Made by a program: the position numbers and the translations under genes
Part shown: positions 1-64,000 of the stretch, piece by piece
How positions within the stretch are numbered: position 1 is the first letter of the stretch
How the letters are laid out: every line of letters starts with the position of its first letter
Notes under the pieces: generated by a model
Database searches by the model: none
The model's input: only the letters and a program-made list of their open reading frames with translations
What the model was told of the DNA's origin: nothing
IMG/VR virus record: IMGVR_UViG_3300032116_000062
Location: 38,381-102,380 of that record
Length of the DNA: 64,000 nucleotides
Source of the DNA: a virus
Direction: 5' to 3' (one strand)

Positions 1-1
1 A

Positions 2-967
2 GGTTACGGAAAAAATGTTATAGGTGGTTCGGATATTTGGTGTAATAATTTTATCGAAAATGTTATTCCATTATTAAAGTCCGAATATAAAATAATAGTA
101 GATAATAGGCCTTTACAAAAAGATGAAAATATTATATACACATGGCAAAATGATGAAGAAGTTGATTCTATTTTAGAAAAATGTGAAAAAATAATATTTC
201 TACACCATTCATATAAAGAAAACCCTATAATTAAAAAGTGGTTACATAAAACGTATCTTACATTTGTTCATGCTTTTATTCCAGATATGGTAGGTTTAAA
301 GGATGAATACGAAAACCTAATGACCCGATTAGATTGGCATTGGCAGAAGGATATTTTAGATAACTCTGAAAATATAGTTTGGATTGGTTATGAAAATGAT
401 ACTATTCACACATATTATCCACAAACAAAAACTGTTACAAATTATTATGAATGGAAAAATAAAAAACCATTTACAGAAATAGTTAATAACAGAATAGGTT
501 ATGCGGCAAGATGTGAAACACGAAAGAATGCGGATTATTTGGATTCATTACCTGCATATGTTTTTTCAAATGAATATGATTATAAACGAATGTTGGAAGC
601 ATCAAAAATAAATTCAGAATTTCATATATTTCAAAAATTTGATTATAAATTTCATCAAACATTTTTTAATAAAAATTTTCAAATATTCCACGCAGCGTAT
701 ACAAAAGAACCGTTTGGTTATGCAATATTTGATGCAATAGATAATGGTAAATTACCTATAATAGATTCTCATTGGATGAAAGGAATTAAGTACAGATATA
801 GAGCAATGAATAAACAACAATTTCACTACCAATGGTTACGGATATTGGAAGATGGTTTTGAAAAAAATAAAAAACAATTTGATAGATTGAAAGCAGGACT
901 TGAAAAATACACAGATAAACAAAAATGGGTTTCAGAAATATGCAGTTACTTAACGAAATACTTATAA
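2..967 (+). CDS. GT-B fold (GT4-like) glycosyltransferase, 5'-truncated by window edge
   Basis: Frame open from position 2 (GYGKNVIGGSDIW...), well upstream of the track's 287 start; N-terminal GG motif and C-terminal EPFGYAIFDA resemble GT4 signatures. Confidence 0.65.
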   Translation, partial: GYGKNVIGGSDIWCNNFIENVIPLLKSEYKIIVDNRPLQKDENIIYTWQNDEEVDSILEKCEKIIFLHHSYKENPIIKKWLHKTYLTFVHAFIPDMVGLKDEYENLMTRLDWHWQKDILDNSENIVWIGYENDTIHTYYPQTKTVTNYYEWKNKKPFTEIVNNRIGYAARCETRKNADYLDSLPAYVFSNEYDYKRMLEASKINSEFHIFQKFDYKFHQTFFNKNFQIFHAAYTKEPFGYAIFDAIDNGKLPIIDSHWMKGIKYRYRAMNKQQFHYQWLRILEDGFEKNKKQFDRLKAGLEKYTDKQKWVSEICSYLTKYL

Positions 968-1716
968 AAGAATATTTAACTAACAATCCCATACCGGATG
1001 AATCGGGAGTAGTTAAGTATGAGCCTGTAAAATATAGATGGTCACATGGCGCAACCGATACTCATTTGGGTGATGGTTTATTAGTATATTCTTTGATAAT
1101 GATGAACCGTGCAAAAGTATGTGTCTGTATTGGTAGTGGTGGTGGGTTTATTCCACGTATAATGACGCAGGCGAGAATGGATTTGTGGGAACAAAAAATA
1201 TTTGATGGAAATCCTGCAAAAGAATGGGGTGATATAGGAACAACGATTATAATTGATGCGGCAAATGGAGTTGGTGGGTTTACTGATTGGGTGGATGAAA
1301 ATAGTTTTTTGAGAAATCACTACTCACCGCAAGTTATTTTAAATACATCTGAAAGAGCTTACTATGATTATTTTGTAAGGCAAGATATAAAAATAGATTA
1401 TTTACATATAGATGGTGATCATTCCTATGAAGGAGTTAAAAAAGATTTTGAACTATACTCAACAATTATGTCAGAGAACGGAATCATTACTATACATGAT
1501 ACGGATCAAAAATACCATGATACATTCTTAATCCCCAATAATCAGTTAGATCATTTTGATTCTTTTGATGGGCCCGCAAAATTTATAAATGAATTAGAAA
1601 ATAATACTGAATGGAATTTGGTAAATTTAAAAAATTTCATTATGTTTGATTCAAAAAGACCGACAACTACTGGTATAGCTATAGTTACAAAAAAGAATAA
1701 TAAAAAAAGTGAATAA
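940..1716 (+). CDS. Class I SAM-dependent methyltransferase (Methyltransf_24-like)
   Basis: IGSGGG SAM-binding loop; DYLHIDGDHSYEGVKKDF and IHD motifs; start 940 or 925. Confidence 0.8.
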   Translation: MQLLNEILIKEYLTNNPIPDESGVVKYEPVKYRWSHGATDTHLGDGLLVYSLIMMNRAKVCVCIGSGGGFIPRIMTQARMDLWEQKIFDGNPAKEWGDIGTTIIIDAANGVGGFTDWVDENSFLRNHYSPQVILNTSERAYYDYFVRQDIKIDYLHIDGDHSYEGVKKDFELYSTIMSENGIITIHDTDQKYHDTFLIPNNQLDHFDSFDGPAKFINELENNTEWNLVNLKNFIMFDSKRPTTTGIAIVTKKNNKKSE

Positions 1717-2566
1717 AAAAACAATAAGATTAGTAACTATCACAGGATCTAGAACAAACACTCTACGACATATGCTGCAGCACTATAATGCTTTGGTAGA
1801 TGAAATTTTTGTTGTAGTTTATGAATGGGAAGGATTTAGTACCTATGAATCAGTTTTAGAAATAGTAAATGAATTTCCAAAAGCTAAAATTATTAAAAAA
1901 GTTACAAAAGAAAAATATAATTGGGAATACGTTACAGAACTATATAATGAAATAAAAAACTTATATCCAAAAGATTGGTGGATAGTATCTGATGATGATG
2001 AATTTCATATTTACTCAAATAATTTAGATGAAATAATATCAGATTGTGAAGAATTTGGTTGGGATATGGTCCGTGGTGGTTTTATAGATAGAATCGGTAT
2101 AGATGGTGAATTTGTAGAAATACAAAAAAATAAAAATATATTTAAGCAATTCCCAATGGGTGGATTTTTTAGATACCCTATGAGTGGTGCATGTCCAAAT
2201 AAAGTATGTATTATGAAAGGGTATATACAATTAACACCCGGTCAACACTACGCAATTATAAACGGACAAACTACTTGGAGATGGCAAGGGTGGAATCATC
2301 CGTTAATAGCTCCTGTGGATAGATACAACGTACAGGTACATCATTTTAAATGGGATAGTACGTGCTCTGATAGAATAAGAGATGTAGCATCTATAAATAA
2401 GGATTATGCGTATTCAGAGGAATATAGAAAAATGTATAAAGAATTAGCAAAATCCAGATTTGTTATAGATATAAATAACGAAGATTATATGTTTGAAAAT
2501 ATTGGTGATAGTATAAGTGGATATTCAAAATGGAATAAACTTTTAAATAAAATATTATCAATATAA
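1709..2566 (+). CDS. GT-A fold (GT2-like) glycosyltransferase
   Basis: WWIVSDDDEF DxD motif, late HHFK motif; GTG start overlapping upstream gene. Confidence 0.65.
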   Translation: MNKKTIRLVTITGSRTNTLRHMLQHYNALVDEIFVVVYEWEGFSTYESVLEIVNEFPKAKIIKKVTKEKYNWEYVTELYNEIKNLYPKDWWIVSDDDEFHIYSNNLDEIISDCEEFGWDMVRGGFIDRIGIDGEFVEIQKNKNIFKQFPMGGFFRYPMSGACPNKVCIMKGYIQLTPGQHYAIINGQTTWRWQGWNHPLIAPVDRYNVQVHHFKWDSTCSDRIRDVASINKDYAYSEEYRKMYKELAKSRFVIDINNEDYMFENIGDSISGYSKWNKLLNKILSI

Positions 2567-2567
2567 A

Positions 2568-2599
2568 TTTGGAAAATTATAAAAATAGTTGTATATTAA
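2568..2599 (+). promoter_or_regulatory. Bacteroidota-type sigma70 promoter-like element (-33 TTTG / -7 TAnnTT)
   Basis: TTTG-N20-TATATTAA in intergenic gap; same architecture at 33763-33794. Confidence 0.5.
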
Positions 2600-2622
2600 C
2601 ACATCAAAATTAAATTAAAGTT

Positions 2623-2832
2623 ATGGCAGTCACTAAAAAAAATGAAGAAAGAGATCAAGAAATTTTACTCCTTGAAACCAGAAAAGTAAAGGCTTTAGAA
2701 AAAATAGCCAATTCATTGGATGCGTTGACGATTTGGTTTGAAGAAATCGAAAAAGATGAATGGAGTGAAAGACTTCAATGGTATCTTTATGAATGGCATT
2801 CTAAAAAAATTGCAGGAGATAAAGAAAAATAA
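2623..2832 (+). CDS. Small hypothetical protein
   Basis: 69-aa ORF filling the gap, TAATG-coupled to next gene. Confidence 0.7.
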   Translation: MAVTKKNEERDQEILLLETRKVKALEKIANSLDALTIWFEEIEKDEWSERLQWYLYEWHSKKIAGDKEK

Positions 2833-4262
2833 TGCAAAAACAAAAATTAGGAATAATTGTTCCCTATCGTAATAGGGGTGAACACTTGTCTCAATTTTTG
2901 TTGACGATAAAAAAATATTTATCGAACACCGATATAAAGTATGAACTAATAATAGTAGAACAAGCGGATGATAAACCTTTTAATAGAGGAAAACTACTAA
3001 ATATAGGTGTAAAAAAAGCAATTGAATTTGGATGCAAGTATGTAGCTCTACATGATGTGGATATGTTGCCCATTGATGTAGATTATTCTTATGTCCATAG
3101 ACCTACACATTTAGCTACAAAATTTATTTCTGATAATACTGAAAAAAATATAGTATTTGATGAGTACTTTGGTGGTGTAACTTTATTCCCTATAAATGAG
3201 TATTTAAAAATAAATGGATACTCTAATGAGTATTGGGGATGGGGGTATGAAGATGATGATTTGCTTTTTAGATGTAAAGAAAATTCTTTAGAATTAGATA
3301 CAAAATATTATCCTGTAAAAACACGTAATACGGCTGGATTATATTTTAACGGAAAAGATAGTTATATAACATGTCCAAAACCATTTGGATTGGATAACTA
3401 TACAGTATTCGCATCCTTCGAACCTGATGAAATAAAGTGTGATGAAAATTATGAGTTTGATGAATATGTGGTATTTTCTATACCAGGATATGATACAACG
3501 ATAACATATAATTCATTTAAAAGATATAAATTTGAAACTTGGTCAAAATCAAAAAATGTATTTAGTTTAAAATCTAGCATTGCACCAAAATTAAGAACAG
3601 TCATAGCGGTCACAGTAAACCAATACGATAGGATAATAAAACTATACCAAGATGGTGTATTGGTCGATTCCCTAGAAATAGATTCAAAGGAAAGATTAAT
3701 GCCTTACTTTAATCAGGAGTTTTTTTATATAGGAAAAACCACTACATCCGAATTTAATAGTAGACGACCATTCAAAGGAACAATAGATTACTTTGCAATA
3801 TTTAATCACAGTTTAGAAGAAGCGCAGATAAAAGAAATATCAAATAATAGATATATGGGCCTGACTGATAACTATGGTGATTATATTACTTCACATTGTT
3901 TGGAAGTTTGTTATGACATGAAGATAAGTAAAAAAGATAAATTGATAGATTTATCTTCAAATAATAATGATGCTATTATAAATAATTGTGAAAGAGTTCC
4001 TGTTGTTGATATTGATATGATAACGGAAATAAAGATTCCTTGGAGAAAAGCCGGAACTTTTAAATTATTACCACATAAGGAAAATGGATTTTTTGAAAAC
4101 AAATGGACATTTACCGAAACAAGAAAAAATCAAATAAAATTTTATAACGATGTGTTGGGAGGAAAAACAAACTGGAGAAGAGATGGAATGGATACATTGA
4201 ATTATAAAGAAATAAGTTATACAGACATGAAAGATTACCACTATTTATCAGTATCATTATGA
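2832..4262 (+). CDS. GT7 (beta-1,4-galactosyltransferase family) with inserted LamG/ConA-like lectin domain
   Basis: IVPYRNR, FNRGKLLNIG, HDVD, YFGGV, NGYSNEYWGWGYEDDD; LamG-like segment (LYQDGVLV, FKGTIDYFAIFNHSL). Confidence 0.85.
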   Translation: MQKQKLGIIVPYRNRGEHLSQFLLTIKKYLSNTDIKYELIIVEQADDKPFNRGKLLNIGVKKAIEFGCKYVALHDVDMLPIDVDYSYVHRPTHLATKFISDNTEKNIVFDEYFGGVTLFPINEYLKINGYSNEYWGWGYEDDDLLFRCKENSLELDTKYYPVKTRNTAGLYFNGKDSYITCPKPFGLDNYTVFASFEPDEIKCDENYEFDEYVVFSIPGYDTTITYNSFKRYKFETWSKSKNVFSLKSSIAPKLRTVIAVTVNQYDRIIKLYQDGVLVDSLEIDSKERLMPYFNQEFFYIGKTTTSEFNSRRPFKGTIDYFAIFNHSLEEAQIKEISNNRYMGLTDNYGDYITSHCLEVCYDMKISKKDKLIDLSSNNNDAIINNCERVPVVDIDMITEIKIPWRKAGTFKLLPHKENGFFENKWTFTETRKNQIKFYNDVLGGKTNWRRDGMDTLNYKEISYTDMKDYHYLSVSL

Positions 4263-5722
4263 AATTAGGAGTTTGCGTACCATATAGAAACCGAGAAGCA
4301 CATTTAAGAAGATTTGTTCCAAAAGTTACAGAATTTTTAAACAATGCTGGAATAGAACACACCATCTATCTGGCTCATCAATGTGATGATGAGTTGTTTA
4401 ATAGAGGGTTAATGAAAAACATTGCAGCAAAGCATGCATTTGATGATGGATGTGATTATATTGTATGGCATGATATTGATATGATACCTGAAGATGATAG
4501 TTGTGATTACTCTTTTCCAAAAGATAATCCTGTTCATATTGCTGTCAACATATCCCAATCTGATTATATGTTAAAGTATGAGGAATACTTTGGTGGAGCC
4601 GTTTTATTTACAAAAGAACAGGTACAAAAAACAAATGGGTATTCAAATGATTATTGGGATTGGGGAATGGAGGATGATGACTTATTTTGGAGATGCGTTA
4701 AAGAAGATATGGTAGATAGAACAAAACTTGATTATAATATTAAAAAAATGGTCGGGGTATTTGATGGCAAGGCATCATATATGGAGATACCAAACAGATT
4801 CGGACATATTTTGAATAATTCACATACGGTTTCTATTTTAGTAAAAGCAGATCAGCAAATTGAAAAAGTCCCAATATGGTTGATTGGTGATAATGATAGA
4901 AAGTTTGTTGAATATCCTATATTAAGAAAGCCGGGTTATGATTGGGGAATATCATTTAATAATAGTAGAGCGTATACTGCAATGTTATGGAATAGTAATA
5001 AAGAAAGTATATACCAATGGTTTAAAAGATATGAAAATGAGTGGACTTGGGTAACTATGGTAGTGGATACGATAGATAAAAAAATGCACCTATATTTGAA
5101 CGGAAGAGAAAGTTCTGCACGAAACGGAACAGGAACAGAATCGCCGGTAACATATACAGGATCGTTAAAAAGATATGGTTCAGAACCATTTTATATTGGG
5201 CATACTCCAAGTATAAGTTCAAACGAACCAAACGCATTTTTTAAAGGACAAATATCTGATATAAAAATTTGGGATAGAGTACTATCCGAAACAGAAGTCA
5301 GAAATTTACACAAAGAATATCCAAAAGATAGTTTGTTAGTTCATTATGATTTTCAAAATATAGATAGAGTTAGTAGAAAACTCGTCGATAATATTAGTGG
5401 ATTTCATGCTGATTTTTCCAGAATTTCATTCAAAACAGAAGATATAACAATACCATATGTTGCGTTACCATATAGAAAAAATGGTAGATTTTTTTGTTTG
5501 CCACATAAAACGGAAGGATTGATTAATGAGGGTGGAATGGAAAAGTGGGCAAAAGGTGAAACTACTGCAAGAAATGAACGCAGATATGTTTTAGAAATGC
5601 AACAAGGTAAAATAGATTATAAAAACGATGGTATTTCTAATGTTGATGAAAAATATGAATTAATTGGAGTTGATACAATATACGATGTACATAAAATGAT
5701 AAATGTTAAATGTATAAAATAA
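4259..5722 (+). CDS. Second GT7-LamG paralog
   Basis: VPYRNR, FNRGLMKN, HDID, YFGGA, WDWGMEDDD; LamG segment (LYLNG, FKGQISDIKIWDRVLS). Confidence 0.85.
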   Translation: MKLGVCVPYRNREAHLRRFVPKVTEFLNNAGIEHTIYLAHQCDDELFNRGLMKNIAAKHAFDDGCDYIVWHDIDMIPEDDSCDYSFPKDNPVHIAVNISQSDYMLKYEEYFGGAVLFTKEQVQKTNGYSNDYWDWGMEDDDLFWRCVKEDMVDRTKLDYNIKKMVGVFDGKASYMEIPNRFGHILNNSHTVSILVKADQQIEKVPIWLIGDNDRKFVEYPILRKPGYDWGISFNNSRAYTAMLWNSNKESIYQWFKRYENEWTWVTMVVDTIDKKMHLYLNGRESSARNGTGTESPVTYTGSLKRYGSEPFYIGHTPSISSNEPNAFFKGQISDIKIWDRVLSETEVRNLHKEYPKDSLLVHYDFQNIDRVSRKLVDNISGFHADFSRISFKTEDITIPYVALPYRKNGRFFCLPHKTEGLINEGGMEKWAKGETTARNERRYVLEMQQGKIDYKNDGISNVDEKYELIGVDTIYDVHKMINVKCIK

Positions 5723-5726
5723 AAAT

Positions 5727-7145
5727 ATGGCAGAAAGTAAAATAATAAAAGGTGAAAATCCACTATATGTTCAAGTAAAAAATGAATTAGATTCTGTGGG
5801 AAAGGGAATGTGTTTAGCAAAATGGACACAAGTAACAATGCAACTACAAAGTGGCCACAACCACTCATGCCATCACCCAACCACACACAAAATTTCAGAA
5901 GTAGAGATAGCACGAAACCCATCAGCATTACATAATACTAGATTTAAAAAACTAAAAAGAAAAGAGATGTTAAGTGGCCAAAGACCGGCCGAATGTGAAT
6001 ATTGTTGGAACGTGGAAGATAATTCTGATAGATTTTCTGATAGAGTTTTTAAATCATCAGAGAGTTGGAGTTGGGAGCACAAAGAAGAAATTTTCAATTC
6101 TGATTGGAGAGATGATTATAATCCAAAGTATGTAGAAGTTGCATTTAGTAATACTTGCAATTTTAAGTGTTCTTATTGTGGCCCTTCTTTTAGTACCACT
6201 TGGATGGAAGAAATAGAGCAATATGGTGGATATCCTACATCTGATAATTTTAATGATATAACATGGATGGTTAGAGAAAATAAAATGCCAATACCACAAA
6301 GGGAACATAATCCATACGTTGAAGCATTTTGGAAATGGTGGCCGGAACTATATCACAATCTACATACATTCAGAATAACAGGCGGAGAACCTTTATTATC
6401 TAAAGATACTTGGAGAGTATTAGATTATATTATTAGTGAAAAAAATCCAAATAAAAATCTTAAGTTAGCAATCAATTCGAATTTGGGAGTACCGGATGCT
6501 CTGATTGATAAACTAATTGAAAAAATTAAAAAAATAGAAGATGAAGGTAGAGTTAAAGAATTGATTTTATTTACATCTGCCGACACGTGGGGAGAGCAGG
6601 CAGAGTACATAAGAACGGGATTGGAGTTCAATCGTTTTTGGGATAACATTAATAAAATATTATTGAATTGCCCAAAGATAGTTATAACATTTATGGTAAC
6701 ATACAATGCCTTATCTGTATTTAAATACGATAAACTAATAAAAGAAATTTACAAATTAAAAGAAACCTACGCAAGTCCTTATCGGTATTGGAACTCTGCA
6801 ACGTTTTTAGATTCATCATATTTGAGATATCCGATGCATCAGACCGTGCAAGTATTACCACATCAATTTGCAGAAAATATAATGAATCAAGCAAAACTTG
6901 CAACATTCTTTTCTACACCATCTTTCAATTCAACGCAAATTGGTTATAGTGATGTAGAAGTTCAAAAAATAAAAAGAATTTATGATTGGATGTTAGCACC
7001 GCAAGATGCTGAACAGCAAATGAAAAATAGACATAACTTTTATAAATATTTTAGTGAACATGATAGGCGTAGAGGAACCGACTTTTGCAAAACATTTCCT
7101 GAATTAGAAGAATTTTATAATTTCTGTTCAACAATTACAATATGA
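5727..7145 (+). CDS. Radical SAM enzyme with N-terminal twitch/SPASM-like Cys cluster
   Basis: CNFKCSYC (CxxxCxxC), TGGEP; N-terminal CLAKW...SCHH...CEYC. Confidence 0.9.
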   Translation: MAESKIIKGENPLYVQVKNELDSVGKGMCLAKWTQVTMQLQSGHNHSCHHPTTHKISEVEIARNPSALHNTRFKKLKRKEMLSGQRPAECEYCWNVEDNSDRFSDRVFKSSESWSWEHKEEIFNSDWRDDYNPKYVEVAFSNTCNFKCSYCGPSFSTTWMEEIEQYGGYPTSDNFNDITWMVRENKMPIPQREHNPYVEAFWKWWPELYHNLHTFRITGGEPLLSKDTWRVLDYIISEKNPNKNLKLAINSNLGVPDALIDKLIEKIKKIEDEGRVKELILFTSADTWGEQAEYIRTGLEFNRFWDNINKILLNCPKIVITFMVTYNALSVFKYDKLIKEIYKLKETYASPYRYWNSATFLDSSYLRYPMHQTVQVLPHQFAENIMNQAKLATFFSTPSFNSTQIGYSDVEVQKIKRIYDWMLAPQDAEQQMKNRHNFYKYFSEHDRRRGTDFCKTFPELEEFYNFCSTITI

Positions 7146-7891
7146 GCATAAACATCAATACAAATAATTTATATTTGATATTACCATCAAATGTATCATT
7201 TAAAGAATCTAATATATCAGATTCTATGCAAGGTGATTTTACTTTATTCGCTAGAGTAAAATTGGATAAAGAAAAAATAACAGAAAAAGAAGCATTTATC
7301 ATATCAAGAAGTGGAATGCATTCTGGTATATCGGTATTTAAAAATGAAATAGGAAAGGTATTTTTACAATACACATATTGGTTTGAAAACCCGGAAGATA
7401 AAACAAATTCTATAAAACAAATCCACATAGAATTACAAGATTCTATGTTTGAAGATTTTATAGATGTTTATATGACAAATAGTGATGATAAATCAAAGAT
7501 AACCTGTCATTTAAACGATGAAATAGTTGGAAGTATGATTTATGCTGGATTAGATAAAGTAAATTATACAGATTCCCCATATTGGTTTGGGTGTGGTAGT
7601 ATGTTTACCGAAGAAGATGCGAGAAGCATAGGTGATTTTGAATATCATATTGTATTTTCGGTAAGTAAAAAACTTACAATGTTACAAATAAAAGATTTAG
7701 TAGAAAATTATGATAAAAAATATACTAAAATTATTTTTGAAACATATAAAGTGTTTAACTCCGATTTATCTTTTGCAAAAGATTTTGCATTTTTTTGTGA
7801 TTTCGATGTAACAAATAGATACAAAGTTTGGAATTATGCATTCAACGGAAACTACCCACAAATTTATATAGAAGGCAACGTATATTATTAA
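7142..7891 (+). CDS. Stand-alone LamG/ConA-like beta-sandwich protein (putative)
   Basis: FTLFARVK, SGMHSGISV, PYWFG pattern parallels the lectin inserts of the two GT7 genes. Confidence 0.5.
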   Translation: MSININTNNLYLILPSNVSFKESNISDSMQGDFTLFARVKLDKEKITEKEAFIISRSGMHSGISVFKNEIGKVFLQYTYWFENPEDKTNSIKQIHIELQDSMFEDFIDVYMTNSDDKSKITCHLNDEIVGSMIYAGLDKVNYTDSPYWFGCGSMFTEEDARSIGDFEYHIVFSVSKKLTMLQIKDLVENYDKKYTKIIFETYKVFNSDLSFAKDFAFFCDFDVTNRYKVWNYAFNGNYPQIYIEGNVYY

Positions 7892-7892
7892 T

Positions 7893-8834
7893 ATGAAAAT
7901 AGCAGTATGTTTTAGTGGCCAATGGAGAACTGGCAATTATTGTTATGATAATCTAAAAAGGTTTTTCGGATTATTATATCCTTATTGTGATTTTTTTATA
8001 CACACATGGGATATAAATAAACAAAAGTGTTATAATCTATCAAACGTATTTTCAAAAGAAACAAAATTAACGGATGATGATATAAATGAACTAAAAAGTA
8101 AATATAATCCGAAAAAAATTATTATAGAAGATTACAATCATATTCATAATACGTTACAAACGTATGAAAAAACGGCATATAAAGATGTTAAAGTTTTTGA
8201 TATAATTCAACCTCTTTGGTACTCTTTTTATAAAAGTGTAGAACTAAAAAAAGAATATGAAAAGGAAAATAAATTTGAATATGATTATGTAATCAAATTA
8301 AGACCTGATATAATATTCAAACCAAATAGAAGATTAGTACAGGATATTGAGTTATATTTTGATGAAATAAATTCTGGAGAATTTTATATAGAAAATTTAA
8401 TGAGAGAGTGGACGGTTGATAATACAACAATTGATGATGTTTATTTTTTATCAAAATCAAAGCAAATGAATATTGCGGCCGAATATCATAATCATTGGTT
8501 AGAATGGGGTATCTTATCTGATACATTTTATGGATTTTTAAGGCATGCACATTTAAATAATTTAAAAATAAGTAATTATAAAAAAAGATATTTAGGTGGG
8601 GATCCTTTTTATTCTGTTATGAGACCGGAATGTTTAAAATACGGAACTACGACTGAAGAAGAATTTGATAATGTTGTAGTTTGCGAAAATTACTATTATG
8701 GTGACCCAAATTCAAATTCAAAATCGCCGAAAGGGTTTTATATACATTTGTTAAAAAATCTATGCAATATAGATGATACTACCGAATATTATGTTGATGA
8801 GTTGGATATAAACCAAAATAAAAAAATTATTTAA
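7893..8834 (+). CDS. 'SGQxR' family protein, putative glycosyltransferase (paralog 1)
   Basis: MKIAVCFSGQWR, FIHTW, YDYVIKLRPD motifs shared with 8837, 9642, 16047. Confidence 0.55.
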   Translation: MKIAVCFSGQWRTGNYCYDNLKRFFGLLYPYCDFFIHTWDINKQKCYNLSNVFSKETKLTDDDINELKSKYNPKKIIIEDYNHIHNTLQTYEKTAYKDVKVFDIIQPLWYSFYKSVELKKEYEKENKFEYDYVIKLRPDIIFKPNRRLVQDIELYFDEINSGEFYIENLMREWTVDNTTIDDVYFLSKSKQMNIAAEYHNHWLEWGILSDTFYGFLRHAHLNNLKISNYKKRYLGGDPFYSVMRPECLKYGTTTEEEFDNVVVCENYYYGDPNSNSKSPKGFYIHLLKNLCNIDDTTEYYVDELDINQNKKII

Positions 8835-8836
8835 TT

Positions 8837-9640
8837 ATGAAAATTGCAGTTTGTTTAAGTGGGCAATTAAGAACTTGGAAAGATGCATATAAAACTTGGG
8901 GAACATTTTTTGATGAACTAAAAAAGTCATCAGAACTACAAGGCGAAGAATTAGAAGTAGATTATTTTGTGCATACTTGGAGTTTTAATAGTACACCATT
9001 CGCAGTCTGGACAAAAAAACAATGGGATGCCGGAAAATATCATACCGGATTTGTTCAACCACCAACCGAAGGTGTAACTAATGATGAACTTAATGAATTT
9101 TTAGAAACGATAAAACCGAAGCAGCATATTATTGAAAATGTGTGGAAAAGTTCAACTAGAAAAGAAAATTTAGATGATAGGATTCAATGGAGATTAAATG
9201 ACCCTACAAAATGGGCAACTATTAGTTGGGCAGGTTCCCAATTATATGGAATCATGCGTGCCGCAGAGATGAAACGAAATTATGAATTAGGAAATGGATT
9301 TGAATATGATATGGTTATTAGAATGAGAATGGATTTGAGTTTTGATTATCTAAATCGTATGATATTTGTCAATGATTTTCAAAAACCAAAAGAAAAGACA
9401 CTATATTCCGTACATAGTTTTAATACAGAATATTTTCCGCATGATGCGGTTGGTGATATATTCTTTTATGCAGATAGTTTTACATATGATATTATAGCAA
9501 ATGTTTATAATTATCTACCACAAATATCGCCAGATATATTTCCTCCTGATATAAAAGTAGAATCTATACTAGCATATGTAATACGAATGTTTGATATTAA
9601 AAATATAAGATTAAAAATTGATCCAGATATAATAAGATAA
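8837..9640 (+). CDS. 'SGQxR' family protein (paralog 2)
   Basis: MKIAVCLSGQLR, FVHTW, YDMVIRMRMD, GDIFFY. Confidence 0.55.
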   Translation: MKIAVCLSGQLRTWKDAYKTWGTFFDELKKSSELQGEELEVDYFVHTWSFNSTPFAVWTKKQWDAGKYHTGFVQPPTEGVTNDELNEFLETIKPKQHIIENVWKSSTRKENLDDRIQWRLNDPTKWATISWAGSQLYGIMRAAEMKRNYELGNGFEYDMVIRMRMDLSFDYLNRMIFVNDFQKPKEKTLYSVHSFNTEYFPHDAVGDIFFYADSFTYDIIANVYNYLPQISPDIFPPDIKVESILAYVIRMFDIKNIRLKIDPDIIR

Positions 9641-9641
9641 T

Positions 9642-10538
9642 ATGGGAAAGATAACAACATATAATATAGCAGTCTGCTTAAGTGGACAATCTCGTACTTG
9701 GAGAACCGCCAAAGAAAATATACTTAACTATTTTGATGTAAAAATTAATACGCATAAAAATTGTAAAGTAAATGTCGATTATTTTATTCATACGTGGGAT
9801 ACCAATAGTTATAGAGATAAGACTCAACCACGTTGGCAAAATACGGATTATAAGATAGATAATCCAAATGAAGTAGAAGAAATAAAACTTGCTTTTAATC
9901 CAAAAATGATGGAATATGAATCGTTCAATCCAAATATATGGAATGAAGCTTGGGAGGGTATGTTTTATAGTTTTATGAAAAGTATAGAACTAAAAAAGAG
10001 ATACGAACTATCAACGGATATACACTACGATATGGTTATCAAAACCAGATTTGATATTAACTTTTTACAAGAAGGAGTAAATAAATATGGATTACCTATA
10101 AACAAATTTTATGTACATCCGTTACAACCATTTACAGCGTATGCATCATCACCAACACCTACAAGATTTCCAAATGAATTTAATCAAGTTTGTTTTGATG
10201 ATGTTTTTTTCTACGCAGATTCACCAACCATGGATATCATTGCACACATATATCGGTGGTATAAAAAGTTGATGCAAAAAGGAAGATTACAAAAAGTTAC
10301 AGGCGAATTTGTTGATTTTCCTGAATTTTATTATGGACCTGGAACACTATTACAAAAATATATTACTAACTGGAATATACAACCATATGCAGAACATGCC
10401 AACCCGTATTATGTTGTAAGAAAGGAAGCAGAAGATAAAGGATTGCATAGTATTGATAATTGGAAAGAAATATATGATATATCCAGAGATTGGTATGAGA
10501 ATGGATATTTTGAAAAATCAAAAGCAGATATACATTGA
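9642..10538 (+). CDS. 'SGQxR' family protein (paralog 3)
   Basis: IAVCLSGQSR, FIHTW, YDMVIKTRFD, DDVFFY. Confidence 0.55.
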   Translation: MGKITTYNIAVCLSGQSRTWRTAKENILNYFDVKINTHKNCKVNVDYFIHTWDTNSYRDKTQPRWQNTDYKIDNPNEVEEIKLAFNPKMMEYESFNPNIWNEAWEGMFYSFMKSIELKKRYELSTDIHYDMVIKTRFDINFLQEGVNKYGLPINKFYVHPLQPFTAYASSPTPTRFPNEFNQVCFDDVFFYADSPTMDIIAHIYRWYKKLMQKGRLQKVTGEFVDFPEFYYGPGTLLQKYITNWNIQPYAEHANPYYVVRKEAEDKGLHSIDNWKEIYDISRDWYENGYFEKSKADIH

Positions 10539-10540
10539 TT

Positions 10541-10599
10541 ATGAATAAATTAATTGTTTTGCACAAGAAATTTTAGAAAAAATAAATAACTATGGATAA
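10541..10599 (+). pseudogene. Possible deletion scar of an SGNH-like gene
   Basis: ATG-MNKLIV joined out of frame at TTTTG to FAQEILEKINNYG-stop, which overlaps the next ATG. Confidence 0.3.
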
Positions 10600-11476
10600 A
10601 AATTTAAAAATAATTTGTAATGGTGATAGCTGGGTATTTGGTTCCGAAATAGCGGACCCACAAATTAGTATGAGATATGATGGTGAGGTTCATCCTGGTA
10701 AATACGATTGGATGGAAGAAAATGATGGGTATAGAATACCAAAGATATTTCCAACACATTTGTCCGAATTGATGAACGCAGAAGTTACAAATTTATCTTG
10801 GCCTGCAGATGATAATGGAACTATAACACACAGAACTATTGCATATATCACATCAAATTATATAGATAAAGAATTACCAACGGATGATTTGTTTGTAATT
10901 GTAGGCTGGTCATCTCCCGAAAGAAATTTTTTTTGGTATAAGGATGAATCTAAAAAGTTTTCGTCCAGATTTAGATTGTGGCCTCAAGTACAGCATTTCG
11001 ATGCACCACCACAAGAAGAATTTTGGAAGTTATATGTTCAATATTTATGGAATGCTGAAGAATATTTACCAAGATATGTTATGAATGTATTACAACTTGA
11101 AAACTTTTTTAAAGCACATAACATAAAATGGTTAATGTTTAATGCATTTTATCAAACTCCTGGAAAAAATCCTATGGATTGGGAAGATTTGAATGTGAGA
11201 GATGAATTGCAAAAATTAAATTTACACGGAACACCGTATACCATATCAGATAAAAAGGAAAGAGGCGTATATCAGTACAATTACGTTCCGATATGGGATA
11301 CGATAGACCCTATAAGATTTTATAAAAAGGATCAACCAAACAACACATTCAAAAGTTTTATGGAAAAGAAAAATCCAAATGGAACATATTATGGATGGCA
11401 TCCTTCACCGGAATCTCATAAAGTTTGGGCGGAAGAAATAGTTAGATATGTAGACCAATATAAATTGCTAAAATGA
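10592..11476 (+). CDS. SGNH/GDSL-like hydrolase or acyltransferase (paralog 1)
   Basis: GDSWVFG block I, VGWSSPER, C-terminal HPSPESH. Confidence 0.7.
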   Translation: MDKNLKIICNGDSWVFGSEIADPQISMRYDGEVHPGKYDWMEENDGYRIPKIFPTHLSELMNAEVTNLSWPADDNGTITHRTIAYITSNYIDKELPTDDLFVIVGWSSPERNFFWYKDESKKFSSRFRLWPQVQHFDAPPQEEFWKLYVQYLWNAEEYLPRYVMNVLQLENFFKAHNIKWLMFNAFYQTPGKNPMDWEDLNVRDELQKLNLHGTPYTISDKKERGVYQYNYVPIWDTIDPIRFYKKDQPNNTFKSFMEKKNPNGTYYGWHPSPESHKVWAEEIVRYVDQYKLLK

Positions 11477-12246
11477 AAATAAATCTAACCAACGTAACAC
11501 TTGTCGTTGTAGATGACTTGAGCGATTTACCAACCGAAAATAATATAAGATATATTATATTAGATAGAGTAATAAAATATGCAAAAAAGTATATTGATTT
11601 TTTCGACGTAAAGTTTTTTTCACCACTTCATGGGTTTGAAAAAACATTTACAAATGCCGGCGATTATAGTAAATGGATTATTAAAAATTTACCATATGAG
11701 ATAGAATCTGATTATTACTTAATAATACAATGGGATGGGTTTATTGTAAATCCGGATATGTGGAGGAATGAATTTTTTAATTATGATTATATTGGAGGTG
11801 GTAACACATTACAAAATGGTGGATTTTCGTTGAGAAAAACATCTACAATGAAAAAACTTTCTAATATTAAATACACAGATTATTTCGGTAATGAGGATTC
11901 TTTTTATTCTTTGTTTTTTGAGGATGTGTGTAAAAATGTACACAAAACCGATAGCAGATTTGATGAAAATTTTTATAATGAATGTTTAGAAAACGGATGG
12001 ATTTATAAAGATCAACCATTTAGTGTATATGATATACACGATAAAAACTCTGATTGTAATAGATTTGTATCATTTTTTACTTTTAATCCCAAATCATTTG
12101 GTTGGCATTGGTCTGGTGAATTGGATATATATACATCAATGTATTTTTATAAAAAAATAAAAATGTTTTCTTTGCAAGAATTGAAAATGATAGATACATA
12201 TTTAAGAAAACGATCTAATAGAGGTATATCATGGGAAGAACTATAG
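11473..12246 (+). CDS. DUF5672-like putative glycosyltransferase
   Basis: LIIQWDGFIVNP, YDYIG, NGGFSLR, NED motifs. Confidence 0.7.
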   Translation: MKINLTNVTLVVVDDLSDLPTENNIRYIILDRVIKYAKKYIDFFDVKFFSPLHGFEKTFTNAGDYSKWIIKNLPYEIESDYYLIIQWDGFIVNPDMWRNEFFNYDYIGGGNTLQNGGFSLRKTSTMKKLSNIKYTDYFGNEDSFYSLFFEDVCKNVHKTDSRFDENFYNECLENGWIYKDQPFSVYDIHDKNSDCNRFVSFFTFNPKSFGWHWSGELDIYTSMYFYKKIKMFSLQELKMIDTYLRKRSNRGISWEEL

Positions 12247-13034
12247 TTATATGCGGTGATTCATTTAGTATTGGAATTGGGTGTCATGATTTACACAATG
12301 AACCATATGGATCTAGATTAGCAACCCATCTCAATAAAGATATTATAAATCTTGCAAAGGGGTCATCTACGAATTTTTCAATATTTTTACAGGCAAAATA
12401 TATTGTTGAAAATATAGAACCAAATGATATTGAATTTGTATGTATAGCACCAACTTCATATAATAGAGTGGAGTGGTTTCCTGAAAATACAGATACATCG
12501 GATGGTGATTTGAAATTGACATCGGTAAACTATCACCAATATCCACCATATGGAACGGATACTTACCAATACAAATTAGATAATCCATTAGAGGGAGATA
12601 GTAGATATACGGGAGAAATGTTTACAGAAAATTACTATGGCATAGTTGATTATGTTGATAATGTATTGGCCGGAAAGAGAGAAGGTGGTAATTATTATTT
12701 AAAATTTAAAAATGAAAGAACGGATAGATTGAAACTTTTAAGAAACTACTATGCTGATATATTTGATGATAGAATACAAAGATACTACGATATCGGTATG
12801 ATAGTTATGGCTTATAATTTATTAAAAAATAAAGGTATCAAAGTATTAGTATTAACATATGATTCCGATTTTAAAAATCACATTCCGGATGAAAGTTTAG
12901 TTAATATAGATTGGGGAATTTTATCAAAAAAATATCCAGATGATTTAAATACACTACATACATCAGCGGAGGGACATAGTGAAGTATTTGAAACTATTGT
13001 AAAAAAGATAGAAAAAAATGGATGGATTAAATAA
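12231..13034 (+). CDS. SGNH-like protein (paralog 2)
   Basis: GDSFSIG, NLAKGSSTN, DxxxxHTSAEGH. Confidence 0.7.
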   Translation: MGRTIVICGDSFSIGIGCHDLHNEPYGSRLATHLNKDIINLAKGSSTNFSIFLQAKYIVENIEPNDIEFVCIAPTSYNRVEWFPENTDTSDGDLKLTSVNYHQYPPYGTDTYQYKLDNPLEGDSRYTGEMFTENYYGIVDYVDNVLAGKREGGNYYLKFKNERTDRLKLLRNYYADIFDDRIQRYYDIGMIVMAYNLLKNKGIKVLVLTYDSDFKNHIPDESLVNIDWGILSKKYPDDLNTLHTSAEGHSEVFETIVKKIEKNGWIK

Positions 13035-13812
13035 AAAAAGATTTTTTGCATTTGGGTGTAGTTACACTTCACACATATGTGGAACATGGGCAGATTACAT
13101 ATCTTCTAATTTTGAAGAATATTATAATTTTGCCAGAGGTGGTGCGTGTAATTCATATATAATGAATAAATTTATTGAGGCAGATGCTAAATATAAATTT
13201 AATCCAGAAACCGATTATGTTGTAGTAATGTTTACAAATTTTAATAGATTTTCTTATTATGATAAAGTTGGTTGGAACCTATATGGTAGTGTTTATCAAA
13301 ATGATACTTATCCCGAAGATTTTAGAAACAAAATGTGGTCTGAAGATTGGGGAATTTATAATTCTTGGGTAGCTATAAATGTTGTAAAACAATTGTTAAG
13401 ATATAAAGCAATTGATAATAAATTATTATTAGCAATAGATAGTATTTACTATAAAGAATCCCCATTTGATGATACACTCACCAACGCATTATCTACAAGA
13501 TTTGTAGATAATATATACAACCTACTATCGGATTCGGAATCACTTGATAGTTGGAAATCAAAACGATATAAATTTCCTGAAGATTATGATTTGTATATAC
13601 AACAGGAATATACCGATGGACATCCAACACAGTTGATGCATTATGAGTTTATGAAAGAAAAGTTTCCACAATTTGATACCGAAGAATCAAAAAATACTTT
13701 TGAATTTTTGGAATCAATCAAAGATTTATCTTCTTGGCATAATCAACAACAATCCTACAACTTAAATTTTTATCAATTAAAAAACAAAGCATACGGTGCA
13801 CCCCTATTTTAA
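13018..13812 (+). CDS. SGNH-like protein (paralog 3)
   Basis: FGCSYT, NFARGGACN, DGHPT. Confidence 0.7.
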   Translation: MDGLNKKRFFAFGCSYTSHICGTWADYISSNFEEYYNFARGGACNSYIMNKFIEADAKYKFNPETDYVVVMFTNFNRFSYYDKVGWNLYGSVYQNDTYPEDFRNKMWSEDWGIYNSWVAINVVKQLLRYKAIDNKLLLAIDSIYYKESPFDDTLTNALSTRFVDNIYNLLSDSESLDSWKSKRYKFPEDYDLYIQQEYTDGHPTQLMHYEFMKEKFPQFDTEESKNTFEFLESIKDLSSWHNQQQSYNLNFYQLKNKAYGAPLF

Positions 13813-13813
13813 T

Positions 13814-15244
13814 ATGAACAAATATAAATTAAATTTTGTTTTTGATTATTTTTTTCCAAGTTTTATTTTACCAAATGCAACAATGCCGGAAATTGGTATC
13901 ATAAACTATTTAGCATCAATACATACAAATAAATCACAAAACGCAACTTTTTTCGAACAGCAGATGCCAGTATCTGCCATCTTTGGTGATAAGTTTGGAG
14001 GAATGCCAAATTCAGGAACTGGATACTTCTATCAAGCAGGTGTATATAAATCAATGTTGGAATATTCTCAACGGCCACTATACAATAATAATAATGGACA
14101 TGAAAAATTTATTTATCCCATAAAACCAAATCCTGTATTGAGTGATTTTATTGGGGTATCTCAATCCATAGGAAGTAGAATGAGTGGAGAATTTTTCTGG
14201 AAGTACATTTCAGCACAGGCCATTGAACTGATAATGGATAGGCAGGGTATTATATTTATAGATTATTCTATGGAACCCTTCATTGATAAATATCTACACG
14301 ATGCATTCCATGACTCTTTAAGAAATAGTGGAATTCCAAAAGAATCGATTATAGTGTGTGTAAATAGTTTTAATGCTAGAGAGTGCTATGAAAAATATTA
14401 TACGGAAGAACAAAGAATGTACTCTGTTAGAAATCTTCCATTTTGTTTGGACCATAGTTCTTGGTATTATAACGATGAACTGGAAAGAAATACAGGAAAG
14501 TGTATGAATGAAAGTGATTTTTTAAATACAAAAGATACTATAAGAAAAAACCATTTTTTAATGAAAATTAGAAATGGGAGAGAACATAGAATTGCATTTT
14601 TATATAAGATGGCAAGTGAGGGATTATTGGAAAATGGCGATTTTTCTTTTTTAGCACCAAATGGAACACAATATTCAAAAGATACTGTCGAATTTGTTAT
14701 AGAAAGGTACGGAATAAAAAATGTAAATTTAAAAAATATAAAAACATTACATGAAACCGCACCACATATTTTACAAAGTGAAAGAGGAATAACGTATGGA
14801 GATATCAATGCATGGACGGATTCACATTATCAACCACATATTAATTCATATTTTGAAATATGTTTTGAAACATTTGTACATGGAGATCACAAATCTCTAA
14901 CAGAAAAAGTTTTCAAACCAATAATAAATTTTCAACCTTTCTTTTTTGTAGCTTATCCGGGTGCATTAGAACTTTTACAAAATTTAGGATTTAAAACGTT
15001 TGATGGGTTTATAGATGAAAGGTATGATAAAATTCAAAATATAAATGAAAGATTGGAAGCAATATTTTTAGAAGTAAAAAGATTATGTTCAATGAGTAAG
15101 GAAGAAATGCATGAATGGTATTGGAAAATGGAAGATATTCTAATTCATAATCATAGAACCTTAATAAACTACCATAAAAATAAATTATTTGCAGAAGATT
15201 TGGTTAAAGAATTTTACGATAGAACTCACAACAATCTTATTTAA
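13814..15244 (+). CDS. Putative glycosyltransferase with GT10-like C-terminal TEK motif
   Basis: FET...SLTEKVFKPI...QPF...GFKTF; ATG at 13814 preferred over GTG at 13796. Confidence 0.5.
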   Translation: MNKYKLNFVFDYFFPSFILPNATMPEIGIINYLASIHTNKSQNATFFEQQMPVSAIFGDKFGGMPNSGTGYFYQAGVYKSMLEYSQRPLYNNNNGHEKFIYPIKPNPVLSDFIGVSQSIGSRMSGEFFWKYISAQAIELIMDRQGIIFIDYSMEPFIDKYLHDAFHDSLRNSGIPKESIIVCVNSFNARECYEKYYTEEQRMYSVRNLPFCLDHSSWYYNDELERNTGKCMNESDFLNTKDTIRKNHFLMKIRNGREHRIAFLYKMASEGLLENGDFSFLAPNGTQYSKDTVEFVIERYGIKNVNLKNIKTLHETAPHILQSERGITYGDINAWTDSHYQPHINSYFEICFETFVHGDHKSLTEKVFKPIINFQPFFFVAYPGALELLQNLGFKTFDGFIDERYDKIQNINERLEAIFLEVKRLCSMSKEEMHEWYWKMEDILIHNHRTLINYHKNKLFAEDLVKEFYDRTHNNLI

Positions 15245-15246
15245 TT

Positions 15247-16050
15247 ATGAAAGATTTTGAATTAATATTATCAAATGAAGTTTTTGTAAATAAAAATTAC
15301 ATCAATAAAGAATTACTAACAATAGCAAGCGATATAAAAGATGATGGAACAATTTTATATAAAATGAATGAACATGGGTATAGATCTAATTCATTTAAGA
15401 ATAAATCAGAATTCAATATATTGACATTAGGATGTTCGTGGACTATGGGTGTCGGAGTTAGAAATGATGCAATATGGCCAAACTTAATAGGAGAAAAGAT
15501 ACAAAGTAAAATACAAAAAAAGGTATCGGTTTTTAACTACGGAACGTATGGAGTATCAACGGCATTTACAGCAAAAAATTTTTATAAAATAGTATCATCA
15601 GAAATAAAACCTGATTTGGTTTTAATAATGTGGCCTGGTTTTAGCAGAAGAGATTATATAAAAGATAATGGAGTATTTAAAAAGATAGGGGGATTTCGTT
15701 TAGCACATGAACGAGATGTTATTTGGAAAAATGAGGATGAAGATAAATTGTTTGTCGAATTGAGAAATGATTATCAAGATTTAATGGAATTTTGGGAAGC
15801 TTATAAGTTTGTAGAAACAACTGCAAAATTGCATAATATAAATGTTATACATACGATAGCGGGTTATTATTATGATATATTTAGAGAGTTAAAATCACAT
15901 CTTAAAAATACAATAGATTGGAATAACTTCTTTGAACCAACTGATTGTTATAAGAGTGATTTTGCAGCAAGAGATAATCACCACCCTGGAGAAAAATGGC
16001 ATTTGGAATTTTCCGAAAAATTTCATAACTTTATTAGTAAAACGTTATGA
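15247..16050 (+). CDS. SGNH-like protein (paralog 4)
   Basis: GCSWTMG, NYGTYG, ARDNHHPG. Confidence 0.7.
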   Translation: MKDFELILSNEVFVNKNYINKELLTIASDIKDDGTILYKMNEHGYRSNSFKNKSEFNILTLGCSWTMGVGVRNDAIWPNLIGEKIQSKIQKKVSVFNYGTYGVSTAFTAKNFYKIVSSEIKPDLVLIMWPGFSRRDYIKDNGVFKKIGGFRLAHERDVIWKNEDEDKLFVELRNDYQDLMEFWEAYKFVETTAKLHNINVIHTIAGYYYDIFRELKSHLKNTIDWNNFFEPTDCYKSDFAARDNHHPGEKWHLEFSEKFHNFISKTL

Positions 16051-16955
16051 AAATAGCCGTATGTTTTAGTGGACAAATGCGTACAGCAATTGATAATTTT
16101 GAAAATATAAAAAAATTATTAGGAGAGATGTACGAGTATTGTGATTTTTTTGTACATACGTGGAATAATTGTGAATATAAAACATTTAATGCATCTAACA
16201 TCAAACGTAGACCAATCATAGAAGATAGCGAAAAAGTGTATAACATAGAAAAACTATATAAACCAAAAATATTTCACATAGAAAATATAGAACATTCCCC
16301 CGGATATCAAATTTCTAATTTATATGGAGTACCACCTCTTTGGTATTCTTTTATGAAAAGTGTAGAATACAAACAAAAATATGAAAAAGATAATGGATTT
16401 GAATATGATTGTGTATTGAAATTAAGATTTGATTTTGCAAGTTGTAGTGAAAATTTTTTAAAAAATGAAATAGAAACAACTGTATCAGATAAATTTAAAA
16501 TATTGGGGTTTGTTATGAATGATTTATTACCAACCGACCCGGTTGCAACCGATATGTTATTTGTTGCAAAATCAAAAGAAATGAATATAGCATCAACGTA
16601 TTTTTGGGAGATTGTAAAAAATCATGATAAAAATATATTTATAAATTTTCCATTTTTTTTAATAAATAATGGAATAAAACCAATAAATACGGATTTTATA
16701 AATGAATTTTCTATATTACGTTCTGAATTTGCAAATCGTATAAAAAAGTTTGTAAATTTTGAAGAAATGTATAAAGAAATACTAAAATTTGAAGTATATT
16801 ATTATGATACACCCATTGATAAAAATACAAAATATTTTATACATTTTTTAAAAGAAAAGCTAGAAAGTAAAAATTTTTTTTTAGATGAAAACAAAACGTA
16901 TTATTTAGAAGATATAGAAGATATGTTAGGAGAGAAAATAGAAAAAATAATATAG
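16047..16955 (+). CDS. 'SGQxR' family protein (paralog 4)
   Basis: MKIAVCFSGQMR, FVHTW, PLWYSF, YDCVLKLRFD; closest to 7893 gene. Confidence 0.55.
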   Translation: MKIAVCFSGQMRTAIDNFENIKKLLGEMYEYCDFFVHTWNNCEYKTFNASNIKRRPIIEDSEKVYNIEKLYKPKIFHIENIEHSPGYQISNLYGVPPLWYSFMKSVEYKQKYEKDNGFEYDCVLKLRFDFASCSENFLKNEIETTVSDKFKILGFVMNDLLPTDPVATDMLFVAKSKEMNIASTYFWEIVKNHDKNIFINFPFFLINNGIKPINTDFINEFSILRSEFANRIKKFVNFEEMYKEILKFEVYYYDTPIDKNTKYFIHFLKEKLESKNFFLDENKTYYLEDIEDMLGEKIEKII

Positions 16956-16977
16956 TTATATTAAATAGATAAGAAAT

Positions 16978-18897
16978 ATGAAAACAGTTATAAAACCTTG
17001 GGGAAAGGAAGAATGGTTAGAATTAAACGACCGATATTGTTACAAACGAATTTACATTAATGCCGGATATAAGACATCATATCAGTATCATAATTTTAAA
17101 AAAGAAACAAATTATATCATTTCGGGCGAAGCAGAAGTGTGGCTTGAAAATGATGAGGGTGTTGTTGAAAAAAAATTAATGAAGGCGGGTGATTACTTTA
17201 ATGTAACACCACCAAAAAAGCACAGAGTAATTGCATTAACTGATATTATTTTACAAGAAGTATCAACGCCTGAAGTTGATGATGTCATTAGAATTAATGA
17301 TGAGTTTGCAAGGGGTGATGGTAAAATAGAAGGTGAACACCAAACACCCGCTGTATTAATATTGGCAGCAGGTTTGGGTACCCGTTTGGAATCTCTTACA
17401 AAAGAAATTAATAAAGCACTTTTACCAATTAACAATCGTGCAATCATTTCACATATTATTGATAAGTTTCCAAAAGATTATGAATTTGTAGTAGCAATTG
17501 GATATAAGGGTGAATTGGTTAAAGAGTATTGTAAATTAGTATTTCCCAATCATAAATTTACGTTTGTGGAAATCGATAACATTGAAGAATCAGGATCAGG
17601 CCCAGGATATTCCGCATTAAAATGTAGAGAGTATTTGCAAAGACCTTTTTATATTACCACTTGCGATTGTTTGATAGATTCTCCAATGCCACATTTGGAT
17701 GGTAATTGGTTGGGAGTACAACCAACTTCTTATCCAGAAAAATATTCAACGGTATTGGTAGATGGAGATAATATTATAAATTATTCAAACAAATCCATAC
17801 ATGGATATAATTTGGCATTCATTGGGCTGGCTGGTATATGGGATTACGAAGTATTTTGGAATAAATTAGAAAGTAGAACCATCAATGGAGAGTTAGTATC
17901 GGCGTTTGAAGCACCATTAGATTATCCTACGTTTAAAATAAAAAAATTAAAATGGTTGGATACAGGTAACATAGATGATTTAAATAAAGCAAAACAATAC
18001 TTTAACGATGTACCATTATCATTACAAAAAGATAATAACGAACTAACATACAGAGAAGGTAATTTATTTATCAAATTTACACCCGATCCAGAGGTATTAA
18101 AAAATAGAATTAAAAGAGCAATTCTATTGAAAGAGCAAATACCTTTAAACTTTGGATCCGTTTCAAATTTCATTTATTACGATTGGGTAGATGGTGATAC
18201 TTTATACGAATTGGATGATTTTAATCTATTTAAACGATTTCTAAACAAAATGGAAAATAATTTAAAAGAGATTACAGATAATTCCATTGAACATATAATA
18301 AATTTTTATATAAATAAAACACATAGTAGAGTACAAAAATTTGTAAATAAAAATGGACATCAATATCACACCTTACCGCATATTATAAATGGAAAAGAAT
18401 ATCCGGCATATGATTCTTTTTTTACAGATGTTGTAAATAATAGGTTTCATAAATTTCAAAGTAATTCTTTTTATAAAAAATTTCATGGAGACCTTCAATT
18501 TGACAATATCATTTTTTCTTCAAAAGAAAATGAATTCAAATATATTGATTGGAGAGAATCTTTTGGAGGATATACGGAGGCCGGAGATATTTACTATGAT
18601 TTAGCAAAACTATATGGTGGGTGTATAATTCCGTATAATAAAATGAAAAATGAAGATAATATAAACTTTGTAGAATGTGATTGTTCTATAAGATATTCAT
18701 ATGATATTTCCGATAATTTGGTTTCCTTTAAAAAGGAATTTGAAAATTGGATTATCAAAATGGGATTTGATATGGATAAAGTAAAAATTATGACAGGTTT
18801 AATATTTTTAAACATGTCACCACTACATGATGAAAAGTTTTCAAAAATGCTATGGTTCAAATCAATTGAAATTCTATATGAGTACGCAGATAAATAA
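16978..18897 (+). CDS. Trifunctional cupin + sugar-phosphate nucleotidyltransferase + APH/choline-kinase-like protein
   Basis: KPWG/SYQYH/KHR cupin; LAAGLGTRL...NKALLP NTase; HGDLQFDN, IDWR, GDIYYDLAKL kinase motifs. Confidence 0.85.
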   Translation: MKTVIKPWGKEEWLELNDRYCYKRIYINAGYKTSYQYHNFKKETNYIISGEAEVWLENDEGVVEKKLMKAGDYFNVTPPKKHRVIALTDIILQEVSTPEVDDVIRINDEFARGDGKIEGEHQTPAVLILAAGLGTRLESLTKEINKALLPINNRAIISHIIDKFPKDYEFVVAIGYKGELVKEYCKLVFPNHKFTFVEIDNIEESGSGPGYSALKCREYLQRPFYITTCDCLIDSPMPHLDGNWLGVQPTSYPEKYSTVLVDGDNIINYSNKSIHGYNLAFIGLAGIWDYEVFWNKLESRTINGELVSAFEAPLDYPTFKIKKLKWLDTGNIDDLNKAKQYFNDVPLSLQKDNNELTYREGNLFIKFTPDPEVLKNRIKRAILLKEQIPLNFGSVSNFIYYDWVDGDTLYELDDFNLFKRFLNKMENNLKEITDNSIEHIINFYINKTHSRVQKFVNKNGHQYHTLPHIINGKEYPAYDSFFTDVVNNRFHKFQSNSFYKKFHGDLQFDNIIFSSKENEFKYIDWRESFGGYTEAGDIYYDLAKLYGGCIIPYNKMKNEDNINFVECDCSIRYSYDISDNLVSFKKEFENWIIKMGFDMDKVKIMTGLIFLNMSPLHDEKFSKMLWFKSIEILYEYADK

Positions 18898-19519
18898 AGA
18901 TACAAAAATATACGGATCATTTTCTAAAACACCCGGAAATAATGGGTGTTTGTTTTTCAATGCTGCATTTGAAAAGTATAATATAAATGCTATATATAAA
19001 TCTTTTTATTCTGATAACATAAAAGAAACCATACAATCCGTCAGACATTTGGGATTTAGTGGTTTTGCATTGAGCATGCCACATAAAGTTGATGTAATAC
19101 CTTATTTGGATTATATGGATGATATATCTAAAGAAATAGGTGCGGTTAATACTGTGATAAATGTGGAAGGTAAACTTACAGGATATAACACAGATTTTTT
19201 TGGAATTGTTGATTTTTTTTCTTATATTAACGTAGGAAAAAATGTAAATATAATTGGAAATGGTGGTTTTAGTAAAGCAATACAATGTGCTTGTAAAAAT
19301 ATGAATATAGAATATAAAATATTTGGAAGAAATGATATAGATAATATATCTTCGATACTGAATGAAACTTTTATAAACGCTACTCCAATTGAAATAAAAT
19401 CAATTTATAGTAGGGTAATAGATTTAAGACCACATACACATTATGGAAAAATAGTTGCCGAAATGCAAGCAAAATATCAATTTAAAATATACACAGGAAT
19501 AGAATATGGCACTACCTAA
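18878..19519 (+). CDS. Shikimate dehydrogenase (AroE)-like NAD(P) oxidoreductase, compact
   Basis: SMPHK, IGAVNT, GYNTD, IIGNGGFS, INATP; likely start 18878. Confidence 0.8.
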   Translation: MSTQINKDTKIYGSFSKTPGNNGCLFFNAAFEKYNINAIYKSFYSDNIKETIQSVRHLGFSGFALSMPHKVDVIPYLDYMDDISKEIGAVNTVINVEGKLTGYNTDFFGIVDFFSYINVGKNVNIIGNGGFSKAIQCACKNMNIEYKIFGRNDIDNISSILNETFINATPIEIKSIYSRVIDLRPHTHYGKIVAEMQAKYQFKIYTGIEYGTT

Positions 19520-20474
19520 TTACTACATATGCCCAATGTCCAAAAATATAGTAGATTCTGTAATAGAAATGGAAAACTCTGCTTTTGGATTACTACCAAC
19601 TCGCAGACAGATAGACTGGGATGGTGGATATGTAAATGGTTGGAATACTAAAAGTTTTTATGAGTATGTAAAAACTAAAAATAAAAATCTTATAATAGAA
19701 AGAGATCATTCCGGCCCAAACCAAGGAGTGAATGAGGATAGTGGGTATGTAAGTCATACTCATGATGCAAATTATTTTGATATAATACATTTAGACCCAT
19801 GGAAAATTGCAAAAAATCATATTGATGGCATAGAAAAAACTGTTTATGCTTTAAAATACATTCATCACCTAAATCCAAATGTTAAGTTTGAAATATTGAC
19901 GGAAGAGGCGATATGGAAATTTACGGATGAAGAAATAATAGATATAATGCAATATCTACTAAATAACTTATCCAAATCGGAGTTCGATAGTATCGAATAT
20001 ATTGTAGTACAATCGGGAGTAGGATTGGATTTGGTTAATAGAAAAAATACAGGAAAATTTGATTTAGAAAAGTTAAAAAAACAATCCTTTTTAATAAAAT
20101 CATTTGGTAAAAAAACAAAAGAACATAATGGTGATTATTTGAACCATAATGAATTGGGAATTCGATTTTCAAATGGATTGGATTGTATAAATATAGGACC
20201 TGAAATAGTGCAGTTAGAAACTCTAACTTATTTAGAAAATATGACCGAAAAACAAATAGATGAATTTTATGAAATATGCCTAAATTCAAGAAAATGGAAA
20301 AGATGGGTCCCATCTGATTTTGATTTTTCGGATAAGAAAAAACTAATACAAGTTTGTGGGCATTATTGTTTTAATCTATACGAATTACCAAAAATAGATG
20401 ATTTAATAAAAGAAAATATTAAAATAAAATTAAAAAATTTACCATCATGTCAAAAATCTTCGCGTTTGATTTAG
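19506..20474 (+). CDS. GatZ/KbaZ (tagatose-phosphate epimerase/aldolase subunit)-like TIM-barrel protein
   Basis: RDHSGP, IHLDP, KEHNGDY, NIGPE motifs. Confidence 0.7.
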   Translation: MALPNYYICPMSKNIVDSVIEMENSAFGLLPTRRQIDWDGGYVNGWNTKSFYEYVKTKNKNLIIERDHSGPNQGVNEDSGYVSHTHDANYFDIIHLDPWKIAKNHIDGIEKTVYALKYIHHLNPNVKFEILTEEAIWKFTDEEIIDIMQYLLNNLSKSEFDSIEYIVVQSGVGLDLVNRKNTGKFDLEKLKKQSFLIKSFGKKTKEHNGDYLNHNELGIRFSNGLDCINIGPEIVQLETLTYLENMTEKQIDEFYEICLNSRKWKRWVPSDFDFSDKKKLIQVCGHYCFNLYELPKIDDLIKENIKIKLKNLPSCQKSSRLI

Positions 20475-20806
20475 ATGATACTTTGTGTTATAGACCAAAG
20501 GATGTTGAACATTTGGGTGGAGATAAATACCACCATTGTAAACCAATAAAAGAAATGATAGACCTATCTAATAGTTTATATGATAAAGGTCACACTATAT
20601 ATATTTATACGGCTCGTGGTATGAAAACATTTGATGGCGATGTAAAGTTAATATATGAAAAACTATATGATTTAACTTTAAAGTGTTTGGATGAGTGGGG
20701 TGTAAGACATCATGGATTATTTATGGGTAAAATTCATTATGATTTACTTATAGATGATAAAGCAATGGATTTGGAAACAGCAAAAAAAGAATTAATAAAA
20801 ATATGA
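20447..20806 (+). CDS. Small HAD phosphatase (EcbF/BcbF capsule-type)
   Basis: FDLDDTL, YTARG, K...IDDKA. Confidence 0.8.
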   Translation: MSKIFAFDLDDTLCYRPKDVEHLGGDKYHHCKPIKEMIDLSNSLYDKGHTIYIYTARGMKTFDGDVKLIYEKLYDLTLKCLDEWGVRHHGLFMGKIHYDLLIDDKAMDLETAKKELIKI

Positions 20807-21774
20807 AAGTCCTAATTACAGGAGGTGCAGGTTATCTGGGTTCTGTTATTGTCGGAAAATTATTAGAATACGGATACGATGTGGTTGTTTTGGATAAATT
20901 ACTATTTAACCAAACATCATTACTTCAATATACATCGAATCCAAATTTTAAATTTATTTATGGAGATGTTCGTAATCAAATAGAATTAGAAAGATTATGT
21001 AATGAATCTGACATAATTATTCCATTGGCAGCAATTGTTGGATTTCCGGCATGTGCATCTGATCCTAAATTGGCAAAAGAAATTAATTACGATCAGATTG
21101 TTAATATTGTAAAATATACAATTGGAAAAGGTAAAAAAATATTATATCCAAATACAAATAGTGGATATGGTATTGCAGAAGGTCAATCCGAGTGTACCGA
21201 AGAATCACCACTTACACCAATATCAGTATACGGACAAACAAAATGTGATGCAGAGAATTTTTTAAGAGTATCAACGGATGCAATTATTTTTAGATTAGCA
21301 ACGGTTTTTGGAGTATCACCAAGAATGAGAACGGATTTATTGGTAAATGATTTTACTTACAAAGCGATAACGGATAAGTACATAGTAGTATTCGAAAAAT
21401 CATTCAAGAGAAATTTTATTCATATAGAAGATGTTGCATCTGCATTTTTATATATGATACAAAATTATGATAAATATAAATCCCAAGTTTTTAATGTAGG
21501 TTTGAGTACTGCAAATCTATCAAAGCAGGAGTTATTAGAGAAGATTCAGGCCCATGTAAACGACTTTGCAGTATCTTATAATGATTACTACGAAGACCCG
21601 GATAAAAGAGATTATATCGTTTCTAACGCAAAAATAGAATCGACAGGTTGGAAACCAATGTGGGATTTGGATATGGGAATTAAACAATTGATTCAGGGGT
21701 ATCAAATGATAGTTCCCAAAATGGGAGCAGAATTCAGAAATGGATTCCCATTGGGTTACGCAAATAAAACATAA
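20803..21774 (+). CDS. NAD-dependent NDP-sugar epimerase/dehydratase (extended SDR)
   Basis: TGGAGYLG, canonical YGQTK, FRLATVFG. Confidence 0.9.
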   Translation: MKVLITGGAGYLGSVIVGKLLEYGYDVVVLDKLLFNQTSLLQYTSNPNFKFIYGDVRNQIELERLCNESDIIIPLAAIVGFPACASDPKLAKEINYDQIVNIVKYTIGKGKKILYPNTNSGYGIAEGQSECTEESPLTPISVYGQTKCDAENFLRVSTDAIIFRLATVFGVSPRMRTDLLVNDFTYKAITDKYIVVFEKSFKRNFIHIEDVASAFLYMIQNYDKYKSQVFNVGLSTANLSKQELLEKIQAHVNDFAVSYNDYYEDPDKRDYIVSNAKIESTGWKPMWDLDMGIKQLIQGYQMIVPKMGAEFRNGFPLGYANKT

Positions 21775-21775
21775 T

Positions 21776-22330
21776 ATGAGTTATAAAGACAAAAAATGGA
21801 ATGATATTGAGGTATCATTCTTAAAACCATTTGCATGTGAAGTGCCTGTATTTTCACCATCCGTTTACAGAGAGTATAGAGGGGAAATATGGACAACATA
21901 CCATAGTGAAATACATCCTGTTATGGATTACATACACTATGATAAGGAAGAAATCAACATTCACGGTAGATTTTCCAAATCATACAAAGGTGTGTTGCGA
22001 GGATTGCATTGGGATACAAAGACTTGGAAATTAGTACAAGCTTTAGTTGGTGATATATTTTTGGTTGTATTGGATATGAGAAAAGATTCACCTACATATG
22101 GTGATTGGAATTCATTTTTATTAACAGAAAAAACTAGAGACCAAGTTTTAGTTCCTCCTGGATTTGCAAATGGACATTACGCATTAACCGATTGTGTATT
22201 TCATTATAACTTATTTTATAAAGGAGATTTTGTTGAAGAAAATGCACAAAATGTGGTTAAGTGGAACGATCCAGAATATCAAATCGAATGGCCAACCGAT
22301 AAACCAATATTACAAAAAAGAGACAGATGA
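21776..22330 (+). CDS. rmlC: dTDP-4-dehydrorhamnose 3,5-epimerase family
   Basis: SYKGVLRGLH, VVLDMRKDSPTYG, VPPGFANG, WNDP; likely start 21776. Confidence 0.85.
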   Translation: MSYKDKKWNDIEVSFLKPFACEVPVFSPSVYREYRGEIWTTYHSEIHPVMDYIHYDKEEINIHGRFSKSYKGVLRGLHWDTKTWKLVQALVGDIFLVVLDMRKDSPTYGDWNSFLLTEKTRDQVLVPPGFANGHYALTDCVFHYNLFYKGDFVEENAQNVVKWNDPEYQIEWPTDKPILQKRDR

Positions 22331-22956
22331 TAAAAAATTTAGAAAAATATCCAGTAGTAAGAGAATCAGAGTATACAGTCGATTCTCTTATTGATTTTGA
22401 AAATTTAATAGTAAAGCACTGGGAGACCGGAAAAATAAAAGGACCCGTACACCTATCAAACGGAAATGAAGAACCACTTATTGAAATATTTAAAAGAATA
22501 AAAAAATCGGATTGGGTTTTTAGTACTTGGCGTTCACATTATCATATACTACTGAAAGGAGTATCTCAATCGTGGATAGAAGAACAAATTGTTAAAGGAA
22601 AATCCATTACATTGTGCAATATTGATGAGAAGTTTTACGCATCTGCAATTGTAGGTGCAACTCTTTCAATTGCATTAGGAACGGCACTATCTATTAAAAG
22701 GTCAGGTGGTGATGATAAAGTTTGGGTATTTGTTGGAGATATGAGTTTTGAAAGCGGTATTTTTTATGAGGTTCATAAATACGCTAGAAACTTCGACCTT
22801 CCTTTGTATTTTGTAGTAGAAGATAATGGTGTTTCAACGTACACACCAACCGAAGTAACATGGAATGTAAAACGTGAAATTCCTGAAGATGTAATTTGGT
22901 ATGATTATAAATCAAAATATCCACATTATGGAAGTGGAAAATGGATAGCATTTTAA
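22327..22956 (+). CDS. Minimal TPP-dependent E1-alpha-like subunit
   Basis: GPVHLSNGNE, WRSHYH, GDMSFESG...VEDN TPP-binding motif; only 209 aa. Confidence 0.85.
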   Translation: MIKNLEKYPVVRESEYTVDSLIDFENLIVKHWETGKIKGPVHLSNGNEEPLIEIFKRIKKSDWVFSTWRSHYHILLKGVSQSWIEEQIVKGKSITLCNIDEKFYASAIVGATLSIALGTALSIKRSGGDDKVWVFVGDMSFESGIFYEVHKYARNFDLPLYFVVEDNGVSTYTPTEVTWNVKREIPEDVIWYDYKSKYPHYGSGKWIAF

Positions 22957-22958
22957 TT

Positions 22959-23891
22959 ATGAAAAAAGTATTAATAACAGGATGTAGTGGATTGGTAGGA
23001 ATCCATTTGGTAAAAAAGTGTTTGGATAAAGGATATGCTGTTGTTGGTGTGGATATTAGATATTCCGATAGTTTACCAATTTCAGATAATTTTACCTTTT
23101 ACCAACTAGATTTAACAATCGAAGATAACATAAAAAACCTTTTCTTTTTTGAAACCCCTGATGTAGTTTTTAATGCATTCGGTGTAAAAGGTTCACCAAT
23201 GAGAGCAAAAAATAATCCAGTTGATTTTTTATATCCATCTTTTAAAATCAATACGGAAATTATTAACCAATGTGCTAAAAACAATATTTGGTTGGTTTTT
23301 GTTAGTTCGGTTGGAGTATATGCACCGGCGGAAAAGTTTGAAGAAGAATCCGTTTGGAAAACATTACCATCCAATGCCGATTGGTTTCCTGCATGGAGTA
23401 AACGAATGGGTGAGTTACTTTTACAATCATACGAAGTACAAACTGGATATAATAAATGGTCTATTATAAGGCCTGCAAACATATTCGGGGAATATGATGA
23501 TTTTAGTGGAAACGGAACGGTCATAGCATCTACCATAAAAAAAGTTTATGATGCAACCGATTCCATCGAAGCTTGGGGTGATGGATCACCTATTAGAGAT
23601 TTTGTTTATGCCGGAGATGTCGCGGATGCGATTATAGATTTGTATCAATATCAGTATCACACTACTATAAATTTTGGATGTGGAGAAGAGATAACCATCA
23701 AAGAAATTATAGAAATGGTTGTAGAAATTAGTGGTAAAAAAATTGATATAAATTGGGATACATCTAAACCAAACGGAGATAAAAGACGACAGATGGATAT
23801 AACAAAACAAACAAAATATAAGATTTTACCAAAAATGGGGATAAAAGAAGGAATTAAAAAAACATATAAATTTTATGAAAAAAACAGATAA
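22959..23891 (+). CDS. GDP-fucose-synthase-like SDR epimerase/reductase
   Basis: TGCSGLVG, RPANIFG, WGDGSPIRDFVY; PAWSK in place of YxxxK. Confidence 0.85.
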   Translation: MKKVLITGCSGLVGIHLVKKCLDKGYAVVGVDIRYSDSLPISDNFTFYQLDLTIEDNIKNLFFFETPDVVFNAFGVKGSPMRAKNNPVDFLYPSFKINTEIINQCAKNNIWLVFVSSVGVYAPAEKFEEESVWKTLPSNADWFPAWSKRMGELLLQSYEVQTGYNKWSIIRPANIFGEYDDFSGNGTVIASTIKKVYDATDSIEAWGDGSPIRDFVYAGDVADAIIDLYQYQYHTTINFGCGEEITIKEIIEMVVEISGKKIDINWDTSKPNGDKRRQMDITKQTKYKILPKMGIKEGIKKTYKFYEKNR

Positions 23892-24870
23892 AATATTAGT
23901 AACGGGAGCAAGTGGATTTATAGGATCCAGATTACTTAAATCATTAATAGAAGCAGGATATACGAATATTAGAGCAGTTACCTATAAAAGAAATTTAACT
24001 AATGATATCCCAAATATAGAAGGTAATTTTGAACATTATAAGGGAGATTTGACAGATGCTAAATTTTGTGAAATAGTATCGAAAGAGGTGGATGTTGTTT
24101 TTCATTGTGCGGCAAATACCACAAATGCATTGGATACAAAAGTAAATCCATTATTACATGTAACTCAAAATGTAGAAATGAATGTAAATCTAATGGAACA
24201 ATCTTGGAAAAATAATGTTCGTAAGTTTATGTTCATATCATCAAATACGGTTTATCCAAATATAGGTAGTGAGTATTGTACTGAAGATATGGAAGTACAA
24301 ACACCGAATATATATCCGGCATATAAAGCAGTTGGTAATATGAAACGATACGGAGAAACACTTTGTGATTTCCTATCCAATCATATTCATAATCCAATGC
24401 AATGTATCATCATCAGACCTTCCAATGCGTATGGTCCAAATGATAAATACGATTACGAAAAATGCCACGTTACTCCTGCAAACATTCGTAAGGTAGCAGA
24501 TGGGTTAAATCCAATACCTGTTTGGGGTGATGGAAGTGAGATTAGAGATATTATTCATGTAGATGATATGGTAAGTGGATTTATTTGCGTAGCAGAAAAC
24601 GTAGATAAATACGATGTTTATAATGTGTGTTATGGTAGAGGATATTCGGTAAATGAAGTACTAAATACCATAAAAGAGATTGAACAAAATTCTAACCCAA
24701 TCGAATATGTTAGTAATAAGGCACCAATGATACCTGTTAGACTACTTTCGAATGATAAACTTCTTAAATTGGGATGGAAACCGAAGTACGATTTAAAAAC
24801 AGGATTAAAAGATGCACTAAATTGGTATAAAGCAAACAAACATTTATTTAACCCAAATTCAAAACCATAA
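23875..24870 (+). CDS. GDP-fucose-synthase-like SDR epimerase/reductase
   Basis: TGASGFIG, RPSNAYGP, CHV, WGDGSEIRD; VGNMK in place of YxxxK. Confidence 0.85.
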   Translation: MKKTDKILVTGASGFIGSRLLKSLIEAGYTNIRAVTYKRNLTNDIPNIEGNFEHYKGDLTDAKFCEIVSKEVDVVFHCAANTTNALDTKVNPLLHVTQNVEMNVNLMEQSWKNNVRKFMFISSNTVYPNIGSEYCTEDMEVQTPNIYPAYKAVGNMKRYGETLCDFLSNHIHNPMQCIIIRPSNAYGPNDKYDYEKCHVTPANIRKVADGLNPIPVWGDGSEIRDIIHVDDMVSGFICVAENVDKYDVYNVCYGRGYSVNEVLNTIKEIEQNSNPIEYVSNKAPMIPVRLLSNDKLLKLGWKPKYDLKTGLKDALNWYKANKHLFNPNSKP

Positions 24871-25412
24871 TGAGTAAGCCGGAATATACACCATATAAAG
24901 ATGCATTATCAAATGCAATGAAATTATTAGGAGAAAAAGATGATACTATATTTATAGGACAGCAGATAGTTTATGCTGGCAATCCTATGAGTACAACGTT
25001 AGGAGATGTATCGAAGGAAAAAATGGTAGAACTACCTGTTATGGAAGAAACCCAAATGGGAATGAGTTTGGGAATAGCAATGACACAAAAAACGGTTATT
25101 ACATTTTATCCTCGCTGGGATTTTATAATATGTGCAGCAAATCAATTGATAAATCATATTGATAAATACGAATTGATGACAGGAAAAAAAGCAAATATAC
25201 TTATTAGATTAGGAAAAGGTTCGGATAAACCATTAGATCCTGGACATCAGCACAAAGGAAATTATTTTGAAGAATTTAAATCTATGTGTAAAAATATAAC
25301 CTTCCACAATTTAGAAAAGTGGGAAGATATAGAACCTGCATACGAACTCGCATACCAAACGGGTGGAGTACATTGTTTAGTTGAATATCCAGAATTATAC
25401 TATAAAAATTAA
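24870..25412 (+). CDS. Minimal TPP-dependent E1-beta/transketolase pyrimidine-binding subunit
   Basis: ELPVMEETQMGMSLG, DFIICAANQLIN, PGHQH; lacks C-terminal domain. Confidence 0.85.
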   Translation: MSKPEYTPYKDALSNAMKLLGEKDDTIFIGQQIVYAGNPMSTTLGDVSKEKMVELPVMEETQMGMSLGIAMTQKTVITFYPRWDFIICAANQLINHIDKYELMTGKKANILIRLGKGSDKPLDPGHQHKGNYFEEFKSMCKNITFHNLEKWEDIEPAYELAYQTGGVHCLVEYPELYYKN

Positions 25413-25416
25413 ATTT

Positions 25417-25542
25417 ATGAAAAATTGGCCAATCATATCTTTTTTCGTAAAAATATGGGAAGAAAGACAGAGAAAAAAAAGATTTAAAAAGAAATTGGAA
25501 GAATTAAAAAAAAGGGATCCTTTCGTTTATAAAAATTTCTAA
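25417..25542 (+). CDS. Small basic phage protein (41 aa), missing from ORF track
   Basis: MKNWPIISFFVKIWEERQRKKRFKKKLEELKKRDPFVYKNF; KKLEELKKRDPF resembles small T4-like phage ORFs. Confidence 0.65.
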   Translation: MKNWPIISFFVKIWEERQRKKRFKKKLEELKKRDPFVYKNF

Positions 25543-25552
25543 AATTTTAGGA

Positions 25553-25560
25553 TATTTATA
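25553..25560 (+). promoter_or_regulatory. Putative late promoter TATTTATA
   Basis: Motif recurs in intergenic gaps before virion genes; 3 nt before ATG 25564. Confidence 0.55.
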
Positions 25561-25563
25561 TGT

Positions 25564-28500
25564 ATGAATTTAATAAACGAAGTAGATAAGCCAGAAGTAA
25601 AGAAAACGGTAGTAGTATACGCCGGACGATTTCAACCATTTCATAAAGGACATTATGCTGCGTACCAAAAGTTAGTTTCTAAATTTGGAGCAGATAACGT
25701 ATTTATTGGAACATCAAATGACCAATCTAGTCCAAAATCTCCATTCTCATTCAAAGAGAAAAAAGAAATTGCAACCAAAATGTTTGGAATACCTTCCAAT
25801 AGGTTTATACAAATTAGAAACCCATATCAGCCTGTAGAAATTCTTAAAAAATTTGATGATAAAACTACTCAATATATTGCAGCGGTAGGAGAAAAAGATG
25901 CAACAAGATTGCAGGGTAAATACTTTAAACCATATAAAGGAAAAATGGGATACGGATATGCCGAAATAGGTTATACTTATCCAATACCTGCAGAATCAAA
26001 TCCAATAAGTGGAACCGATGTTCGTAATAACTTGGGAAGTGGTGATATGGAAAAGGCTAAAAAGTTTTTCTTAAAAGCATATCCAAAATTTGACAAAGAA
26101 ATATTCAAAATGATAACAGGCAAACTTAATGAAAATTTTATAAAAGGTTATCCATCTAAAGAAGATGTCAAAAAAATACAAAAGAAAAATGATGATATTC
26201 GTTCGGTAGCAACTACCGATGATTCATATGTATATGACCCAATAAACGAATTGATAGGCAGAGTTGCTGCGGAAGAAATATTTAATGAATTTATTGAAAA
26301 TTATTTAGGTGAAGTGGGACCAAATAAAGCATTGGATGTAGATATTACATATACAAATGCAAAAGGAAAACAGAAAAAAATAAAAGCAAGAGATGCATTA
26401 AGATTACCAAAAGATCATCCAGCACATATACAGGCTGCAAAAATAGCACAAAGTACACCAACCGCAGCTACATCAAAAAAACCTGATGTTATGATTCCTG
26501 GTCAAAAACCTGGAACAGTTGTCAAAAAGGGAGACGGTAAACCTGATTTGGTTATGCCATCTCAATCCAAAACAAAACAACAACCAACATCGAGTGGTAA
26601 ACCACCCGCACCACCGATACCGGGTCAATCAAAAAGTGGTGAACAACCAGAAGCACCATCACCTCAAAAGTTAAGTAGTGCAGAGTTCAAATCTTCGGCC
26701 GAAAACGGACCAAAAGATAAGAATACTGAAAAGGTAAAACAAACATTGGATAATGCTAGAAAAGAATTATCGAAAGAAGATAATGAAACTATTGATAAAG
26801 TAAATAATCCACAATCTCCTGAAAGAAAAGGAATGATGGGGAATATAAAATCTGGTATACAAAAATTTGGTAAAGGATTAAAACATTGGGCCCAACACAA
26901 AGCTGAAATGGTCGGTGGAACTGTCGATGCAGTTAAAGCATTGGCAAGTGGTCAAAAAATAGGATCTACAAAAAATAAAGAAACCGGCAATTGGGAGTAC
27001 TCCGATGAAAAAAGAAAAGAACAAATAAAGCATATAAAACACTTTGCAATGGACACTGCATTATTGTTGGGTTCAATGGCATTGGGTGGTGCAGGAGTTG
27101 CGGGAGTAAAAGCTGTGATGGCAGGAAAGGGTGCCGCTGGAGCATTGAGTGCTGCAGGACATGGGGCGGTTGGTGCATTTACACATGGTGTAGGAGGGTT
27201 CACTGCACATTTAGGAAAGGATATCGCTAAACATGCTACGTTAGAAACATTAGGAATGGGTGGAATATCCGCAGCAGGCGGAGGTGCAGTACTATCAACG
27301 GCTACCGGTGGTATTTTAGAAATGATTAATGAAGAAGTTGATAGTAATAATAAGTTTATTGCAAATTTTATGAGAAAGGTTGTTGAAAAAATGGAAACAT
27401 ATCAACTATCTGATGAACAATTATTAAAATCAATACAAGATTATAAAAAGAATAAACCAAAGCAAGATGCTGCAGATTTATTAAGAGAAAATCTTTCAGA
27501 AACAAAACAACAATCTATTCAGCATTTTGTAGAATGGGCAACCCAAAGATTAAAATTAAAAGAAACTCCAAAAGTTAATTTAGTTGGTGGAGGTGAATTT
27601 GCAGAAATCAAAACATCTCTTGGTGGATTTGATCCTCAAACAAAAGAAATATACGTTGCAACGGAAAATAGATTAACTGCGGATATTTTAAGAACTCTTG
27701 CACATGAAATGGTTCATAGAAAGCAAGATGAGATGGGATTGGTTAGAAACCCTATAAATGATGGTGCAGATGGTTCTCCCATTGAAAATAACGCCCATGC
27801 GGTTGCCGGTATTATAATGAGAGAATATGGTAGAATCAATAAACAAATCTACAAAGAAGATATTAATGTGGATATCGATAAAGGTGATACTGTTTTAATG
27901 GGTAAATTCAAAAACAAAAAAGTACAAGTCAAAAATATAGGAAAAGACCCACACGGAATGCCAACTATTAATGGCAAGCAGGCAACTACATTTCGTAAAG
28001 TGGATGAAATGGGAAGGGCGGATATACATCTTGCAAATATAATGAAATTATATAGAGATTCTATTTTTAGAAAAAGAATAAATGCATATCTTTTTGGTAG
28101 AGTAAATATGCCAGCAAATCCAAGTGCAGTAGCTAAAGAATTGAGAGGAATGGATTATGATGAGATTACGCAAATGGAGAAGGAATTGAACATACAACCA
28201 ATATTAACAGAAGTTAGCAATATTCAAACATCAAACACAGCAGATATTCCCGATGGTTCATTTATAGCAAAGGGAAAAAAAAGAAAATTGAATTCGGATA
28301 AGGGAGAAGATTGGTTTGTAAATGGAGGATATACCCAAACAGATTTTCCAAAAGCAGATGCTATATTTGGTGATGAAGATGCTGATGAGAGGGTTGTAAA
28401 ATATACTATTGATAATTTACCAAGAGTTGAGTTTACTCCAACAAAGTTTATAAAAGAAGAATTACTATTGGAAGGTGGTGCATATGGGCATATGTCGCAT

Positions 28501-29664
28501 CCATTTGATGATATGCAATTAACATTTGGAGAGTTAAAAGATATAATAAGTAGAGCATTGGATGGTGAATTGGGAGTAGTTAGAGAAAAAACCGATGGAC
28601 AGGCACTTGCAATAAGTTGGAAAAACGGAAGATTGATTGCAGCACGTAACAAAGGACATCTTGCAAATGCAGGAGCAAACGCAATGGGTATAGAAGATGT
28701 TGCATCAAAGTTTGCAGGAAGGGGTGGATTGACAGATGCATATAACTTTGCAATGAGAGATTTAACTGCAGCAATTAGTGGATTATCCGAAAAACAAAGA
28801 GAAAAGATATTTGGTGAAGGAAAGTGTTTTATGAATTTAGAAGTAATATGGCCTGAATCCGTAAATGTAATACCATACGGACAAGCATTATTGATATTCC
28901 ATAATACGACTTGTTATGATGAAAGTGGAGTTGCCATCGGAGCAGACCAAAGTGCAGCAAGAACTTTAGCAGGTATGATTAAGCAGGTAAATGCAGATGT
29001 ACAATCAAAATATACTATTCAGGGCCCACCTGTAACAGAAATTCCAAAAAATGAGAATTTAAGTTCAAAAAAAGGAAAATATTTATCTAAACTTTCTAAA
29101 TTACAAAGTAAGTTTGGATGTGGTGATGCTGATACTATGGCAGTATATCACCAACATTGGTGGGAAAATTTTATAGATACAAAAGCACCTGTAAAAGTTG
29201 ATAAACTTACAAAAGAAGCATTAGTTAGGAGATGGGCATTTGGTGATAAAGGATTTCGCTTGAATACAATATCGAATGCAGAACTACAAAAGTGGGCTAT
29301 AGATAATGATAAAGTGAATGTTCCAAAACAACAAAAAGATAATATGAAACCATTCGAAGAAATCTTTTTGGGAGTAGGTGCGGATGTTCTTGAATTTGTT
29401 GGTAGTGTATTGACAGTACATCCCAATAAAGCAATAAGAGCAATGAAAGATAAATTAAAACAAGTAGCATCTCAAATAAAATCATCAACCGATGCATCAA
29501 AAGTTGCAAAGTTTAAAAGTGAATTGCAAAGATTAAATTCATTGGGTGGTATTGATAGAATAGTTGCTAGTGAGGGGTTGGTTTTCTTTTATAACGGAAA
29601 AACGTATAAACTGACAGGTACATTCGCACCACTTAATCAACTTCTTGGTATTTTTTACGAATAA
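25564..29664 (+). CDS. 1366-aa multidomain probable internal head polyprotein: cytidylyltransferase/NMNAT-like, hydrophobic Gly/Ala segment, HExxH domain, KxDG ligase-like domain
   Basis: GRFQPFHKGH...ISGT; LAHEMVH; GHMSHPFD...EKTDG; repeated L/I-x-E junctions. Confidence 0.7.
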   Translation: MNLINEVDKPEVKKTVVVYAGRFQPFHKGHYAAYQKLVSKFGADNVFIGTSNDQSSPKSPFSFKEKKEIATKMFGIPSNRFIQIRNPYQPVEILKKFDDKTTQYIAAVGEKDATRLQGKYFKPYKGKMGYGYAEIGYTYPIPAESNPISGTDVRNNLGSGDMEKAKKFFLKAYPKFDKEIFKMITGKLNENFIKGYPSKEDVKKIQKKNDDIRSVATTDDSYVYDPINELIGRVAAEEIFNEFIENYLGEVGPNKALDVDITYTNAKGKQKKIKARDALRLPKDHPAHIQAAKIAQSTPTAATSKKPDVMIPGQKPGTVVKKGDGKPDLVMPSQSKTKQQPTSSGKPPAPPIPGQSKSGEQPEAPSPQKLSSAEFKSSAENGPKDKNTEKVKQTLDNARKELSKEDNETIDKVNNPQSPERKGMMGNIKSGIQKFGKGLKHWAQHKAEMVGGTVDAVKALASGQKIGSTKNKETGNWEYSDEKRKEQIKHIKHFAMDTALLLGSMALGGAGVAGVKAVMAGKGAAGALSAAGHGAVGAFTHGVGGFTAHLGKDIAKHATLETLGMGGISAAGGGAVLSTATGGILEMINEEVDSNNKFIANFMRKVVEKMETYQLSDEQLLKSIQDYKKNKPKQDAADLLRENLSETKQQSIQHFVEWATQRLKLKETPKVNLVGGGEFAEIKTSLGGFDPQTKEIYVATENRLTADILRTLAHEMVHRKQDEMGLVRNPINDGADGSPIENNAHAVAGIIMREYGRINKQIYKEDINVDIDKGDTVLMGKFKNKKVQVKNIGKDPHGMPTINGKQATTFRKVDEMGRADIHLANIMKLYRDSIFRKRINAYLFGRVNMPANPSAVAKELRGMDYDEITQMEKELNIQPILTEVSNIQTSNTADIPDGSFIAKGKKRKLNSDKGEDWFVNGGYTQTDFPKADAIFGDEDADERVVKYTIDNLPRVEFTPTKFIKEELLLEGGAYGHMSHPFDDMQLTFGELKDIISRALDGELGVVREKTDGQALAISWKNGRLIAARNKGHLANAGANAMGIEDVASKFAGRGGLTDAYNFAMRDLTAAISGLSEKQREKIFGEGKCFMNLEVIWPESVNVIPYGQALLIFHNTTCYDESGVAIGADQSAARTLAGMIKQVNADVQSKYTIQGPPVTEIPKNENLSSKKGKYLSKLSKLQSKFGCGDADTMAVYHQHWWENFIDTKAPVKVDKLTKEALVRRWAFGDKGFRLNTISNAELQKWAIDNDKVNVPKQQKDNMKPFEEIFLGVGADVLEFVGSVLTVHPNKAIRAMKDKLKQVASQIKSSTDASKVAKFKSELQRLNSLGGIDRIVASEGLVFFYNGKTYKLTGTFAPLNQLLGIFYE

Positions 29665-29709
29665 TTTTGATATATATTAAGAAACAATTGTTACATAAAT
29701 AAAATCAGT

Positions 29710-30378
29710 ATGGCAAAAAGAAAAAGTTTTGAAGAGAAGAGTAAAGGGATGCACAAATCCCGTAAATTAATTATTGATACCGTTTTTGGAAGGGAAGATA
29801 ACACACAACGTGTATTTGGTTATGAAGGTGATACTGAAAAGAAAAGAGAAGTTGGTGAAAGGTGGGTTGATAAAGATGGTAAAGAGTGGGAACAAAAGGA
29901 AGGGTTTAAAGTTTCAGTCACACAGATGGATGAGGTTAGACAGTTTTTACAGAAAATGAGTACATGTCATTCTAAAAAATGTGAAACAAAACAATATAGT
30001 AAAGCAGATAAAAAATTAATAATAAAAACAGGATATTGTATTGTTTGTTTGGATAAGCTAGAAAAAGAATTAAAATTAGATGGTACATTCCCTTTCTATG
30101 AAGATTACAAAGTAACTTTGAATAAATTGGGATTTATAAGAGATTTTAAACAAAAATGCGAAGATAGTTACAATTCCTTAAAAAAAGATTTTCAAATGGT
30201 TTCAGAAGATGGAAGAATTGAAAATTGGACATGGGAAGTTGACATTGAGCAAGTAAAAAAAGATTTAAAAAGTGATATCGATAATTCTTATGAAGCTATT
30301 GAATTATTATTAGAAAGAAAACGATTATTGGAAGAAAAGTTTATAGAATTAAACCATCCTGAACTTATAAAAGATTAA
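29710..30378 (+). CDS. Hypothetical protein with possible Zn-binding cysteines
   Basis: CHSKKC and CIVC; GERWVDKDGKEW. Confidence 0.7.
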   Translation: MAKRKSFEEKSKGMHKSRKLIIDTVFGREDNTQRVFGYEGDTEKKREVGERWVDKDGKEWEQKEGFKVSVTQMDEVRQFLQKMSTCHSKKCETKQYSKADKKLIIKTGYCIVCLDKLEKELKLDGTFPFYEDYKVTLNKLGFIRDFKQKCEDSYNSLKKDFQMVSEDGRIENWTWEVDIEQVKKDLKSDIDNSYEAIELLLERKRLLEEKFIELNHPELIKD

Positions 30379-30380
30379 AA

Positions 30381-31019
30381 ATGAAAAAATACTTAAACAT
30401 AAAAAATATTATAATAGCAATACTTTGTATTGTATTATTATTTAATTACTTAAAGGGGTGTGGAAAAAAAGAAGAAACAAAACCAACCGAAACCATTAAG
30501 ATTGGAGGAAAAAAATACGAAGTTGTAAAAAAAGAAATAGATACTTTTTATATAGAAAGTACGAAGATTGTTAAAAAACCAGGTAAAGATATATACCACG
30601 ATACTACAATATATGTGCCAGTTCCACAAGATGTCGATACTGCAAAAATATTATCTCAATTTTACGCTAAAAATGTATACATAGATACGTTGAAGTTGCA
30701 AGATAGTTTGGGAATAGTTTCGTTGGTTGATACGATAAAAGAAAATAAAATTTTACATAGAACATTCAAAGCAACCGTAAAAGAAAAAATTATAGAACAA
30801 AAAATTTATATAAAAGAACCACCAAAAAGACAATTGTATTTTGGTTTTGAAGGAACGTTTGATAAAGCCGAAGTGTTTAGAGGAGTTGGAAGTGGTGTAG
30901 TTTATAAAACAAAATCTGACAAGTTATATAAAGTAAATCTTGGTGTTTTGAATTTACAAAATGATTTATCACCATATATCAATGCCGGTATATATTGGAA
31001 GATTAAATTAAAAAAATAA
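30381..31019 (+). CDS. Membrane-anchored or lipoprotein-like hypothetical protein
   Basis: Basic N-terminus, hydrophobic helix, then KGC; DT-rich beta region; aromatic C-terminus. Confidence 0.65.
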   Translation: MKKYLNIKNIIIAILCIVLLFNYLKGCGKKEETKPTETIKIGGKKYEVVKKEIDTFYIESTKIVKKPGKDIYHDTTIYVPVPQDVDTAKILSQFYAKNVYIDTLKLQDSLGIVSLVDTIKENKILHRTFKATVKEKIIEQKIYIKEPPKRQLYFGFEGTFDKAEVFRGVGSGVVYKTKSDKLYKVNLGVLNLQNDLSPYINAGIYWKIKLKK

Positions 31020-32629
31020 TGGGAGTCCAAGGACAGCCAAAGAAAACGCTCAAAGAAATAATAGCTGAAGAATATCGTAAGTGTGGACAAGACCCCATTT
31101 ACTTTATGAAAAAATATTGTGTAATTCAGCACCCGGTGAGAGGAAAAATACCCTTTCACCTTTATCCTTTCCAGGAAAATTGCTTAACAGATTTTAAAGA
31201 TAATCGTTTTAATATTATCTTAAAAAGCAGACAGCTAGGTCTATCAACTCTTTCTGCAGGGTTTATTTTATGGAAGATGTTATTTAATCAGGATTTCAAT
31301 GCATTGGTTATTGCAACAAAAGTGACAGTAGCTAAAAACCTCGTAGAGAAGGTTAGAGTGATGCATGATTTACTTCCTGTTTGGTTAAGAGATGGTGGTA
31401 ATAGTTCTGTTGAAGATAATAAATTATCACTTAAATTGAAGAATGGTTCACAAGTAAAAGCAATCGCATCTTCTCCAGATGCCGGACGTTCGGAAGCCCT
31501 ATCCTTATTGGTTGTGGATGAGGCGGCATTCATCAGAGATATCGATGAAATTTGGTTATCGGCACAATCTACCCTATCAACGGGTGGTTCTGCTATAGTA
31601 TTATCAACTCCAAATGGTGTGGGTAATTGGTTTCACAAAATGTGGGTTGAGGGTGAAAATGGTTCAAACGGATTCAATACTATAAAACTACATTGGACGG
31701 TTCACCCGGAAAGAAATCAACAATGGAGAGATGAACAGACTCGAATTTTAGGTATAAAAGGTGCATCACAAGAATGCGATTGTGATTTTGTTGGATCGGG
31801 TGATACTGTGATAGACCCGCAATTACTAATGTGGTATAAAAACACATACGTTATGGAGCCCGTAGAAAAAAGAGGATTCGATGGAAACCTTTGGATATGG
31901 GAACACCCAAATTACAACAGACAATATATGGTTGTAGCAGACGTTGCCCGTGGTGATGGATCAGATTATTCAACTGCACAAATAATTGATATAGAAGATT
32001 GTTCTCAAGTTGGTGAGTATAGAGGAAAAATTGAAACAAAAGATTTTGGAAACTTTCTAACCGCTTTGGCTACAGAATATAACAATGCGTTGTTAGTTGT
32101 TGAAAACTCTAATGTTGGATGGGCAGCTATACAGCAAGTAATAGATAGGCAGTATCAAAACCTATTTTATATGAGTAATGATTTAAAATATGTTGATGTT
32201 GAGAAGCAAATGTCTAATAAATATTACAGAGATGAAAGACAAATGGTAGCGGGATTTTCTACAACATCAAAAACCCGTCCATTGATTATATCTGCATTGG
32301 ATACATATATAAATGAAAAAGAAATACTAATTCGTTCATCTCGTCTTATAGAGGAATTATTTACATTTATTTGGAACGGAGGAAGAGCAGAAGCAATGAA
32401 GGGGTATAATGATGACCTCACCATGGCAATGTCTATAGGATTGTGGGTTAGAAATACTGCATTACGATTGAGACAGGAAGGTATAGATTTGACAAAAGCA
32501 ATGTTAGGTTCTTCGCAAATCAAAAAGCATGATGGAGTTTATACTGCAACATCGCATTTGAAACAAAATCCATATGAAATGGATATGGGTAAAGGAGAAA
32601 AAGAAAATTTACATTGGTTATTGGGATAA
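31019..32629 (+). CDS. terL: Terminase large subunit (T4 gp17-like)
   Basis: KSRQLGLST Walker A, LLVVDEAAF Walker B, LSTPNG, DVARGDGSDYS and DD nuclease residues. Confidence 0.95.
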   Translation: MGVQGQPKKTLKEIIAEEYRKCGQDPIYFMKKYCVIQHPVRGKIPFHLYPFQENCLTDFKDNRFNIILKSRQLGLSTLSAGFILWKMLFNQDFNALVIATKVTVAKNLVEKVRVMHDLLPVWLRDGGNSSVEDNKLSLKLKNGSQVKAIASSPDAGRSEALSLLVVDEAAFIRDIDEIWLSAQSTLSTGGSAIVLSTPNGVGNWFHKMWVEGENGSNGFNTIKLHWTVHPERNQQWRDEQTRILGIKGASQECDCDFVGSGDTVIDPQLLMWYKNTYVMEPVEKRGFDGNLWIWEHPNYNRQYMVVADVARGDGSDYSTAQIIDIEDCSQVGEYRGKIETKDFGNFLTALATEYNNALLVVENSNVGWAAIQQVIDRQYQNLFYMSNDLKYVDVEKQMSNKYYRDERQMVAGFSTTSKTRPLIISALDTYINEKEILIRSSRLIEELFTFIWNGGRAEAMKGYNDDLTMAMSIGLWVRNTALRLRQEGIDLTKAMLGSSQIKKHDGVYTATSHLKQNPYEMDMGKGEKENLHWLLG

Positions 32630-32634
32630 TTTTA

Positions 32635-32642
32635 TATTTATA
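32635..32642 (+). promoter_or_regulatory. Putative late promoter TATTTATA
   Basis: In 20-nt gap before ATG 32650. Confidence 0.55.
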
Positions 32643-32649
32643 AGTTGAT

Positions 32650-33762
32650 ATGGCACAATTAACAGATATATTGAAAGAAGATTTGAATAAGTGGTTCAAA
32701 GAAAAGTGGGTCAACATCGGTAAAAAAGTCGATGGTAAACACCCACCATGTGGAACTTCTGGAGAAAAGAGTGGATATGCCAAATGTGTTCCTGCCGCAA
32801 AAGCCGCTGGGATGAGTAAAAAAGAGAAAGAATCCGCAACTCGTAGAAAAAGAGCTGCACAAAATAAAGCAGGTAGAGGTGGAAGTGATAGTAAGGGACA
32901 GGGTAAAACACCGATATATGTTTCTACCAAACCTAAAAACGAAGATTGGAGTGAAAAATATAAAAAAAGTATAGATTGTAATAACCCCAAAGGTTTCAGC
33001 CAAAGAGCACATTGTCAGGGTAAGAAAAAAAATGAAACTATGAATATAGAAGAAAAACTAAATTTATTTTTAGAAAAGAATTGTCCAACCGATCCAGGCA
33101 AATGGTCGGCATCTAAAGCAGCTGCAAAATCTAAATTTGATGTATACCCATCGGCATACGCAAATGGTTGGGCTGCAAAAAATTACAAATCAAAAGGTGG
33201 TGGTTGGAGAACTTGTAAAGAAAGTGTTCAGTTAGATGAAGGATGTTGGGAAGGATATCAGCAAGTTGGTATGAAAGAAAAAAATGGTAAAATGGTTCCA
33301 AATTGTGTACCAGTAAACGAAAATAATATGAAACTAAAAAAAGAAATGAATCACGATGTAGTTGATCATCCGCAAAGAAGAGATAATGATGATGAAATAA
33401 ATTATGGTAGAGTAGAACCATTGGAATATGATGTTGATAACTACGATGACCATGTTGATTTTATTGCATTCATGAGAGAGTATAATAGAGAATTAAATGA
33501 ATCAACTTGTCCCTGTATGTTAGAAGCGGAGTATCAGGGTAGAACCGTTAAGTTGGGTAAACCAATGCAGGGTGATGTTAAGAAATTTAAAGTTTATGTT
33601 AAGAATGATAAGGGAAATGTAGTTAAAGTAAACTTTGGCGACCCAAATATGAGGATTAAAAAATCAAATCCAGAAAGAAGAAAATCATTCAGAGCAAGAC
33701 ACAATTGTGATAATCCTGGTCCAAGATGGAAAGCAAGATACTGGAGCTGCCGCAAGTGGTAA
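32650..33762 (+). CDS. Basic modular polyprotein, probable internal head protein
   Basis: MAQLTDILKE leader; about five small Lys/Arg/Cys-rich modules separated by x-x-E sites. Confidence 0.65.
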   Translation: MAQLTDILKEDLNKWFKEKWVNIGKKVDGKHPPCGTSGEKSGYAKCVPAAKAAGMSKKEKESATRRKRAAQNKAGRGGSDSKGQGKTPIYVSTKPKNEDWSEKYKKSIDCNNPKGFSQRAHCQGKKKNETMNIEEKLNLFLEKNCPTDPGKWSASKAAAKSKFDVYPSAYANGWAAKNYKSKGGGWRTCKESVQLDEGCWEGYQQVGMKEKNGKMVPNCVPVNENNMKLKKEMNHDVVDHPQRRDNDDEINYGRVEPLEYDVDNYDDHVDFIAFMREYNRELNESTCPCMLEAEYQGRTVKLGKPMQGDVKKFKVYVKNDKGNVVKVNFGDPNMRIKKSNPERRKSFRARHNCDNPGPRWKARYWSCRKW

Positions 33763-33794
33763 TTTGGTAAACCCAAAAAAATTTTGTATATTTA
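33763..33794 (+). promoter_or_regulatory. Bacteroidota-type promoter-like element upstream of portal
   Basis: TTTG-N20-TATATTTA. Confidence 0.5.
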
Positions 33795-33806
33795 AAAAAA
33801 TTTTAT

Positions 33807-35549
33807 ATGGCAGATAAGTCGGTATTTGGCAGGTTACAAAAACTATTTTCAACCAATACAATAATTCGTAAGACACCACAAGGTATAAAAGTTGTTGATA
33901 CAGATGAATATCAATCAATGACTACGAATCTTGTTGACCGTTTTATGAAATTAAAGGTATCTAATTATGCGGGAGGAGTCGAATCGGGGTTAGCATATCA
34001 GCAAGTTCGTATAGACCTATTTAGAGATTATGATTCAATGGATATGGATCCTATAATATGTGCTGCATTAAATGTATATGCAGATGAGTGTACAGCAAGA
34101 AACGAATTTGGCAATGTACTTAAAATACATCATGAAGATGATAACATAAAACAAATACTTGAAAATCTTTTTTATGATATTTTGAATGTTGAGCATAATT
34201 TGTGGATGTGGACTAGAAATCTTGTAAAATATGGTGACTTTTACTTACAATTAGAAATGGCAGAAGGGTTAGGAATTGTAAATGTTCTTCCGATGTCTAC
34301 ATATGAGATGAGTAGAATTGAAGGATTTGATCCGACAAACCCACAAAGAGTAAAATTCGTATACGCACCATATCAGAATCCCTATAACGCTGTAGGACAA
34401 ACTGCAAAAAAAGAATACGAAAACTATGAAGTAGCTCACTTTCGTTTGAATGGTGATGCAAACTTCCTTCCATATGGTAAATCAATGATTGAAGGCGGTA
34501 GAAGAGTTTGGAAACAATTATCTCTTATGGAAGATGCTATGTTAATTCATAGAGTAATGAGAGCTCCTGAAAAAAGAATCTTTAAAGTAGATGTTGGTAA
34601 TATCCCACCAAACGAAGTGGATAACTACATGCAAAAAATTATCAACAATTCTAAAAAAGTTCCGTTTATAGATGAAAGAACGGGAGAATATAATTTAAAA
34701 TATAACATTCAAAACCTAATTGAAGATTATTATATGCCAGTTCGTGGTAGTGATAGTGGTACTTCAATTGATACTCTTAAAGGTTTAGAATACAATATGA
34801 TTGATGATATTAACTACTTAAAGGGTAAGTTAATGGCAGCACTTCAAATTCCAAAAGCATTTTTAGGATATGAAGAAGAAACGAATGGTAAAGCAACTTT
34901 AGCCGGAATGGATGTTAGGTTTGCAAAAACCATAGAAAGAATACAAAGAGTATTGGTATCAGAACTCACAAAGATAGCAATTGTACACTTATACGCTCAG
35001 GGAATAGAAGATGAAAGATTGACTAATTTTTCATTAGAATTAACAATCCCATCCAAAATATATGAGCAAGAAAAAGTTGAATTATATAATGCAAAAGTTC
35101 AATTGATTCAACAAATGCAACAAACTAAAATGTTATCTAAAGAATGGATGTATGAAGCAATACTTGGTATGGCAAAGGATGAGCAAGATCAACAAACATT
35201 GGCCATACTGGAAGATACAAAACAGGCGTTTAGATTAACATCAATAGAAACACAAGGGGTAGATCCAGCAAAGGAAACAGGAACCGATGCACCAACAAAT
35301 GTTGAAGAAGAGATTGCAAAAATAAAAGCGGAGTTAGAAGAAGATGGTGTTGGTAGACCTAAAGATACTATCAGATATGGTAAAGATGATCATCCAGAAG
35401 GAAGAGACCCATTGGGAATTAAAACTCTAAAAGCAAAAGAAGGTTCTGTCAAATATAAACCAAGAAAAAATCCATATTTAGAAATATTTAAAGATATGAA
35501 TGGAAATAAAAAGACAATTTTGACAGAGGATTTGACAAAAGAGCAATAA
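33807..35549 (+). CDS. gp20: Portal protein (T4 gp20-like)
   Basis: LMEDAMLIHRVMRAPEKRIFKVDVGNIP, EDYYMPVRG, TSIDTLKG. Confidence 0.95.
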   Translation: MADKSVFGRLQKLFSTNTIIRKTPQGIKVVDTDEYQSMTTNLVDRFMKLKVSNYAGGVESGLAYQQVRIDLFRDYDSMDMDPIICAALNVYADECTARNEFGNVLKIHHEDDNIKQILENLFYDILNVEHNLWMWTRNLVKYGDFYLQLEMAEGLGIVNVLPMSTYEMSRIEGFDPTNPQRVKFVYAPYQNPYNAVGQTAKKEYENYEVAHFRLNGDANFLPYGKSMIEGGRRVWKQLSLMEDAMLIHRVMRAPEKRIFKVDVGNIPPNEVDNYMQKIINNSKKVPFIDERTGEYNLKYNIQNLIEDYYMPVRGSDSGTSIDTLKGLEYNMIDDINYLKGKLMAALQIPKAFLGYEEETNGKATLAGMDVRFAKTIERIQRVLVSELTKIAIVHLYAQGIEDERLTNFSLELTIPSKIYEQEKVELYNAKVQLIQQMQQTKMLSKEWMYEAILGMAKDEQDQQTLAILEDTKQAFRLTSIETQGVDPAKETGTDAPTNVEEEIAKIKAELEEDGVGRPKDTIRYGKDDHPEGRDPLGIKTLKAKEGSVKYKPRKNPYLEIFKDMNGNKKTILTEDLTKEQ

Positions 35550-35564
35550 ACCAATAGAAAAATA

Positions 35565-35572
35565 TATTTATA
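35565..35572 (+). promoter_or_regulatory. Putative late promoter TATTTATA
   Basis: Intergenic, upstream of ATG 35594. Confidence 0.55.
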
Positions 35573-35593
35573 TCTGATTAATTGTATAAATTG

Positions 35594-36466
35594 ATGAAAA
35601 AAATAAAACATTCAAAGTTTAAAAATACAGGATTCATTTTTGAATTGCTTGTAAGACAAGTTACATCTGAAATACTTTCATCTAACAAATCTGTAGCTGA
35701 AACTATTCTTAAAGAATTTTTTAATTCCAAAAAGGAATTATCAAAAGAATTGAAATTATATCAATATTTGATAAATGAAAAATACAATTCCGAATCTAAA
35801 GCGGAAAAGTTTATAGATACGATATGCGAAGCTAGAAAGAGATTAGATGAAAAAAAATTGACAAAAGAAAAATATTCTTTGATTAAAGAAATAAAGGAGA
35901 GATACAATATAGATGAATTTATTAAATCTCCTATTTCAAATTATAAAACGTTAGCATCAATTTACAAAATATTTGAGGTAATCACATCCAATGAACAATA
36001 TGAACCAACGGATATTGTAAACTCAAGATTTACTATAACGGAAAATATAATAAACACATCTATACAAAATAAAGATTCAAAAATAAAAGATGCAGTTTTA
36101 GAAGAATATAGAAAGCAAGATGAGGATTTAAGAGCCGTATCTTACAAATTACTAGTTGAATCTTTTAATAACAAATATAAAAATCTTACCGCAAATCAGA
36201 AAGCATTATTGAGAGAATATATCAATAATATCAATAACACAGGTAAGTTAAATGAGTATGTATCAAACGAAGTTATAAGTTTAACAAACGAACTAAAAGA
36301 AATTGGTACAAAGATATCTGATAAAGTTACTAAAATAAAATTAGCAGAAACAATCGCAAATATAAAAAAAATAAAATCTGTTAAAAAGATAAAAGAAGAA
36401 CACTTATCGGCAATGATGATGACATATGAATTATTAAATGAATTGAAAAATGCAATCAAAAAATAA
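35594..36466 (+). CDS. Helical head-module hypothetical protein
   Basis: KHSKFKNTGFIFELLVRQ N-terminus; lies between portal and protease. Confidence 0.75.
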   Translation: MKKIKHSKFKNTGFIFELLVRQVTSEILSSNKSVAETILKEFFNSKKELSKELKLYQYLINEKYNSESKAEKFIDTICEARKRLDEKKLTKEKYSLIKEIKERYNIDEFIKSPISNYKTLASIYKIFEVITSNEQYEPTDIVNSRFTITENIINTSIQNKDSKIKDAVLEEYRKQDEDLRAVSYKLLVESFNNKYKNLTANQKALLREYINNINNTGKLNEYVSNEVISLTNELKEIGTKISDKVTKIKLAETIANIKKIKSVKKIKEEHLSAMMMTYELLNELKNAIKK

Positions 36467-36884
36467 TTTAGACGAAAAAAAGATAAGTGAGTTAAAAGAA
36501 AAAATCCGTAAAATGGTTAGGGAGATGAATACCAATGCGAATGTGCAAGGGTATAATACACCAAAAGCATTTGGTAAACCTGAAAACGAAAAAAAGAAAG
36601 GTAAAAGGTTAGCAGATTTGACAGGATATAGTGTAGTTAGTGAAAATCGCTGGTTGGAGTTAAAGAGGGATGAATCAACGGCACAGGCAAAGATTGGTAG
36701 AGGAATTTCTAACATCAATAAACAATTGAAAGAAATGGAAAGATTTCTCAATTGGTATGGTAGAATTAAAAATGAAAGTGGAGTGGATAATAAATCTTAT
36801 TGGAAAAGAACTAATCACCATATTTATGCTATAAAGGAACGATTATTAAAATTGGACCAGAAAATAAGACAAATATCAGAATAA
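36450..36884 (+). CDS. Probable internal head protein
   Basis: ELKEKIRKMVRE leader followed by YNTPKAF module. Confidence 0.65.
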   Translation: MQSKNNLDEKKISELKEKIRKMVREMNTNANVQGYNTPKAFGKPENEKKKGKRLADLTGYSVVSENRWLELKRDESTAQAKIGRGISNINKQLKEMERFLNWYGRIKNESGVDNKSYWKRTNHHIYAIKERLLKLDQKIRQISE

Positions 36885-37186
36885 TGAAAAAATCAGAATT
36901 AATAGAACTTATCAAACAAGTCGTTAAAGAGGAAAACGATTACCAAGAATTATTCAAAACAATGTTGAATAAAAGTGGTAAATCAATAGAATCCATGAGT
37001 GATGATGAAAAGAAAAAATTCTTCAATGCAGTGGATAAGGCTTACAAAGCAAAGCAAGAGGGAAAATTGAGAGGATATAACGAATTGACTGATAAGCAAA
37101 AACAAATTGATGTAGATAAGGATGGTGAGATTGAAGGTTCGGATTTGGCCGCATTAAGGTCCAAAAACGAACAAAAAAAAAAGTAA
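36884..37186 (+). CDS. Probable internal head protein with EF-hand-like loop; ends at slippery site
   Basis: MKKSELIELIKQVVKE leader; DVDKDGEIEGSDL; ends CAA AAA AAA AAG TAA. Confidence 0.75.
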   Translation: MKKSELIELIKQVVKEENDYQELFKTMLNKSGKSIESMSDDEKKKFFNAVDKAYKAKQEGKLRGYNELTDKQKQIDVDKDGEIEGSDLAALRSKNEQKKK

Positions 37187-37245
37187 ATGAAAACCTTGCT
37201 ATTGGATTACTATCCGTATTGGGTAGTATTATCATAGGTAAGGTT
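37177..37245 (+). promoter_or_regulatory. Putative -1 programmed ribosomal frameshift signal
   Basis: In-frame A_AAA_AAG (37177-37183), stop codon, 8-nt spacer, extended stem-loop 37192-37245. Confidence 0.7.
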
Positions 37246-37596
37246 GTTTTTTATTATTTGTATGAGTTAGGTAAATCCGGATTAAATTATTTTTTCGGAA
37301 AACCAAACTACAAAGAACCGGTTAAGAAAATTTTAGATTCATTATCAAACAACAGAAAGTTTGTAGATGATATGTCTAAAATGATTAACCCACAAAAAGG
37401 AATGGATAGTTCTACTATTGATAAAATTGTGAAAATGCCATTGGTACAATCACAGATATCAAAACAGATAGGATCTAAAAATTCTAATATAGATAAAACT
37501 GAAATAGAAAATCAGTTGAAAACTATTATTTCTAAATCTTGGAACGATTTAAGTAGTAAAGTGATGGATAAAGTAAAAAATGATTTAAAAAAATGA
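37183..37596 (+). CDS. -1 frame extension (VNE, hydrophobic helix, soluble domain); alternatively a TTG-start ORF at 37219
   Basis: Frame open from slippery site: VNENLAIGLLSVLGSIIIG...; no ATG before the hydrophobic helix. Confidence 0.65.
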   Translation, partial: VNENLAIGLLSVLGSIIIGKVVFYYLYELGKSGLNYFFGKPNYKEPVKKILDSLSNNRKFVDDMSKMINPQKGMDSSTIDKIVKMPLVQSQISKQIGSKNSNIDKTEIENQLKTIISKSWNDLSSKVMDKVKNDLKK

Positions 37597-38183
37597 GTAA
37601 GAATCTTCTAATAGAAACACATCTTTTCGAGGCAAAGCTCGTTAAAGAAGAAAACGGAACATATTTGGTCCAGGGAATCCTTCAGAGAGCCGGTGCGCCA
37701 AATCAAAATAATAGAAGATATCCGAGAGAAATACTTGAAAGAGAATGTAAAAAATACGACCAACTAATTAAAGAAAGACGTGCACTTGGTGAATTAGATC
37801 ACCCAGATTCTCCGGTTATTAATTTGAAAAACGTATCACATAATATTAGAGAAATTTGGTGGGAAGGGGATGATGTGATGGGTAAAGTGGAAATACTATC
37901 TACACCATCCGGAAACATATTAAAAGAATTATTAAAAAATAATATTCGTTTAGGAATATCATCAAGAGGATTGGGTTCTGTAAAAGAATTGAACGATGGA
38001 ACTGTGATGGTGCAAGAAGATTTTGAATTGGTAGGATGGGATTTTGTTTCAAACCCATCAACTCACGGAGCATTTATGGCACCTTTACAAGAATCGAAGC
38101 AGTGGAAACAAATTGCTGAAGAGTGTGGTAAGTGGTGTAAATCGCAAGACCTTATGAGAGAAATAATAATTGAATTAAATTAA
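37593..38183 (+). CDS. gp21: Prohead maturation protease (T4 gp21-like)
   Basis: NQNNRRYP, ALGELDHP, VSH, GISSRGLGS, DFVSNPS. Confidence 0.95.
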   Translation: MSKNLLIETHLFEAKLVKEENGTYLVQGILQRAGAPNQNNRRYPREILERECKKYDQLIKERRALGELDHPDSPVINLKNVSHNIREIWWEGDDVMGKVEILSTPSGNILKELLKNNIRLGISSRGLGSVKELNDGTVMVQEDFELVGWDFVSNPSTHGAFMAPLQESKQWKQIAEECGKWCKSQDLMREIIIELN

Positions 38184-38184
38184 T

Positions 38185-38499
38185 ATGGCAAAATTAATAA
38201 ACTTATTACCTACAAATCTTAAAGAGGCAAAAAATGTCGATGTTTCTGATTTGGTAAAACGAATTGAGAAGCATACTGATAGAAATGCACATACCGAATC
38301 TGTATTAGAATTGGCAAAGTTCTTAAAAGAAAAAAAGATGGAAAACATCTTAAATTCAATTATGGATATTCATAAAGAAATGGGAAGCATGCCATCGGAA
38401 TTATCCAAATTAAGAGGACAAATTTTAGATGAATTACTTAAATTTGTTAAAACTAAATATGGATATGATATTTATACACAAATAAACTCTGCTTTCTAA
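38185..38499 (+). CDS. Probable internal head protein
   Basis: MAKLINLLPTNLKE leader. Confidence 0.65.
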   Translation: MAKLINLLPTNLKEAKNVDVSDLVKRIEKHTDRNAHTESVLELAKFLKEKKMENILNSIMDIHKEMGSMPSELSKLRGQILDELLKFVKTKYGYDIYTQINSAF

Positions 38500-38987
38500 T
38501 GAAAAAATTAAAAAACTTATTGCCTAAACAGAAAGTAAATGAAGCAATCTCATCTTCAAAAAGTGTAAAAGATTTTAAATTTTCAAAAGACGAGCTCGAA
38601 TTCTTACAGGCATTAATAAATGGTGTAGGAAGTGGACAACATCCATATGCAGATAGTAGAACTATTGGTTCGTTTAATATGAAGTATGTTGATGGGTTGA
38701 TGAAAAAAGTTAAAAACAAAGTTCCATCTAAATTCAAATCACAATACAATAGTGTTTTATTAAAATTAGGACAAGTAAATGAAGATTTGGAAGATATGGA
38801 TGTTGCAATTCCATCGAAAGTTGAAAGATTTTTAGATAGAGCATTGAATGTAATAAAATCTTATAACTTACCAAGAAAAAAAGAGCAACTTGTTATTGCA
38901 AAATTAGTTGATGCATTGGGAATGAACCCATCAGAACTACAACAGGCAGTGCAGAAGTTGAAAAGATATAAAATTGTAAAGAGATAA
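38499..38987 (+). CDS. Probable two-module internal head protein
   Basis: MKKLKNLLPKQKVNE leader and internal GQVNE. Confidence 0.65.
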   Translation: MKKLKNLLPKQKVNEAISSSKSVKDFKFSKDELEFLQALINGVGSGQHPYADSRTIGSFNMKYVDGLMKKVKNKVPSKFKSQYNSVLLKLGQVNEDLEDMDVAIPSKVERFLDRALNVIKSYNLPRKKEQLVIAKLVDALGMNPSELQQAVQKLKRYKIVKR

Positions 38988-38989
38988 CT

Positions 38990-39520
38990 ATGATAAAGTT
39001 AAAAAATATTTTAAGAGAAACCGAAGAGTTTCAACAACTACCGTCCGAATTAAAAAGACATTTTTTAGAAATCATATCTACCTATGGACAGCATAGAGAA
39101 AGTATGAAAAGAAAATCGGATATCAGACAGATTGCTGAAACACTTGGTGCAATTGCAGACGCTGCACAGGAGTATACTTTAAGAGAGGGTGGTGATTGGT
39201 TCGATAGAGTGACTATTAAGAGAAATATGAATGAACTTAAAAAGTTACAGGCTGCATTTGAAAAAGAATCAATTGAAGCAAAATCACAAGAACAAAGACT
39301 TGAAGCTCTTTACGAAGATATGGGACACGTATTGGGTAGATATTTTGAAATAGCAGAAATCACAGAAGAACAAATGCACCAAAGATTGGGTTTGCAAGAA
39401 AAGGCACCTGAAGGATGGGAAAAGACGGTAAAAGCAATGAAAGATGAACCGGGTATCGATAACCCATGGGCATTGGCACATTGGATGAAAGGACAAGGAT
39501 ACAAATCTCATAAAAAATAA
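38990..39520 (+). CDS. Probable internal head protein
   Basis: MIKLKNILRE leader; C-terminal module after GLQE (KAPEGWEKTVKAMK...). Confidence 0.65.
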   Translation: MIKLKNILRETEEFQQLPSELKRHFLEIISTYGQHRESMKRKSDIRQIAETLGAIADAAQEYTLREGGDWFDRVTIKRNMNELKKLQAAFEKESIEAKSQEQRLEALYEDMGHVLGRYFEIAEITEEQMHQRLGLQEKAPEGWEKTVKAMKDEPGIDNPWALAHWMKGQGYKSHKK

Positions 39521-39522
39521 TT

Positions 39523-39894
39523 ATGGAACAATTAGCATCATTATTATTGCATAGCAGAACACAGGCGCATGTATTTCATGTTGGTGTTTCCGGAGTAGGG
39601 GCAGACTCGGCACATAGAGCATTACAGCATTACTATGATACTATTGTTGATTTAGTTGACGGATTGGTTGAAGTTTATCAAGGAAAAGAAGGATTAATTA
39701 AATTACAACCAATAAGTGGTTTAGATACAAATTGTGAAATAGAAAATATCATATCTTATTTTGATAAACTTTGTAAAATTGTTGCAAAATTAAGACAAGA
39801 TAAAAAACTACAAGATAGTTGGATTCAGAATGATATTGATACGGTAGTTTCGTTACTTTATTCTACAAAGTACAGACTAACCTATCTTAAATAA
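39523..39894 (+). CDS. Dps/ferritin-like four-helix protein (DUF5856-like)
   Basis: QAHVFH...AHRALQHYYD...DGLVEVYQG...IQNDID...YRL. Confidence 0.7.
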   Translation: MEQLASLLLHSRTQAHVFHVGVSGVGADSAHRALQHYYDTIVDLVDGLVEVYQGKEGLIKLQPISGLDTNCEIENIISYFDKLCKIVAKLRQDKKLQDSWIQNDIDTVVSLLYSTKYRLTYLK

Positions 39895-40160
39895 TGGAAG
39901 AAGTAAAAGAAAATTTTATATCTAAAAACTGGCAAATAATAGTTGGGGTGCTGACGGTAGCATTCGCAGCCGGTGGTATTTTTAGCGAATTCAGATTGAT
40001 GCACAAAGAGATAGATGAAATAAAAAAAGAAACGGATTCCAAAGTTCATCAGATTATAGAAGAAAGAGAAAGAAAAAACAATTGGTTGCAAGAACAAGAA
40101 GAAAGGATTGATGAACTTGAGGAATGGAAAGCCTTTGAAGATGGAAAAGCAAGCAAATAA
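39894..40160 (+). CDS. Single-TM coiled-coil membrane protein
   Basis: WQIIVGVLTVAFAAGGIF followed by charged coiled coil. Confidence 0.65.
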   Translation: MEEVKENFISKNWQIIVGVLTVAFAAGGIFSEFRLMHKEIDEIKKETDSKVHQIIEERERKNNWLQEQEERIDELEEWKAFEDGKASK

Positions 40161-40410
40161 TTTTACAGATACATTTTTCAGTAAGTTAAAAGAACAATCT
40201 TTTACAATCATTGTATTGGTAGGAATAATGGTTTATCAGAATCATATATTTTCTGGTCAAATGGAAGAGTATAAAAAAATGATAAATCAAAAAGAAGAAC
40301 TAATTTTAAAACTCACCGATGAGGAACGTAGTAGGTTAATAGAGAGAGAAAAATATTTAATTGAACAGAGAGATAAGTTTATAGAAGATTTAATTGAAAG
40401 AAATAATTAA
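40141..40410 (+). CDS. Single-TM coiled-coil membrane protein
   Basis: FTIIVLVGIMVY followed by coiled coil; likely start 40141. Confidence 0.6.
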   Translation: MEKQANNFTDTFFSKLKEQSFTIIVLVGIMVYQNHIFSGQMEEYKKMINQKEELILKLTDEERSRLIEREKYLIEQRDKFIEDLIERNN

Positions 40411-40453
40411 TTTTCTTTAGTTTTCTAAAAAATTTTTATATATATTATCAAAT

Positions 40454-40590
40454 ATCCCATTCCCTATGGGATTTATACGTTTAGACATAGTTGATTAATG
40501 AATACCCTTCTCTTATAAGGTGTGACCGAACAATCAACATAATTACATTGGAGTTTCCTACGAAATAACTTCACTAACAAAATTAAGGAG
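40454..40590 (+). promoter_or_regulatory. Structured 5' leader of scaffold-capsid operon with AAGGAG
   Basis: Stems ATCCCAT/ATGGGAT, GTTGATT/AATCAAC, TGGAGTT/AACTTCA; SD-like AAGGAG at 40585-40590. Confidence 0.45.
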
Positions 40591-40597
40591 AAACAAA

Positions 40598-41806
40598 ATG
40601 GCAAATTCAAAATTGTTAAAAGAAGCAATTGCCGACGCTAAAGCCGTAAAAGAAACTGCATTAGCTAACGCAAAACTCGCTCTTGAAGAAGCATTCACTC
40701 CAAGACTTCAATCTATCTTATCTCAAAAATTGAGAGCAGAAGCTGAAGATAACAAAGAGGATGCAGAAAAAGTAGACGAGGAATTGGATTCTTCAAACAT
40801 TGGTTCTTCTACTTCTAATCCTAAATTAGACGCACACACCGAATTTGAGGGTGGCTCTACTGAAACATCTTCCGCTGCACCAGGTGCAGAAGTTGATGAT
40901 TACAAAAAGGTAGCTGACATCAACGAAGAAGAAGGTATGGAAATGGGCGATGATGAAAAATCGAAAGATGATGAAATCGCTGAATTAAGAGCTAGATTAG
41001 CAGAATTAGAAGCAGGAGATGAAATGGGTGGAGATGAAGATGAAATGGGTTCAGATGATGAATTCAATTTCGATTCAGAAGAAGGTGATGGTGAAGATTA
41101 CATGCCAACCGGTGACGAAACAGAGGACACCGAAGAAGATGACATGGATTTGGAAGCTATCATCAGAGAGTTAGAAGCACAATTAGGTGAAGAAGAAGGT
41201 TCAGAAGAAGAGATGCCTGCAGATGATTCAGCAATGGCTGAAAATTTAGCAGACGGATCAGAAGCAGGAACTGACAAAGGTGAAGATCCTAAAGTGGTTG
41301 TAACTAACGAAGAAGAAGAAATGAAAGATGACGAAGAGAAAAACGAAGTTATCGATCTTGAAGAAATTCTTCGTGAAATGGAAGCGGACATGAAAAAAGG
41401 TGATGAAGATGAGAAAAAAGATGAGTCTTTGAAAGCGGAGTTGAACGAAGCTTACAATACTATCAAATCTCTTCAAAAAACTATCAACGAGGTGAACTTA
41501 TTGAACGCTAAGTTGTTGTTCGCAAACAAATTATTCAGAGCGCATAATATGACCAACGAACAGAAGGTTAAAGTTATCGAAACTTTGGATAGAACAAAAT
41601 CAGTTAGAGAAGTTAAGTTGGTTTACTCTACATTAGCAGAGAATTTCAAATACGCTACATCTAACAAATCTACTAAAAAAGCAATTTCTGAAGGAATCGC
41701 ATCTAAAGCAGTTAAATCAACTGCACCAAAAGCGGCTAAACAAGTAATTGCAGAATCTGCAGATTTTTCTGATAGATTTAAAAAGTTAGCAGGTATTATT
41801 AAGTAA
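40598..41806 (+). CDS. Prohead core scaffolding protein (gp22-equivalent)
   Basis: Very acidic coiled coil directly upstream of major capsid; EVNLLNAKLLF, C-terminal FKKLAGI. Confidence 0.85.
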   Translation: MANSKLLKEAIADAKAVKETALANAKLALEEAFTPRLQSILSQKLRAEAEDNKEDAEKVDEELDSSNIGSSTSNPKLDAHTEFEGGSTETSSAAPGAEVDDYKKVADINEEEGMEMGDDEKSKDDEIAELRARLAELEAGDEMGGDEDEMGSDDEFNFDSEEGDGEDYMPTGDETEDTEEDDMDLEAIIRELEAQLGEEEGSEEEMPADDSAMAENLADGSEAGTDKGEDPKVVVTNEEEEMKDDEEKNEVIDLEEILREMEADMKKGDEDEKKDESLKAELNEAYNTIKSLQKTINEVNLLNAKLLFANKLFRAHNMTNEQKVKVIETLDRTKSVREVKLVYSTLAENFKYATSNKSTKKAISEGIASKAVKSTAPKAAKQVIAESADFSDRFKKLAGIIK

Positions 41807-41833
41807 TAAACAAAATAATTAAAATTAATTAAA

Positions 41834-43441
41834 ATGGATTTAAAACAAATTATGCAAGGCAAAAACCCACAAAACGTGATGCTTGAGCAAACCAGAGGTT
41901 TGAAAGCAAAGTGGGAGAAGACTGGCTTACTTGAAGGAGTAGGTTCAGAAACTTCAAAGCATGGTATGGCAGTGATGCTTGAAAACCAAGCTAAACAATT
42001 ACTCGATGAAGCTACTAGAACTGGTACTTCAGCAGGTTCAGAAGAGTGGGCAGGTGTAGCTCTTCCATTGGTAAGAAGAATTTTTGGTTCAATCGCAGCT
42101 AAAGAATTCGTTTCTGTACAACCGATGAACTTACCTTCAGGTCTTATTTTCTACATGGACTTCAAATATGGTACTAATACTACATTAGGTAGACCAGCTT
42201 CTGGTTCTTCTATGTTCGGTAATGGTGGTACTTTTGGTAAAGACAATTTAGCACCTTCTGGAAACAAATTGGGTTCTACTCAAGCTACTGAAGGTGGTCT
42301 TTATGGTGCAGGTAGATTCGGATACACAATCAACGATACTACTGCAGCTGTAACAGCAACTGTAACTTCTGCTTCTTGGTCTGATGTAAACTTTGATAAT
42401 GCATTATCTGCATCAATTGCATCTGCTAACTCAAGAGTAATGAAAGTTAAAGTTGGATTACCTGCTGATGCTGATTGGCAAGGTGTAAGAGCATTTAAGA
42501 TTTCAGGTTCTGCAACTACAACATTGTTACCAGAGTATACTGTTGTTGATTCATACGGATCTGCATCTTTCGTTCTTTCTGGATCTGCAGTTACCGATAC
42601 AAACGTAGCTACACAGACATTGACTTATCATGTTCAACCAACTGATTACAACAGAGGTGATTTCGAAGATAGAGGTTCTGATCTTCCAATCCCAGAAATT
42701 GAATTGGAATTGAAATCTGAACCAATCGTTGCTAAAACTCGTAAGTTAAAGGCTATCTGGACTCCAGAATTGGCACAAGACTTGAACGCATACCATTCAG
42801 TAGATGCTGAAGCTGAATTAACTCAAATGCTTTCTGAATACATCTCTCTTGAGATTGATTTGGAAATCCTTGAGATGTTGCAGCAAAATGCATTCACAAC
42901 TGATTATTGGTCTGCTAGAGTTGGATATGATTGGAACGGTTCTGCATTTGCAATTGATGCAAACGCAGCAGCAGCTTCAGCGTACACAAAAAGCACTTGG
43001 TATCAAACTTTGGGTATCAAATTGCAGAAAGTTTCTAATAAGATTCACCAATTGACTATGAGAGGTGGTGCAAACTTCATCGTTTGTTCTCCAAACGTAG
43101 CAACTATTCTTGAATCTATGAACGGATTCTCTGCTAACCCAGGTAAAGATGCATTGCAGTTCGCAGCTGGTGTGACTAACATTGGTTCAATCTCTAACAG
43201 ATACGATGTTTATAAGAATCCTTATATGACTGAAAACGTAATCTTGTTAGGTTTCAAAGGTTCTAACTTCTTCGAAACAGGAGCAGTTTACGCACCTTAT
43301 GTACCATTGATTATGACTCCACTTGTTTATGACCCAACCAACTTCACTCCAAGAAGAGGTGTTATGACAAGATACGCTAAGAAGATTGTAAGACCAGAAT
43401 TCTACGGTAAGATCGTAGTTGAAGGTTTACACTCTCTCTAA
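41834..43441 (+). CDS. gp23: Major capsid protein (T4 gp23-like)
   Basis: LPLVRR, VSVQPMNLPSGLIF, AKTRKLKAIWTPELAQDL, YAPYVPL, GVMTRYA. Confidence 0.97.
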   Translation: MDLKQIMQGKNPQNVMLEQTRGLKAKWEKTGLLEGVGSETSKHGMAVMLENQAKQLLDEATRTGTSAGSEEWAGVALPLVRRIFGSIAAKEFVSVQPMNLPSGLIFYMDFKYGTNTTLGRPASGSSMFGNGGTFGKDNLAPSGNKLGSTQATEGGLYGAGRFGYTINDTTAAVTATVTSASWSDVNFDNALSASIASANSRVMKVKVGLPADADWQGVRAFKISGSATTTLLPEYTVVDSYGSASFVLSGSAVTDTNVATQTLTYHVQPTDYNRGDFEDRGSDLPIPEIELELKSEPIVAKTRKLKAIWTPELAQDLNAYHSVDAEAELTQMLSEYISLEIDLEILEMLQQNAFTTDYWSARVGYDWNGSAFAIDANAAAASAYTKSTWYQTLGIKLQKVSNKIHQLTMRGGANFIVCSPNVATILESMNGFSANPGKDALQFAAGVTNIGSISNRYDVYKNPYMTENVILLGFKGSNFFETGAVYAPYVPLIMTPLVYDPTNFTPRRGVMTRYAKKIVRPEFYGKIVVEGLHSL

Positions 43442-43460
43442 TCGTAAGAGTGATTAAATA

Positions 43461-43499
43461 AAGAAAAGGGGAAGTAGAAATACTTCCTCTTTTTTTTTT
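43461..43499 (+). terminator. Rho-independent terminator after capsid gene
   Basis: AAAAGGGGAAGTA-GAAA-TACTTCCTCTTTT followed by T run. Confidence 0.9.
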
Positions 43500-43509
43500 A
43501 AATTAATCC

Positions 43510-43517
43510 ATATTTAT
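43510..43517 (+). promoter_or_regulatory. Putative late promoter variant ATATTTAT
   Basis: Between terminator and ATG 43531. Confidence 0.5.
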
Positions 43518-43530
43518 CTTAAAGTACATT

Positions 43531-44565
43531 ATGCCAAATGCCGGTGATGTTATAGTATTTAGAGCATGGGATTTATACCAAACGACTGCAACGGATAGTT
43601 CGGATTTTCTTGTAAAAAAAGGTGATGGTGATTTGGGATATGTAGAATCTATACAGATAGCAAATACGGGATCCAATACATTTAATGGAAATCAAATAAT
43701 ATCCGGAAATTTAGATGTAACAGGTACTATAACAGGTACAATTACCGCAAATTATTTTACTACAGGTTCAATTCTAATGACCGGCAGTATATCTACTGTC
43801 AATTATATTGATTTTGTAGTAAACCCTACACCTGACCCTGCACATTCGGAAGGTAGAATACATTGGAATTCTGATACAAAAACTTTACAAGTAGATTCGG
43901 ATACCAATAACTTTATGATTGAAGTGGGGCATATGAATGTTGTTCGTGGTAGAAACCCAAATGGTACTACTTTAACAAAGGGAAGTGTTGTGTATATGAG
44001 TGGTGAAAGTGGAAACCGACCTAATTTTTATACCGCAAGTTGGGAAGATGATAGAAGGAGTGCATCCACATTGGGATTGGTAGCTCAAGACATAGGTGGA
44101 AATCAGACCGGGTACGTTGTAACAAATGGAATACTACGTGGAATAAATACTACAGAATATAGTCCCGGAGATGCATTATACCTATCATCATCGGGTAATT
44201 TTACAAAATTTGTACCTGATGCACCTCAACACGAAGTTAGATTGGGTAAAGTAATTACATCTGCTGTATCTGGTATGATATATGTAAATATAATGAACGG
44301 ATATGAATTAAATGAATTACACGATTTAAAAATAGAAACGGGTTCATTAAAAGATGCTGCAACAAATAATGGTGGTAGTTTACTATATTATAGTAGTTCA
44401 CTTTGGGCAAATAATGATAATGTAAGATTAGCACAATCTACAATGATATTAGCATCTGTTTCACAATCTCTCAATTTCCCCAACGATGCAGCTGCACAAG
44501 CAGGTGGTGTACCAGCTGGTGGATTGTACCACACAGATGGAACTATTAAAATTAGATTAGTCTAA
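43531..44565 (+). CDS. Virion structural protein (head decoration or fibre-like)
   Basis: TGSNTFNGNQIISG fibre motif; GYVVTNG...GDALYLSSSG decoration-like domain. Confidence 0.6.
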   Translation: MPNAGDVIVFRAWDLYQTTATDSSDFLVKKGDGDLGYVESIQIANTGSNTFNGNQIISGNLDVTGTITGTITANYFTTGSILMTGSISTVNYIDFVVNPTPDPAHSEGRIHWNSDTKTLQVDSDTNNFMIEVGHMNVVRGRNPNGTTLTKGSVVYMSGESGNRPNFYTASWEDDRRSASTLGLVAQDIGGNQTGYVVTNGILRGINTTEYSPGDALYLSSSGNFTKFVPDAPQHEVRLGKVITSAVSGMIYVNIMNGYELNELHDLKIETGSLKDAATNNGGSLLYYSSSLWANNDNVRLAQSTMILASVSQSLNFPNDAAAQAGGVPAGGLYHTDGTIKIRLV

Positions 44566-44597
44566 TTAAAAAATTTTACCCCTATTTTTTATTCTTA

Positions 44598-44605
44598 TAT
44601 TTATA
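44598..44605 (+). promoter_or_regulatory. Putative late promoter TATTTATA
   Basis: Intergenic, upstream of ATG 44634. Confidence 0.55.
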
Positions 44606-44633
44606 GTAGTATAACTCTATAAACTTATAAATA

Positions 44634-45842
44634 ATGTCTGTAAACACATATTGGTCAGGCTCAACATTAAATGCGTTTTTATTAGCATCGGCATCTGCAG
44701 AAGCAACTCCATTTGGAATATATGATAATGATGCTGATTTCAAAACCGATGCACCTAAAACAGCTGTTTGGGTTGCAAAAAGACTGGGATACCCAATCGT
44801 TAATATTGAATTGGATAATCCTCAAATTTGGGCATGCTTTGAAGAAGCGGTATCAGAATACTCTGCACAGGTTAATCAATTCAATCTCCGCAATAACCTT
44901 GATATTTTAAAGGGACAACCAAAAGGTAAAGTTGCAAGTTTTTCACAAACACTTGTAGATGGTTCCTATCTACCGACAACGATTCGTATGTCTCAACAAT
45001 ATGGAACTTTGGCCGGTGTAGGTGGAAATACCACTATAAAAAGAGGGTATATCAATGTGACAGAATCCGTACAAAAATACGATTTAATGACAAATGCAGT
45101 TGATGTAGAAACATCACAATCGTTTGTAACCACATATACAGGAAGTGCAACAATTGATGTTGTAAAAGTTTTTTATGAAGCAGTTCCTGCGATAACAAGA
45201 TTTTTTGATCCATATTCAGTCGGTGCACAGGGAACACTAAATTTAATGTCTGAATTGGGATTTGGTAACTACTCACCTGCTGCACAGTTTTTGATGATGC
45301 CAATTTATGAGGACGTATTAAGAATGCAGCATATTGAATTCAATGACCAAATAAGAAAATCAGCATTTAGTTTCAATATAGTAGATAATAAATTAGAAAT
45401 ATTTCCAGTACCAAGTTCAAAATCGCCTAAAAAAATATATTTTGATTATATTAGTAGAGATGAATTTGAACATGATTCACAGATAATTCAGCCGGAATCC
45501 CTTTCAGATTACTCCGATATACCATATGATTTTATTCAATATTCAAATATAAATGATGTCGGAAAGCAATGGATAAGAAAATATACATTAGCACTTACAA
45601 AGGAATTATTAGGCGCAATCAGAGAAAAATACAACTCAATACCAATTCCAGATGGTGAGGTTAGTTTAGATGGTGCAGCGTTACGTTCTGAAGCACAAGT
45701 TGAAAAGGATGCATTGATAACGCAGTTAAGAGAAAATTTGGAAGAATTGAGTAGAATTAAAGTGATGGAAAATAAAGCACATGAGGCGGATCACCAACAG
45801 CAAATGTTACAAAAAGTACCATTAAAAATATATGTAGGATAA
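44634..45842 (+). CDS. gp13: Neck/head-tail adaptor (T4 gp13-like)
   Basis: RLGYPIVNIEL, WIRKYTLALTKELLGAIREKY, IPDGEVSLDG. Confidence 0.8.
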   Translation: MSVNTYWSGSTLNAFLLASASAEATPFGIYDNDADFKTDAPKTAVWVAKRLGYPIVNIELDNPQIWACFEEAVSEYSAQVNQFNLRNNLDILKGQPKGKVASFSQTLVDGSYLPTTIRMSQQYGTLAGVGGNTTIKRGYINVTESVQKYDLMTNAVDVETSQSFVTTYTGSATIDVVKVFYEAVPAITRFFDPYSVGAQGTLNLMSELGFGNYSPAAQFLMMPIYEDVLRMQHIEFNDQIRKSAFSFNIVDNKLEIFPVPSSKSPKKIYFDYISRDEFEHDSQIIQPESLSDYSDIPYDFIQYSNINDVGKQWIRKYTLALTKELLGAIREKYNSIPIPDGEVSLDGAALRSEAQVEKDALITQLRENLEELSRIKVMENKAHEADHQQQMLQKVPLKIYVG

Positions 45843-45843
45843 T

Positions 45844-46311
45844 ATGCCAAAATTTATGTTAGATAGAGACTTGCAACTTTTTAGAAGTTTTGCAAGAGAA
45901 TTGGTAGATACTGTAATAGAAAATACTTGCGTTTTATTTAAAGTAAATTTAAGTGAAACAAAAGTAAACATATATGGCGAATCTACAAATAAAACGTGGC
46001 ATCCTGGAGTTGAATTATATGTTTTAATTGATAAAGAACCTGATACTGCAACTTATGAAGGATTTGGTCCGGATGAACAACAAAATATTACATTTAAATT
46101 TGATAGATTGTTATGTGAAGAAAGAAATGCATATCCTGAAATAGGGGATATTATTTATTTTGATAATTCTTATTATGAGATTGATAATACAAATGAAGTA
46201 CAATTTGTCGGAGGCCTACCAGGTGAAGCTAGTCAAAGAAATTGGAGTATTGTATGTTCTACATTTATGGTAAATAAAGCAACACTCAATATTGAAGAAC
46301 GAATTAATTAA
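45844..46311 (+). CDS. Head closure/neck protein (gp14-like)
   Basis: NIYGES, PEIGDIIYF, YYEID; follows gp13-like gene. Confidence 0.65.
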   Translation: MPKFMLDRDLQLFRSFARELVDTVIENTCVLFKVNLSETKVNIYGESTNKTWHPGVELYVLIDKEPDTATYEGFGPDEQQNITFKFDRLLCEERNAYPEIGDIIYFDNSYYEIDNTNEVQFVGGLPGEASQRNWSIVCSTFMVNKATLNIEERIN

Positions 46312-46316
46312 AATAT

Positions 46317-47435
46317 ATGTCTACAAATCCATTAAGAAATAATGAGAGAATAAATCAAGCAAAGACAAGCAAACAAGATTTAAAACAAAGTGTAACTCTA
46401 TTTGATATAGATTACGCAATGATGACTTATTTGGAAGATACACTTTTACCAAATTTAGATGAGAATGGTAAAATGTTAAAGATACCTGTTATATATGGTA
46501 ATTCTGAAAGATGGAATGGTGCAAGGAGACAGGGAGTATATAGAGATGCAAAAGGAAAAATTCAGTTACCATTGATGATGATTAGAAGAACAAACATTGC
46601 AAAAAACGAATCAATGGCAATGTTAAATAGACACGTTTCATATCCAACCATTAGAAAATACTCAAAAGAAAATAGATATGATAGATTTAGTTTGTTTGGA
46701 TTAGGTACAAAACCAAAATATGAATTGTTCAATGTTACAATGCCAGATTATGTTGAGATAAACTATGATTGTATGGTTTGGACAAATTATACCGAACATT
46801 TAAATACTGTTATTGAACAATTACAATTTGCAGGATCTTATTGGGGAGATAAAGATAAATTTAAATTTAATACATCGGTTGGTGATTTTAACGTTGTAAA
46901 TGAAGTTGGGGAAGGAACGGAAAGAATTAACAGAGTTGAATTTTCTTTAAATGTAAAGGCGTATTTATTGCCTGAAAAATTTGATGGAGAAAATACTACA
47001 AAAAAATCAGTAGCTGTAAAAAGATTTATAGTATCAACTGAAACTGATATGACTGCAAACGGAAGAATGGAAGGATTGTTAACAACACCATCTCCATATT
47101 ATGATAATAAAGATTTGGTAGATTTTTTATCTTTAAATAATAGTAAAGTACAAACGCCGATTACAAACAATACCATAACTTTTACGGGAATAAAACCTAT
47201 AAAAACACCACCATTACTGACATCTGCGGTATCAGGAACAATAACAATAAGTGGTGAACCATATGATATAAAAGTTTATATAAATGGTGTTAGATATTAC
47301 TATGGTACACATTTTGGTGTTTCCTATGTGATAGCAACTGGAAATTTCACTATTAATTTTTTACCATTGATTATTGGATTTGATGTTGATTCTGAAGATG
47401 AAATAACTATAACAGGAAAATTCATAGAAATATAA
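46317..47435 (+). CDS. Tail terminator/sheath stabiliser (gp15-like) with C-terminal extension
   Basis: IPVIYGNSERW, QLPLMMIRR, PDYVEINY, VKAYL; position in neck cluster. Confidence 0.65.
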   Translation: MSTNPLRNNERINQAKTSKQDLKQSVTLFDIDYAMMTYLEDTLLPNLDENGKMLKIPVIYGNSERWNGARRQGVYRDAKGKIQLPLMMIRRTNIAKNESMAMLNRHVSYPTIRKYSKENRYDRFSLFGLGTKPKYELFNVTMPDYVEINYDCMVWTNYTEHLNTVIEQLQFAGSYWGDKDKFKFNTSVGDFNVVNEVGEGTERINRVEFSLNVKAYLLPEKFDGENTTKKSVAVKRFIVSTETDMTANGRMEGLLTTPSPYYDNKDLVDFLSLNNSKVQTPITNNTITFTGIKPIKTPPLLTSAVSGTITISGEPYDIKVYINGVRYYYGTHFGVSYVIATGNFTINFLPLIIGFDVDSEDEITITGKFIEI

Positions 47436-47764
47436 TGAAAAGAACTTTACTTGATATAACTCAAAAAATATCTAGAAAGGTTGTTGGTGTTGTATTGACT
47501 CCATTTAATCTACAAGACCCAAACTATTGGATATTTGAAGCAAAAAATTATAGATTCAACGAAATATTGCGAGAAGTCGAATATAGAAAAACGCAAGATC
47601 GGATTTCTATTCACATAAACACACAAAATGTTTCTAATAGAGATTTTTTGGTTGAAGAAGGAAAGAGTGGAATATTAGTAAAATTTATAAAAGCCAATTT
47701 CCAATATGAGTTAGACGAATCTGATGAGATTTATTTAAAAGGAGATATACAAAAATATGCTTAA
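47435..47764 (+). CDS. Hypothetical virion protein
   Basis: Coupled ORF; C-terminus (LDESDEIYLKG) resembles the end of the 46317 protein. Confidence 0.65.
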   Translation: MKRTLLDITQKISRKVVGVVLTPFNLQDPNYWIFEAKNYRFNEILREVEYRKTQDRISIHINTQNVSNRDFLVEEGKSGILVKFIKANFQYELDESDEIYLKGDIQKYA

Positions 47765-48254
47765 CAAATTTAATTCAGCTGCAAAAAAGCTTAACAGAGC
47801 TTTACCAAAAATAAATCCAAAAAATTTAAATGATGATTTGTATTTAACAGGTAGTTTATTGAACATCGATATACCATCAACCCCATCATACGAATCAAAT
47901 GTAAAATCAAATCCAAACCCAACAAAGATAATAAATAATACAAATACTATTTATGAATTTCATAATGAAATTTTACAATTTAGTGCAAGAACTGCAAAAA
48001 AAGCAATTGATTCATATTCCGCTGATGGATTTGGTAAATTAATTATAAACAATGTGAAGTTAGATTATGGAACAGAAGGAGTTTCGCCGGATAATTTTGA
48101 GGTATTGGTAGGAGGACTTCATTTACCAGGAGATTATAGCGTATCTGAAAGTGGCAGTAGTGTTGTTGTAAGTTTAAACGATTTATACATAGATTTTAGT
48201 GGAGATGTTGATGTTAGTAATATTTATGTTATAGGTAAGTTTATAAACATATAA
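47757..48254 (+). CDS. Hypothetical virion protein
   Basis: Coupled ORF; ends YVIGKF, like ITGKF of the 46317 protein. Confidence 0.65.
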   Translation: MLNKFNSAAKKLNRALPKINPKNLNDDLYLTGSLLNIDIPSTPSYESNVKSNPNPTKIINNTNTIYEFHNEILQFSARTAKKAIDSYSADGFGKLIINNVKLDYGTEGVSPDNFEVLVGGLHLPGDYSVSESGSSVVVSLNDLYIDFSGDVDVSNIYVIGKFINI

Positions 48255-48260
48255 GATATC

Positions 48261-48743
48261 ATGGCAACACTAATACAACTAAAGCAAATAGAAAGTAGTT
48301 CCTTTATAATACAGGCGGTTCAATTTGCTGAAACATTTACACAATCCGTAACCAATGTAATAAATGATATTGGATTATTCTCGGCATCCGCACAATTAAC
48401 ATCCGCACTTGATTTACGATATGCATTGAGTGGAACCGTTGGTGGTGGTGGTGATTGGTCAACTATTACTGGTATACCTGAAGGAATAATATCATCATCT
48501 ACACAATTAGATGGAACTACATTGAGAAACATAACTATATCCACCACAGATGCAGATCATTACTCACTCATAGTTAGTGGAGCAATAGGTGTAGTGGATG
48601 CAACGGACTTATCAGGAAGCATAGATGGTGATGAAGATACAACCGTTCCTGCACAAATTTACTTAACAGGCCAACCACTTCCAGTAGACCCTGCAATTAG
48701 TGGAAGTTCCGAAGCAAATATTATTGATCAGGGTGAGTGGTAA
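48261..48743 (+). CDS. Short virion or fibre adaptor protein
   Basis: IQLKQI N-terminus, GIISSS, C-terminal IIDQGEW. Confidence 0.6.
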   Translation: MATLIQLKQIESSSFIIQAVQFAETFTQSVTNVINDIGLFSASAQLTSALDLRYALSGTVGGGGDWSTITGIPEGIISSSTQLDGTTLRNITISTTDADHYSLIVSGAIGVVDATDLSGSIDGDEDTTVPAQIYLTGQPLPVDPAISGSSEANIIDQGEW

Positions 48744-48757
48744 TGAAAAAAAAATGA

Positions 48758-48765
48758 TATTTATA
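48758..48765 (+). promoter_or_regulatory. Putative late promoter TATTTATA
   Basis: Intergenic, upstream of ATG 48813. Confidence 0.55.
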
Positions 48766-48812
48766 TACTGAATAACCTTATCAATACATTTTTTAACGGA
48801 GAATAACTAAAT

Positions 48813-51683
48813 ATGGCTCAAATAATTAAACATAGGCGTGGTAGTTTAGAATCACTAACCAACGTAACAGCATCCCTATCAAAAGGTGAGATAGTAATAG
48901 CATCGGGATCATCGAATATATCACCTACAAACGGATCATCCATTGTATTTGCTGCAGTAGAAAACGGACAGGTACAGGCTATTAATCGTTTTATGAGAGG
49001 AACGACTGTTCCTAATACGTTTTCAAATGCTGCATATAATGGTTTAGTAAATGGAGTTCCATATTACGTTAGTGCATCGAATGTTACACCAACTTTATAT
49101 TTGTTGGGAACGGGTGCAAATGAGGCTATAGATTTGATTGGTAACATACAACCATTCTCCACATCGGTTGATAGTAGATTGGATTCATTAGAGGCTTCCA
49201 CGATAGGGAGTGTATCTCAATTAAATACATTTACCGCATCTGCTGCAATTAGATTAGCAAATTTAGAAAGTAAATCCGCATCGGTAGATATTTCTATAAC
49301 TAATTTAAATGCAAGTTCAGCATCGCAACAGACTAGTATAAATGCAATAAATGTTGTAACGGCAAGTTTATTAGTTGAAACCGCAAATTTAGAATTATTC
49401 ACAGCATCTGCAGCAACAAGACTTTCAAATTTAGAAACCAAATCTGCATCAGTAGATATTAGTGTATCTAATCTAAATAGTTATACTGCATCGGTAAGTG
49501 TTAGCGTATTTAATATAAATGCATTTACCGCATCAGCAAGTAGCAGTATATTTCATTTGAATGCCAGTTCCGCATCACAACAAACTAGCATTAATGCATT
49601 AAACAATAGTAGCGCTTCTTTAAATACTTTTACAGCATCCGCATCTACGAGATTAACAAATCTTGAATCGAAATCCGCATCGGTAGATATTAGTATTAGT
49701 AATATAAACTCATTTACTGCATCGACTGCGACAAGTATAACAAACTTAAACGCAAGTTCTGCATCCCAACAAACAAGTATTGATGCATTAAATACATATA
49801 CAGGCTCTAACAATACTACAAATACAGCACAAAATAATAGATTAACATCTTTAGAAAGTAGAACGGGATCATACGCAACAACAGGTTCTAATACATTCAA
49901 CGGAACACAGATTGTTAGTGGTTCGCTTTATGTTACTCAAGATTTAATTGTAATTGGTTCATCATCCATTTCAAATATAAGTGCAAGCGTACTTAACATT
50001 GGAGATAATCAAATTACACTAAACACATTTACACCTGCGATACGATTTGGTGGAATAAGTGTGATAGATTCTGGATCAACGGGAGCAACTGGATCATTGT
50101 ATTGGGATTCGGTTAATAATCATTGGTTATACGAACATCCATCCGGAGCAAATGAAGGATATAACTCCGCTATACTAATATCGGGCCCTAAAAATACTGG
50201 ATCATTAGGAAATGAAGCAACATTGGTGAGTGGTTCAATAATGATGGCAAGTGGTGAAGATCACGTATCGGGTTCAATAATGAGCCAGGCGGATAATAAT
50301 TCAAAAATTACCGTCGCTGGTGGATTAGATGTAACAGGTACAATTAGTGGTTCTATAAGTGGTATTGGTAATGTAACGGCATTCTCACAATCAGTAGATA
50401 GTAGATTAGATGCGGTTGAGTTATCAATAGGTGGTGGTTCAATAAGTAACGCCATTAGTGCATTAAATAATAGTACCGCTTCACTAAACTCATTTACTGC
50501 ATCTGCAAGTAGTAGACTTACAAATTTAGAAACGAAGTCTGCATCAGTTGATACGAGTATATCAAACTTAAATAGTTATACTGCATCCGCAAGTAGTAGT
50601 ATATTCAATATAAACGCATATACGACTTCGGTAAGTAGTAGTATATTCCACTTAAATGCAAGTTCAGCATCACAGCAGACAAGCATCAACGCACTAAACA
50701 ATAGTAGTGCTTCTTTAAATACCTTTACAGCATCGGCTACAACAAGACTTACAAATTTAGAAAGTAAATCTGCATCGGTTGATATCAATATAACTAATAT
50801 ACATAGCTTTACTGCATCAGTAAGTACAAGTATATTCAATATCAACACTTACACAACTTCTGTAAGTAGTAGTATATTCCATTTGAATGCAAGTACTGCA
50901 TCACAACAGACAAGTATAAATGCACTAAACGTTGCATCCGCATCATTAAATACTTTCACAGCATCAGCAACGACAAGACTTTCAAATTTAGAAACGAAGT
51001 CTGCATCAGTTGATATTAGTATATCGAACTTAAATAGTTACACTACATCGGTAAGTACGAGTATATTCCATTTAAACGCAAGTAGTGCATCGCAGCAGGC
51101 TAGTATAAATGCAATAAATACGATAACCGCAAGTTTATTAACCGAAACTACCAATTTAGAGTTATTTACAGCATCCGCAGCGGTAAGACTTACGAATTTA
51201 GAAAGTAAATCTTCATCTGTTGATAATAGTGTAGCCTCACTAAATTCGTATACATCATCTTTAAAAACGGCAATTGATGTAAATGGTGCAAATCTTATAG
51301 TATTAGGAGATTTGACAGTTCAGGGTAGTACAGTCACATTAAATACTACGGAACTTGTTGTAGAAGATAAATTGATTGTATTAGCATCCGGATCAACAAC
51401 GGCTGCAGCAGCAAATGGTTCAGGAATATTCATCTCCGGTGCAGCTGCATCATTTACATACGCAAACACTGCAAATGCTTGGACAGCAAATATACCATTT
51501 AGTAGTTCCGCATTTACCGGTTCGTTTAATTTACCAACGGGTGGTTCTAGTAAGAGAATTGCATTTAGAGAAACAAATGGTAATTTGGATTTAGTGATTG
51601 CACCGACAGTGGATGGTGATTTCTTACAATGGAACGGAACCGCATTTACTATGAGTAATGTGATAGATGGTGGTTCTTTCTAA
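48813..51683 (+). CDS. Fibre protein with Mtd-N-like start and Ser/Thr-rich coiled-coil repeats
   Basis: IKHRRG...GEI N-terminus; LNTFTASA/LESKSASVD heptad cassettes; ends VIDGGSF. Confidence 0.8.
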   Translation: MAQIIKHRRGSLESLTNVTASLSKGEIVIASGSSNISPTNGSSIVFAAVENGQVQAINRFMRGTTVPNTFSNAAYNGLVNGVPYYVSASNVTPTLYLLGTGANEAIDLIGNIQPFSTSVDSRLDSLEASTIGSVSQLNTFTASAAIRLANLESKSASVDISITNLNASSASQQTSINAINVVTASLLVETANLELFTASAATRLSNLETKSASVDISVSNLNSYTASVSVSVFNINAFTASASSSIFHLNASSASQQTSINALNNSSASLNTFTASASTRLTNLESKSASVDISISNINSFTASTATSITNLNASSASQQTSIDALNTYTGSNNTTNTAQNNRLTSLESRTGSYATTGSNTFNGTQIVSGSLYVTQDLIVIGSSSISNISASVLNIGDNQITLNTFTPAIRFGGISVIDSGSTGATGSLYWDSVNNHWLYEHPSGANEGYNSAILISGPKNTGSLGNEATLVSGSIMMASGEDHVSGSIMSQADNNSKITVAGGLDVTGTISGSISGIGNVTAFSQSVDSRLDAVELSIGGGSISNAISALNNSTASLNSFTASASSRLTNLETKSASVDTSISNLNSYTASASSSIFNINAYTTSVSSSIFHLNASSASQQTSINALNNSSASLNTFTASATTRLTNLESKSASVDINITNIHSFTASVSTSIFNINTYTTSVSSSIFHLNASTASQQTSINALNVASASLNTFTASATTRLSNLETKSASVDISISNLNSYTTSVSTSIFHLNASSASQQASINAINTITASLLTETTNLELFTASAAVRLTNLESKSSSVDNSVASLNSYTSSLKTAIDVNGANLIVLGDLTVQGSTVTLNTTELVVEDKLIVLASGSTTAAAANGSGIFISGAAASFTYANTANAWTANIPFSSSAFTGSFNLPTGGSSKRIAFRETNGNLDLVIAPTVDGDFLQWNGTAFTMSNVIDGGSF
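49220..51260 (+). repeat. Coding 21/42-nt cassette repeats (two blocks)
   Basis: Recurrent AATTTAGAAAGTAAATC.GCATC and AATGCAAGTTC.GCATC units. Confidence 0.85.
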
Positions 51684-51703
51684 CCATTATAAATTATAAA
51701 AAT

Positions 51704-51731
51704 AAAAACCCTTCAATCGAAGGGTTTTTTT
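51704..51731 (+). terminator. Rho-independent terminator, possibly bidirectional
   Basis: AAAAACCCTTC-AATC-GAAGGGTTTTTTT. Confidence 0.9.
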
Positions 51732-51812
51732 ATTTAAATAAATAATATTTATTCAAGTAGTATATACTACATTTTTGTTGTTATATAACATTTTTAAGTA
51801 GATACCATAGAT

Positions 51813-54800
51813 ATGGCCCAAACAATTGTATTAAGACGTTCTGCGCAAACTGGAAAAGTACCAGGAACATCATCTCTAAATTTAGGAGAAATTGCCGTAA
51901 ATACCTACGATGGTAGAGTATTTTTTAAGAAATCGGGCTCAATCGAATCTATTGAACATTTAGTAACAACAAATTCAACCACAACCGGATCAATTACGTT
52001 GACAAAAACAGGATCCTTTGGTGAGTTGGTAGTAATACAAGATGCAAACTTCCAAAGAGATATATTTGTTACCAGAGATATAGTTGGTAATGGTGATATT
52101 GATGTTTTGGGGTCATTAACGGCATCTTTAAGTAACGGATATATTTGGGTCGGTAATAGTTCTAATAAAACACAACTATTAGCAACCGCATCTTTAGTAC
52201 CGGGAAATATATACATAACATCTTCCGTAAACGCACCGTCCACTACATACGATAATATGATATGGTATGATAGCGATACAGGAAAATCATACATAAGATA
52301 TAATGATGGTACATCAACACAATGGGTATTACAGTCTGATCCAACAATAAATACGGGTCCCACATTATTAACTTTACAAGAAGTAACGGATATTGGATAT
52401 ACAACCGATAATCCAATTATAATAACAAACACTACAAACGCAACATCATCTGGATCAGGTGCATTGATTACAAGTGGTGGGGTTGGTGTTTTGGGTGATG
52501 TATGGGCCAGAAAATTTTATGGAGATGGAAGTGGACTGACCGGAGTGGTTGCAAGTTATACTGAAACCGATACATTGGATTCGGTTTTAGGTAGGGGAAA
52601 TACTTCAGCAAACTCAATAGTATTGACGGGCACTACCAATGCAACATCTAAAGTTACAGGCGTAATTAGAGTTGCGGGAGGCATTGGTGTATCGAAAGAT
52701 ATTTACGCAGATAATTTGGTATTGAGTGGTACATTGACGGCATCACTACAAACGGGATATGCGCTTGTAGGAAATTCTAATGGTACTGCTAGTGCGGTTG
52801 CAACATCATCTTTTTCCACATTACTACCAGCTGGTCTGTTATCATCATCGAATAATACATTTGCAGCATATACAGCATCAACGAATACATTTACAGCATC
52901 TGCAAATATAAGACTTACAAATTTAGAAACGAAGTCTGCATCAGTTGATATCAGTATATCTAATTTGAATTCATACACCGCATCAGCAAGCAGTAGTATT
53001 TTCCACTTAAATGCAAGTTCAGCATCGCAACAGACTAGTATAAATGCAATAAACACTACAACGGCAAGTTTATTGGTTGAAACTGCAAATTTAGAATTAT
53101 TTACCGCATCGGCAAGCAGTAGTATTTTTCATTTGAACGCAAGTTCAGCATCGCAGCAGACTAGCATAAACGGATTAAATAATTCATCGGCATCATTAAA
53201 TACTTTTACATCATCCGCAGCAGTAAGACTTACAAATTTAGAAACAAAGTCTGCATCGGTTGATATTAGTATAGCAAACATACATACATTTACTGCATCG
53301 GTTAGTACAAGTATATTCAATATCAACACATATACCGCTTCAGTAAGTAGCAGTTTATTTAATCATAATGCAAGTTCAGCATCACAACAAACGAGCATCA
53401 ATGCATTAAATAATAGTACTGCTTCATTAAATACTTTTACATCATCCGCAGCAGTAAGACTTACAAATTTAGAAACAAAGTCTGCATCGGTTGATACAAG
53501 TGTTTCTAATTTGAATTCATTTACATCATCGGTAAATACCGCAGTGATTTTTAATGGTTCTGATTTAATTGTAAGAGGAAACTTTTATGTTAGTGGTTCT
53601 ACAACGTATATAAGTTCATCTACATTGAATATTGGTGATAATATAATAGAACTAAATTATGGTGGTACACAAACTATTGCAGGTATATATGTTAGAGATG
53701 CAACCGCATCATCTTTAGTATCTGGATCATTGTTATGGGATGCAACGAATGATAACTGGATAGCAGGAAGATCAGGATCGGAAAGTCGTATTTTGTTGGC
53801 AAATGCAAATAATGTATTGTCTAGTTCTATTAGTTTTAATACATACACTGCATCAGTTGATAGTAGTATAACAAACTTAAATGCAAGTTCAGCATCGCAG
53901 CAGACAAGCATAAACGCTATTAATGTTGCAACTGCATCCTTACAGATAACGACCGCATCTCTTAATACTTTCACTGCATCTGCATCTACAAGATTAACAA
54001 ATTTAGAAAGTAAATCTGCATCAGTTGATATTAGCATTGCCGCATTAAATTCGGTAAGCGCATCTCTAAATTCAAAAACTGGATCATACGCAACAACGGG
54101 ATCAAATATATTTGTAGCAAATCAAATAATATCAGGAAATTTAGATTTATCTGGATCATTTACATCATCCTTATTAAAAGGATACGTTTGGGTAGGTGAT
54201 GGTAATAATAGAACAACTTTAACAGCAACTTCATCTTTTGGTGGAGGTGCGGCTACATATGAAAATACATTTGATTTTAATTTAGATCCATCCGTTGGTA
54301 TAATAGGATTTGTACAAAGTGAAAATTTATTAAACCAAGTTTCGGTAAATAATAATAGTATTATATTCTCAAGCGCAGGTGGTAATTTTGGAACATTCAC
54401 AACTGGATCCAGTTATATATCATCTTCATTTACGGCATCCCTACAACAAGGATATGTTTGGGTAGGTGATGGGGCTGGAAAATCAATCGCATTTTCAACA
54501 TCATCTTTAGTATCGGGTGGACCATCTTTCGGTACTATTGCAGTTTCCGGTCAAAGTGATGTTATAGCTGATGTGGCAAATGATACATTAACTTTAGTTG
54601 CCGGAACAAACGTATCGATAACAACAAATGCGGCAGGAGATAGTATAACAATAAACTCAACAGGCGGATCAGGAGATACATCTGCACTTAATGCTAGTAC
54701 GGCATCTTTAAATACATTTACAGCATCTGCAGCAATAAGACTTACAAATTTAGAAAGTAAATCCGCAAGTGTTGATACAAGCATATCCAATTTAAATACC

Positions 54801-56453
54801 TATACAGCATCGGCGAGTAGTAGTATATTTAATTTAAATACCTACACCACATCTGTAAGTAGTAGTATCTTCCACTTAAATGCAAGTTCAGCATCGCAGC
54901 AGATTAGTATAAATGCAATCAATACCGCAACTGCAAGTTTGCAAACAGAAACTGCAAATTTAGAAACATTTACGGCATCCGCAGCAATAAGACTTACAAA
55001 TTTAGAAAGTAAATCCGCTTCCGTAGATATTAGTATATCCAATTTAAACACTTACACCGCATCGGCAAGTAGTAGCATATTTAACTTAAATACATACACA
55101 ACTTCTGTAAGTAGTAGTATCTTCCATCTTAATGCAAGTTCAGCATCGCAGCAGACTAGTATCAATGGATTAAATAATAGTACAGGATCTTTAAACACAT
55201 TTACCGCATCAACCGTAACACGTCTTACTAATTTAGAAAGTAAATCGGCAAGTGTTGATATTAATATAACAAACATACATACATTTACTGCATCGGTTAG
55301 TACAAGTATATTCAATATAAACGCATATACAACTTCGATAAGTAGTAGTATCTTTCATTTGAATGCAAGTTCGGCATCACAGCAAACGAGCATCAATGCA
55401 ATCAATACCGCAACTGCAAGTTTGCAAACAGAAACTGCAAATTTAGAAACATTTACAGCATCTGCTGCAATAAGACTTACAAATTTAGAAAGTAAATCAT
55501 CATCGGTTGATGCAAGTATTAGTTCAATAAATTCAAAAACTGGATCATACGCAACAACGGGATCAAATACTTTCGTTGCATTACAAACTATATCAGGTTC
55601 ATTGGATGTTTCACAATCAATAAGTTCATCACTTCCACAAGGATATGTTCTTGTTGGAAATGGTTTAAATAGAACGGTTGTCGTTGCAACTTCATCTTTT
55701 GGTGGAGGACAGACTACAGATATAAGTGCATTGAATGCAAGTACGGCATCGTTAAATACATTTACAGCATCGGCAGCAATAAGACTTACAAATTTAGAAA
55801 CCACAACTGCAAGTTTATTAATAGATGTTTTAAATCTTGAATCCAAATCGGCAAGCGTTGATGTTAATATCGTTAATATACACTCATTTACAACATCTGC
55901 ACACACCAGATTTAATCTATTGGAAATAGATTCTGCAAGTACTGATGTTTCTATATCAAGATTAAATAATAGTACGGCATCCTTAAATACGTTTACAGCA
56001 TCAGCATCGGGTAGATTAAATAGTTTGGAATTATTTAGTTCATCTGTTGATAGTAAGTTTGCAACAATCGGAACGCAATCTGGTTCATGGGGTGGATCTA
56101 GTGGTGGTTCTAATCCAAATAACTACATAAAAGGAATATCAATATACGATCCAACAAATGCAGAAGATGTGACAATGATGTATACATCACAGAGTTTGTC
56201 GGTACAAGCGGTACAAGCGGTATTGAGGGGAAGTGCCGGTCAATCTACTACAATCACTTTAAGATATGATTCATTAAGAAACGCAGCCGGTACGGCAATA
56301 GTATCAGCACAGGCAGTAACAACAACCGGAAGTGCTGCAACTGTCACTCTAACAGCAAACACATCAGTACCTGCAAATAACTTTATATGGTTAGAAACAA
56401 CCGCAATTGCCGGAACTGTCAACGAACTATATGTACAATTTGAATACGCATAA
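51813..56453 (+). CDS. Long fibre protein with Mtd-N-like start and the same coiled-coil cassettes
   Basis: IVLRRS...LNLGEIAVNTYDG; IWYDSDTG motif; GYVWVG repeats; heptad cassettes. Confidence 0.8.
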   Translation: MAQTIVLRRSAQTGKVPGTSSLNLGEIAVNTYDGRVFFKKSGSIESIEHLVTTNSTTTGSITLTKTGSFGELVVIQDANFQRDIFVTRDIVGNGDIDVLGSLTASLSNGYIWVGNSSNKTQLLATASLVPGNIYITSSVNAPSTTYDNMIWYDSDTGKSYIRYNDGTSTQWVLQSDPTINTGPTLLTLQEVTDIGYTTDNPIIITNTTNATSSGSGALITSGGVGVLGDVWARKFYGDGSGLTGVVASYTETDTLDSVLGRGNTSANSIVLTGTTNATSKVTGVIRVAGGIGVSKDIYADNLVLSGTLTASLQTGYALVGNSNGTASAVATSSFSTLLPAGLLSSSNNTFAAYTASTNTFTASANIRLTNLETKSASVDISISNLNSYTASASSSIFHLNASSASQQTSINAINTTTASLLVETANLELFTASASSSIFHLNASSASQQTSINGLNNSSASLNTFTSSAAVRLTNLETKSASVDISIANIHTFTASVSTSIFNINTYTASVSSSLFNHNASSASQQTSINALNNSTASLNTFTSSAAVRLTNLETKSASVDTSVSNLNSFTSSVNTAVIFNGSDLIVRGNFYVSGSTTYISSSTLNIGDNIIELNYGGTQTIAGIYVRDATASSLVSGSLLWDATNDNWIAGRSGSESRILLANANNVLSSSISFNTYTASVDSSITNLNASSASQQTSINAINVATASLQITTASLNTFTASASTRLTNLESKSASVDISIAALNSVSASLNSKTGSYATTGSNIFVANQIISGNLDLSGSFTSSLLKGYVWVGDGNNRTTLTATSSFGGGAATYENTFDFNLDPSVGIIGFVQSENLLNQVSVNNNSIIFSSAGGNFGTFTTGSSYISSSFTASLQQGYVWVGDGAGKSIAFSTSSLVSGGPSFGTIAVSGQSDVIADVANDTLTLVAGTNVSITTNAAGDSITINSTGGSGDTSALNASTASLNTFTASAAIRLTNLESKSASVDTSISNLNTYTASASSSIFNLNTYTTSVSSSIFHLNASSASQQISINAINTATASLQTETANLETFTASAAIRLTNLESKSASVDISISNLNTYTASASSSIFNLNTYTTSVSSSIFHLNASSASQQTSINGLNNSTGSLNTFTASTVTRLTNLESKSASVDINITNIHTFTASVSTSIFNINAYTTSISSSIFHLNASSASQQTSINAINTATASLQTETANLETFTASAAIRLTNLESKSSSVDASISSINSKTGSYATTGSNTFVALQTISGSLDVSQSISSSLPQGYVLVGNGLNRTVVVATSSFGGGQTTDISALNASTASLNTFTASAAIRLTNLETTTASLLIDVLNLESKSASVDVNIVNIHSFTTSAHTRFNLLEIDSASTDVSISRLNNSTASLNTFTASASGRLNSLELFSSSVDSKFATIGTQSGSWGGSSGGSNPNNYIKGISIYDPTNAEDVTMMYTSQSLSVQAVQAVLRGSAGQSTTITLRYDSLRNAAGTAIVSAQAVTTTGSAATVTLTANTSVPANNFIWLETTAIAGTVNELYVQFEYA
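52860..56060 (+). repeat. Coding heptad cassette repeats (several blocks)
   Basis: For example, identical 73-nt copies at 53193-53265 and 53424-53496. Confidence 0.85.
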
Positions 56454-56464
56454 ACATAGTTAAT

Positions 56465-56797
56465 ATGAATGGAGCAAATCAAGATGAAGTAATTTATTGG
56501 ATTGACCCAACAAACGGAGATATATGGGAAAGAACGGGAGGGTGTTCACAATGCGGAGATTGTTGTGAAGAAGAGGGTAATGGATTTTCTGTAATCGACG
56601 GAAACGGCCAACCAAATCCTGTTGAAAAGGTAGTAGAAGGTAAGTGTGCATATTTTAGATGGGAGAATGATGGAAAATGTTCTTGTGCCGGTATGAATAC
56701 AAGATATTATCAAAATGGTTGTAGATTTATTCCAACTAAACCAAATCATATTGTTGATTGGCCAAATTGTACATATGTTTTTACGAAAATTAATTAG
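56465..56797 (+). CDS. CxxCxxCC cysteine-cluster protein (YkgJ-like)
   Basis: CSQCGDCC...CAY...C...CRFIP. Confidence 0.7.
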   Translation: MNGANQDEVIYWIDPTNGDIWERTGGCSQCGDCCEEEGNGFSVIDGNGQPNPVEKVVEGKCAYFRWENDGKCSCAGMNTRYYQNGCRFIPTKPNHIVDWPNCTYVFTKIN

Positions 56798-56799
56798 TT

Positions 56800-57492
56800 A
56801 TGGCGATAAAGACATGGACTTTAAGACAGATAAATGTGGGAGGTACTGATCCGAATAGATTATGGTGGGATGAAGCAGCAGGTGCTGCAGAAGCCGCATC
56901 ATCGACGGGATGGGAAGTTGGTAATAACGCAGCGGGTAACTATGCAAGTTTACAGCAAGGACTTGAAGTTCCCAGAGGAACCTTTGCGGCAACAATATTG
57001 CCAAATACAACTGCACCCAATGTCGATAACTCATATGCTGCTACTGCCATATATACACCCCCGACGTTGTTAAATTCGACAGACTCTATTTCTACACTAT
57101 ATGAATATAACGGAGTATTTCCAGCTGGTACTTGGACATTTAATTTTCCTGTAAGAGCGGTCAGTTCAGGCGGTGTACAAGATGGAAGAATAAGCATGCG
57201 TGTTTTCAAAGGTTTAAGAAGTGGCAATACATGGGCATCTGTTACAGAATTAACAACCGCCAGATTACAAGGGACCATCGTAACAAATTTAGCAACAACG
57301 GCAACACAAACATCAACGGTATCATGGGTGGCACCTGCATTTAACTTAAATAATGAATTCCTAATATGTAAGTTAGCATGGGAAATTACAGGAGCAGGTG
57401 GAGCAAATACGAGAGATGTGAATTTAAGATGGGGTACTACCGCAACTATGGTATCACCGAATTTTAAAAAACAAAGACATATTATTTCTTAA
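56800..57492 (+). CDS. Virion beta-rich hypothetical protein
   Basis: Ala/Thr/Gly-rich, PAGTWTF; within fibre cluster. Confidence 0.6.
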   Translation: MAIKTWTLRQINVGGTDPNRLWWDEAAGAAEAASSTGWEVGNNAAGNYASLQQGLEVPRGTFAATILPNTTAPNVDNSYAATAIYTPPTLLNSTDSISTLYEYNGVFPAGTWTFNFPVRAVSSGGVQDGRISMRVFKGLRSGNTWASVTELTTARLQGTIVTNLATTATQTSTVSWVAPAFNLNNEFLICKLAWEITGAGGANTRDVNLRWGTTATMVSPNFKKQRHIIS

Positions 57493-57496
57493 TTTA

Positions 57497-57504
57497 TATT
57501 TATA
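57497..57504 (+). promoter_or_regulatory. Putative late promoter TATTTATA
   Basis: In 15-nt gap, 3 nt before ATG 57508. Confidence 0.55.
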
Positions 57505-57507
57505 GAT

Positions 57508-58470
57508 ATGGCATTAAACTTTCCGACATCTCCGACAAATCTACAGCAATATACAGATAATAATGGTATTGTGTGGGAATATTTGTCTACAAAGGGAGTT
57601 TGGAATAAAAAAAGTGATGTAAACATAAAAGAATTTTCAGGAGCAAAATTATCCCTATCTTCAAATTTAGGATTGGTATCAACCACAACCCAACTTGCAT
57701 TTGATGTAACCGATTTTGATACAGAGTCTTACACAAATATCGTTACAAATCCTTCACGATTAACAATATCAGTAAATGGATTTTATAGAGTAAGTGCACT
57801 ATTCGAAACCGGCCCATTGGGTGCAGGTTCGACCTATAATATTGTAATAAAAAAGAATGGTTCAATAGAACTTGCGAATACAACTGCATCACCAAATCAA
57901 TTTATATCTTATGATGAAGTACTTCAATTGGTATCTGGTGATTATATAGAATGTTATGTACATGAAGATGATGGTATAGGAACATTATTGACAACTACTT
58001 TTTTTGAAATTTATAGGGTAGGGTACTCTATAGGTTCATCTTTCTTACCATTGGACTCTTTTAGTGGGGTGAAGTTAACATTGACCGCAGATGAAAGTAT
58101 GACATCAACACCAACAGCAATCAGTTGGGATGCATCCGATTATAACATAAACGCGGATATAAATGGGAATGTTTATTGGTCAGTAGGGACCCCTGGAAAA
58201 ATTTCGATATATACAAATGGATATTATAGATTTAAATCTTCATTTGTAGCAAATACAGTTGGTGGTGCAAATTCATACAACATTAGTATAAAAGCAACAG
58301 GAAGTACAACTATAGAAAGTGCATCGTTCGGTGCATTAGAAAATATAGAATTGGATGAAACGTATTACTTTCAATCAGGAACATATTTAGAAGCATATGC
58401 AAGTAATACGGGGAGTGTTGGAAAAATAACAACAGATAGTTATTTACAATTAATAAGAATAGGAGTATAA
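57508..58470 (+). CDS. Virion protein with MALNFPTSP anchor and two tandem C1q/TNF-like domains
   Basis: Duplicated FSGxKL...NGxYR...GxYxExY units. Confidence 0.6.
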   Translation: MALNFPTSPTNLQQYTDNNGIVWEYLSTKGVWNKKSDVNIKEFSGAKLSLSSNLGLVSTTTQLAFDVTDFDTESYTNIVTNPSRLTISVNGFYRVSALFETGPLGAGSTYNIVIKKNGSIELANTTASPNQFISYDEVLQLVSGDYIECYVHEDDGIGTLLTTTFFEIYRVGYSIGSSFLPLDSFSGVKLTLTADESMTSTPTAISWDASDYNINADINGNVYWSVGTPGKISIYTNGYYRFKSSFVANTVGGANSYNISIKATGSTTIESASFGALENIELDETYYFQSGTYLEAYASNTGSVGKITTDSYLQLIRIGV

Positions 58471-58481
58471 AATATAAAATT

Positions 58482-58847
58482 ATGGCATTTATAAAATCAA
58501 CAAGTATAGTAACAGATACCGCAATAACGGTTGCCGGATTATCGGGAGGTACGGATGGTAGGGTAGTTAGGATAAACGGAATAAATACCGCAACAAATGC
58601 GAGTAGCTCTGATACAACAACGGAACTTAATGCAGTTTTGTTCAAACAAAATGGAGTTTATTATGCAAGTGGTGTGATAAGTGGATTGACATCTTTATCA
58701 GCGGGAGCTCCGTATTTTTTAACCACGGCTGGAAACATTACATCCACACCACCAACACCAACAACCACAACACGTTGTTTGTATTTGGGGTTTGCATTGA
58801 ATACAACCGATTTATTATTTAGACCAGGAATACCAATATCAGGATAA
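58482..58847 (+). CDS. Small virion protein (decoration-like)
   Basis: GLTSLSAGAPYFLTTAG...LGFALNTTDL. Confidence 0.6.
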   Translation: MAFIKSTSIVTDTAITVAGLSGGTDGRVVRINGINTATNASSSDTTTELNAVLFKQNGVYYASGVISGLTSLSAGAPYFLTTAGNITSTPPTPTTTTRCLYLGFALNTTDLLFRPGIPISG

Positions 58848-58848
58848 T

Positions 58849-59532
58849 ATGAAAGTATATAATTGGGATTTGGCGGGATTTGAAAATGCATATAATAAGT
58901 ACTATTACATGCCACATTTAAATGAGTGTGATTCCGATGGAATCGATGGTGAAGGACATTTTCATGCAACATTGGGAGAATGTGGACGGGCATCTTGTGT
59001 ATGTGCATTTGAGGATGAACATATTACATATTCAAGATTATTTTTTGAAGGAGATTCTATTTTTAAAACCCGTGCAGATAATGTAGTTAATATTTTAAAC
59101 ATTCCAAATGGTAGTAAAATATTGGTAGTTGGGTGTGCTTTTGGTTATTTAATGGAAGAGTTAGCAAATAAACGAATGAATGTTTGGGGATGTGATACAT
59201 CCGATTATATCCATTTAAACACAGATACTGAAGCAACATATCCAATACATAATGTGGATGTAACATCTGCAAATTTTTTAAATGAGATAAGAGAACAAAC
59301 CGGAATACAATATTTTGATTATATAATCACAGAAGATGTACTGACATCCTACGATGAGTATACTACTATATTTTCTAATATAGAATCTATTTTGAATCCT
59401 AATAAATCTTTAAAAAATATCATACATATAGTTGATACAAAGTGTGGTTTGCCATTTATCGGCAAATCATTAAATGAGTGGAATCTTATAAACGATTCCT
59501 ATACTTGGCTAGATGGTGATGCTAAATTATAA
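58849..59532 (+). CDS. Class I SAM-dependent methyltransferase-like protein
   Basis: ILVVGCAFGYL, WGCDTS, FDYIITEDVL. Confidence 0.65.
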   Translation: MKVYNWDLAGFENAYNKYYYMPHLNECDSDGIDGEGHFHATLGECGRASCVCAFEDEHITYSRLFFEGDSIFKTRADNVVNILNIPNGSKILVVGCAFGYLMEELANKRMNVWGCDTSDYIHLNTDTEATYPIHNVDVTSANFLNEIREQTGIQYFDYIITEDVLTSYDEYTTIFSNIESILNPNKSLKNIIHIVDTKCGLPFIGKSLNEWNLINDSYTWLDGDAKL

Positions 59533-59535
59533 AAT

Positions 59536-59697
59536 ATGTGTCCAATTTGTATATTATCAACTATTTTTTATTTTTTAATTTGGATAGTTGGATTGTTCGG
59601 ATTTAAAAGATTTGTAAAATGGGCAAAATTTAAATATTATAATTGGTCCAAATGCAAGTGCGAAAAATGTAAAAAAAGAGAAATAAATGGCTATTAG
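59536..59697 (+). CDS. Small membrane protein (53 aa) with Cys motifs, missing from ORF track
   Basis: MCPIC, hydrophobic helix, CKCEKC; fills the gap and overlaps next start. Confidence 0.55.
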   Translation: MCPICILSTIFYFLIWIVGLFGFKRFVKWAKFKYYNWSKCKCEKCKKREINGY

Positions 59698-62600
59698 TAA
59701 CATAGTTAGAGAACTTAATTTATCGGGATCCACCGCAAATTTATATTTAAATCATCCTGCAAATTCAGGTATGAGTGATGGATATTGGTATTACTATTCA
59801 TCTAGTGTTGCAAATAATACATTGACAGCAAAAATAAAACCATATAGATGGGGTGAACCATTACCCATTGTAAACGGAGGAAATCATTTAAGTTTAGATG
59901 GAACATCTGCACTTATATCTGAAAGTATAGGGAATAGAACTAGAGTTTTTCATGGTGGTACAATTATAAGAATAGGTTCGGGAATAAATAATGTAACTAG
60001 TCTTGCAGAAGATGATGCATTTTTCTTTTATCACATTGGATCTCTTAATGCATCGGATACTATTGGTTATTGGGATAGAGCGTATTTGGCAGCAGGTTCA
60101 TCCGATTGGGACTATTATCAATACCACCAACATAATCCAAACGTATATCCTGATTATGAAAATGGTCGTTTAACATTTGTAGCAGATGATTATATAAACC
60201 CATCAGATAAAAAATATGGATATGTACAACCTGTATCATTGGTTAGTATGGGAAGTAGGTATCAAAATATTTTATCAAGGATACATCAACCATCTATTGG
60301 TGGTGCACACTCATCACATACGGATTTAAATTTAGGAAGTAGTAATACAAGTGATTATTTTAATGGTGGTATAATCGCAGGAACATCTGATAGATTCCAC
60401 GCATTTTATTTAAGAGCAAGTGGATCTCAATGGGATGTATTTAGCAAAACCTATGTGTTAGCCAGCAATAACTGGACTGCAGAAAATAATCATGGTACAT
60501 ATGATTTGGCAGACCCCACATTTAATCCTATTGTAACAACCGGAACATATAATAATTATCCATTTAGAGCATCTGTAGGTGCACTATCTGGATCATCTAT
60601 AAACGTTCCTGTAATTTATAATGGAACAGCCGGAACATACGATTTGAAAGTATGGAAATTCCCATCAGCAAATACATTACTAACAGCAACGTTGGAAATA
60701 ACAACTATTTTGACAAGTTCAGTTCAAAGACCGGATTGTCACTTACATTATGTGAATGGTTATTTGACAGCGGTTGTTTCTGATGTAAATAATGGTGGAG
60801 TTGATTACTATAAATATTCTGGAAGTAATTGGGTAAATGAGGGTAGTGTTGTAACAAATGGTAAAAATGAAGTTGTTAGAATACATGGATATGACTTTAA
60901 TACCGCTGATTCTAAATATTATGTATTATTATCCGGAGAGGTATCAGGATCTGGACCAGGAGCATATAGTGGTAGTTATAGTGGTAGTGGAGTATATAGT
61001 TTTAGTGATACTCAACCATTTGATGGATATAAGCATCTATCATTCCAAACAGGAAGTTATGGATTTATAACAAGAAATGCATTACAATCTGGATATTTAA
61101 AAATAATAGAAACGGATGGTAGTTTGGAATACAAATCAGGATCAGAACCACAAAGTATTGCTGATACCGAACAAATATTACAATACGATATATCATCTCC
61201 ACAATTTATAGATAGGAAGGAAACGGATACTACCGGAGATGGATATTTTTACGATGGAATACAATTAAGTGATGGTAGACTTATTTTTGTAGGAAATACA
61301 GAATATAACGATGGTAATGTTGGTGGTAAAGATTTATTGATGGCAATATATCCACAGAGTGAAGGAGAGCGTGATGAGTTTTATGCGGCCGGAACTACAG
61401 GTGATGAATACTTTACATCGATTGTTGAAGATACATCCAATAAAACATTATGGATGACGGGATATACAAAAGGATATCTTGCACAAAAAAGAGATATAAA
61501 AGTACATGGATTTGGTAGAGGAATAGTAGATGGTGCAAGTTCACTTCAATGGGATGATATTAAAATAGATACTGATGGAAATCAATATTTAGTTGGATAT
61601 CATAATACAAATGAAAACATTGTAGCCGCAAAATATGATTATAATTTTGATTTAGTTTGGCAAAAGAATATAAATGCATCGGGATCTGCAAACACAGGAT
61701 CGTCTGCAGCATTAGATTCATCCGGAAGTATTTACATAGCAGCATCAACAAGAGATACTGGATCGGGTGGTGTTGATGCGTTCATTGCTAAATTAAATCA
61801 AAGTGGAAGTATACTTTGGTCCAGAGCATATGGAACATCTGCAAATCAATACGCATCATCGATAGATGTTGTTTCCAAATCCTCAACGGAGTACATTGTT
61901 GTTCCTGTTGTTAGTGGATCATCAACTACCGTTTTAGTTTTAAATCAAAATGGTGGAATAGTAGAGCAAAATACATATTCGGATTTTGTAGTGAACAAAG
62001 TTAGAAAGTCTGATAGTGAAACCGATGGATTTTTCTTACTTGCAGGTAGAGATAGTGCTACACCATCAAAAGCAAAGTTTGCAAAAGGACAAATTCAGCC
62101 GACAGGAAATATGATAAAGTGGATGCAAACGTATTCAACAGGTACAACCGCAAGTATTGCGTATGATATAAAAAATACAGAGAGTGCATCTATTGCGGGT
62201 GGATTGGGATCATTAACGGGTCCTAGATATGTAGTTGTAGGTAAGGATGGTAATAATGCATTTGCTTTAAAATTCGTAGTAGATGAAAGTGCAGGAACAT
62301 TTCAATCAACAAAAGTTTGGGGAAGAAACTTAACATCTGCATCTTTTAATTCTGTGGAAGTTGAACCATATACCGAAAGTGGAAGTAGGTACGTTTATGC
62401 AGTTGGATTCACCAGTGCATCTGCCGAAGGACAGGGTGGTGCTGAAGGTCTTATTGTTAAGTTTGATAACACCGGAAGTAGAGTATGGACTAATACATTA
62501 GGACACACATCCGATGAAAAATTATTATCAATAACAAATGATGTTACAAATAATAATATAATAAGTGCAGGATGGTCGGAATCTCATTCAAATGGTAGAA

Positions 62601-63871
62601 GAACGTTTATATTTAGAAGTGATAAAAGTGGATTCGGAACAGGTAACTATCATTTAGATGGATTTCCTGGTATGCAAATGTGGTACGCATCTAGTTCTCT
62701 ATCAACCAATTTAGTTACAGGTTCATTGGGTACAATATCATCACCATCAAATACTGCAGGTACTTTGGTATTGGTTAGTGGTAGTTTTGAATCAACGGAT
62801 GGTGTTTATAGTCAAGAAATTTATGATGGTGGTACTATATGGGATATGTTTATTGCAAAATTAAATTTAGAATCTTTACAACAACACAAAAATACCGCAG
62901 AACATAAATTGGATTTAACTGATCAGTATCCATCTGCAGAATACATAGATGATTTGTTTACATTTTATCAATTTGGAGCAGCTGGAGATGGTGTGGCAGA
63001 TGACGGAAACTTTTTTGGATATGATATATTGATAATGAGTGGAAGTCGTGATATATTTGTTACGGGACAAACATCTGGAGAAATTGCAAAAAATAATTTG
63101 GGTGGATCTGGTGTATATGATTATATACTTACAAGATTTAACCCAACGACCGAAGAGTGGGAATTTTATCAAAACGGAACATCTGCAGACGAGGAAACAT
63201 ATGCTGCAACCGAAATATCAGATGGTAGTGGTAGTATTGCATTTGTTGGTAGGACTACCGGCATATTAGGAGGAGCCAGCCAGGGTGGTTATGATATATT
63301 TTTAGGAATATATAATCCGATTACAGATGATATAAATTATTATCAAACAGGATCACTTGCAGATGATAGAGCGGTTAATGTACATAATGTTGGTAATAAT
63401 GAAATCGCAATTGTTTATGAAACATCGGATAAAATAACATCAGATGCAGTTGCCGCTGGAGGTATTGATATTGGTGTAATTAAATTTAATTATAGTAGTT
63501 CTTTATGGTCAACATCATCGTATCAAGCTGGTACAAATTTAGATGAAATACTATCTAACGATGGTAAACCATCATTGTATTTAAGCGATAACAGAATTGC
63601 AATAGTCGGAAGAACTCTTGGTGTATTTTCGGATGATTCGACCGTTTATGGAAATAATGATATGTTTTTGGGTTTGTTGGATTTAAACACAGGTACATAT
63701 AAAAAATACCAAATAGGTACGGGTGCAAATGAAACTGCAACTTGTGTATTCTATTTAGGAGGAGGAAAAATATGTATAGGAGGGTATAATGATGGATCGT
63801 TTACTGGCAACACAAATGCGGTGTTTACCAAATTTGATACCATAATATCATTAAAAGGTAAGTCACAATAA
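59687..63871 (+). CDS. Large multi-beta-propeller (SBBP-like) virion protein
   Basis: Repeated DSSGSIYIA/DAFIAKL/WSRAYG, GxT.G...YDI blades. Confidence 0.75.
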   Translation: MAISNIVRELNLSGSTANLYLNHPANSGMSDGYWYYYSSSVANNTLTAKIKPYRWGEPLPIVNGGNHLSLDGTSALISESIGNRTRVFHGGTIIRIGSGINNVTSLAEDDAFFFYHIGSLNASDTIGYWDRAYLAAGSSDWDYYQYHQHNPNVYPDYENGRLTFVADDYINPSDKKYGYVQPVSLVSMGSRYQNILSRIHQPSIGGAHSSHTDLNLGSSNTSDYFNGGIIAGTSDRFHAFYLRASGSQWDVFSKTYVLASNNWTAENNHGTYDLADPTFNPIVTTGTYNNYPFRASVGALSGSSINVPVIYNGTAGTYDLKVWKFPSANTLLTATLEITTILTSSVQRPDCHLHYVNGYLTAVVSDVNNGGVDYYKYSGSNWVNEGSVVTNGKNEVVRIHGYDFNTADSKYYVLLSGEVSGSGPGAYSGSYSGSGVYSFSDTQPFDGYKHLSFQTGSYGFITRNALQSGYLKIIETDGSLEYKSGSEPQSIADTEQILQYDISSPQFIDRKETDTTGDGYFYDGIQLSDGRLIFVGNTEYNDGNVGGKDLLMAIYPQSEGERDEFYAAGTTGDEYFTSIVEDTSNKTLWMTGYTKGYLAQKRDIKVHGFGRGIVDGASSLQWDDIKIDTDGNQYLVGYHNTNENIVAAKYDYNFDLVWQKNINASGSANTGSSAALDSSGSIYIAASTRDTGSGGVDAFIAKLNQSGSILWSRAYGTSANQYASSIDVVSKSSTEYIVVPVVSGSSTTVLVLNQNGGIVEQNTYSDFVVNKVRKSDSETDGFFLLAGRDSATPSKAKFAKGQIQPTGNMIKWMQTYSTGTTASIAYDIKNTESASIAGGLGSLTGPRYVVVGKDGNNAFALKFVVDESAGTFQSTKVWGRNLTSASFNSVEVEPYTESGSRYVYAVGFTSASAEGQGGAEGLIVKFDNTGSRVWTNTLGHTSDEKLLSITNDVTNNNIISAGWSESHSNGRRTFIFRSDKSGFGTGNYHLDGFPGMQMWYASSSLSTNLVTGSLGTISSPSNTAGTLVLVSGSFESTDGVYSQEIYDGGTIWDMFIAKLNLESLQQHKNTAEHKLDLTDQYPSAEYIDDLFTFYQFGAAGDGVADDGNFFGYDILIMSGSRDIFVTGQTSGEIAKNNLGGSGVYDYILTRFNPTTEEWEFYQNGTSADEETYAATEISDGSGSIAFVGRTTGILGGASQGGYDIFLGIYNPITDDINYYQTGSLADDRAVNVHNVGNNEIAIVYETSDKITSDAVAAGGIDIGVIKFNYSSSLWSTSSYQAGTNLDEILSNDGKPSLYLSDNRIAIVGRTLGVFSDDSTVYGNNDMFLGLLDLNTGTYKKYQIGTGANETATCVFYLGGGKICIGGYNDGSFTGNTNAVFTKFDTIISLKGKSQ

Positions 63872-63891
63872 CATATTTTATAATTAAAAGA

Positions 63892-63899
63892 TATTTATA
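63892..63899 (+). promoter_or_regulatory. Putative late promoter TATTTATA
   Basis: Intergenic, upstream of ATG 63918. Confidence 0.55.
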
Positions 63900-63917
63900 C
63901 AAAACATTAATAGGTAG

Positions 63918-64000
63918 ATGGCCACTATATTTCAATTAAGAAGAGGTAGTAATCCAGCTTCACCAACATTGGTAGAGGGTGAATTATATTTAAATAATGC
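63918..64000 (+). CDS. Start of another Mtd-N-like fibre gene (3'-truncated)
   Basis: MATIFQLRRGSNPASPTLVEGELYLNN. Confidence 0.7.
   Translation, partial: MATIFQLRRGSNPASPTLVEGELYLNN

Follow-up and report, generated by a model that had tools for sequence, protein, structure and literature searches.

What does an uncultured, large T4-related water phage do with 28 tightly packed genes for building sugar chains? These genes all lie on the plus strand of the window (the whole stretch of 64,000 nucleotides that was analyzed) and form a block from -19 to 25412, the first gene beginning 19 nt ahead of the window at G000:C1:38361. Neighboring genes overlap at 19 of the 27 junctions, in agreement with an earlier description of about 30 co-oriented, mostly overlapping genes, which we refer to as the sequence-only reading. 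Large phage glycan clusters and virion glycosylation are each already known. Since this island stands directly behind the gene for a giant Ser/Thr-rich tail fiber, the phage may well sugar-coat its own fibers; we favor the reading that the island is a cytoplasmic O-glycosylation system for virion fibers, at a probability of roughly 45%.

The identity of the phage follows from the genes 3' of the block, which encode the large terminase subunit TerL (31019), the portal protein (33807) and a gp23-type major capsid protein (41834). These head proteins are about 52% identical to those of Flavobacterium phage immuto and Microcystis phage Mel-JY01, so that the phage is a distant, ‘far-T4’ relative. 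The head genes do follow the block, as had been noted, but are not its immediate neighbors: two small ORFs and the gene for a 1366-aa NadR/cytidylyltransferase-like backbone protein (25564..29664, plus strand; Pfam) intervene. The latter belongs to the flank, outside the island, and is kept ahead of the terminase gene in immuto, Mel-JY01 and the relative G001. Had an assembly error fused a host polysaccharide locus to a phage contig, this would account for the GC content of the block (0.27-0.32), which is slightly under that of the structural region (0.30-0.37). Against such a join, there is no change in strand, GC skew or packing of genes along the sequence, the core genes fall into virus-only ESM Atlas clusters, and the island of G001 likewise lies between a fiber gene and the NadR-like gene plus terminase. 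Numerous independent samples contain the same Mre11-Rad50/fiber/core junctions, with protein identities of 35-98%. A mis-assembled host locus, named in the sequence-only reading as grounds for its own rejection, is thus ruled out, since both junctions reappear in assemblies made independently, and we consider its chance negligible.

The first seven genes of the block form a newly recognized core, whose gene order is retained across more than 40 contigs of uncultured viruses and which is missing from all of 50,697 GenBank phage records. They encode, in order, a GT-B transferase, a methyltransferase, a GT2-like transferase, a 69-aa protein, two GT7-LamG enzymes, and a radical-SAM enzyme. The first product (-19..967) is a putative 328-aa GT-B transferase of the GT4 type; it is without a Pfam or PDB match, its EPFGY..F.A(x)D..GK.P motif (GT4-type E-x7-D) is invariant among 14 homologs, and an ESM Atlas lead connects it to a viral Glycos_transf_1 cluster (0.97). 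It is followed by a Methyltransf_24 protein of the sugar/small-molecule O-methyltransferase type (925..1716; Pfam 3e-10; 42 of 51 loci) and by a possible GT2-like (GT-A) transferase (1709..2566; 45 of 51 loci), a weak call that combines an SDDDE (DDD) motif with a Glyco_tranf_2_4 match of 0.0018, under the Pfam cut-off. The seventh gene (5727..7145) encodes a twitch-domain radical SAM enzyme (NF033640, 355 bits; cut-off 170), which is found in 42 loci, often as two to five paralogs. It is 38% identical to gp349 of Ralstonia phage RsoM2USA, and in a tblastn search of GenBank phages its only matches were to RsoM2USA and two Vibrio phages. The part of the island downstream of the core is variable between loci, resembling the variation of O-antigen loci.

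The fourth core gene (2623..2832; 44 of 51 loci) encodes the charged, helical 69-aa protein, which is 40-84% identical across loci, has nine invariant residues, and is better conserved than the neighboring enzymes. This strong conservation is one reason to consider that the island makes a soluble or released glycoconjugate, for instance an oligosaccharide in free form, a small molecule bearing sugars or a glycosylated non-virion protein like the 69-aa product itself, which would act within the infected cell or after lysis. The multiplied radical-SAM paralogs of some relatives and the joint occurrence of methyltransferases, radical SAM enzymes and transferases in natural-product clusters would fit as well. 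We nevertheless regard this explanation as unlikely: the 69-aa protein lacks a leader/core organization and a Ser/Thr/Cys-rich tail, Pfam searches of the block revealed no peptidase, exporter or scaffold-synthesis genes, and the linkage to fiber genes is left without an explanation.

Core genes 5 and 6 (2832..5722), present at all 51 loci, encode tandem GT7 enzymes resembling beta4GalT, each with a LamG/ConA-like domain. Both genes (at 2832 and 4259) match Glyco_transf_7N and Glyco_transf_7C above the Pfam cut-offs, with 74 and 61 bits for the first and 64 and 69 bits for the second, as well as Laminin_G_3. In the PDB they match beta4GalT1 and beta4GalT7 at 1e-27 to 1e-23, with beta4GalT1 at 1e-27. 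The metal site H74-D75-x-D77 (HDVD) and the loop W137-G138-x-E140-D141-(D142)-D143 (WGWGxEDDD) are invariant or nearly so among 16 sequences, and align with the DVD and WGGEDDD motifs of beta4GalT1. A LamG domain of about 220 aa follows the EDDD loop, an invariant His415 is present, and the C-terminal 92 aa are without a beta4GalT match. A free-standing LamG domain is encoded further downstream (7142..7891; hhalign probability of 97% to GT7 residues 176-383). In the tblastn search of GenBank phages neither the GT7-LamG enzyme nor the P-family protein described below had a match, and the full-length GT7-LamG enzyme was not found in bacterial genomes other than in binned phage contigs.

Self-BLAST groups the genes at 7893, 8837, 9642 and 16047 into one paralog family, here called the P family. 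P1-P3 (7893..10538) are GT-A-fold transferases of a DUF7796-related family, as judged by self-BLAST, AF2 and Foldseek, and the fourth member (16047..16955) is 32% identical to P1. The AF2 model of the GT-A fold (pLDDT 91) matches GnT-I and glycogenin in the PDB at a Foldseek probability of 1.0; relatives in BFVD belong to giant viruses and cyanophage S-SKS1, with fold relatives in Catovirus, Fadolivirus, Tupanvirus, CroV and a chlorovirus. A GT-B transferase with an ET..FLTEK (GT10-like) motif is encoded at 13796..15244. Its AF2 model is confident at residues 140-480, and Foldseek relates it to OtsA, SdgB, GtfA/B, alpha1,3-FucT and, among the weaker matches, T4 BGT. SdgB and GtfA/B glycosylate Ser-rich repeat adhesins. 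Together with a DUF5672 protein that is a possible transferase (11473..12246; Pfam 1e-10), the tally comes to seven well-supported transferases and three weaker calls (-19..967, 1709 and 11473), which agrees with the roughly ten putative transferases proposed before.

The sequence-only reading had also listed nucleotide-sugar and tailoring enzymes, and besides the Methyltransf_24 protein and the twitch radical SAM enzyme we find four SGNH-like proteins and two nucleotide-sugar modules. The SGNH-like calls combine GDS/GCS and D..H motifs identified by eye with HMM evidence limited to DUF6071 and a Lipase_GDSL_2 match at E 0.23. They comprise a DUF6071 protein (10592..11476; Pfam 1.3e-13) with an NGDSW start and an H..H end, a pair at 12231 and 13018 (12231..13812) with CGDSFS or FGCSYT as block I, D.GHP as block V and an ESM lead to DUF6071, and a protein with LGCSWT and D..HHP motifs (15247..16050), which carries the Lipase_GDSL_2 match and aligns with the product of the gene at 13018 at 71% in hhalign. 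The sugar-activation module (16978..20806; Pfam, NCBIfam) begins with a cupin, nucleotidyltransferase and APH-type kinase fusion containing the kinase motif HGDLQFDN (gene at 16978), and further comprises an AroE-like dehydrogenase, a 322-aa protein and an EcbF-type HAD phosphatase. The deoxy/branched-sugar module (20803..25412; Pfam) encodes an SDR, an RmlC-like epimerase, an E1alpha-like ThDP half, two further SDRs and an E1beta-like half, and recurs in 13-21 loci.

This inventory bears on the possibility that the glycan is attached to a modified base of the phage DNA as a defense against restriction enzymes and CRISPR. T4-type phages glucosylate hmC, and T4 beta-glucosyltransferase is among the weaker matches of the GT-B enzyme at 13796. 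Moreover, 5hmC can carry di- and trisaccharides attached by GT-A and GT-B enzymes of phages (bioRxiv 10.1101/2023.12.21.572611). The known DNA-glycan pathways, however, cluster with a C5-MTase/5mYOX pair or a ThyS homolog (bioRxiv 10.1101/2023.12.21.572611), neither of which lies in or near the block. Among G000-G003 a C5-MTase was found only in G002, and no Tet_JBP match was obtained, although the control search for this family was also without a match. The complete relative G001 lacks both Tet/JBP and C5-MTase, and its sole ThyA homolog is canonical (PCH, FNIASY) and about 40 kb away. In addition, the block methyltransferase is of the small-molecule Methyltransf_24 type, and no known DNA glycan comes anywhere near to needing ten transferases together with four SGNH-like proteins and two sugar pathways. 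DNA hypermodification, once put forward as the main alternative, is weakened by these results and appears to us very improbable.

No export machinery was found, either in the block or in the genomes G000-G003. No transmembrane segment of note was detected in any block ORF by Kyte-Doolittle analysis, and Wzx, Wzy/ligase and ABC-2 permease domains (PF01943, PF04932, PF01061) are missing from G000-G003 in searches whose positive controls matched. The same four genomes lack an initiating PGT of the WbaP/PglC or WecA type (PF02397, PF00953), for which controls match in 9 and 12 genomes; G001 and G002 are 100% and 97% complete. The absence of Wzx/Wzy, ABC exporters and multi-pass membrane proteins, first noted for the window, thus holds for the block, and the self-contained character of this glycan-building block is borne out beyond the window. 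Host envelope remodeling could still operate if the phage enzymes acted at the inner membrane face on undecaprenyl-linked intermediates of host O-antigen, capsule or S-layer and used the host's own initiating enzyme, flippase and ligase; the altered surface would block superinfection or stop the loss of progeny on debris. The soluble transferase and epimerase clusters of P-SSM2, S-SCSM1 and S-SCSM2R (13 transferases) have been read in this way (PMC12801897), non-initiating O-antigen transferases are soluble as a norm, P-family relatives occur in cyanophage S-SKS1, and the accessory part of the island varies as O-antigen loci do. Yet host exporters would need to accept a glycan that is mostly novel and contains unusual sugars, and none of the four genomes supplies an initiating PGT, a flippase, a polymerase, a ligase or an ABC permease. 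The full-length GT7-LamG enzyme is, binned phage contigs aside, not a bacterial protein in the genomes searched, and, where the structural region begins, the island is coupled to a fiber gene. We regard host remodeling as conceivable but doubtful.

It is this coupling that points to virion fibers as candidate acceptors. Directly 5' of the island lies a gene for a 1910-aa S74-chaperone fiber, whose stop overlaps core gene 1 by 4 nt, an overlap seen here and at six distinct loci; across loci the N-terminus of the S74 fiber is conserved and its C-terminus variable. Among the 31 loci with enough upstream DNA, 27 have a gene for a Ser/Thr-rich fibrous protein of at least 1000 aa (20-44% Ser+Thr) 5' of the core, in the same orientation and at a distance of 0-5 kb. 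The protein in question is an S74 fiber, a collagen-like (G-S/T-S)n protein or a coiled coil, and the collagen-like and coiled-coil cases include phages with a TerL only about 30% identical. Loci of the G003 type have no large ORF 5' of the core. As in virion glycosylation of the mycobacteriophage type, phage-encoded soluble transferases here adjoin a candidate virion-protein gene. The intergenic motif ATATTTAT occurs at the fiber gene, as it does at head and tail genes, and no terminator-like excess was detected within positions 1-20000 of the window, the scanned part of the block. In the syntenic slot of Mel-JY01, a cultured relative without the core, a 1226-aa protein with GT4 and GT9/TibC-like parts directly follows two Ser/Thr-rich structural proteins.

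Further candidate acceptors are two coiled-coil fibers of 956 and 1546 aa (48813..56453, plus strand; Pfam coiled-coil) with 31% Ser+Thr and SAS-type repeats, in which the motif [ST][GA]S, a candidate sequon, occurs 50 times against 9.9 expected and 74 times against 15.4 expected. The motif is three- to fivefold enriched in virion proteins and virtually nil in enzymes; its excess is also found in immuto and Mel-JY01, both without the core, and it may therefore be a structural motif. Because giant ORFs are common in this half of the genome (6 in 102 kb), adjacency to one of them is only moderately improbable, and because gene order is generally kept in this lineage, common descent instead of function may explain the fiber linkage. 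The earlier proposal of a virion protein as acceptor thus finds circumstantial support in the fiber overlap, the 27 linked loci and the Mel-JY01 slot.

From the gene content, the folds, the lack of export genes and the linkage to fiber genes we infer the following acceptor, timing and chemistry for fiber glycosylation. The fusion of a putative anomeric kinase and a nucleotidyltransferase with its helpers and the SDR/RmlC/split-ThDP set would supply unusual nucleotide sugars, one of them probably a branched 6-deoxy sugar. The roughly ten soluble glycosyltransferases would assemble these into an oligo- or polysaccharide, which may then be O-methylated, acyl-tailored by the SGNH-like enzymes and modified by the twitch radical-SAM enzyme. 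Most likely the seven-gene core starts and extends the glycan on Ser/Thr residues of the giant fibrous virion proteins encoded upstream, with other Ser-rich fibers as potential further acceptors, in the cytoplasm and late in infection. The LamG modules may read the acceptor, and the variable downstream genes could diversify the outer glycan between phage strains.

How does the island relate to known systems? The core-carrying lineages possibly overlap with the ‘Moraphages’, large freshwater phages with predicted Bacteroidota hosts, four core glycosyltransferase orthogroups and a major capsid protein near that of Rhodothermus phage RM378 (PMC12619734); we compare them by their description, which does not mention the island, the core order or the fiber linkage. 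In mycobacteriophages of the Che8 type, phage transferases glycosylate virion proteins (Freeman et al. 2023, as summarized in PMC12619734). They resemble the proposed system in having soluble, cytoplasmic phage transferases beside structural genes and no export machinery, and use one or two transferases with host sugars on the C-termini of capsid and tail-tube proteins in small siphoviruses. The island, in contrast, combines some ten transferases, drawn from other families, with sugar pathways of its own and extensive tailoring, and fibers are its presumed targets. The ‘LPS/cell-wall’ clusters of P-SSM2, S-SCSM1 and S-SCSM2R are considered putative host-surface modifiers (PMC12801897). They share with the island large T4-related aquatic phages as carriers, 13-24 transferase, epimerase and RmlC genes and a lack of exporters, but the GT7-LamG and P-family proteins of the island had no tblastn match in GenBank phages.

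The capsid glycans of chlorovirus PBCV-1 and the fibril glycans of Mimivirus are made by virus-encoded machinery, and their acceptors are known by chemistry. Like the island, these giant viruses have their own nucleotide-sugar pathways, soluble transferases of several families and methyltransferases, and they decorate their own capsids or fibrils in the cytoplasm; unlike it, they have eukaryotic hosts and a different gene order. Cytoplasmic O-glycosylation islands are also found in bacteria, including SRRP/aSec loci such as psrP (about ten transferases), SdgA/B, BclA with its rhamnose and anthrose operons, and TibC/Aah heptosylation. These systems differ in being cellular, with dedicated secretion, and sequence-level orthology to the core was not found. 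They nonetheless share with our locus a gene for a giant, repetitive, Ser/Thr-rich fibrous protein with numerous soluble transferases encoded behind it, SAS- or G-x-T-type repeats as (here candidate) acceptors, SdgB and GtfA/B as fold neighbors of the GT-B enzyme at 13796, and a TibC-like domain in Mel-JY01.

Seven genes at the head of the glycan island form a conserved core. We scanned IMG/VR with the GT7-LamG protein, which gave 51 loci, and then compared all proteins of the contig by tblastn. More than 40 contigs carry one order: GT-B transferase, methyltransferase, GT2-like protein, a 69-aa protein, GT7a, GT7b and radical SAM. These contigs come from many samples and span 35 to 98% protein identity. 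Wherever the DNA suffices, the same upstream neighbours recur, namely Mre11-Rad50 (in this phage a fused, single 1042-aa ORF outside the window, L004:10250-13378) and then a fibre gene. In a complete 213.6-kb relative whose TerL is 70% identical (G001), an island of about 17 kb lies between the fibre gene and the NadR-like gene plus terminase. Since order and junctions recur in many independent samples, the block is not an artefact of mis-assembly, a danger that the sequence-only reading had raised. Downstream of the core, gene content varies: some relatives have additional radical-SAM paralogs (up to five) or an SDR/RmlC/ThDP module, and others a P-family transferase with SGNH-like genes. This phage combines the SDR/RmlC/ThDP module and the P-family/SGNH-like set with a kinase-nucleotidyltransferase module, so its island is the largest version among the loci seen. 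Its closest relative (L014) has a radical SAM protein 98% identical, yet differs in P-family gene order.

The island (window -19..25412) contains 28 ORFs that overlap at 19 of 27 junctions. Within the core, a tandem GT7 pair (2832 and 4259), each member with a LamG domain, matches beta4GalT1 in PDB at 1e-27, and the HDVD and WGWGxEDDD motifs are invariant across 16 homologs. A free-standing copy of the LamG insert is encoded at 7142. Firm assignments include a Methyltransf_24 enzyme, the twitch radical-SAM protein at 5727 (NF033640, 355 bits), a fusion of cupin and nucleotidyltransferase with an APH-type kinase motif at its C-terminus, an AroE-like dehydrogenase, an EcbF-type HAD phosphatase, three SDRs, an RmlC-like epimerase and a split E1alpha/E1beta ThDP pair. 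The P-family comprises four paralogs (7893, 8837, 9642 and 16047) that lack a Pfam match and belong to a metagenomic family of at least 352 members. Its predicted structure is a GT-A fold (pLDDT 91) with GnT-I, glycogenin, GfsA and B3GalT5 as fold neighbours at probability 1.0, and the viral proteins most like it, all uncharacterised, come from Catovirus, Fadolivirus, Tupanvirus, CroV, a chlorovirus and cyanophage S-SKS1. The 482-aa ORF at 13796 has a GT10-like ET..FLTEK motif and is predicted to encode a GT-B enzyme; its fold neighbours include SdgB and GtfA/B, glycosyltransferases of Ser-rich-repeat adhesins. Weaker assignments are core gene 1 as a putative GT4-type transferase (E-x7-D motif and an ESM lead), the gene at 1709 as possibly GT2-like, four SGNH-like proteins suggested by a motif, and a DUF5672 protein known from its sequence family. 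Firm, newly made and weaker assignments, with no convincing membrane segment in any ORF of the block, therefore uphold the enzyme inventory of the sequence-only reading at those grades.

Pfam at E up to 10 gave no useful match for ten unassigned ORFs, and PDB sequence searches returned chance matches only for the P-family profile, for core gene 1 (single sequence and profile) and for the C-terminal piece of the GT7 enzyme. An all-versus-all hhalign comparison of the block families linked just two pairs, the LamG copy with the GT7 insert (97%) and 13018 with 15247 (71%), and gave the SGNH-like and DUF families no link to the GT-A family. Literature searches for DUF5672 and for twitch radical SAM in phages found nothing. 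In 44 of 51 loci the 69-aa protein (window 2623-2832), charged and with two helices, is encoded immediately 5' of the first GT7 gene; it has nine invariant residues, is better conserved than the neighbouring enzymes and is duplicated in some loci. A RiPP-like pairing of this protein with the radical SAM enzyme was rejected because it is a conserved charged helix pair without core-peptide features.

Neither the GT7-LamG protein nor the P-family had a tblastn match in 50,697 GenBank phage records, among them Flavobacterium phage immuto, the cultured Microcystis phage Mel-JY01 and huge-phage genomes. The sole sizeable match of the radical SAM protein there was gp349 of the jumbo Ralstonia phage RsoM2USA (38% identity, L094:11941-13362), whose surroundings are all hypothetical, with a 2540-aa protein upstream. 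Among 185,579 bacterial and archaeal species genomes, full-length GT7-LamG occurs on three MAG contigs only, and bacterial genomes have the GT7 catalytic part alone. Two of the three contigs (L061 and L062, one of 248 kb), catalogued as parts of Pelagibacterales and Flavobacteriaceae MAGs, have the whole core in phage order and so are probably phage genomes binned into MAGs.

The record (102,380 bp, the window being its final 64 kb) is estimated to be 54% complete. All window genes lie on the + strand, GC skew is positive throughout, and a tRNA search of the window found none. For the terminase, portal and gp23-type major capsid protein, identity is about 52% to immuto and Mel-JY01 and about 40% to Rhodothermus phage RM378; the label 'T4-like' is therefore correct solely in the wide 'far-T4' sense. 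Neither the block nor the structural half had a megablast match among GenBank phages. This T4-related phage also carries a T7-type endonuclease I (L004:8856-9272; Pfam 3.5e-58). The 1366-aa NadR/cytidylyltransferase-like protein (window 25564-29664) is kept before terminase in immuto, Mel-JY01 and G001, and is a member of the backbone, outside the glycan island.

Five export and initiation families (PF02397, PF00953, PF01943, PF04932 and PF01061) were absent from this record and three relatives (G000-G003, including G001 at 100% and G002 at 97% completeness), with control genomes positive each time. The lack of an exporter first remarked on in the window thus extends beyond it, and the phage is unable by itself to start or export a lipid-linked glycan. 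A 4-TM protein (G000:C1:3612-4766) was weighed as an exporter and rejected: its TMs are N-terminal and accompanied by a coiled coil, Pfam gives no match, and it does not resemble Wzx/Wzy. Remodelling of host glycans is an unlikely but serious alternative, as soluble transferases are typical of O-antigen loci too and comparable large clusters in cyanophages are as a rule interpreted as modifying the host surface (PMC12801897). DNA hypermodification, the main alternative in the sequence-only reading, is now highly improbable. Known DNA-glycan pathways adjoin a C5-MTase/5mYOX pair or a ThyS homolog (bioRxiv 10.1101/2023.12.21.572611), but neither is found in or near the block; the complete G001 is without Tet/JBP or C5-MTase, its ThyA is canonical in motifs and lies 40 kb from the island, and neither the size nor the composition of the island suits this role. 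Other products are improbable.

Linkage to fibre genes lends circumstantial support to an acceptor in the virion. Directly upstream of the island lies the gene for a 1910-aa protein with an S74 intramolecular-chaperone domain at its C-terminus; as in receptor-binding fibres, the N-terminus is conserved and the C-terminus variable. Its stop and the start of core gene 1 share 4 nt, an arrangement of this phage that recurs in six distinct loci (seven if the identical L020 and L046 are counted apart). Upstream DNA reaches at least 3 kb in 31 loci. In 27 of these, a same-strand ORF that measures 1000 aa or more and contains 20-44% Ser+Thr lies 0-5 kb before the core; two locus types are without a large upstream ORF. 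In phages whose TerL is just 30-33% identical, the core is distant from the head genes and has a different upstream neighbour, a collagen-like or coiled-coil fibre. One such large upstream gene, in a 324-kb jumbo phage (L031:184-4149), encodes a 1321-aa collagen-like protein (Pfam Collagen, 280 bits) with hundreds of G-S/T-S triplets, 44% Ser+Thr and a fibre-like C-terminus. This half of the genome is rich in giant ORFs (six in 102 kb) and the lineage keeps its synteny, so the adjacency is of limited weight. The [ST][GA]S triplet is carried by nearly no enzymes and is enriched 3-5 fold in the virion proteins of this phage; it is also enriched in those of immuto and Mel-JY01, which have no core, and is hence unusable as a sequon of this system. 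Two coiled-coil fibres of 956 and 1546 aa (window 48813-56453) share a 340-aa stretch at 56% identity, and both have dense SAS/TAS repeats that recall Ser-rich-repeat adhesins. Near the baseplate genes of the record, outside the window, lies a NodU/CmcH-type carbamoyltransferase (L003:8650-10353; Pfam 1e-66 and 1e-56). A homolog adjoins the GT7-LamG pair in another locus (L063), so this enzyme may tailor the same glycan from a distant locus.

In the slot equivalent to the island, Mel-JY01 has a 1226-aa protein that combines GT4 and GT9/TibC-like domains (L006:4750-8430), deposited as 'methyltransferase FkbM' and located directly 3' of two structural proteins with 40% and 26% Ser+Thr. TibC-type enzymes heptosylate adhesin Ser in the cytoplasm. 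This arrangement makes the cultured Mel-JY01 a candidate for a test of virion glycosylation; a literature search on this phage found nothing.

A weak hint on timing comes from a ATATTTAT box 13 nt 5' of the fibre-gene ATG, which also precedes most head and tail genes, at 10-60 nt (mostly 10-30) from most structural-gene starts. It occurs in 12 of 25 intergenic regions (0.84 expected), for example at window 25552, 32634, 35564, 43510, 44597, 48757, 51745 and 57496. Window-wide it is strand-biased and placed 5' of structural genes without being enriched (26 versus 23 expected), and we consider it a candidate late promoter element. By contrast with a true excess, TATAAATA, the late-promoter box of T4, was found 21 times for 19 expected and so is not enriched. 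Scanned over its first 20 kb, the block shows few gaps between genes and no surplus of terminator-like sites, and co-transcription of the block with the fibre gene is plausible.

The interpretation of the sequence-only reading thus holds in part. The cytoplasmic acceptor that it proposed is likely, and fibre proteins are the best candidate, at slightly less than even odds. We propose, with a probability of roughly 0.4, that a broad clade of uncultured aquatic large and jumbo phages equips its Ser/Thr-rich, collagen-like and coiled-coil tail fibres with a self-made coat of heteroglycan, heavily tailored and variable between strains, through the seven-gene core and an O-antigen-like variable region. 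The core would contribute GT7 enzymes of animal type that carry their own lectin domain, together with a twitch radical-SAM enzyme and the 69-aa partner protein.

If fibres are the acceptors, glycan-coated particles would be common among abundant aquatic large phages, beyond mycobacteriophages, and such coats could influence how the phages recognise hosts, how stable their particles are, how they stick to particles and mucus, and how they escape recognition by hosts or grazers. Several uncharacterised enzyme families are also encoded in the island, including GT7 enzymes into which a lectin domain is inserted, a DUF7796-like family of GT-A fold that giant viruses have too, twitch radical-SAM paralogs and a split ThDP sugar-branching pair, and the island's conserved core and variable tail provide a defined, clonable system for the acceptor question. 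Phages with large glycan clusters, mycobacteriophages with glycosylated virions and giant viruses with glycan machinery are already known, and four core transferases appear in the 'moraphages' paper (PMC12619734), whose phages may be a lineage overlapping with ours. What is new is a conserved core of seven genes that is coupled to genes for Ser/Thr-rich fibres, together with several uncharacterised enzyme families. A glycan coat on the fibres would be a phage counterpart of fibril glycosylation in giant viruses and of the glycosylation of bacterial Ser-rich-repeat adhesins.

Follow-up and report, generated by a model that had tools for sequence, protein, structure and literature searches.

A conserved candidate -1 recoding site among the prohead-core genes of T4-like freshwater phages

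We analysed a 64,000-nt stretch of DNA (the window) from a 102,380-base IMG/VR record, which carries the T4-type head block of a T4-like freshwater phage. A short head-block gene, ORF-A, ends here on a slippery A_AAA_AAG heptamer that is followed by an immediate stop codon and a hairpin, and a second frame, ORF-B, runs on in the -1 frame with no start codon of its own. We propose that programmed -1 recoding joins the two into one A-B protein, that A targets this product to the prohead core, that the maturation protease releases B, and that B is carried as cargo; to this explanation as a whole we give a probability of roughly 0.6. Its first element, the formation of A-B by recoding, we hold to be very probable. 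Phage recoding is known mainly in tail chaperones and a few shell proteins, whereas the present site is conserved in a prohead-core block, and more than 100 related contigs from a large group of uncultured freshwater T4-like phages keep the device.

The junction of ORF-A and ORF-B

The site consists of the following features of the window.

36884-37186, + strand: ORF-A, 100 aa, ending CAA AAA AAA AAG TAA (protein end Q-K-K-K-stop)
37173-37182, + strand: run of ten A's (A10), with two overlapping slippery heptamers and a length sufficient for RNA-polymerase slippage
37177-37183, + strand: slippery heptamer A_AAA_AAG, in phase with ORF-A
37184-37186, + strand: ORF-A stop TAA, immediately 3' of the heptamer
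37188-37190, + strand: TGA closing the +1 frame, within the conserved GTAAATGA
37183-37191, + strand: V-N-E, putative prohead-protease site with the cut after E (from the junction logo)
37192-37245, + strand: stem-loop, proposed frameshift stimulator, beginning 8 nt past the heptamer
37195-37263, + strand: hydrophobic membrane-type helix of B (LAIGLLSVLGSIIIGKVVF...), by Kyte-Doolittle
37183-37596, + strand: ORF-B in the -1 frame, 137 codons from GTA, own start codon absent

The initial annotation had claimed a -1 frameshift by which a start-less ORF is appended to one of the head module, and the run, the start-less frame, the covarying hairpin and natural in-frame fusions all agree with it. 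The heptamer and the adjoining TAA were located as it had described them. The -1 frame is closed upstream by TGA at 37132-37134, then reads K-K-K-V-N-E-N-L-A-I-G... and stays open until the stop at 37594-37596, giving a predicted trans-frame product of 237 aa. It had also been stated that no ATG lies ahead of the helix, and the earliest ATG, GTG or TTG in this frame is indeed the TTG at 37219, inside the helix. Since the TGA at 37188-37190 shuts the +1 frame, the -1 frame alone stays open. The A10 run is the longest A run of the 64-kb window, whose G+C content is 31.9%, and the recurrence of run, immediate stop and hairpin in about 140 related loci is more than chance would give. No Rfam family was found at the site.

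A first search with B returned 18 viral contigs of 52-92% identity, every one of which carries (C/G)A10 G TAAATGA(A/G). The tblastn matches of B in relatives begin at residue 1. Third-position changes among these contigs (GAA/GAG, AAC/AAT, GCT/GCC/GCA) are silent in the -1 frame, and such synonymous changes indicate that this frame is translated from V-N-E onward. Additionally, the -1 frame of the 18 contigs is closed 6-16 codons upstream, with no start before +36 nt, and four of them also lack the counterpart of the TTG at 37219; over the relatives as a whole, a stop closes the -1 frame 3-21 codons upstream of V(N/D)E.

A second search was seeded with an alignment of the C-terminal domain of B only, which avoids junction bias, and yielded 51 metagenome loci and 80 viral loci. 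The 149 loci with B include some contigs more than once and three loci that are cut by a contig end; on a marine contig (L045) the C-terminal domain of B sits on a different N-terminal part, and helix and run are absent. All 145 junction-bearing loci have a run of nine to twelve A's just ahead of the motif (A9 in 6, A10 in 100, A11 in 38 and A12 in one). Conservation in relatives had been named as a check on the frameshift, and the -1 layout behind this run, in which an A homologue is recognisable and B is in the -1 frame to it, is found in 138 of the 145 loci; in those 138, an A-frame stop (TAA, TAG or TGA) follows 0-4 nt past the run. As for the other loci, in L071 the run and B sit behind an unrelated upstream ORF, and in L098 B is in the +1 frame. 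All of 93 distinct relatives have a slippery heptamer in phase with A: in 74 of them the A frame closes with the four codons xAA AAA AAA AAG, and the others have A_AAA_AAA or A_AAA_AAC in phase. In the A11 class the B-frame TAA abuts the run, so that the shift must take place inside the run.

The downstream hairpin and lineages that need no shift

The initial annotation had described a long stem-loop starting 8 nt past the heptamer. This hairpin (37192-37245) folds at -23 kcal/mol with z = -4.66, and none of 200 dinucleotide shuffles folds as well. Downstream of the run, protein-preserving recodings fold less stably than the natural sequence, first in 11 close relatives and then in 73 of 73 distinct sequences; the z values of the latter are all below 0, 61 of them below -2, with a median of -3.1. 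When 62 sequences are aligned, the structure of the window is 75% paired. Covariation, a further check that had been proposed, is also present: the score is 0.209 against 0.171 +/- 0.008 for shuffles, none of 500 shuffles scores as high, and slid partners reach at most 0.120. Specifically, the compensatory pairs are synonymous; at one basal pair 32 sequences have C-G and 21 have U-A, a swap that combines a Leu CTT/TTR change with a Lys AAG/AAA change at a distance of 47 nt, and another stem pair is U-A in 48, C-G in 9 and U-G in 4. RNAalifold alone returns the basal helix only, because the inner pairing changes register between clades. Synonymous-site conservation along A and B is uninformative, since codon bias holds the background near 0.7.

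Several lineages reach B by other means. In about ten clusters at 50% identity that form a sister group (P0142, P0160, P0164 and others), the N-terminal half of A is fused to B, and three loci (L157-L159) carry the P0142-group fusion gene in the same place, directly before the protease gene. In the L158/L159 lineage, which has no A run, B is on every A copy. A further relative (L072, protein cluster P0042) gives B its own ATG and a 16-residue leader, MIKLKS(I/L)LIEVMKKKS, ahead of V-N-E; L157 and L072 both retain A10 despite the in-frame B. In all four loci the hairpin region is unstructured (z +1.5 in L157, +0.6 in L158, +0.8 in L159 and -0.9 in L072). These in-frame or own-start lineages without hairpin serve as natural controls, and the loss of the hairpin where no shift is needed indicates that it tracks the frame change and not the coding of the helix.

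Other relatives have come into frame through one extra base. L039 encodes A-B as a single 340-aa ORF with the joint L-N-E, and the database clusters P0054-57, P0060 and P0063 read ...Q-K-K-K-V-(N/D)-E-N... in a single ORF, which is the predicted trans-frame joint. Additionally, P0032 is an in-frame A-B variant without the helix; a junction pattern used to look for P0032 and P0042 gave no match in viral contigs. Going by their reading frames, these natural single-ORF fusions show that an A-B product is viable.

Ribosome or RNA polymerase

In the proposed mechanism, most ribosomes would terminate ORF-A at the TAA, and a fraction would slip back one base on A_AAA_AAG within the A10 run, under the influence of the hairpin that begins 8 nt further on, and enter ORF-B to make an A-B protein of 237 aa. 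RNA polymerase slipping on the run, which is nine A's or longer, would probably add to this product. A_AAA_AAG is the most shift-prone heptamer in E. coli, and bacterial RNA polymerase, with an RNA-DNA hybrid of 9-10 bp, slips efficiently at a run of nine (PMC5009743). We consider it probable that the recoding is mainly ribosomal: a downstream structure acts on ribosomes only, the heptamer is in phase, and a rare AAG is kept at the end of the run, all of which favours -1 frameshifting of the dnaX/IS3 type as the selected mechanism. The run is never shorter than nine A's, and RNA-polymerase slippage thus probably contributes.

A rather unlikely alternative is that RNA polymerase makes most of the frame change, adding one A in part of the transcripts, which would then be translated normally into A-B, with another or a minor role for the hairpin. 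Under this explanation the run of 9-12 A's in 145 of 145 loci would match the hybrid length and the slippage threshold of nine (PMC5009743), a length that a ribosomal mechanism does not need. Outside the run, AAG accounts for 23% of the Lys codons of these genes and is present in 45 of 45 K-K-K triplets, which would also fit. Moreover, stop codons shut both non-productive frames directly past the run, as they do in Thermus dnaX (PMC5009743); relatives differ in genomic frame, which is restored by one extra base in L039, P0054-57, P0060 and P0063 and shifted to +1 in L098; and A10 is kept in L157 and L072 although B is in frame there. However, the downstream hairpin is not yet transcribed when the polymerase is on the run and cannot affect it, yet it is the best-supported element of the site and is lost where no shift is needed. 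A hairpin in the nascent RNA just upstream of the run, an element that only short slippage motifs require, reaches -15.6 kcal/mol (z -2.8) in the window but a median z of -0.6 over 73 relatives. The constant phase of the heptamer, which suits tandem tRNA slippage, the rare AAG retained at the end of the run in most relatives, and the maintenance of the -1 arrangement in 138 of 145 loci likewise point to the ribosome.

The ribosomal reading has close parallels. E. coli dnaX and IS3-family elements (IS911, IS150) likewise combine an in-phase A_AAA_AAG with a stem-loop a few nt downstream and yield two products with a common N-terminus, and IS elements and some dnaX genes have a zero-frame stop at the site, as here. 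In contrast to these systems, the present run is extended to at least nine A's, and no upstream Shine-Dalgarno-like stimulator, an element of dnaX that other cassettes may lack, was found at the dnaX distance (10-14 nt before the site), the sole AAGG lying at 37146-37149, 27 nt upstream; the setting, too, is a phage prohead-core block, and the protein added has a hydrophobic helix and is preceded by a protease-type site. Polymerase slippage on nine A's or T's is used by Thermus thermophilus dnaX and by IS elements, which share with the present site a homopolymer of at least nine, stops of the non-productive frames beside the run and a genomic frame that varies among relatives, whereas conservation here extends to an in-phase heptamer and to a downstream hairpin that covaries, and slippage is a prediction. 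The site is a clean system in which ribosomal and polymerase slippage can be separated on one sequence.

Head-block setting, protease site and fate of B

The genes around the junction form a T4-type head block.

33807-35549: portal; two ORFs come next, then A and B
37593-38183, + strand: T4 gp21-type prohead maturation protease (phrog_207, E = 4e-57), whose start overlaps the B stop (ATGA)
between the protease gene and the acidic scaffold gene: several small ORFs
40598-41806: acidic scaffold protein
41834-43441: gp23-type capsid protein

Among the head-block queries, the protease alone retrieves relatives. Its closest isolates are Microcystis phage Mel-JY01 (62% identical) and the Flavobacterium 'immuto' phages (52%), which have the same two post-portal ORFs; A and B were sought in these nearest isolates and are both absent. 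In 50,697 phage records, megablast found no match to the head block, and tblastn none to A or B. No tRNA genes were found on the 102-kb record, and a Shine-Dalgarno sequence is missing from most genes of the window.

Protein A begins with a leader (MKKSELIELIK...), which is followed by a helical part and a single loop of EF-hand/dockerin-like type (D-x-D-x-D-G-x-I); the A domain in general has one or two such loops. No significant PHROGs or Pfam family was found for A or B; A scores 16.4 bits with Dockerin_1 and 15.9 bits with EF-hand_7, both below the cut-offs, and some A homologues have precomputed PF00404 or PF13499 matches. The domain also occurs in 81 longer proteins, comprising 6 A-B fusions, 15 that end at K-K-K and 60 with other C-terminal parts. 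From this distribution we infer that A, a modular N-terminal domain, may serve as a carrier or target proteins to the prohead core.

Protein B begins with a very hydrophobic helix (19-residue Kyte-Doolittle mean 2.3), and its residues 19-20 (Gly, Lys) are nearly invariant. Its AF2 model is all-helical (pLDDT 87.7, pTM 0.83). Foldseek of this model against the PDB gave nothing at E <= 0.001, BFVD only one homologue, and the ESM Atlas only unnamed viral clusters (score 0.77). The best VIA-align Z of 5.8 was set aside as helical-bundle noise, and the weak colicin S4 and Bcl-2 rows are no evidence of kinship; T4 gp68 and T4 gp40 were rejected as homologues, each at a probability of 0.2%. The family is small, with 70 representative clusters, and no B relatives were found in 185,579 prokaryote genomes. 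Some distant B homologues stand alone with an N-terminal membrane helix and without leader or cleavage motif, one of them with a lipoprotein signal, which suggests that B can work as an ordinary membrane protein; a search for the genomic context of these stand-alone proteins found none.

The initial annotation had read V-N-E as a match to the maturation motif, and this holds: in the junction logo of 50 diverse sequences, the first position is V in 45, L in 3, I and M in one each, the second is N in 43, D in 5 and S in 2, and the E is invariant (50 of 50), with a gp21-type protease gene adjacent. We take this hydrophobic-x-Glu pattern to fit the sites of T4 gp21, which makes V-N-E a putative site. 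The in-frame fusions keep it as LDE, MDE or LNE. In a V-V-N-E class the motif is displaced by one codon, which argues for protein-level constraint and not for a by-product of the stop codon. Additionally, the leaders of neighbouring ORFs end ...L-K-E before Ala, ...V-N-E before Ala and ...L-R-E before Thr, and the leader of B in L072 is of the same kind as those of the neighbouring small head ORFs. In T4, gp21 strips N-terminal peptides from core proteins (PMC9958956). Judging from these motifs, cleavage at V-N-E is likely.

If A is a core-targeting carrier domain, the shift would attach B to a minority of A copies; the neighbouring protease would then cut after the E of V-N-E and free B with a hydrophobic N-terminus. 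As to what B does next, we tentatively lean towards a packaged prohead cargo that is released at infection, over a membrane anchor. The payload-like variety behind the A domain and the leader on B in L072 favour the cargo role, as does the position of the cut, one residue ahead of the helix, since a protease enclosed in the shell could hardly reach a site embedded at the membrane.

It is unlikely, by comparison, that the same recoding makes B a membrane anchor, which would hold the prohead core via A at the inner membrane until the V-N-E cut releases the prohead and leaves B unpackaged. Prohead assembly in T4 does begin at the inner membrane, aided by a viral helper (PMC9958956), and a helix of Kyte-Doolittle mean 2.3 preceded by K-K-K fits the positive-inside rule; the N-terminal membrane helix of the stand-alone homologues and the presence of B on every A copy in the L158/L159 lineage suit an anchor as well. 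However, the cut would lie at the membrane surface, whereas the protease works inside the shell; the roughly 60 other C-terminal parts on the A domain look like payload delivery; the B leader of L072 resembles those of the small head ORFs; and B is unlike T4 gp40.

A more specific form of the cargo reading, which we regard as speculative and improbable, is a counterpart of Gag-Pol with a fusion- or lytic-peptide analogy. Ribosomal and polymerase slippage would load a few B molecules, the protease would unmask the glycine-rich hydrophobic N-terminus (NLAIGLLSVLG...), and B would exit with the DNA and enter the inner membrane of the new host. Retroviral and totiviral Gag-Pol resemble the present arrangement in that a -1 shift ending a structural or core gene brings a minority fusion into the particle, from which the viral protease frees it. 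Here, by contrast, the virus is a tailed phage with a DNA genome, what it would package is no enzyme but a small helical protein whose N-terminus is hydrophobic, and packaging and cleavage are proposed steps. This speculative form of the cargo reading would also make the A domain a general delivery module, with many other proteins of the head interior as its payloads; the site does point to a modular N-terminal domain that may bring varied payloads into T4-type heads.

Among phages, recoding likewise fixes the ratio of two N-terminally identical products in lambda G/GT, T3/T7 10A/10B and the capsid genes of Lactobacillus A2 and Listeria PSA/A118. Those frameshifts extend tail chaperones or shell proteins; none lies in a T4-type core block by gp21, and none adds a cleavable hydrophobic protein (PMC5009743). 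Our literature search found no paper on recoding in T4-type prohead-core genes. The nearest T4 counterparts are IPI-III and Alt, which carry a capsid-targeting sequence, and the core proteins gp67/gp68; they share the portal-to-gp21 position, short leaders ending in hydrophobic-x-E and an adjacent gp21-type protease. In contrast, T4 has neither a frameshift nor a membrane-type helix here, A gave no alignment with gp67, and B is unlike gp68 or gp40.

Readings without recoding

Very improbable is an ORF-B that starts by itself, at the TTG of 37219 or at an unusual codon, next to an A run that is incidental. The TTG is present in the window, B has an ATG of its own in one relative (L072/P0042), and distant B homologues stand alone. 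However, the TTG lies inside the helix, and several relatives have CTA or TTA instead; the residues upstream of it are conserved with synonymous variation; and no possible start occurs from the -1 frame stop to V-N-E. The own-start relative itself does not begin downstream, but puts its 16-residue leader upstream of V-N-E. The initial annotation had named relatives that start the second ORF independently and lack the signal as the case that would speak against it; this one relative has its own start, and 138 of 145 loci keep the signal.

Hardly credible is a homopolymer sequencing or assembly error that splits one gene, or a decaying B gene: A10 is an error-prone tract and in a few database entries an additional base puts the two parts in frame, but the arrangement is shared by 138 loci, which come from many independent samples and assemblers and show 64 distinct junction sequences, the stop after the run is maintained by different codons (TAA, TAG, TGA), and B is under protein-level constraint. 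Automatic annotation overlooks the site and truncates B at an internal TTG or at a later start; database entries for B are 83-130 aa long.

The ORF-A domain as an N-terminal module

The domain shared by ORF-A (window 36884-37186), the 100-residue frame that ends at the A10 run, and the related proteins P0054-P0134 contains one or two EF-hand/dockerin-like loops (D-x-D-x-D-G-x-I). In related phages, about 60 different C-terminal parts follow this domain, making it a widespread N-terminal module. Its joining to so many C-terminal parts suggests that the domain is a general carrier for payload or head targeting.

Arrangements of B in relatives

B, the -1-frame ORF with a hydrophobic helix near its N-terminus, has distant homologues that stand alone (P0153, P0155, P0158, and P0191); these are about 120 residues long and carry the membrane helix at the very start, with a lipoprotein-type signal peptide in one of them, P0191. 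In a 99%-identical variant from a JGI contig (P0032), ORF-A is linked in frame via V to residues 65-137 of B; a deletion has removed the hydrophobic helix, and the gene itself already encodes the change of frame. In a marine contig (L045:916-1488), the C-terminal domain of B is fused onto an unrelated N-terminal part, and this gene, which has neither the helix nor the A run, still lies directly 5' of the protease gene; its upstream neighbours are lysozyme-like instead of a portal gene. In one relative (L098:2860-2920), ORF-A has lost an internal segment, which leaves B, after an A11 run, in frame +1 with respect to A; either this variant is defective, or polymerase slippage alone could serve it.

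Small ORFs around the protease and scaffold genes

Three small ORFs 3' of the protease gene (window 38185-39520) bear similar N-terminal leaders, as follows, and the scaffold protein begins with MANSKLLKE, then A.

N-terminal leaders of the small ORFs, window 38185-39520
Leader 1: MAKLINLLP..LKE, then A
Leader 2: MKKLKNLLP..VNE, then A
Leader 3: MIKLKNILRE, then T

The small-ORF leaders resemble capsid-targeting leaders that carry protease sites. Between the protease and scaffold genes lies a further pair of small ORFs (window 39894-40410), of 88 and 100 aa, which overlap one another; each has a membrane-type hydrophobic stretch (WQIIVGVLTVAFAAGGIF; FTIIVLVGIMVY).

Initiation signals and other homopolymer runs

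Among the gene starts in window 33780-41834, the Shine-Dalgarno sequence is nearly absent, with AAGGAG found upstream of the scaffold gene only; this near-absence hints at a host that makes little use of Shine-Dalgarno sequences. The second-longest A run of the window is an A9, which makes the tiny frame ATG AAA AAA AAA TGA (48744-48758) and sits in the gap between the 48261-48743 gene and a 956-aa fibre gene. A T10 run (window 43490-43499), about 50 nt 3' of the capsid gene stop, is possibly part of a terminator.

Follow-up and report, generated by a model that had tools for sequence, protein, structure and literature searches.

Glycosylation of virions by phage-encoded glycosyltransferases (GTs) has been described for the mycobacteriophages Che8 and Rita, according to two reports citing Freeman et al. 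2023 (PMC11256854 and PMC10877033). In Listeria, GmaR (PDB 22ao) transfers O-GlcNAc onto Ser/Thr of folded cytoplasmic flagellin, which later becomes the external filament (PMC9638930), and virus-encoded sugar pathways decorate the capsid of chloroviruses (PMC9614988, PMC5408694). The 64,000-nucleotide stretch of DNA from an uncultured T4-like phage analyzed here (the window; positions 38,381 to 102,380 of IMG/VR record IMGVR_UViG_3300032116_000062) resembles the mycobacteriophages in coming from a tailed phage that has GT genes of its own and whose putative targets, capsid and tail proteins, assemble in the cytoplasm. It differs in that glycans were demonstrated there, whereas here they are only proposed, in a T4-like lineage with 200- to 300-kb genomes whose candidate acceptor is a short triplet spread across many proteins. 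A 207-amino-acid (aa) GT2 of this lineage aligns along the whole 204-residue chain of GmaR, but the similarity is weak (~42 bits), the gene lies outside the window's contig, and there is no counterpart here of the antirepressor function of GmaR.

Two conserved GT4-like proteins of the lineage are nearest to the virus-encoded GT4 B736L (PDB 3oy2) of a chlorovirus; chloroviruses, however, are eukaryotic viruses, and the glycans of their Vp54 are N-linked. Serine-rich-repeat adhesins, whose S-A-S type repeats are glycosylated by GtfA/GtfB, recall the S-A-S-like repeats and two adjacent GT-B-type genes found here, in resemblance only; PDB profile searches returned B736L, TreT, and other GT4s rather than GtfA/GtfB, and we set this analogy aside. 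A comparison of another kind is with ST-turns and Asx-turns, the beta-turn motifs formed by Ser/Thr/Asp/Asn-Gly. Common to both are a position i whose side chain bears a hydroxyl or carboxyl group, Gly at i+1, and a strand that follows; at equivalent sites, DGN, NGT, or DG[ST] takes the place of the triplet. A generic turn preference, however, leaves unexplained its 3- to 4-fold extra density, its third-position Ser, and its restriction to one lineage.

The features concerned are as follows, with numbers of [ST][GAS]S sites.
1..25412, + strand: sugar-gene island (Pfam; presence varies among relatives).
41834..43441, + strand: gp23-type major capsid protein (Pfam PF07068, 4.5e-78, residues 70-526); 6 sites versus 1.9 expected.
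43531..44565, + strand: hypervariable protein encoded immediately downstream of the capsid gene; its N-terminal part is fibre-like, and neither Pfam nor PHROG gave a family; 8 versus 1.6.
44634..45842, + strand: neck or head-tail adaptor protein (PHROG 211, 5.4e-11); 3 versus 1.0.
47757..48743, + strand: two small proteins (47757-48254 and 48261-48743; no family found); 2 and 5 sites, the latter versus 1.4.
48813..51683, + strand: fibre 1, a Ser/Thr/Ala/Asn-rich heptad coiled coil with 14- and 77-residue repeats; 58 versus 21.
51813..56453, + strand: fibre 2, paralogous to fibre 1 (blastp, 3e-82) and built of the same cassettes; 100 versus 32.
57508..58470, + strand: S/T-rich protein; 4 sites.
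59687..63871, + strand: 1,394-aa propeller-like protein with a repeated, blade-like C-terminal part (no match in Pfam or PHROG); 31 versus 9.1 from composition.

An earlier note on this DNA had proposed that SGS, TGS, SAS, TAS, and SSS recur in unrelated exterior virion proteins as a selected acceptor motif for the adjacent glycan cluster. The peptides that it quoted were all found, namely, ASGSS, TSASW, LSASI, ISGSA, GSASF, and LSGSA in the capsid protein, all within the variable insertion domain (residues 123-251), and WSGST, ASASA, and YTGSA in the neck protein; the more than 20 triplets attributed to the propeller-like protein became 31 on counting. The recurrence itself is strong for SGS and TGS, but TAS (1.8-fold) and SSS (2.3-fold) are only weakly over-represented outside repeats. 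The spread over unrelated proteins also held up, as the only paralogy detectable among the exterior proteins was that of the fibres, plus three short matches between modules (21 to 39 residues). A megablast search of positions 40000-60000 against deposited phages gave no match.

Positions 41834-63871 contain 218 [ST][GAS]S triplets, whereas 73 are expected from composition. Because the two coiled-coil fibres that hold 158 of these (72%) are paralogues built from 14-residue repeats, the fibre hits are not independent. The excess over composition asked of a sequon was nevertheless present in the non-repeat exterior proteins, where [ST][GA]S is enriched 3.0- to 3.5-fold: in the 15 non-repeat S/T-rich open reading frames (ORFs) of the whole contig it occurs 92 times versus 26.1 from composition and 30.6 after 10-residue block shuffling, and the window's non-repeat exterior proteins contain 60 [ST][GAS]S versus 18.7 (P < 0.001, per-protein shuffles). 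The excess is directional, with 35 T[GA]S and 13 S[GA]T in the non-repeat S/T-rich ORFs (12.6 expected for each), and the third position favors Ser strongly over Thr (92 [ST][GA]S versus 34 [ST][GA]T in the contig's non-repeat proteins). Hydrophobic residues flank the motif (49% before and 52% after, versus a background of 33%), and GSI and VSG are also within the top five tripeptides. By eye, the codon AGT at the first Ser appears to exceed its 26% background share.

It is scarcely credible that all of this arises from a composition rich in Ser/Gly/Thr, from local low complexity, from repeats, or from choosing the motif post hoc, even though most hits lie in repeat fibres and the rarity of the motif in enzymes, which stands as a count (7 [ST][GAS]S versus 15.7 expected in the window's other proteins), is mostly compositional (13 [ST][GA]S versus 15 expected in contig ORFs with <16% Ser+Thr). 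The 3.0-fold excess persists after block shuffling without the repeat fibres, and S[GA]T, of identical composition, stands at 1.0-fold. SGS and TGS rank 1 and 2 among 1,412 tripeptides by over-representation, and the motif is therefore not a product of post hoc choice. For the non-repeat proteins, which show no detectable paralogy beyond the exceptions given above, we reject the composition or low-complexity explanation. We also rejected a DNA-level or codon cause, as codons at the motif are diverse and mixed S/G orders such as [ST]S[GAS] showed no enrichment in the window, and avoidance of deamidation-prone Asn-Gly, as N-G is not depleted except in Rhodothermus phage RM378.

Within individual proteins, the motif class at fixed sites of the capsid and 43531 proteins looks maintained, judging from aligned orthologues. 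The capsid protein, which matches PF07068 along its length as a gp23-type protein should, shares 52 to 55% identity with its counterparts in Mel-JY01, LR756508, and Flavobacterium phage vB_FspM_immuto (immuto; host, Flavobacterium sp. LMO8), and its 80 orthologues carry 3 to 10 sites each (mean of 6.4 versus 2.0 expected). One site belongs to the class [ST][GA]S in 81/81 orthologues while swapping among SAS, SGS, TAS, and TGS; several others turn over or shift register while the total stays at ~3-fold expectation, and site 123 alternates between SGS/TGS and NGT/QGT. Conserved motifs of the capsid protein lie at residues 179-181 and 192-194. The insertion domain that carries the sites is presumably exterior, by analogy with T4 gp23. 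An AF2 model of the capsid protein (mean pLDDT of 58; 65 to 84 in the insertion domain) places the six sites at strand ends, a helix N-cap, a helix interior, and loops; the model of the 43531 protein (pLDDT of 48) was unusable. Between contigs with capsid proteins 97% identical, the 43531 protein retains only 55% identity, and its two GSI units are invariant down to 36% identity; a site before an invariant Trp reads SSS, SAS, TGS, or SGS in 6/6 homologues. In the propeller-like protein, several sites occupy equivalent turn positions of the repeats, with DSSGSIYI, ESGSRYVY, and DGSGSIAF where sister repeats have DGNQYLV or SDNRIAIV.

The fibres have repeat lags of 14, 28, 42, 63, 77, and 84, all multiples of 7, and a hydrophobic period that peaks at 3.5, as is characteristic of heptad coiled coils; the Pfam matches of fibre 1 are to coiled coil only, and Tandem Repeats Finder gave it a period of 231 bp. 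Their motif is [ST]-A-S, at positions 5 to 7 of the repeated unit L-N-x-x-[ST]-A-S, which corresponds to heptad positions e-f-g provided that Leu is a; the fibres would expose Ser/Thr/Ala instead of charged residues. The earlier note's statement that nearly every fibre cassette carries the motif is accurate as to the sites, but they descend from one duplicated unit.

The excess is a lineage trait of this T4-like phage group. It amounts to 2.8- to 4.6-fold in relatives, including immuto, Mel-JY01, and RM378, and to 0.7- to 1.7-fold in the controls T4, T5, SPO1, A511, S-PM2, and HTVC008M. In five genomes with capsid proteins 40 to 100% identical, SGS and TGS head the tripeptide ranking, with z-scores of 7 to 20; the top z-scores of the control phages are ~4 to 7 in 4/5. 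Per 1,000 residues, the lineage has 3 to 4 times as many [ST]G[ST] as the controls and no fewer [DN]G[ST]; the extra [ST]G[ST] are therefore an addition, and we rejected the idea that S/T had simply replaced D/N at turns. In RM378, T-hydrophobic-S (TLS, TFS, TVS, TYS, and TIS), an in/out strand pattern, is over-used as well. One relative, LR756508, is without the excess (1.45-fold; 10 versus 6.5 in orthologous structural proteins, compared with 33 versus 11.8 in the enriched genome G002); its top tripeptides are DGT and DGS, and [DN]G[ST] reaches 2.25-fold there. A low excess in a clade with a GC content of ~0.40 was discounted, its cause being collagen-like (G-T-S)n fibres that raise the expectation.

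The adjacent island contains two GT7+LamG enzymes (2832-5722), a radical SAM enzyme, a methyltransferase, DUF6071 and DUF5672 proteins, a nucleotidyltransferase, three SDR epimerases, RmlC, and a split ThDP enzyme. Its GT7+LamG and sugar-nucleotide genes sit between the tail-fibre and head genes, placing glycosyltransferases beside the structural module. That the triplet is the acceptor for this 25-kb cluster, the two traveling together, might be read from the position of the cluster directly after the tail-fibre gene, before the head module and on the same strand, and from the recurrence of GT7-LamG genes there in many relatives. However, the slot that the cluster occupies, flanked by the tail-fibre gene and the gene for a 1,366-aa polyprotein, is variable, holding in relatives the full cluster, GT7-LamG gene(s) only, or nothing glycan related. 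The excess is no different where it holds GT7-LamG only (G014) or nothing glycan related (G006, G016, G017, and G013), at 2.9- to 4.0-fold compared with 3.6- to 4.2-fold. A search for the 27 cluster proteins in G006, G016, and G017 found zero homologues, and their orthologous proteins have excesses of 3.0-, 4.0-, and 3.2-fold, respectively; the slot of G006 contains only a protein of unassigned family, a 2OG-Fe(II) oxygenase, and a DUF6065 protein. In the complete genome G013, GT7 is absent genome-wide and the excess is 2.9-fold. For the adjacent island, motif and transferase thus do not show the co-variation that a sequon would require, the excess being equal with the full island, with GT7 only, or with neither; the excess is independent of the island, and the island is swappable. 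The earlier note's assignment of the motif to the adjacent cluster, together with the co-occurrence that it predicted, does not survive this comparison, and we consider that reading quite improbable.

A conserved trio elsewhere in the genome, consisting of two GT4-like enzymes and the 207-aa GmaR-like GT2 beside a PD-(D/E)XK nuclease gene, offers another candidate. In immuto, the GT4-like enzymes are immuto35A_89 and immuto35A_90, and the GT2 is immuto35A_92. It was found in 9/9 complete enriched-lineage genomes searched (among them G002, G013, G014, G015, G035, immuto, Mel-JY01, and the more divergent RM378); G035 is a complete member of the GC ~0.40 clade and carries the GT2, and G025 to G027, searched for the GT2 only, have it as well. 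Along its full length the GT2 matches GmaR, the transferase that adds O-GlcNAc to flagellin (E value of 9.6e-10), but other GT2 structures match its N-terminal half only, and in PDB profile searches the best solved relative of the GT4s is B736L. Every enriched genome examined kept at least one glycosyltransferase. Three genomes were rejected as GT-free controls or counterexamples: G013 has another sugar cluster at 79 to 95 kb with GT10-like and GT1-like genes, the contig of G039 (251 kb, 4.6-fold, trio not found on it) is cut partway through a sugar cluster in the syntenic position, where genes may be missing, and G038 was no more informative.

We therefore weighed whether the triplet might be a lineage-wide O-glycosylation acceptor, with conserved phage GTs encoded elsewhere adding the first sugar in the cytoplasm and swappable islands such as 1-25412 supplying and extending a variable glycan. 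On this reading, which we regard as possible but on the unlikely side, the directional excess that is robust to local composition, the prominence of SGS and TGS across divergent capsid proteins, the motif class kept with internal swaps at fixed sites and turning over at others, the trio and its nearest relatives, and the mycobacteriophage precedent would fall into place, as would LR756508, which retains one GT4 only and lacks the excess. That association, however, amounts to about one independent contrast (Poisson estimate, P ~0.03), with phylogeny as a confounder. In RM378 and immuto, the trio sits amid replication genes, and DNA or another substrate is therefore possible; the window's contig is 54% complete, with the trio region outside it. 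Moreover, other phage proteins show no strong avoidance of the motif (0.76- to 1.09-fold), and the hydrophobic flanks and invariant positions are equally compatible with structure. A literature search found no report of glycosylation of immuto, Mel-JY01, or RM378 virions.

We lean instead toward a structural habit, to which we give close to an even chance, over a glycosylation sequon, which we hold to be doubtful. The triplet would then be a sequence habit of the lineage's exterior proteins rather than a tag read by neighboring sugar genes. In beta-rich proteins (the capsid insertion domain, the 43531 protein, baseplate-side proteins, and the propeller-like protein), it takes the form hydrophobic-[Ser/Thr]-Gly-Ser-hydrophobic and would place a hydroxyl residue, a small residue, and Ser at the edge of a strand or in a turn, a location given to Asp/Asn-Gly-Ser/Thr in other phages and in some sister repeats; in the fibres, tandem duplication has multiplied the [ST]-A-S unit ~150 times. 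The flanks, with GSI and VSG, the alternation with DGN or SDN in the propeller-like repeats and with NGT/QGT at capsid site 123, the DGT/DGS preference of LR756508, the strand pattern of RM378, the invariant GSI units, the heptad fibre lags, the equal excess where the island is absent or reduced, and the graded, smaller excess of 1.4- to 1.7-fold in T5, A511, S-PM2, and HTVC008M are all consistent with this structural habit. Less easily accommodated are the lineage's [ST]G[ST] density without fewer [DN]G[ST], z-scores beyond those of most controls, and a bias of T[GA]S over S[GA]T with no obvious structural reason. The six capsid sites, too, lie in differing secondary-structure contexts in the model, several capsid sites move among orthologues while their number holds, and a coiled coil with mostly Ser/Thr/Ala at e, f, and g is unusual. 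The third-position Ser preference and the uncharged fibre surface could also suit hydroxyl-rich triplets serving another surface property or modification, such as hydration, low stickiness, or Ser phosphorylation or acylation; with no kinase or acyltransferase that could be tied to the motif here, and nothing that sets it apart from the structural and sequon readings, we find this improbable. On balance, we tentatively infer, with confidence somewhat below even, that the constraint on the triplet is structural and that modification is unnecessary as an explanation.

If the triplet is instead a sequon, a widespread T4-like lineage might coat its capsid, neck, baseplate, and fibres with O-linked glycans at hydrophobic-[Ser/Thr]-[Gly/Ala]-Ser, primed by the trio and diversified by islands in the manner of serotype loci, a picture that is conceivable but that we do not expect to be the correct one. 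Such a sequon would be the first acceptor for virion glycosylation by phage enzymes to be defined at the sequence level, and the variable sugar islands would be "serotype" loci of the virion, which would bear on host recognition, grazing, and defense. It would apply to a lineage that we call abundant in the environment because four scans for related contigs each returned about 500 to 600 (at least that number in three of them). If the constraint is structural, the lineage would provide a clean case of a lineage-specific tripeptide bias able to mimic a sequon. With immuto and RM378 as cultured members, the question is directly testable.

The window is the final 64 kb of a 102,380-bp IMG/VR viral contig (CheckV completeness, ~54%), with a GC content of ~30% and all of its long ORFs on the plus strand. 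Related contigs in IMG/VR number at least in the hundreds. The nearest deposited relatives of its capsid protein are those of LR756508, a 484-kb uncultured phage (53.7% identity), Microcystis phage Mel-JY01 (53.5%), Flavobacterium phage immuto (51.8%), and Rhodothermus phage RM378 (39.9%). Two window features bear on what follows:

41834-43441, plus strand: T4 gp23-type major capsid protein (PF07068, 4.5e-78)
1-25412, plus strand: sugar-gene cluster with two GT7+LamG enzymes, a radical SAM enzyme, a methyltransferase, DUF6071, DUF5672, a nucleotidyltransferase, three SDR epimerases, RmlC, and a split ThDP enzyme

The analysis confirmed that [ST][GAS]S triplets recur in exterior virion proteins, more strongly and more widely than was apparent in the earlier note, every quoted peptide of which was found in the translations. 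Between 41834 and 63871, 218 triplets occur versus 73 expected from per-protein composition, and the excess persists in the window's exterior proteins with the two fibres removed (60 versus 18.7). In all 15 non-repeat S/T-rich ORFs of the contig, [ST][GA]S occurs 92 times versus 26.1 expected, with SGS (4.6x observed/expected), TGS (3.6x), and SAS (3.2x) in excess versus SGT (1.1x) and SAT (1.0x); a direction bias is also seen (T[GA]S, 35; S[GA]T, 13). The only paralogy that BLAST revealed among the exterior proteins is that of the fibres, along with three short matches between modules (21 to 39 residues). An artefact is barely credible, given that the 92 occurrences still compare with only 30.6 when shuffling is confined to 10-residue blocks and that, when all tripeptides were scored as a guard against post hoc selection, SGS (z 10.7) and TGS (z 7.1) ranked first and second of 1412. 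Counts in enzymes are indeed low, as had been claimed, but this is mostly composition ([ST][GA]S, 13 versus 15 expected).

The two fibres supply 158 of the 218 triplets:

48813-51683, plus strand: fibre 1, paralogue of fibre 2 (3e-82)
51813-56453, plus strand: fibre 2, paralogue of fibre 1 (3e-82)

In both, every repeat lag is a multiple of seven, hydrophobicity has a period of 3.5, and the repeat unit is L-N-x-x-[ST]-A-S; if Leu is position a, the triplet is at heptad positions e-f-g. Given this paralogy and repeat build, the triplets noted in nearly every fibre cassette are real but are copies of one unit rather than independent events. Both fibres (48813-56453) are coiled coils, unusual for alpha-helical fibres in that Ser, Thr, Ala, and Asn fill almost all non-core positions and Asn recurs beside the core Leu. 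They have a short fibre-like module in common with the protein at 43531-44565, encoded immediately downstream of the capsid gene, which may therefore decorate the head or form a head fibre; the latter protein is hypervariable, with 55% identity between contigs whose capsid proteins are 97% identical.

The same calculation on S/T-rich ORFs of whole genomes gave excesses of 3.6x, 3.8x, 3.0x, 2.9x, and 4.6x in the related IMG/VR genomes G002, G015, G014, G013, and G039 and of 2.8x, 2.9x, and 3.1x in immuto, Mel-JY01, and RM378. Values were lower in unrelated phages (T4, 0.7x; T5, 1.4x; SPO1, 1.1x; A511, 1.7x; S-PM2, 1.5x; HTVC008M, 1.6x) and in LR756508, a relative by capsid (1.45x). The top tripeptide is SGS or TGS in G002, G015, immuto, and RM378 and in no control. 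The excess is thus a trait of this lineage and not of phages in general, which rules out our initial reading that fibre proteins have it generically. In relatives with a GC of ~0.40, S-G-T counts are dominated by long collagen-like proteins of the (Gly-Thr-Ser)n type, encoded close to the capsid gene (L399, 17429-20446; L323, L372, and L331).

The earlier note proposed the triplet as an acceptor motif for the sugar-gene cluster beside it, a reading contradicted by relatives and now highly improbable. The cluster lies between a tail-fibre gene (contig 32632-38364) and the gene for a 1366-aa polyprotein (window 25564-29664), and in relatives (records L139-L218) this slot holds a full cluster, GT7-LamG gene(s) only, or no glycan gene. 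G006, G016, and G017 lack homologues of all 27 cluster proteins and yet show excesses of 3.0x, 4.0x, and 3.2x; their orthologous structural proteins are as enriched as those of the window's phage (in one pair, 7 versus 1.7 in G006 and 7 versus 1.6 in the latter). The slot in G006 holds an uncharacterised protein, a 2OG-Fe(II) oxygenase, and a DUF6065 protein, and its tail-fibre gene is enlarged to 4607 aa.

These relatives fall short of the case that the earlier note named as refuting, equal enrichment in relatives without GT clusters. Among the enriched genomes examined, none was found to be free of glycosyltransferases: G039 has GT2 genes, and G013, a complete genome, carries a different sugar cluster at another place. 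The latter is a second island type, which G013 has in addition to the glycosyltransferase trio described below; its RmlC, SDR, and split ThDP genes are homologous to those of the window:

G013 (L222-L223), ~79000-95500, minus strand: DegT aminotransferase, B12-radical SAM enzyme, methyltransferase, GT10-like gene, and cytidylyltransferase

A search for genes that the enriched genomes have in common but T4-like controls lack yielded a trio beside a PD-(D/E)XK nuclease gene, comprising two adjoining GT4-like genes and a gene for a 207-aa GT2:

G002, 19419-24487: trio
immuto: trio (immuto35A_89, immuto35A_90, and immuto35A_92)
RM378: trio (Rm378p013, Rm378p014, and Rm378p017)
G002 (L121-L122), 18512-24487; immuto (L302), 3965-8986; RM378 (L303), 1166-7270: conserved block of nuclease and trio, the nuclease not being found in RM378

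The block is absent from six unrelated control phages, and immuto, Mel-JY01, and RM378 are the only deposited phages that have the GT2. The GT2 profile aligns with GmaR, a flagellin O-GlcNAc transferase, over the whole 204-residue chain (9.6e-10), whereas other GT2 structures match only its N-terminal half; for the GT4s, the closest relative with a solved structure is chlorovirus B736L. These enzymes, whose region lies beyond the coverage of the window's own contig, might serve the triplet as a lineage-wide candidate O-glycosylation sequon, which we regard as possible although unlikely. LR756508, which retains one GT4 only, shows a weak excess in orthologues of structural proteins (10 versus 6.5, compared with 33 versus 11.8 in G002), a single contrast with an unsettled branching order. 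However, the trio lies among replication genes, and its substrate could therefore also be DNA. Some other surface function or modification is improbable.

Structure alone is not enough to account for the density, the unexplained direction bias, the class conservation, and the varied contexts of the motif. The density of [ST]G[ST] per residue is three to four times that of controls, with [DN]G[ST] not lower. At capsid sites 179 and 192, the motif class is retained in 81/81 and 77/81 orthologues, with residues swapping within the class, and other sites shift or turn over while the number of sites holds at 6.4 versus 2.0 expected. In the capsid model (moderate confidence, insertion domain only), the sites occupy varied secondary-structure contexts.

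Several sequence patterns nonetheless suggest a structural role. Motif flanks are hydrophobic (49% and 52% versus 33% background), and GSI and VSG are also among the top tripeptides; two GSI units of the 43531 protein are invariant down to 36% identity. DGN or SDN replaces the motif at equivalent repeat positions of the propeller-like protein (59687-63871), and SGS/TGS interchanges with NGT/QGT at capsid site 123. The top tripeptides in LR756508 (L304-L313) are DGT and DGS (29 versus 7.6 and 27 versus 10.7), whereas the rest of the lineage favours Ser/Thr-Gly-Ser, and S/T-rich proteins of RM378 (L025-L031) show an excess of Thr-hydrophobic-Ser (TLS, TFS, TVS, TYS, and TIS; z 5 to 7.5) besides TGS. 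We therefore lean, tentatively, toward the triplet being a structural habit specific to this lineage of phages and amplified by repeats.
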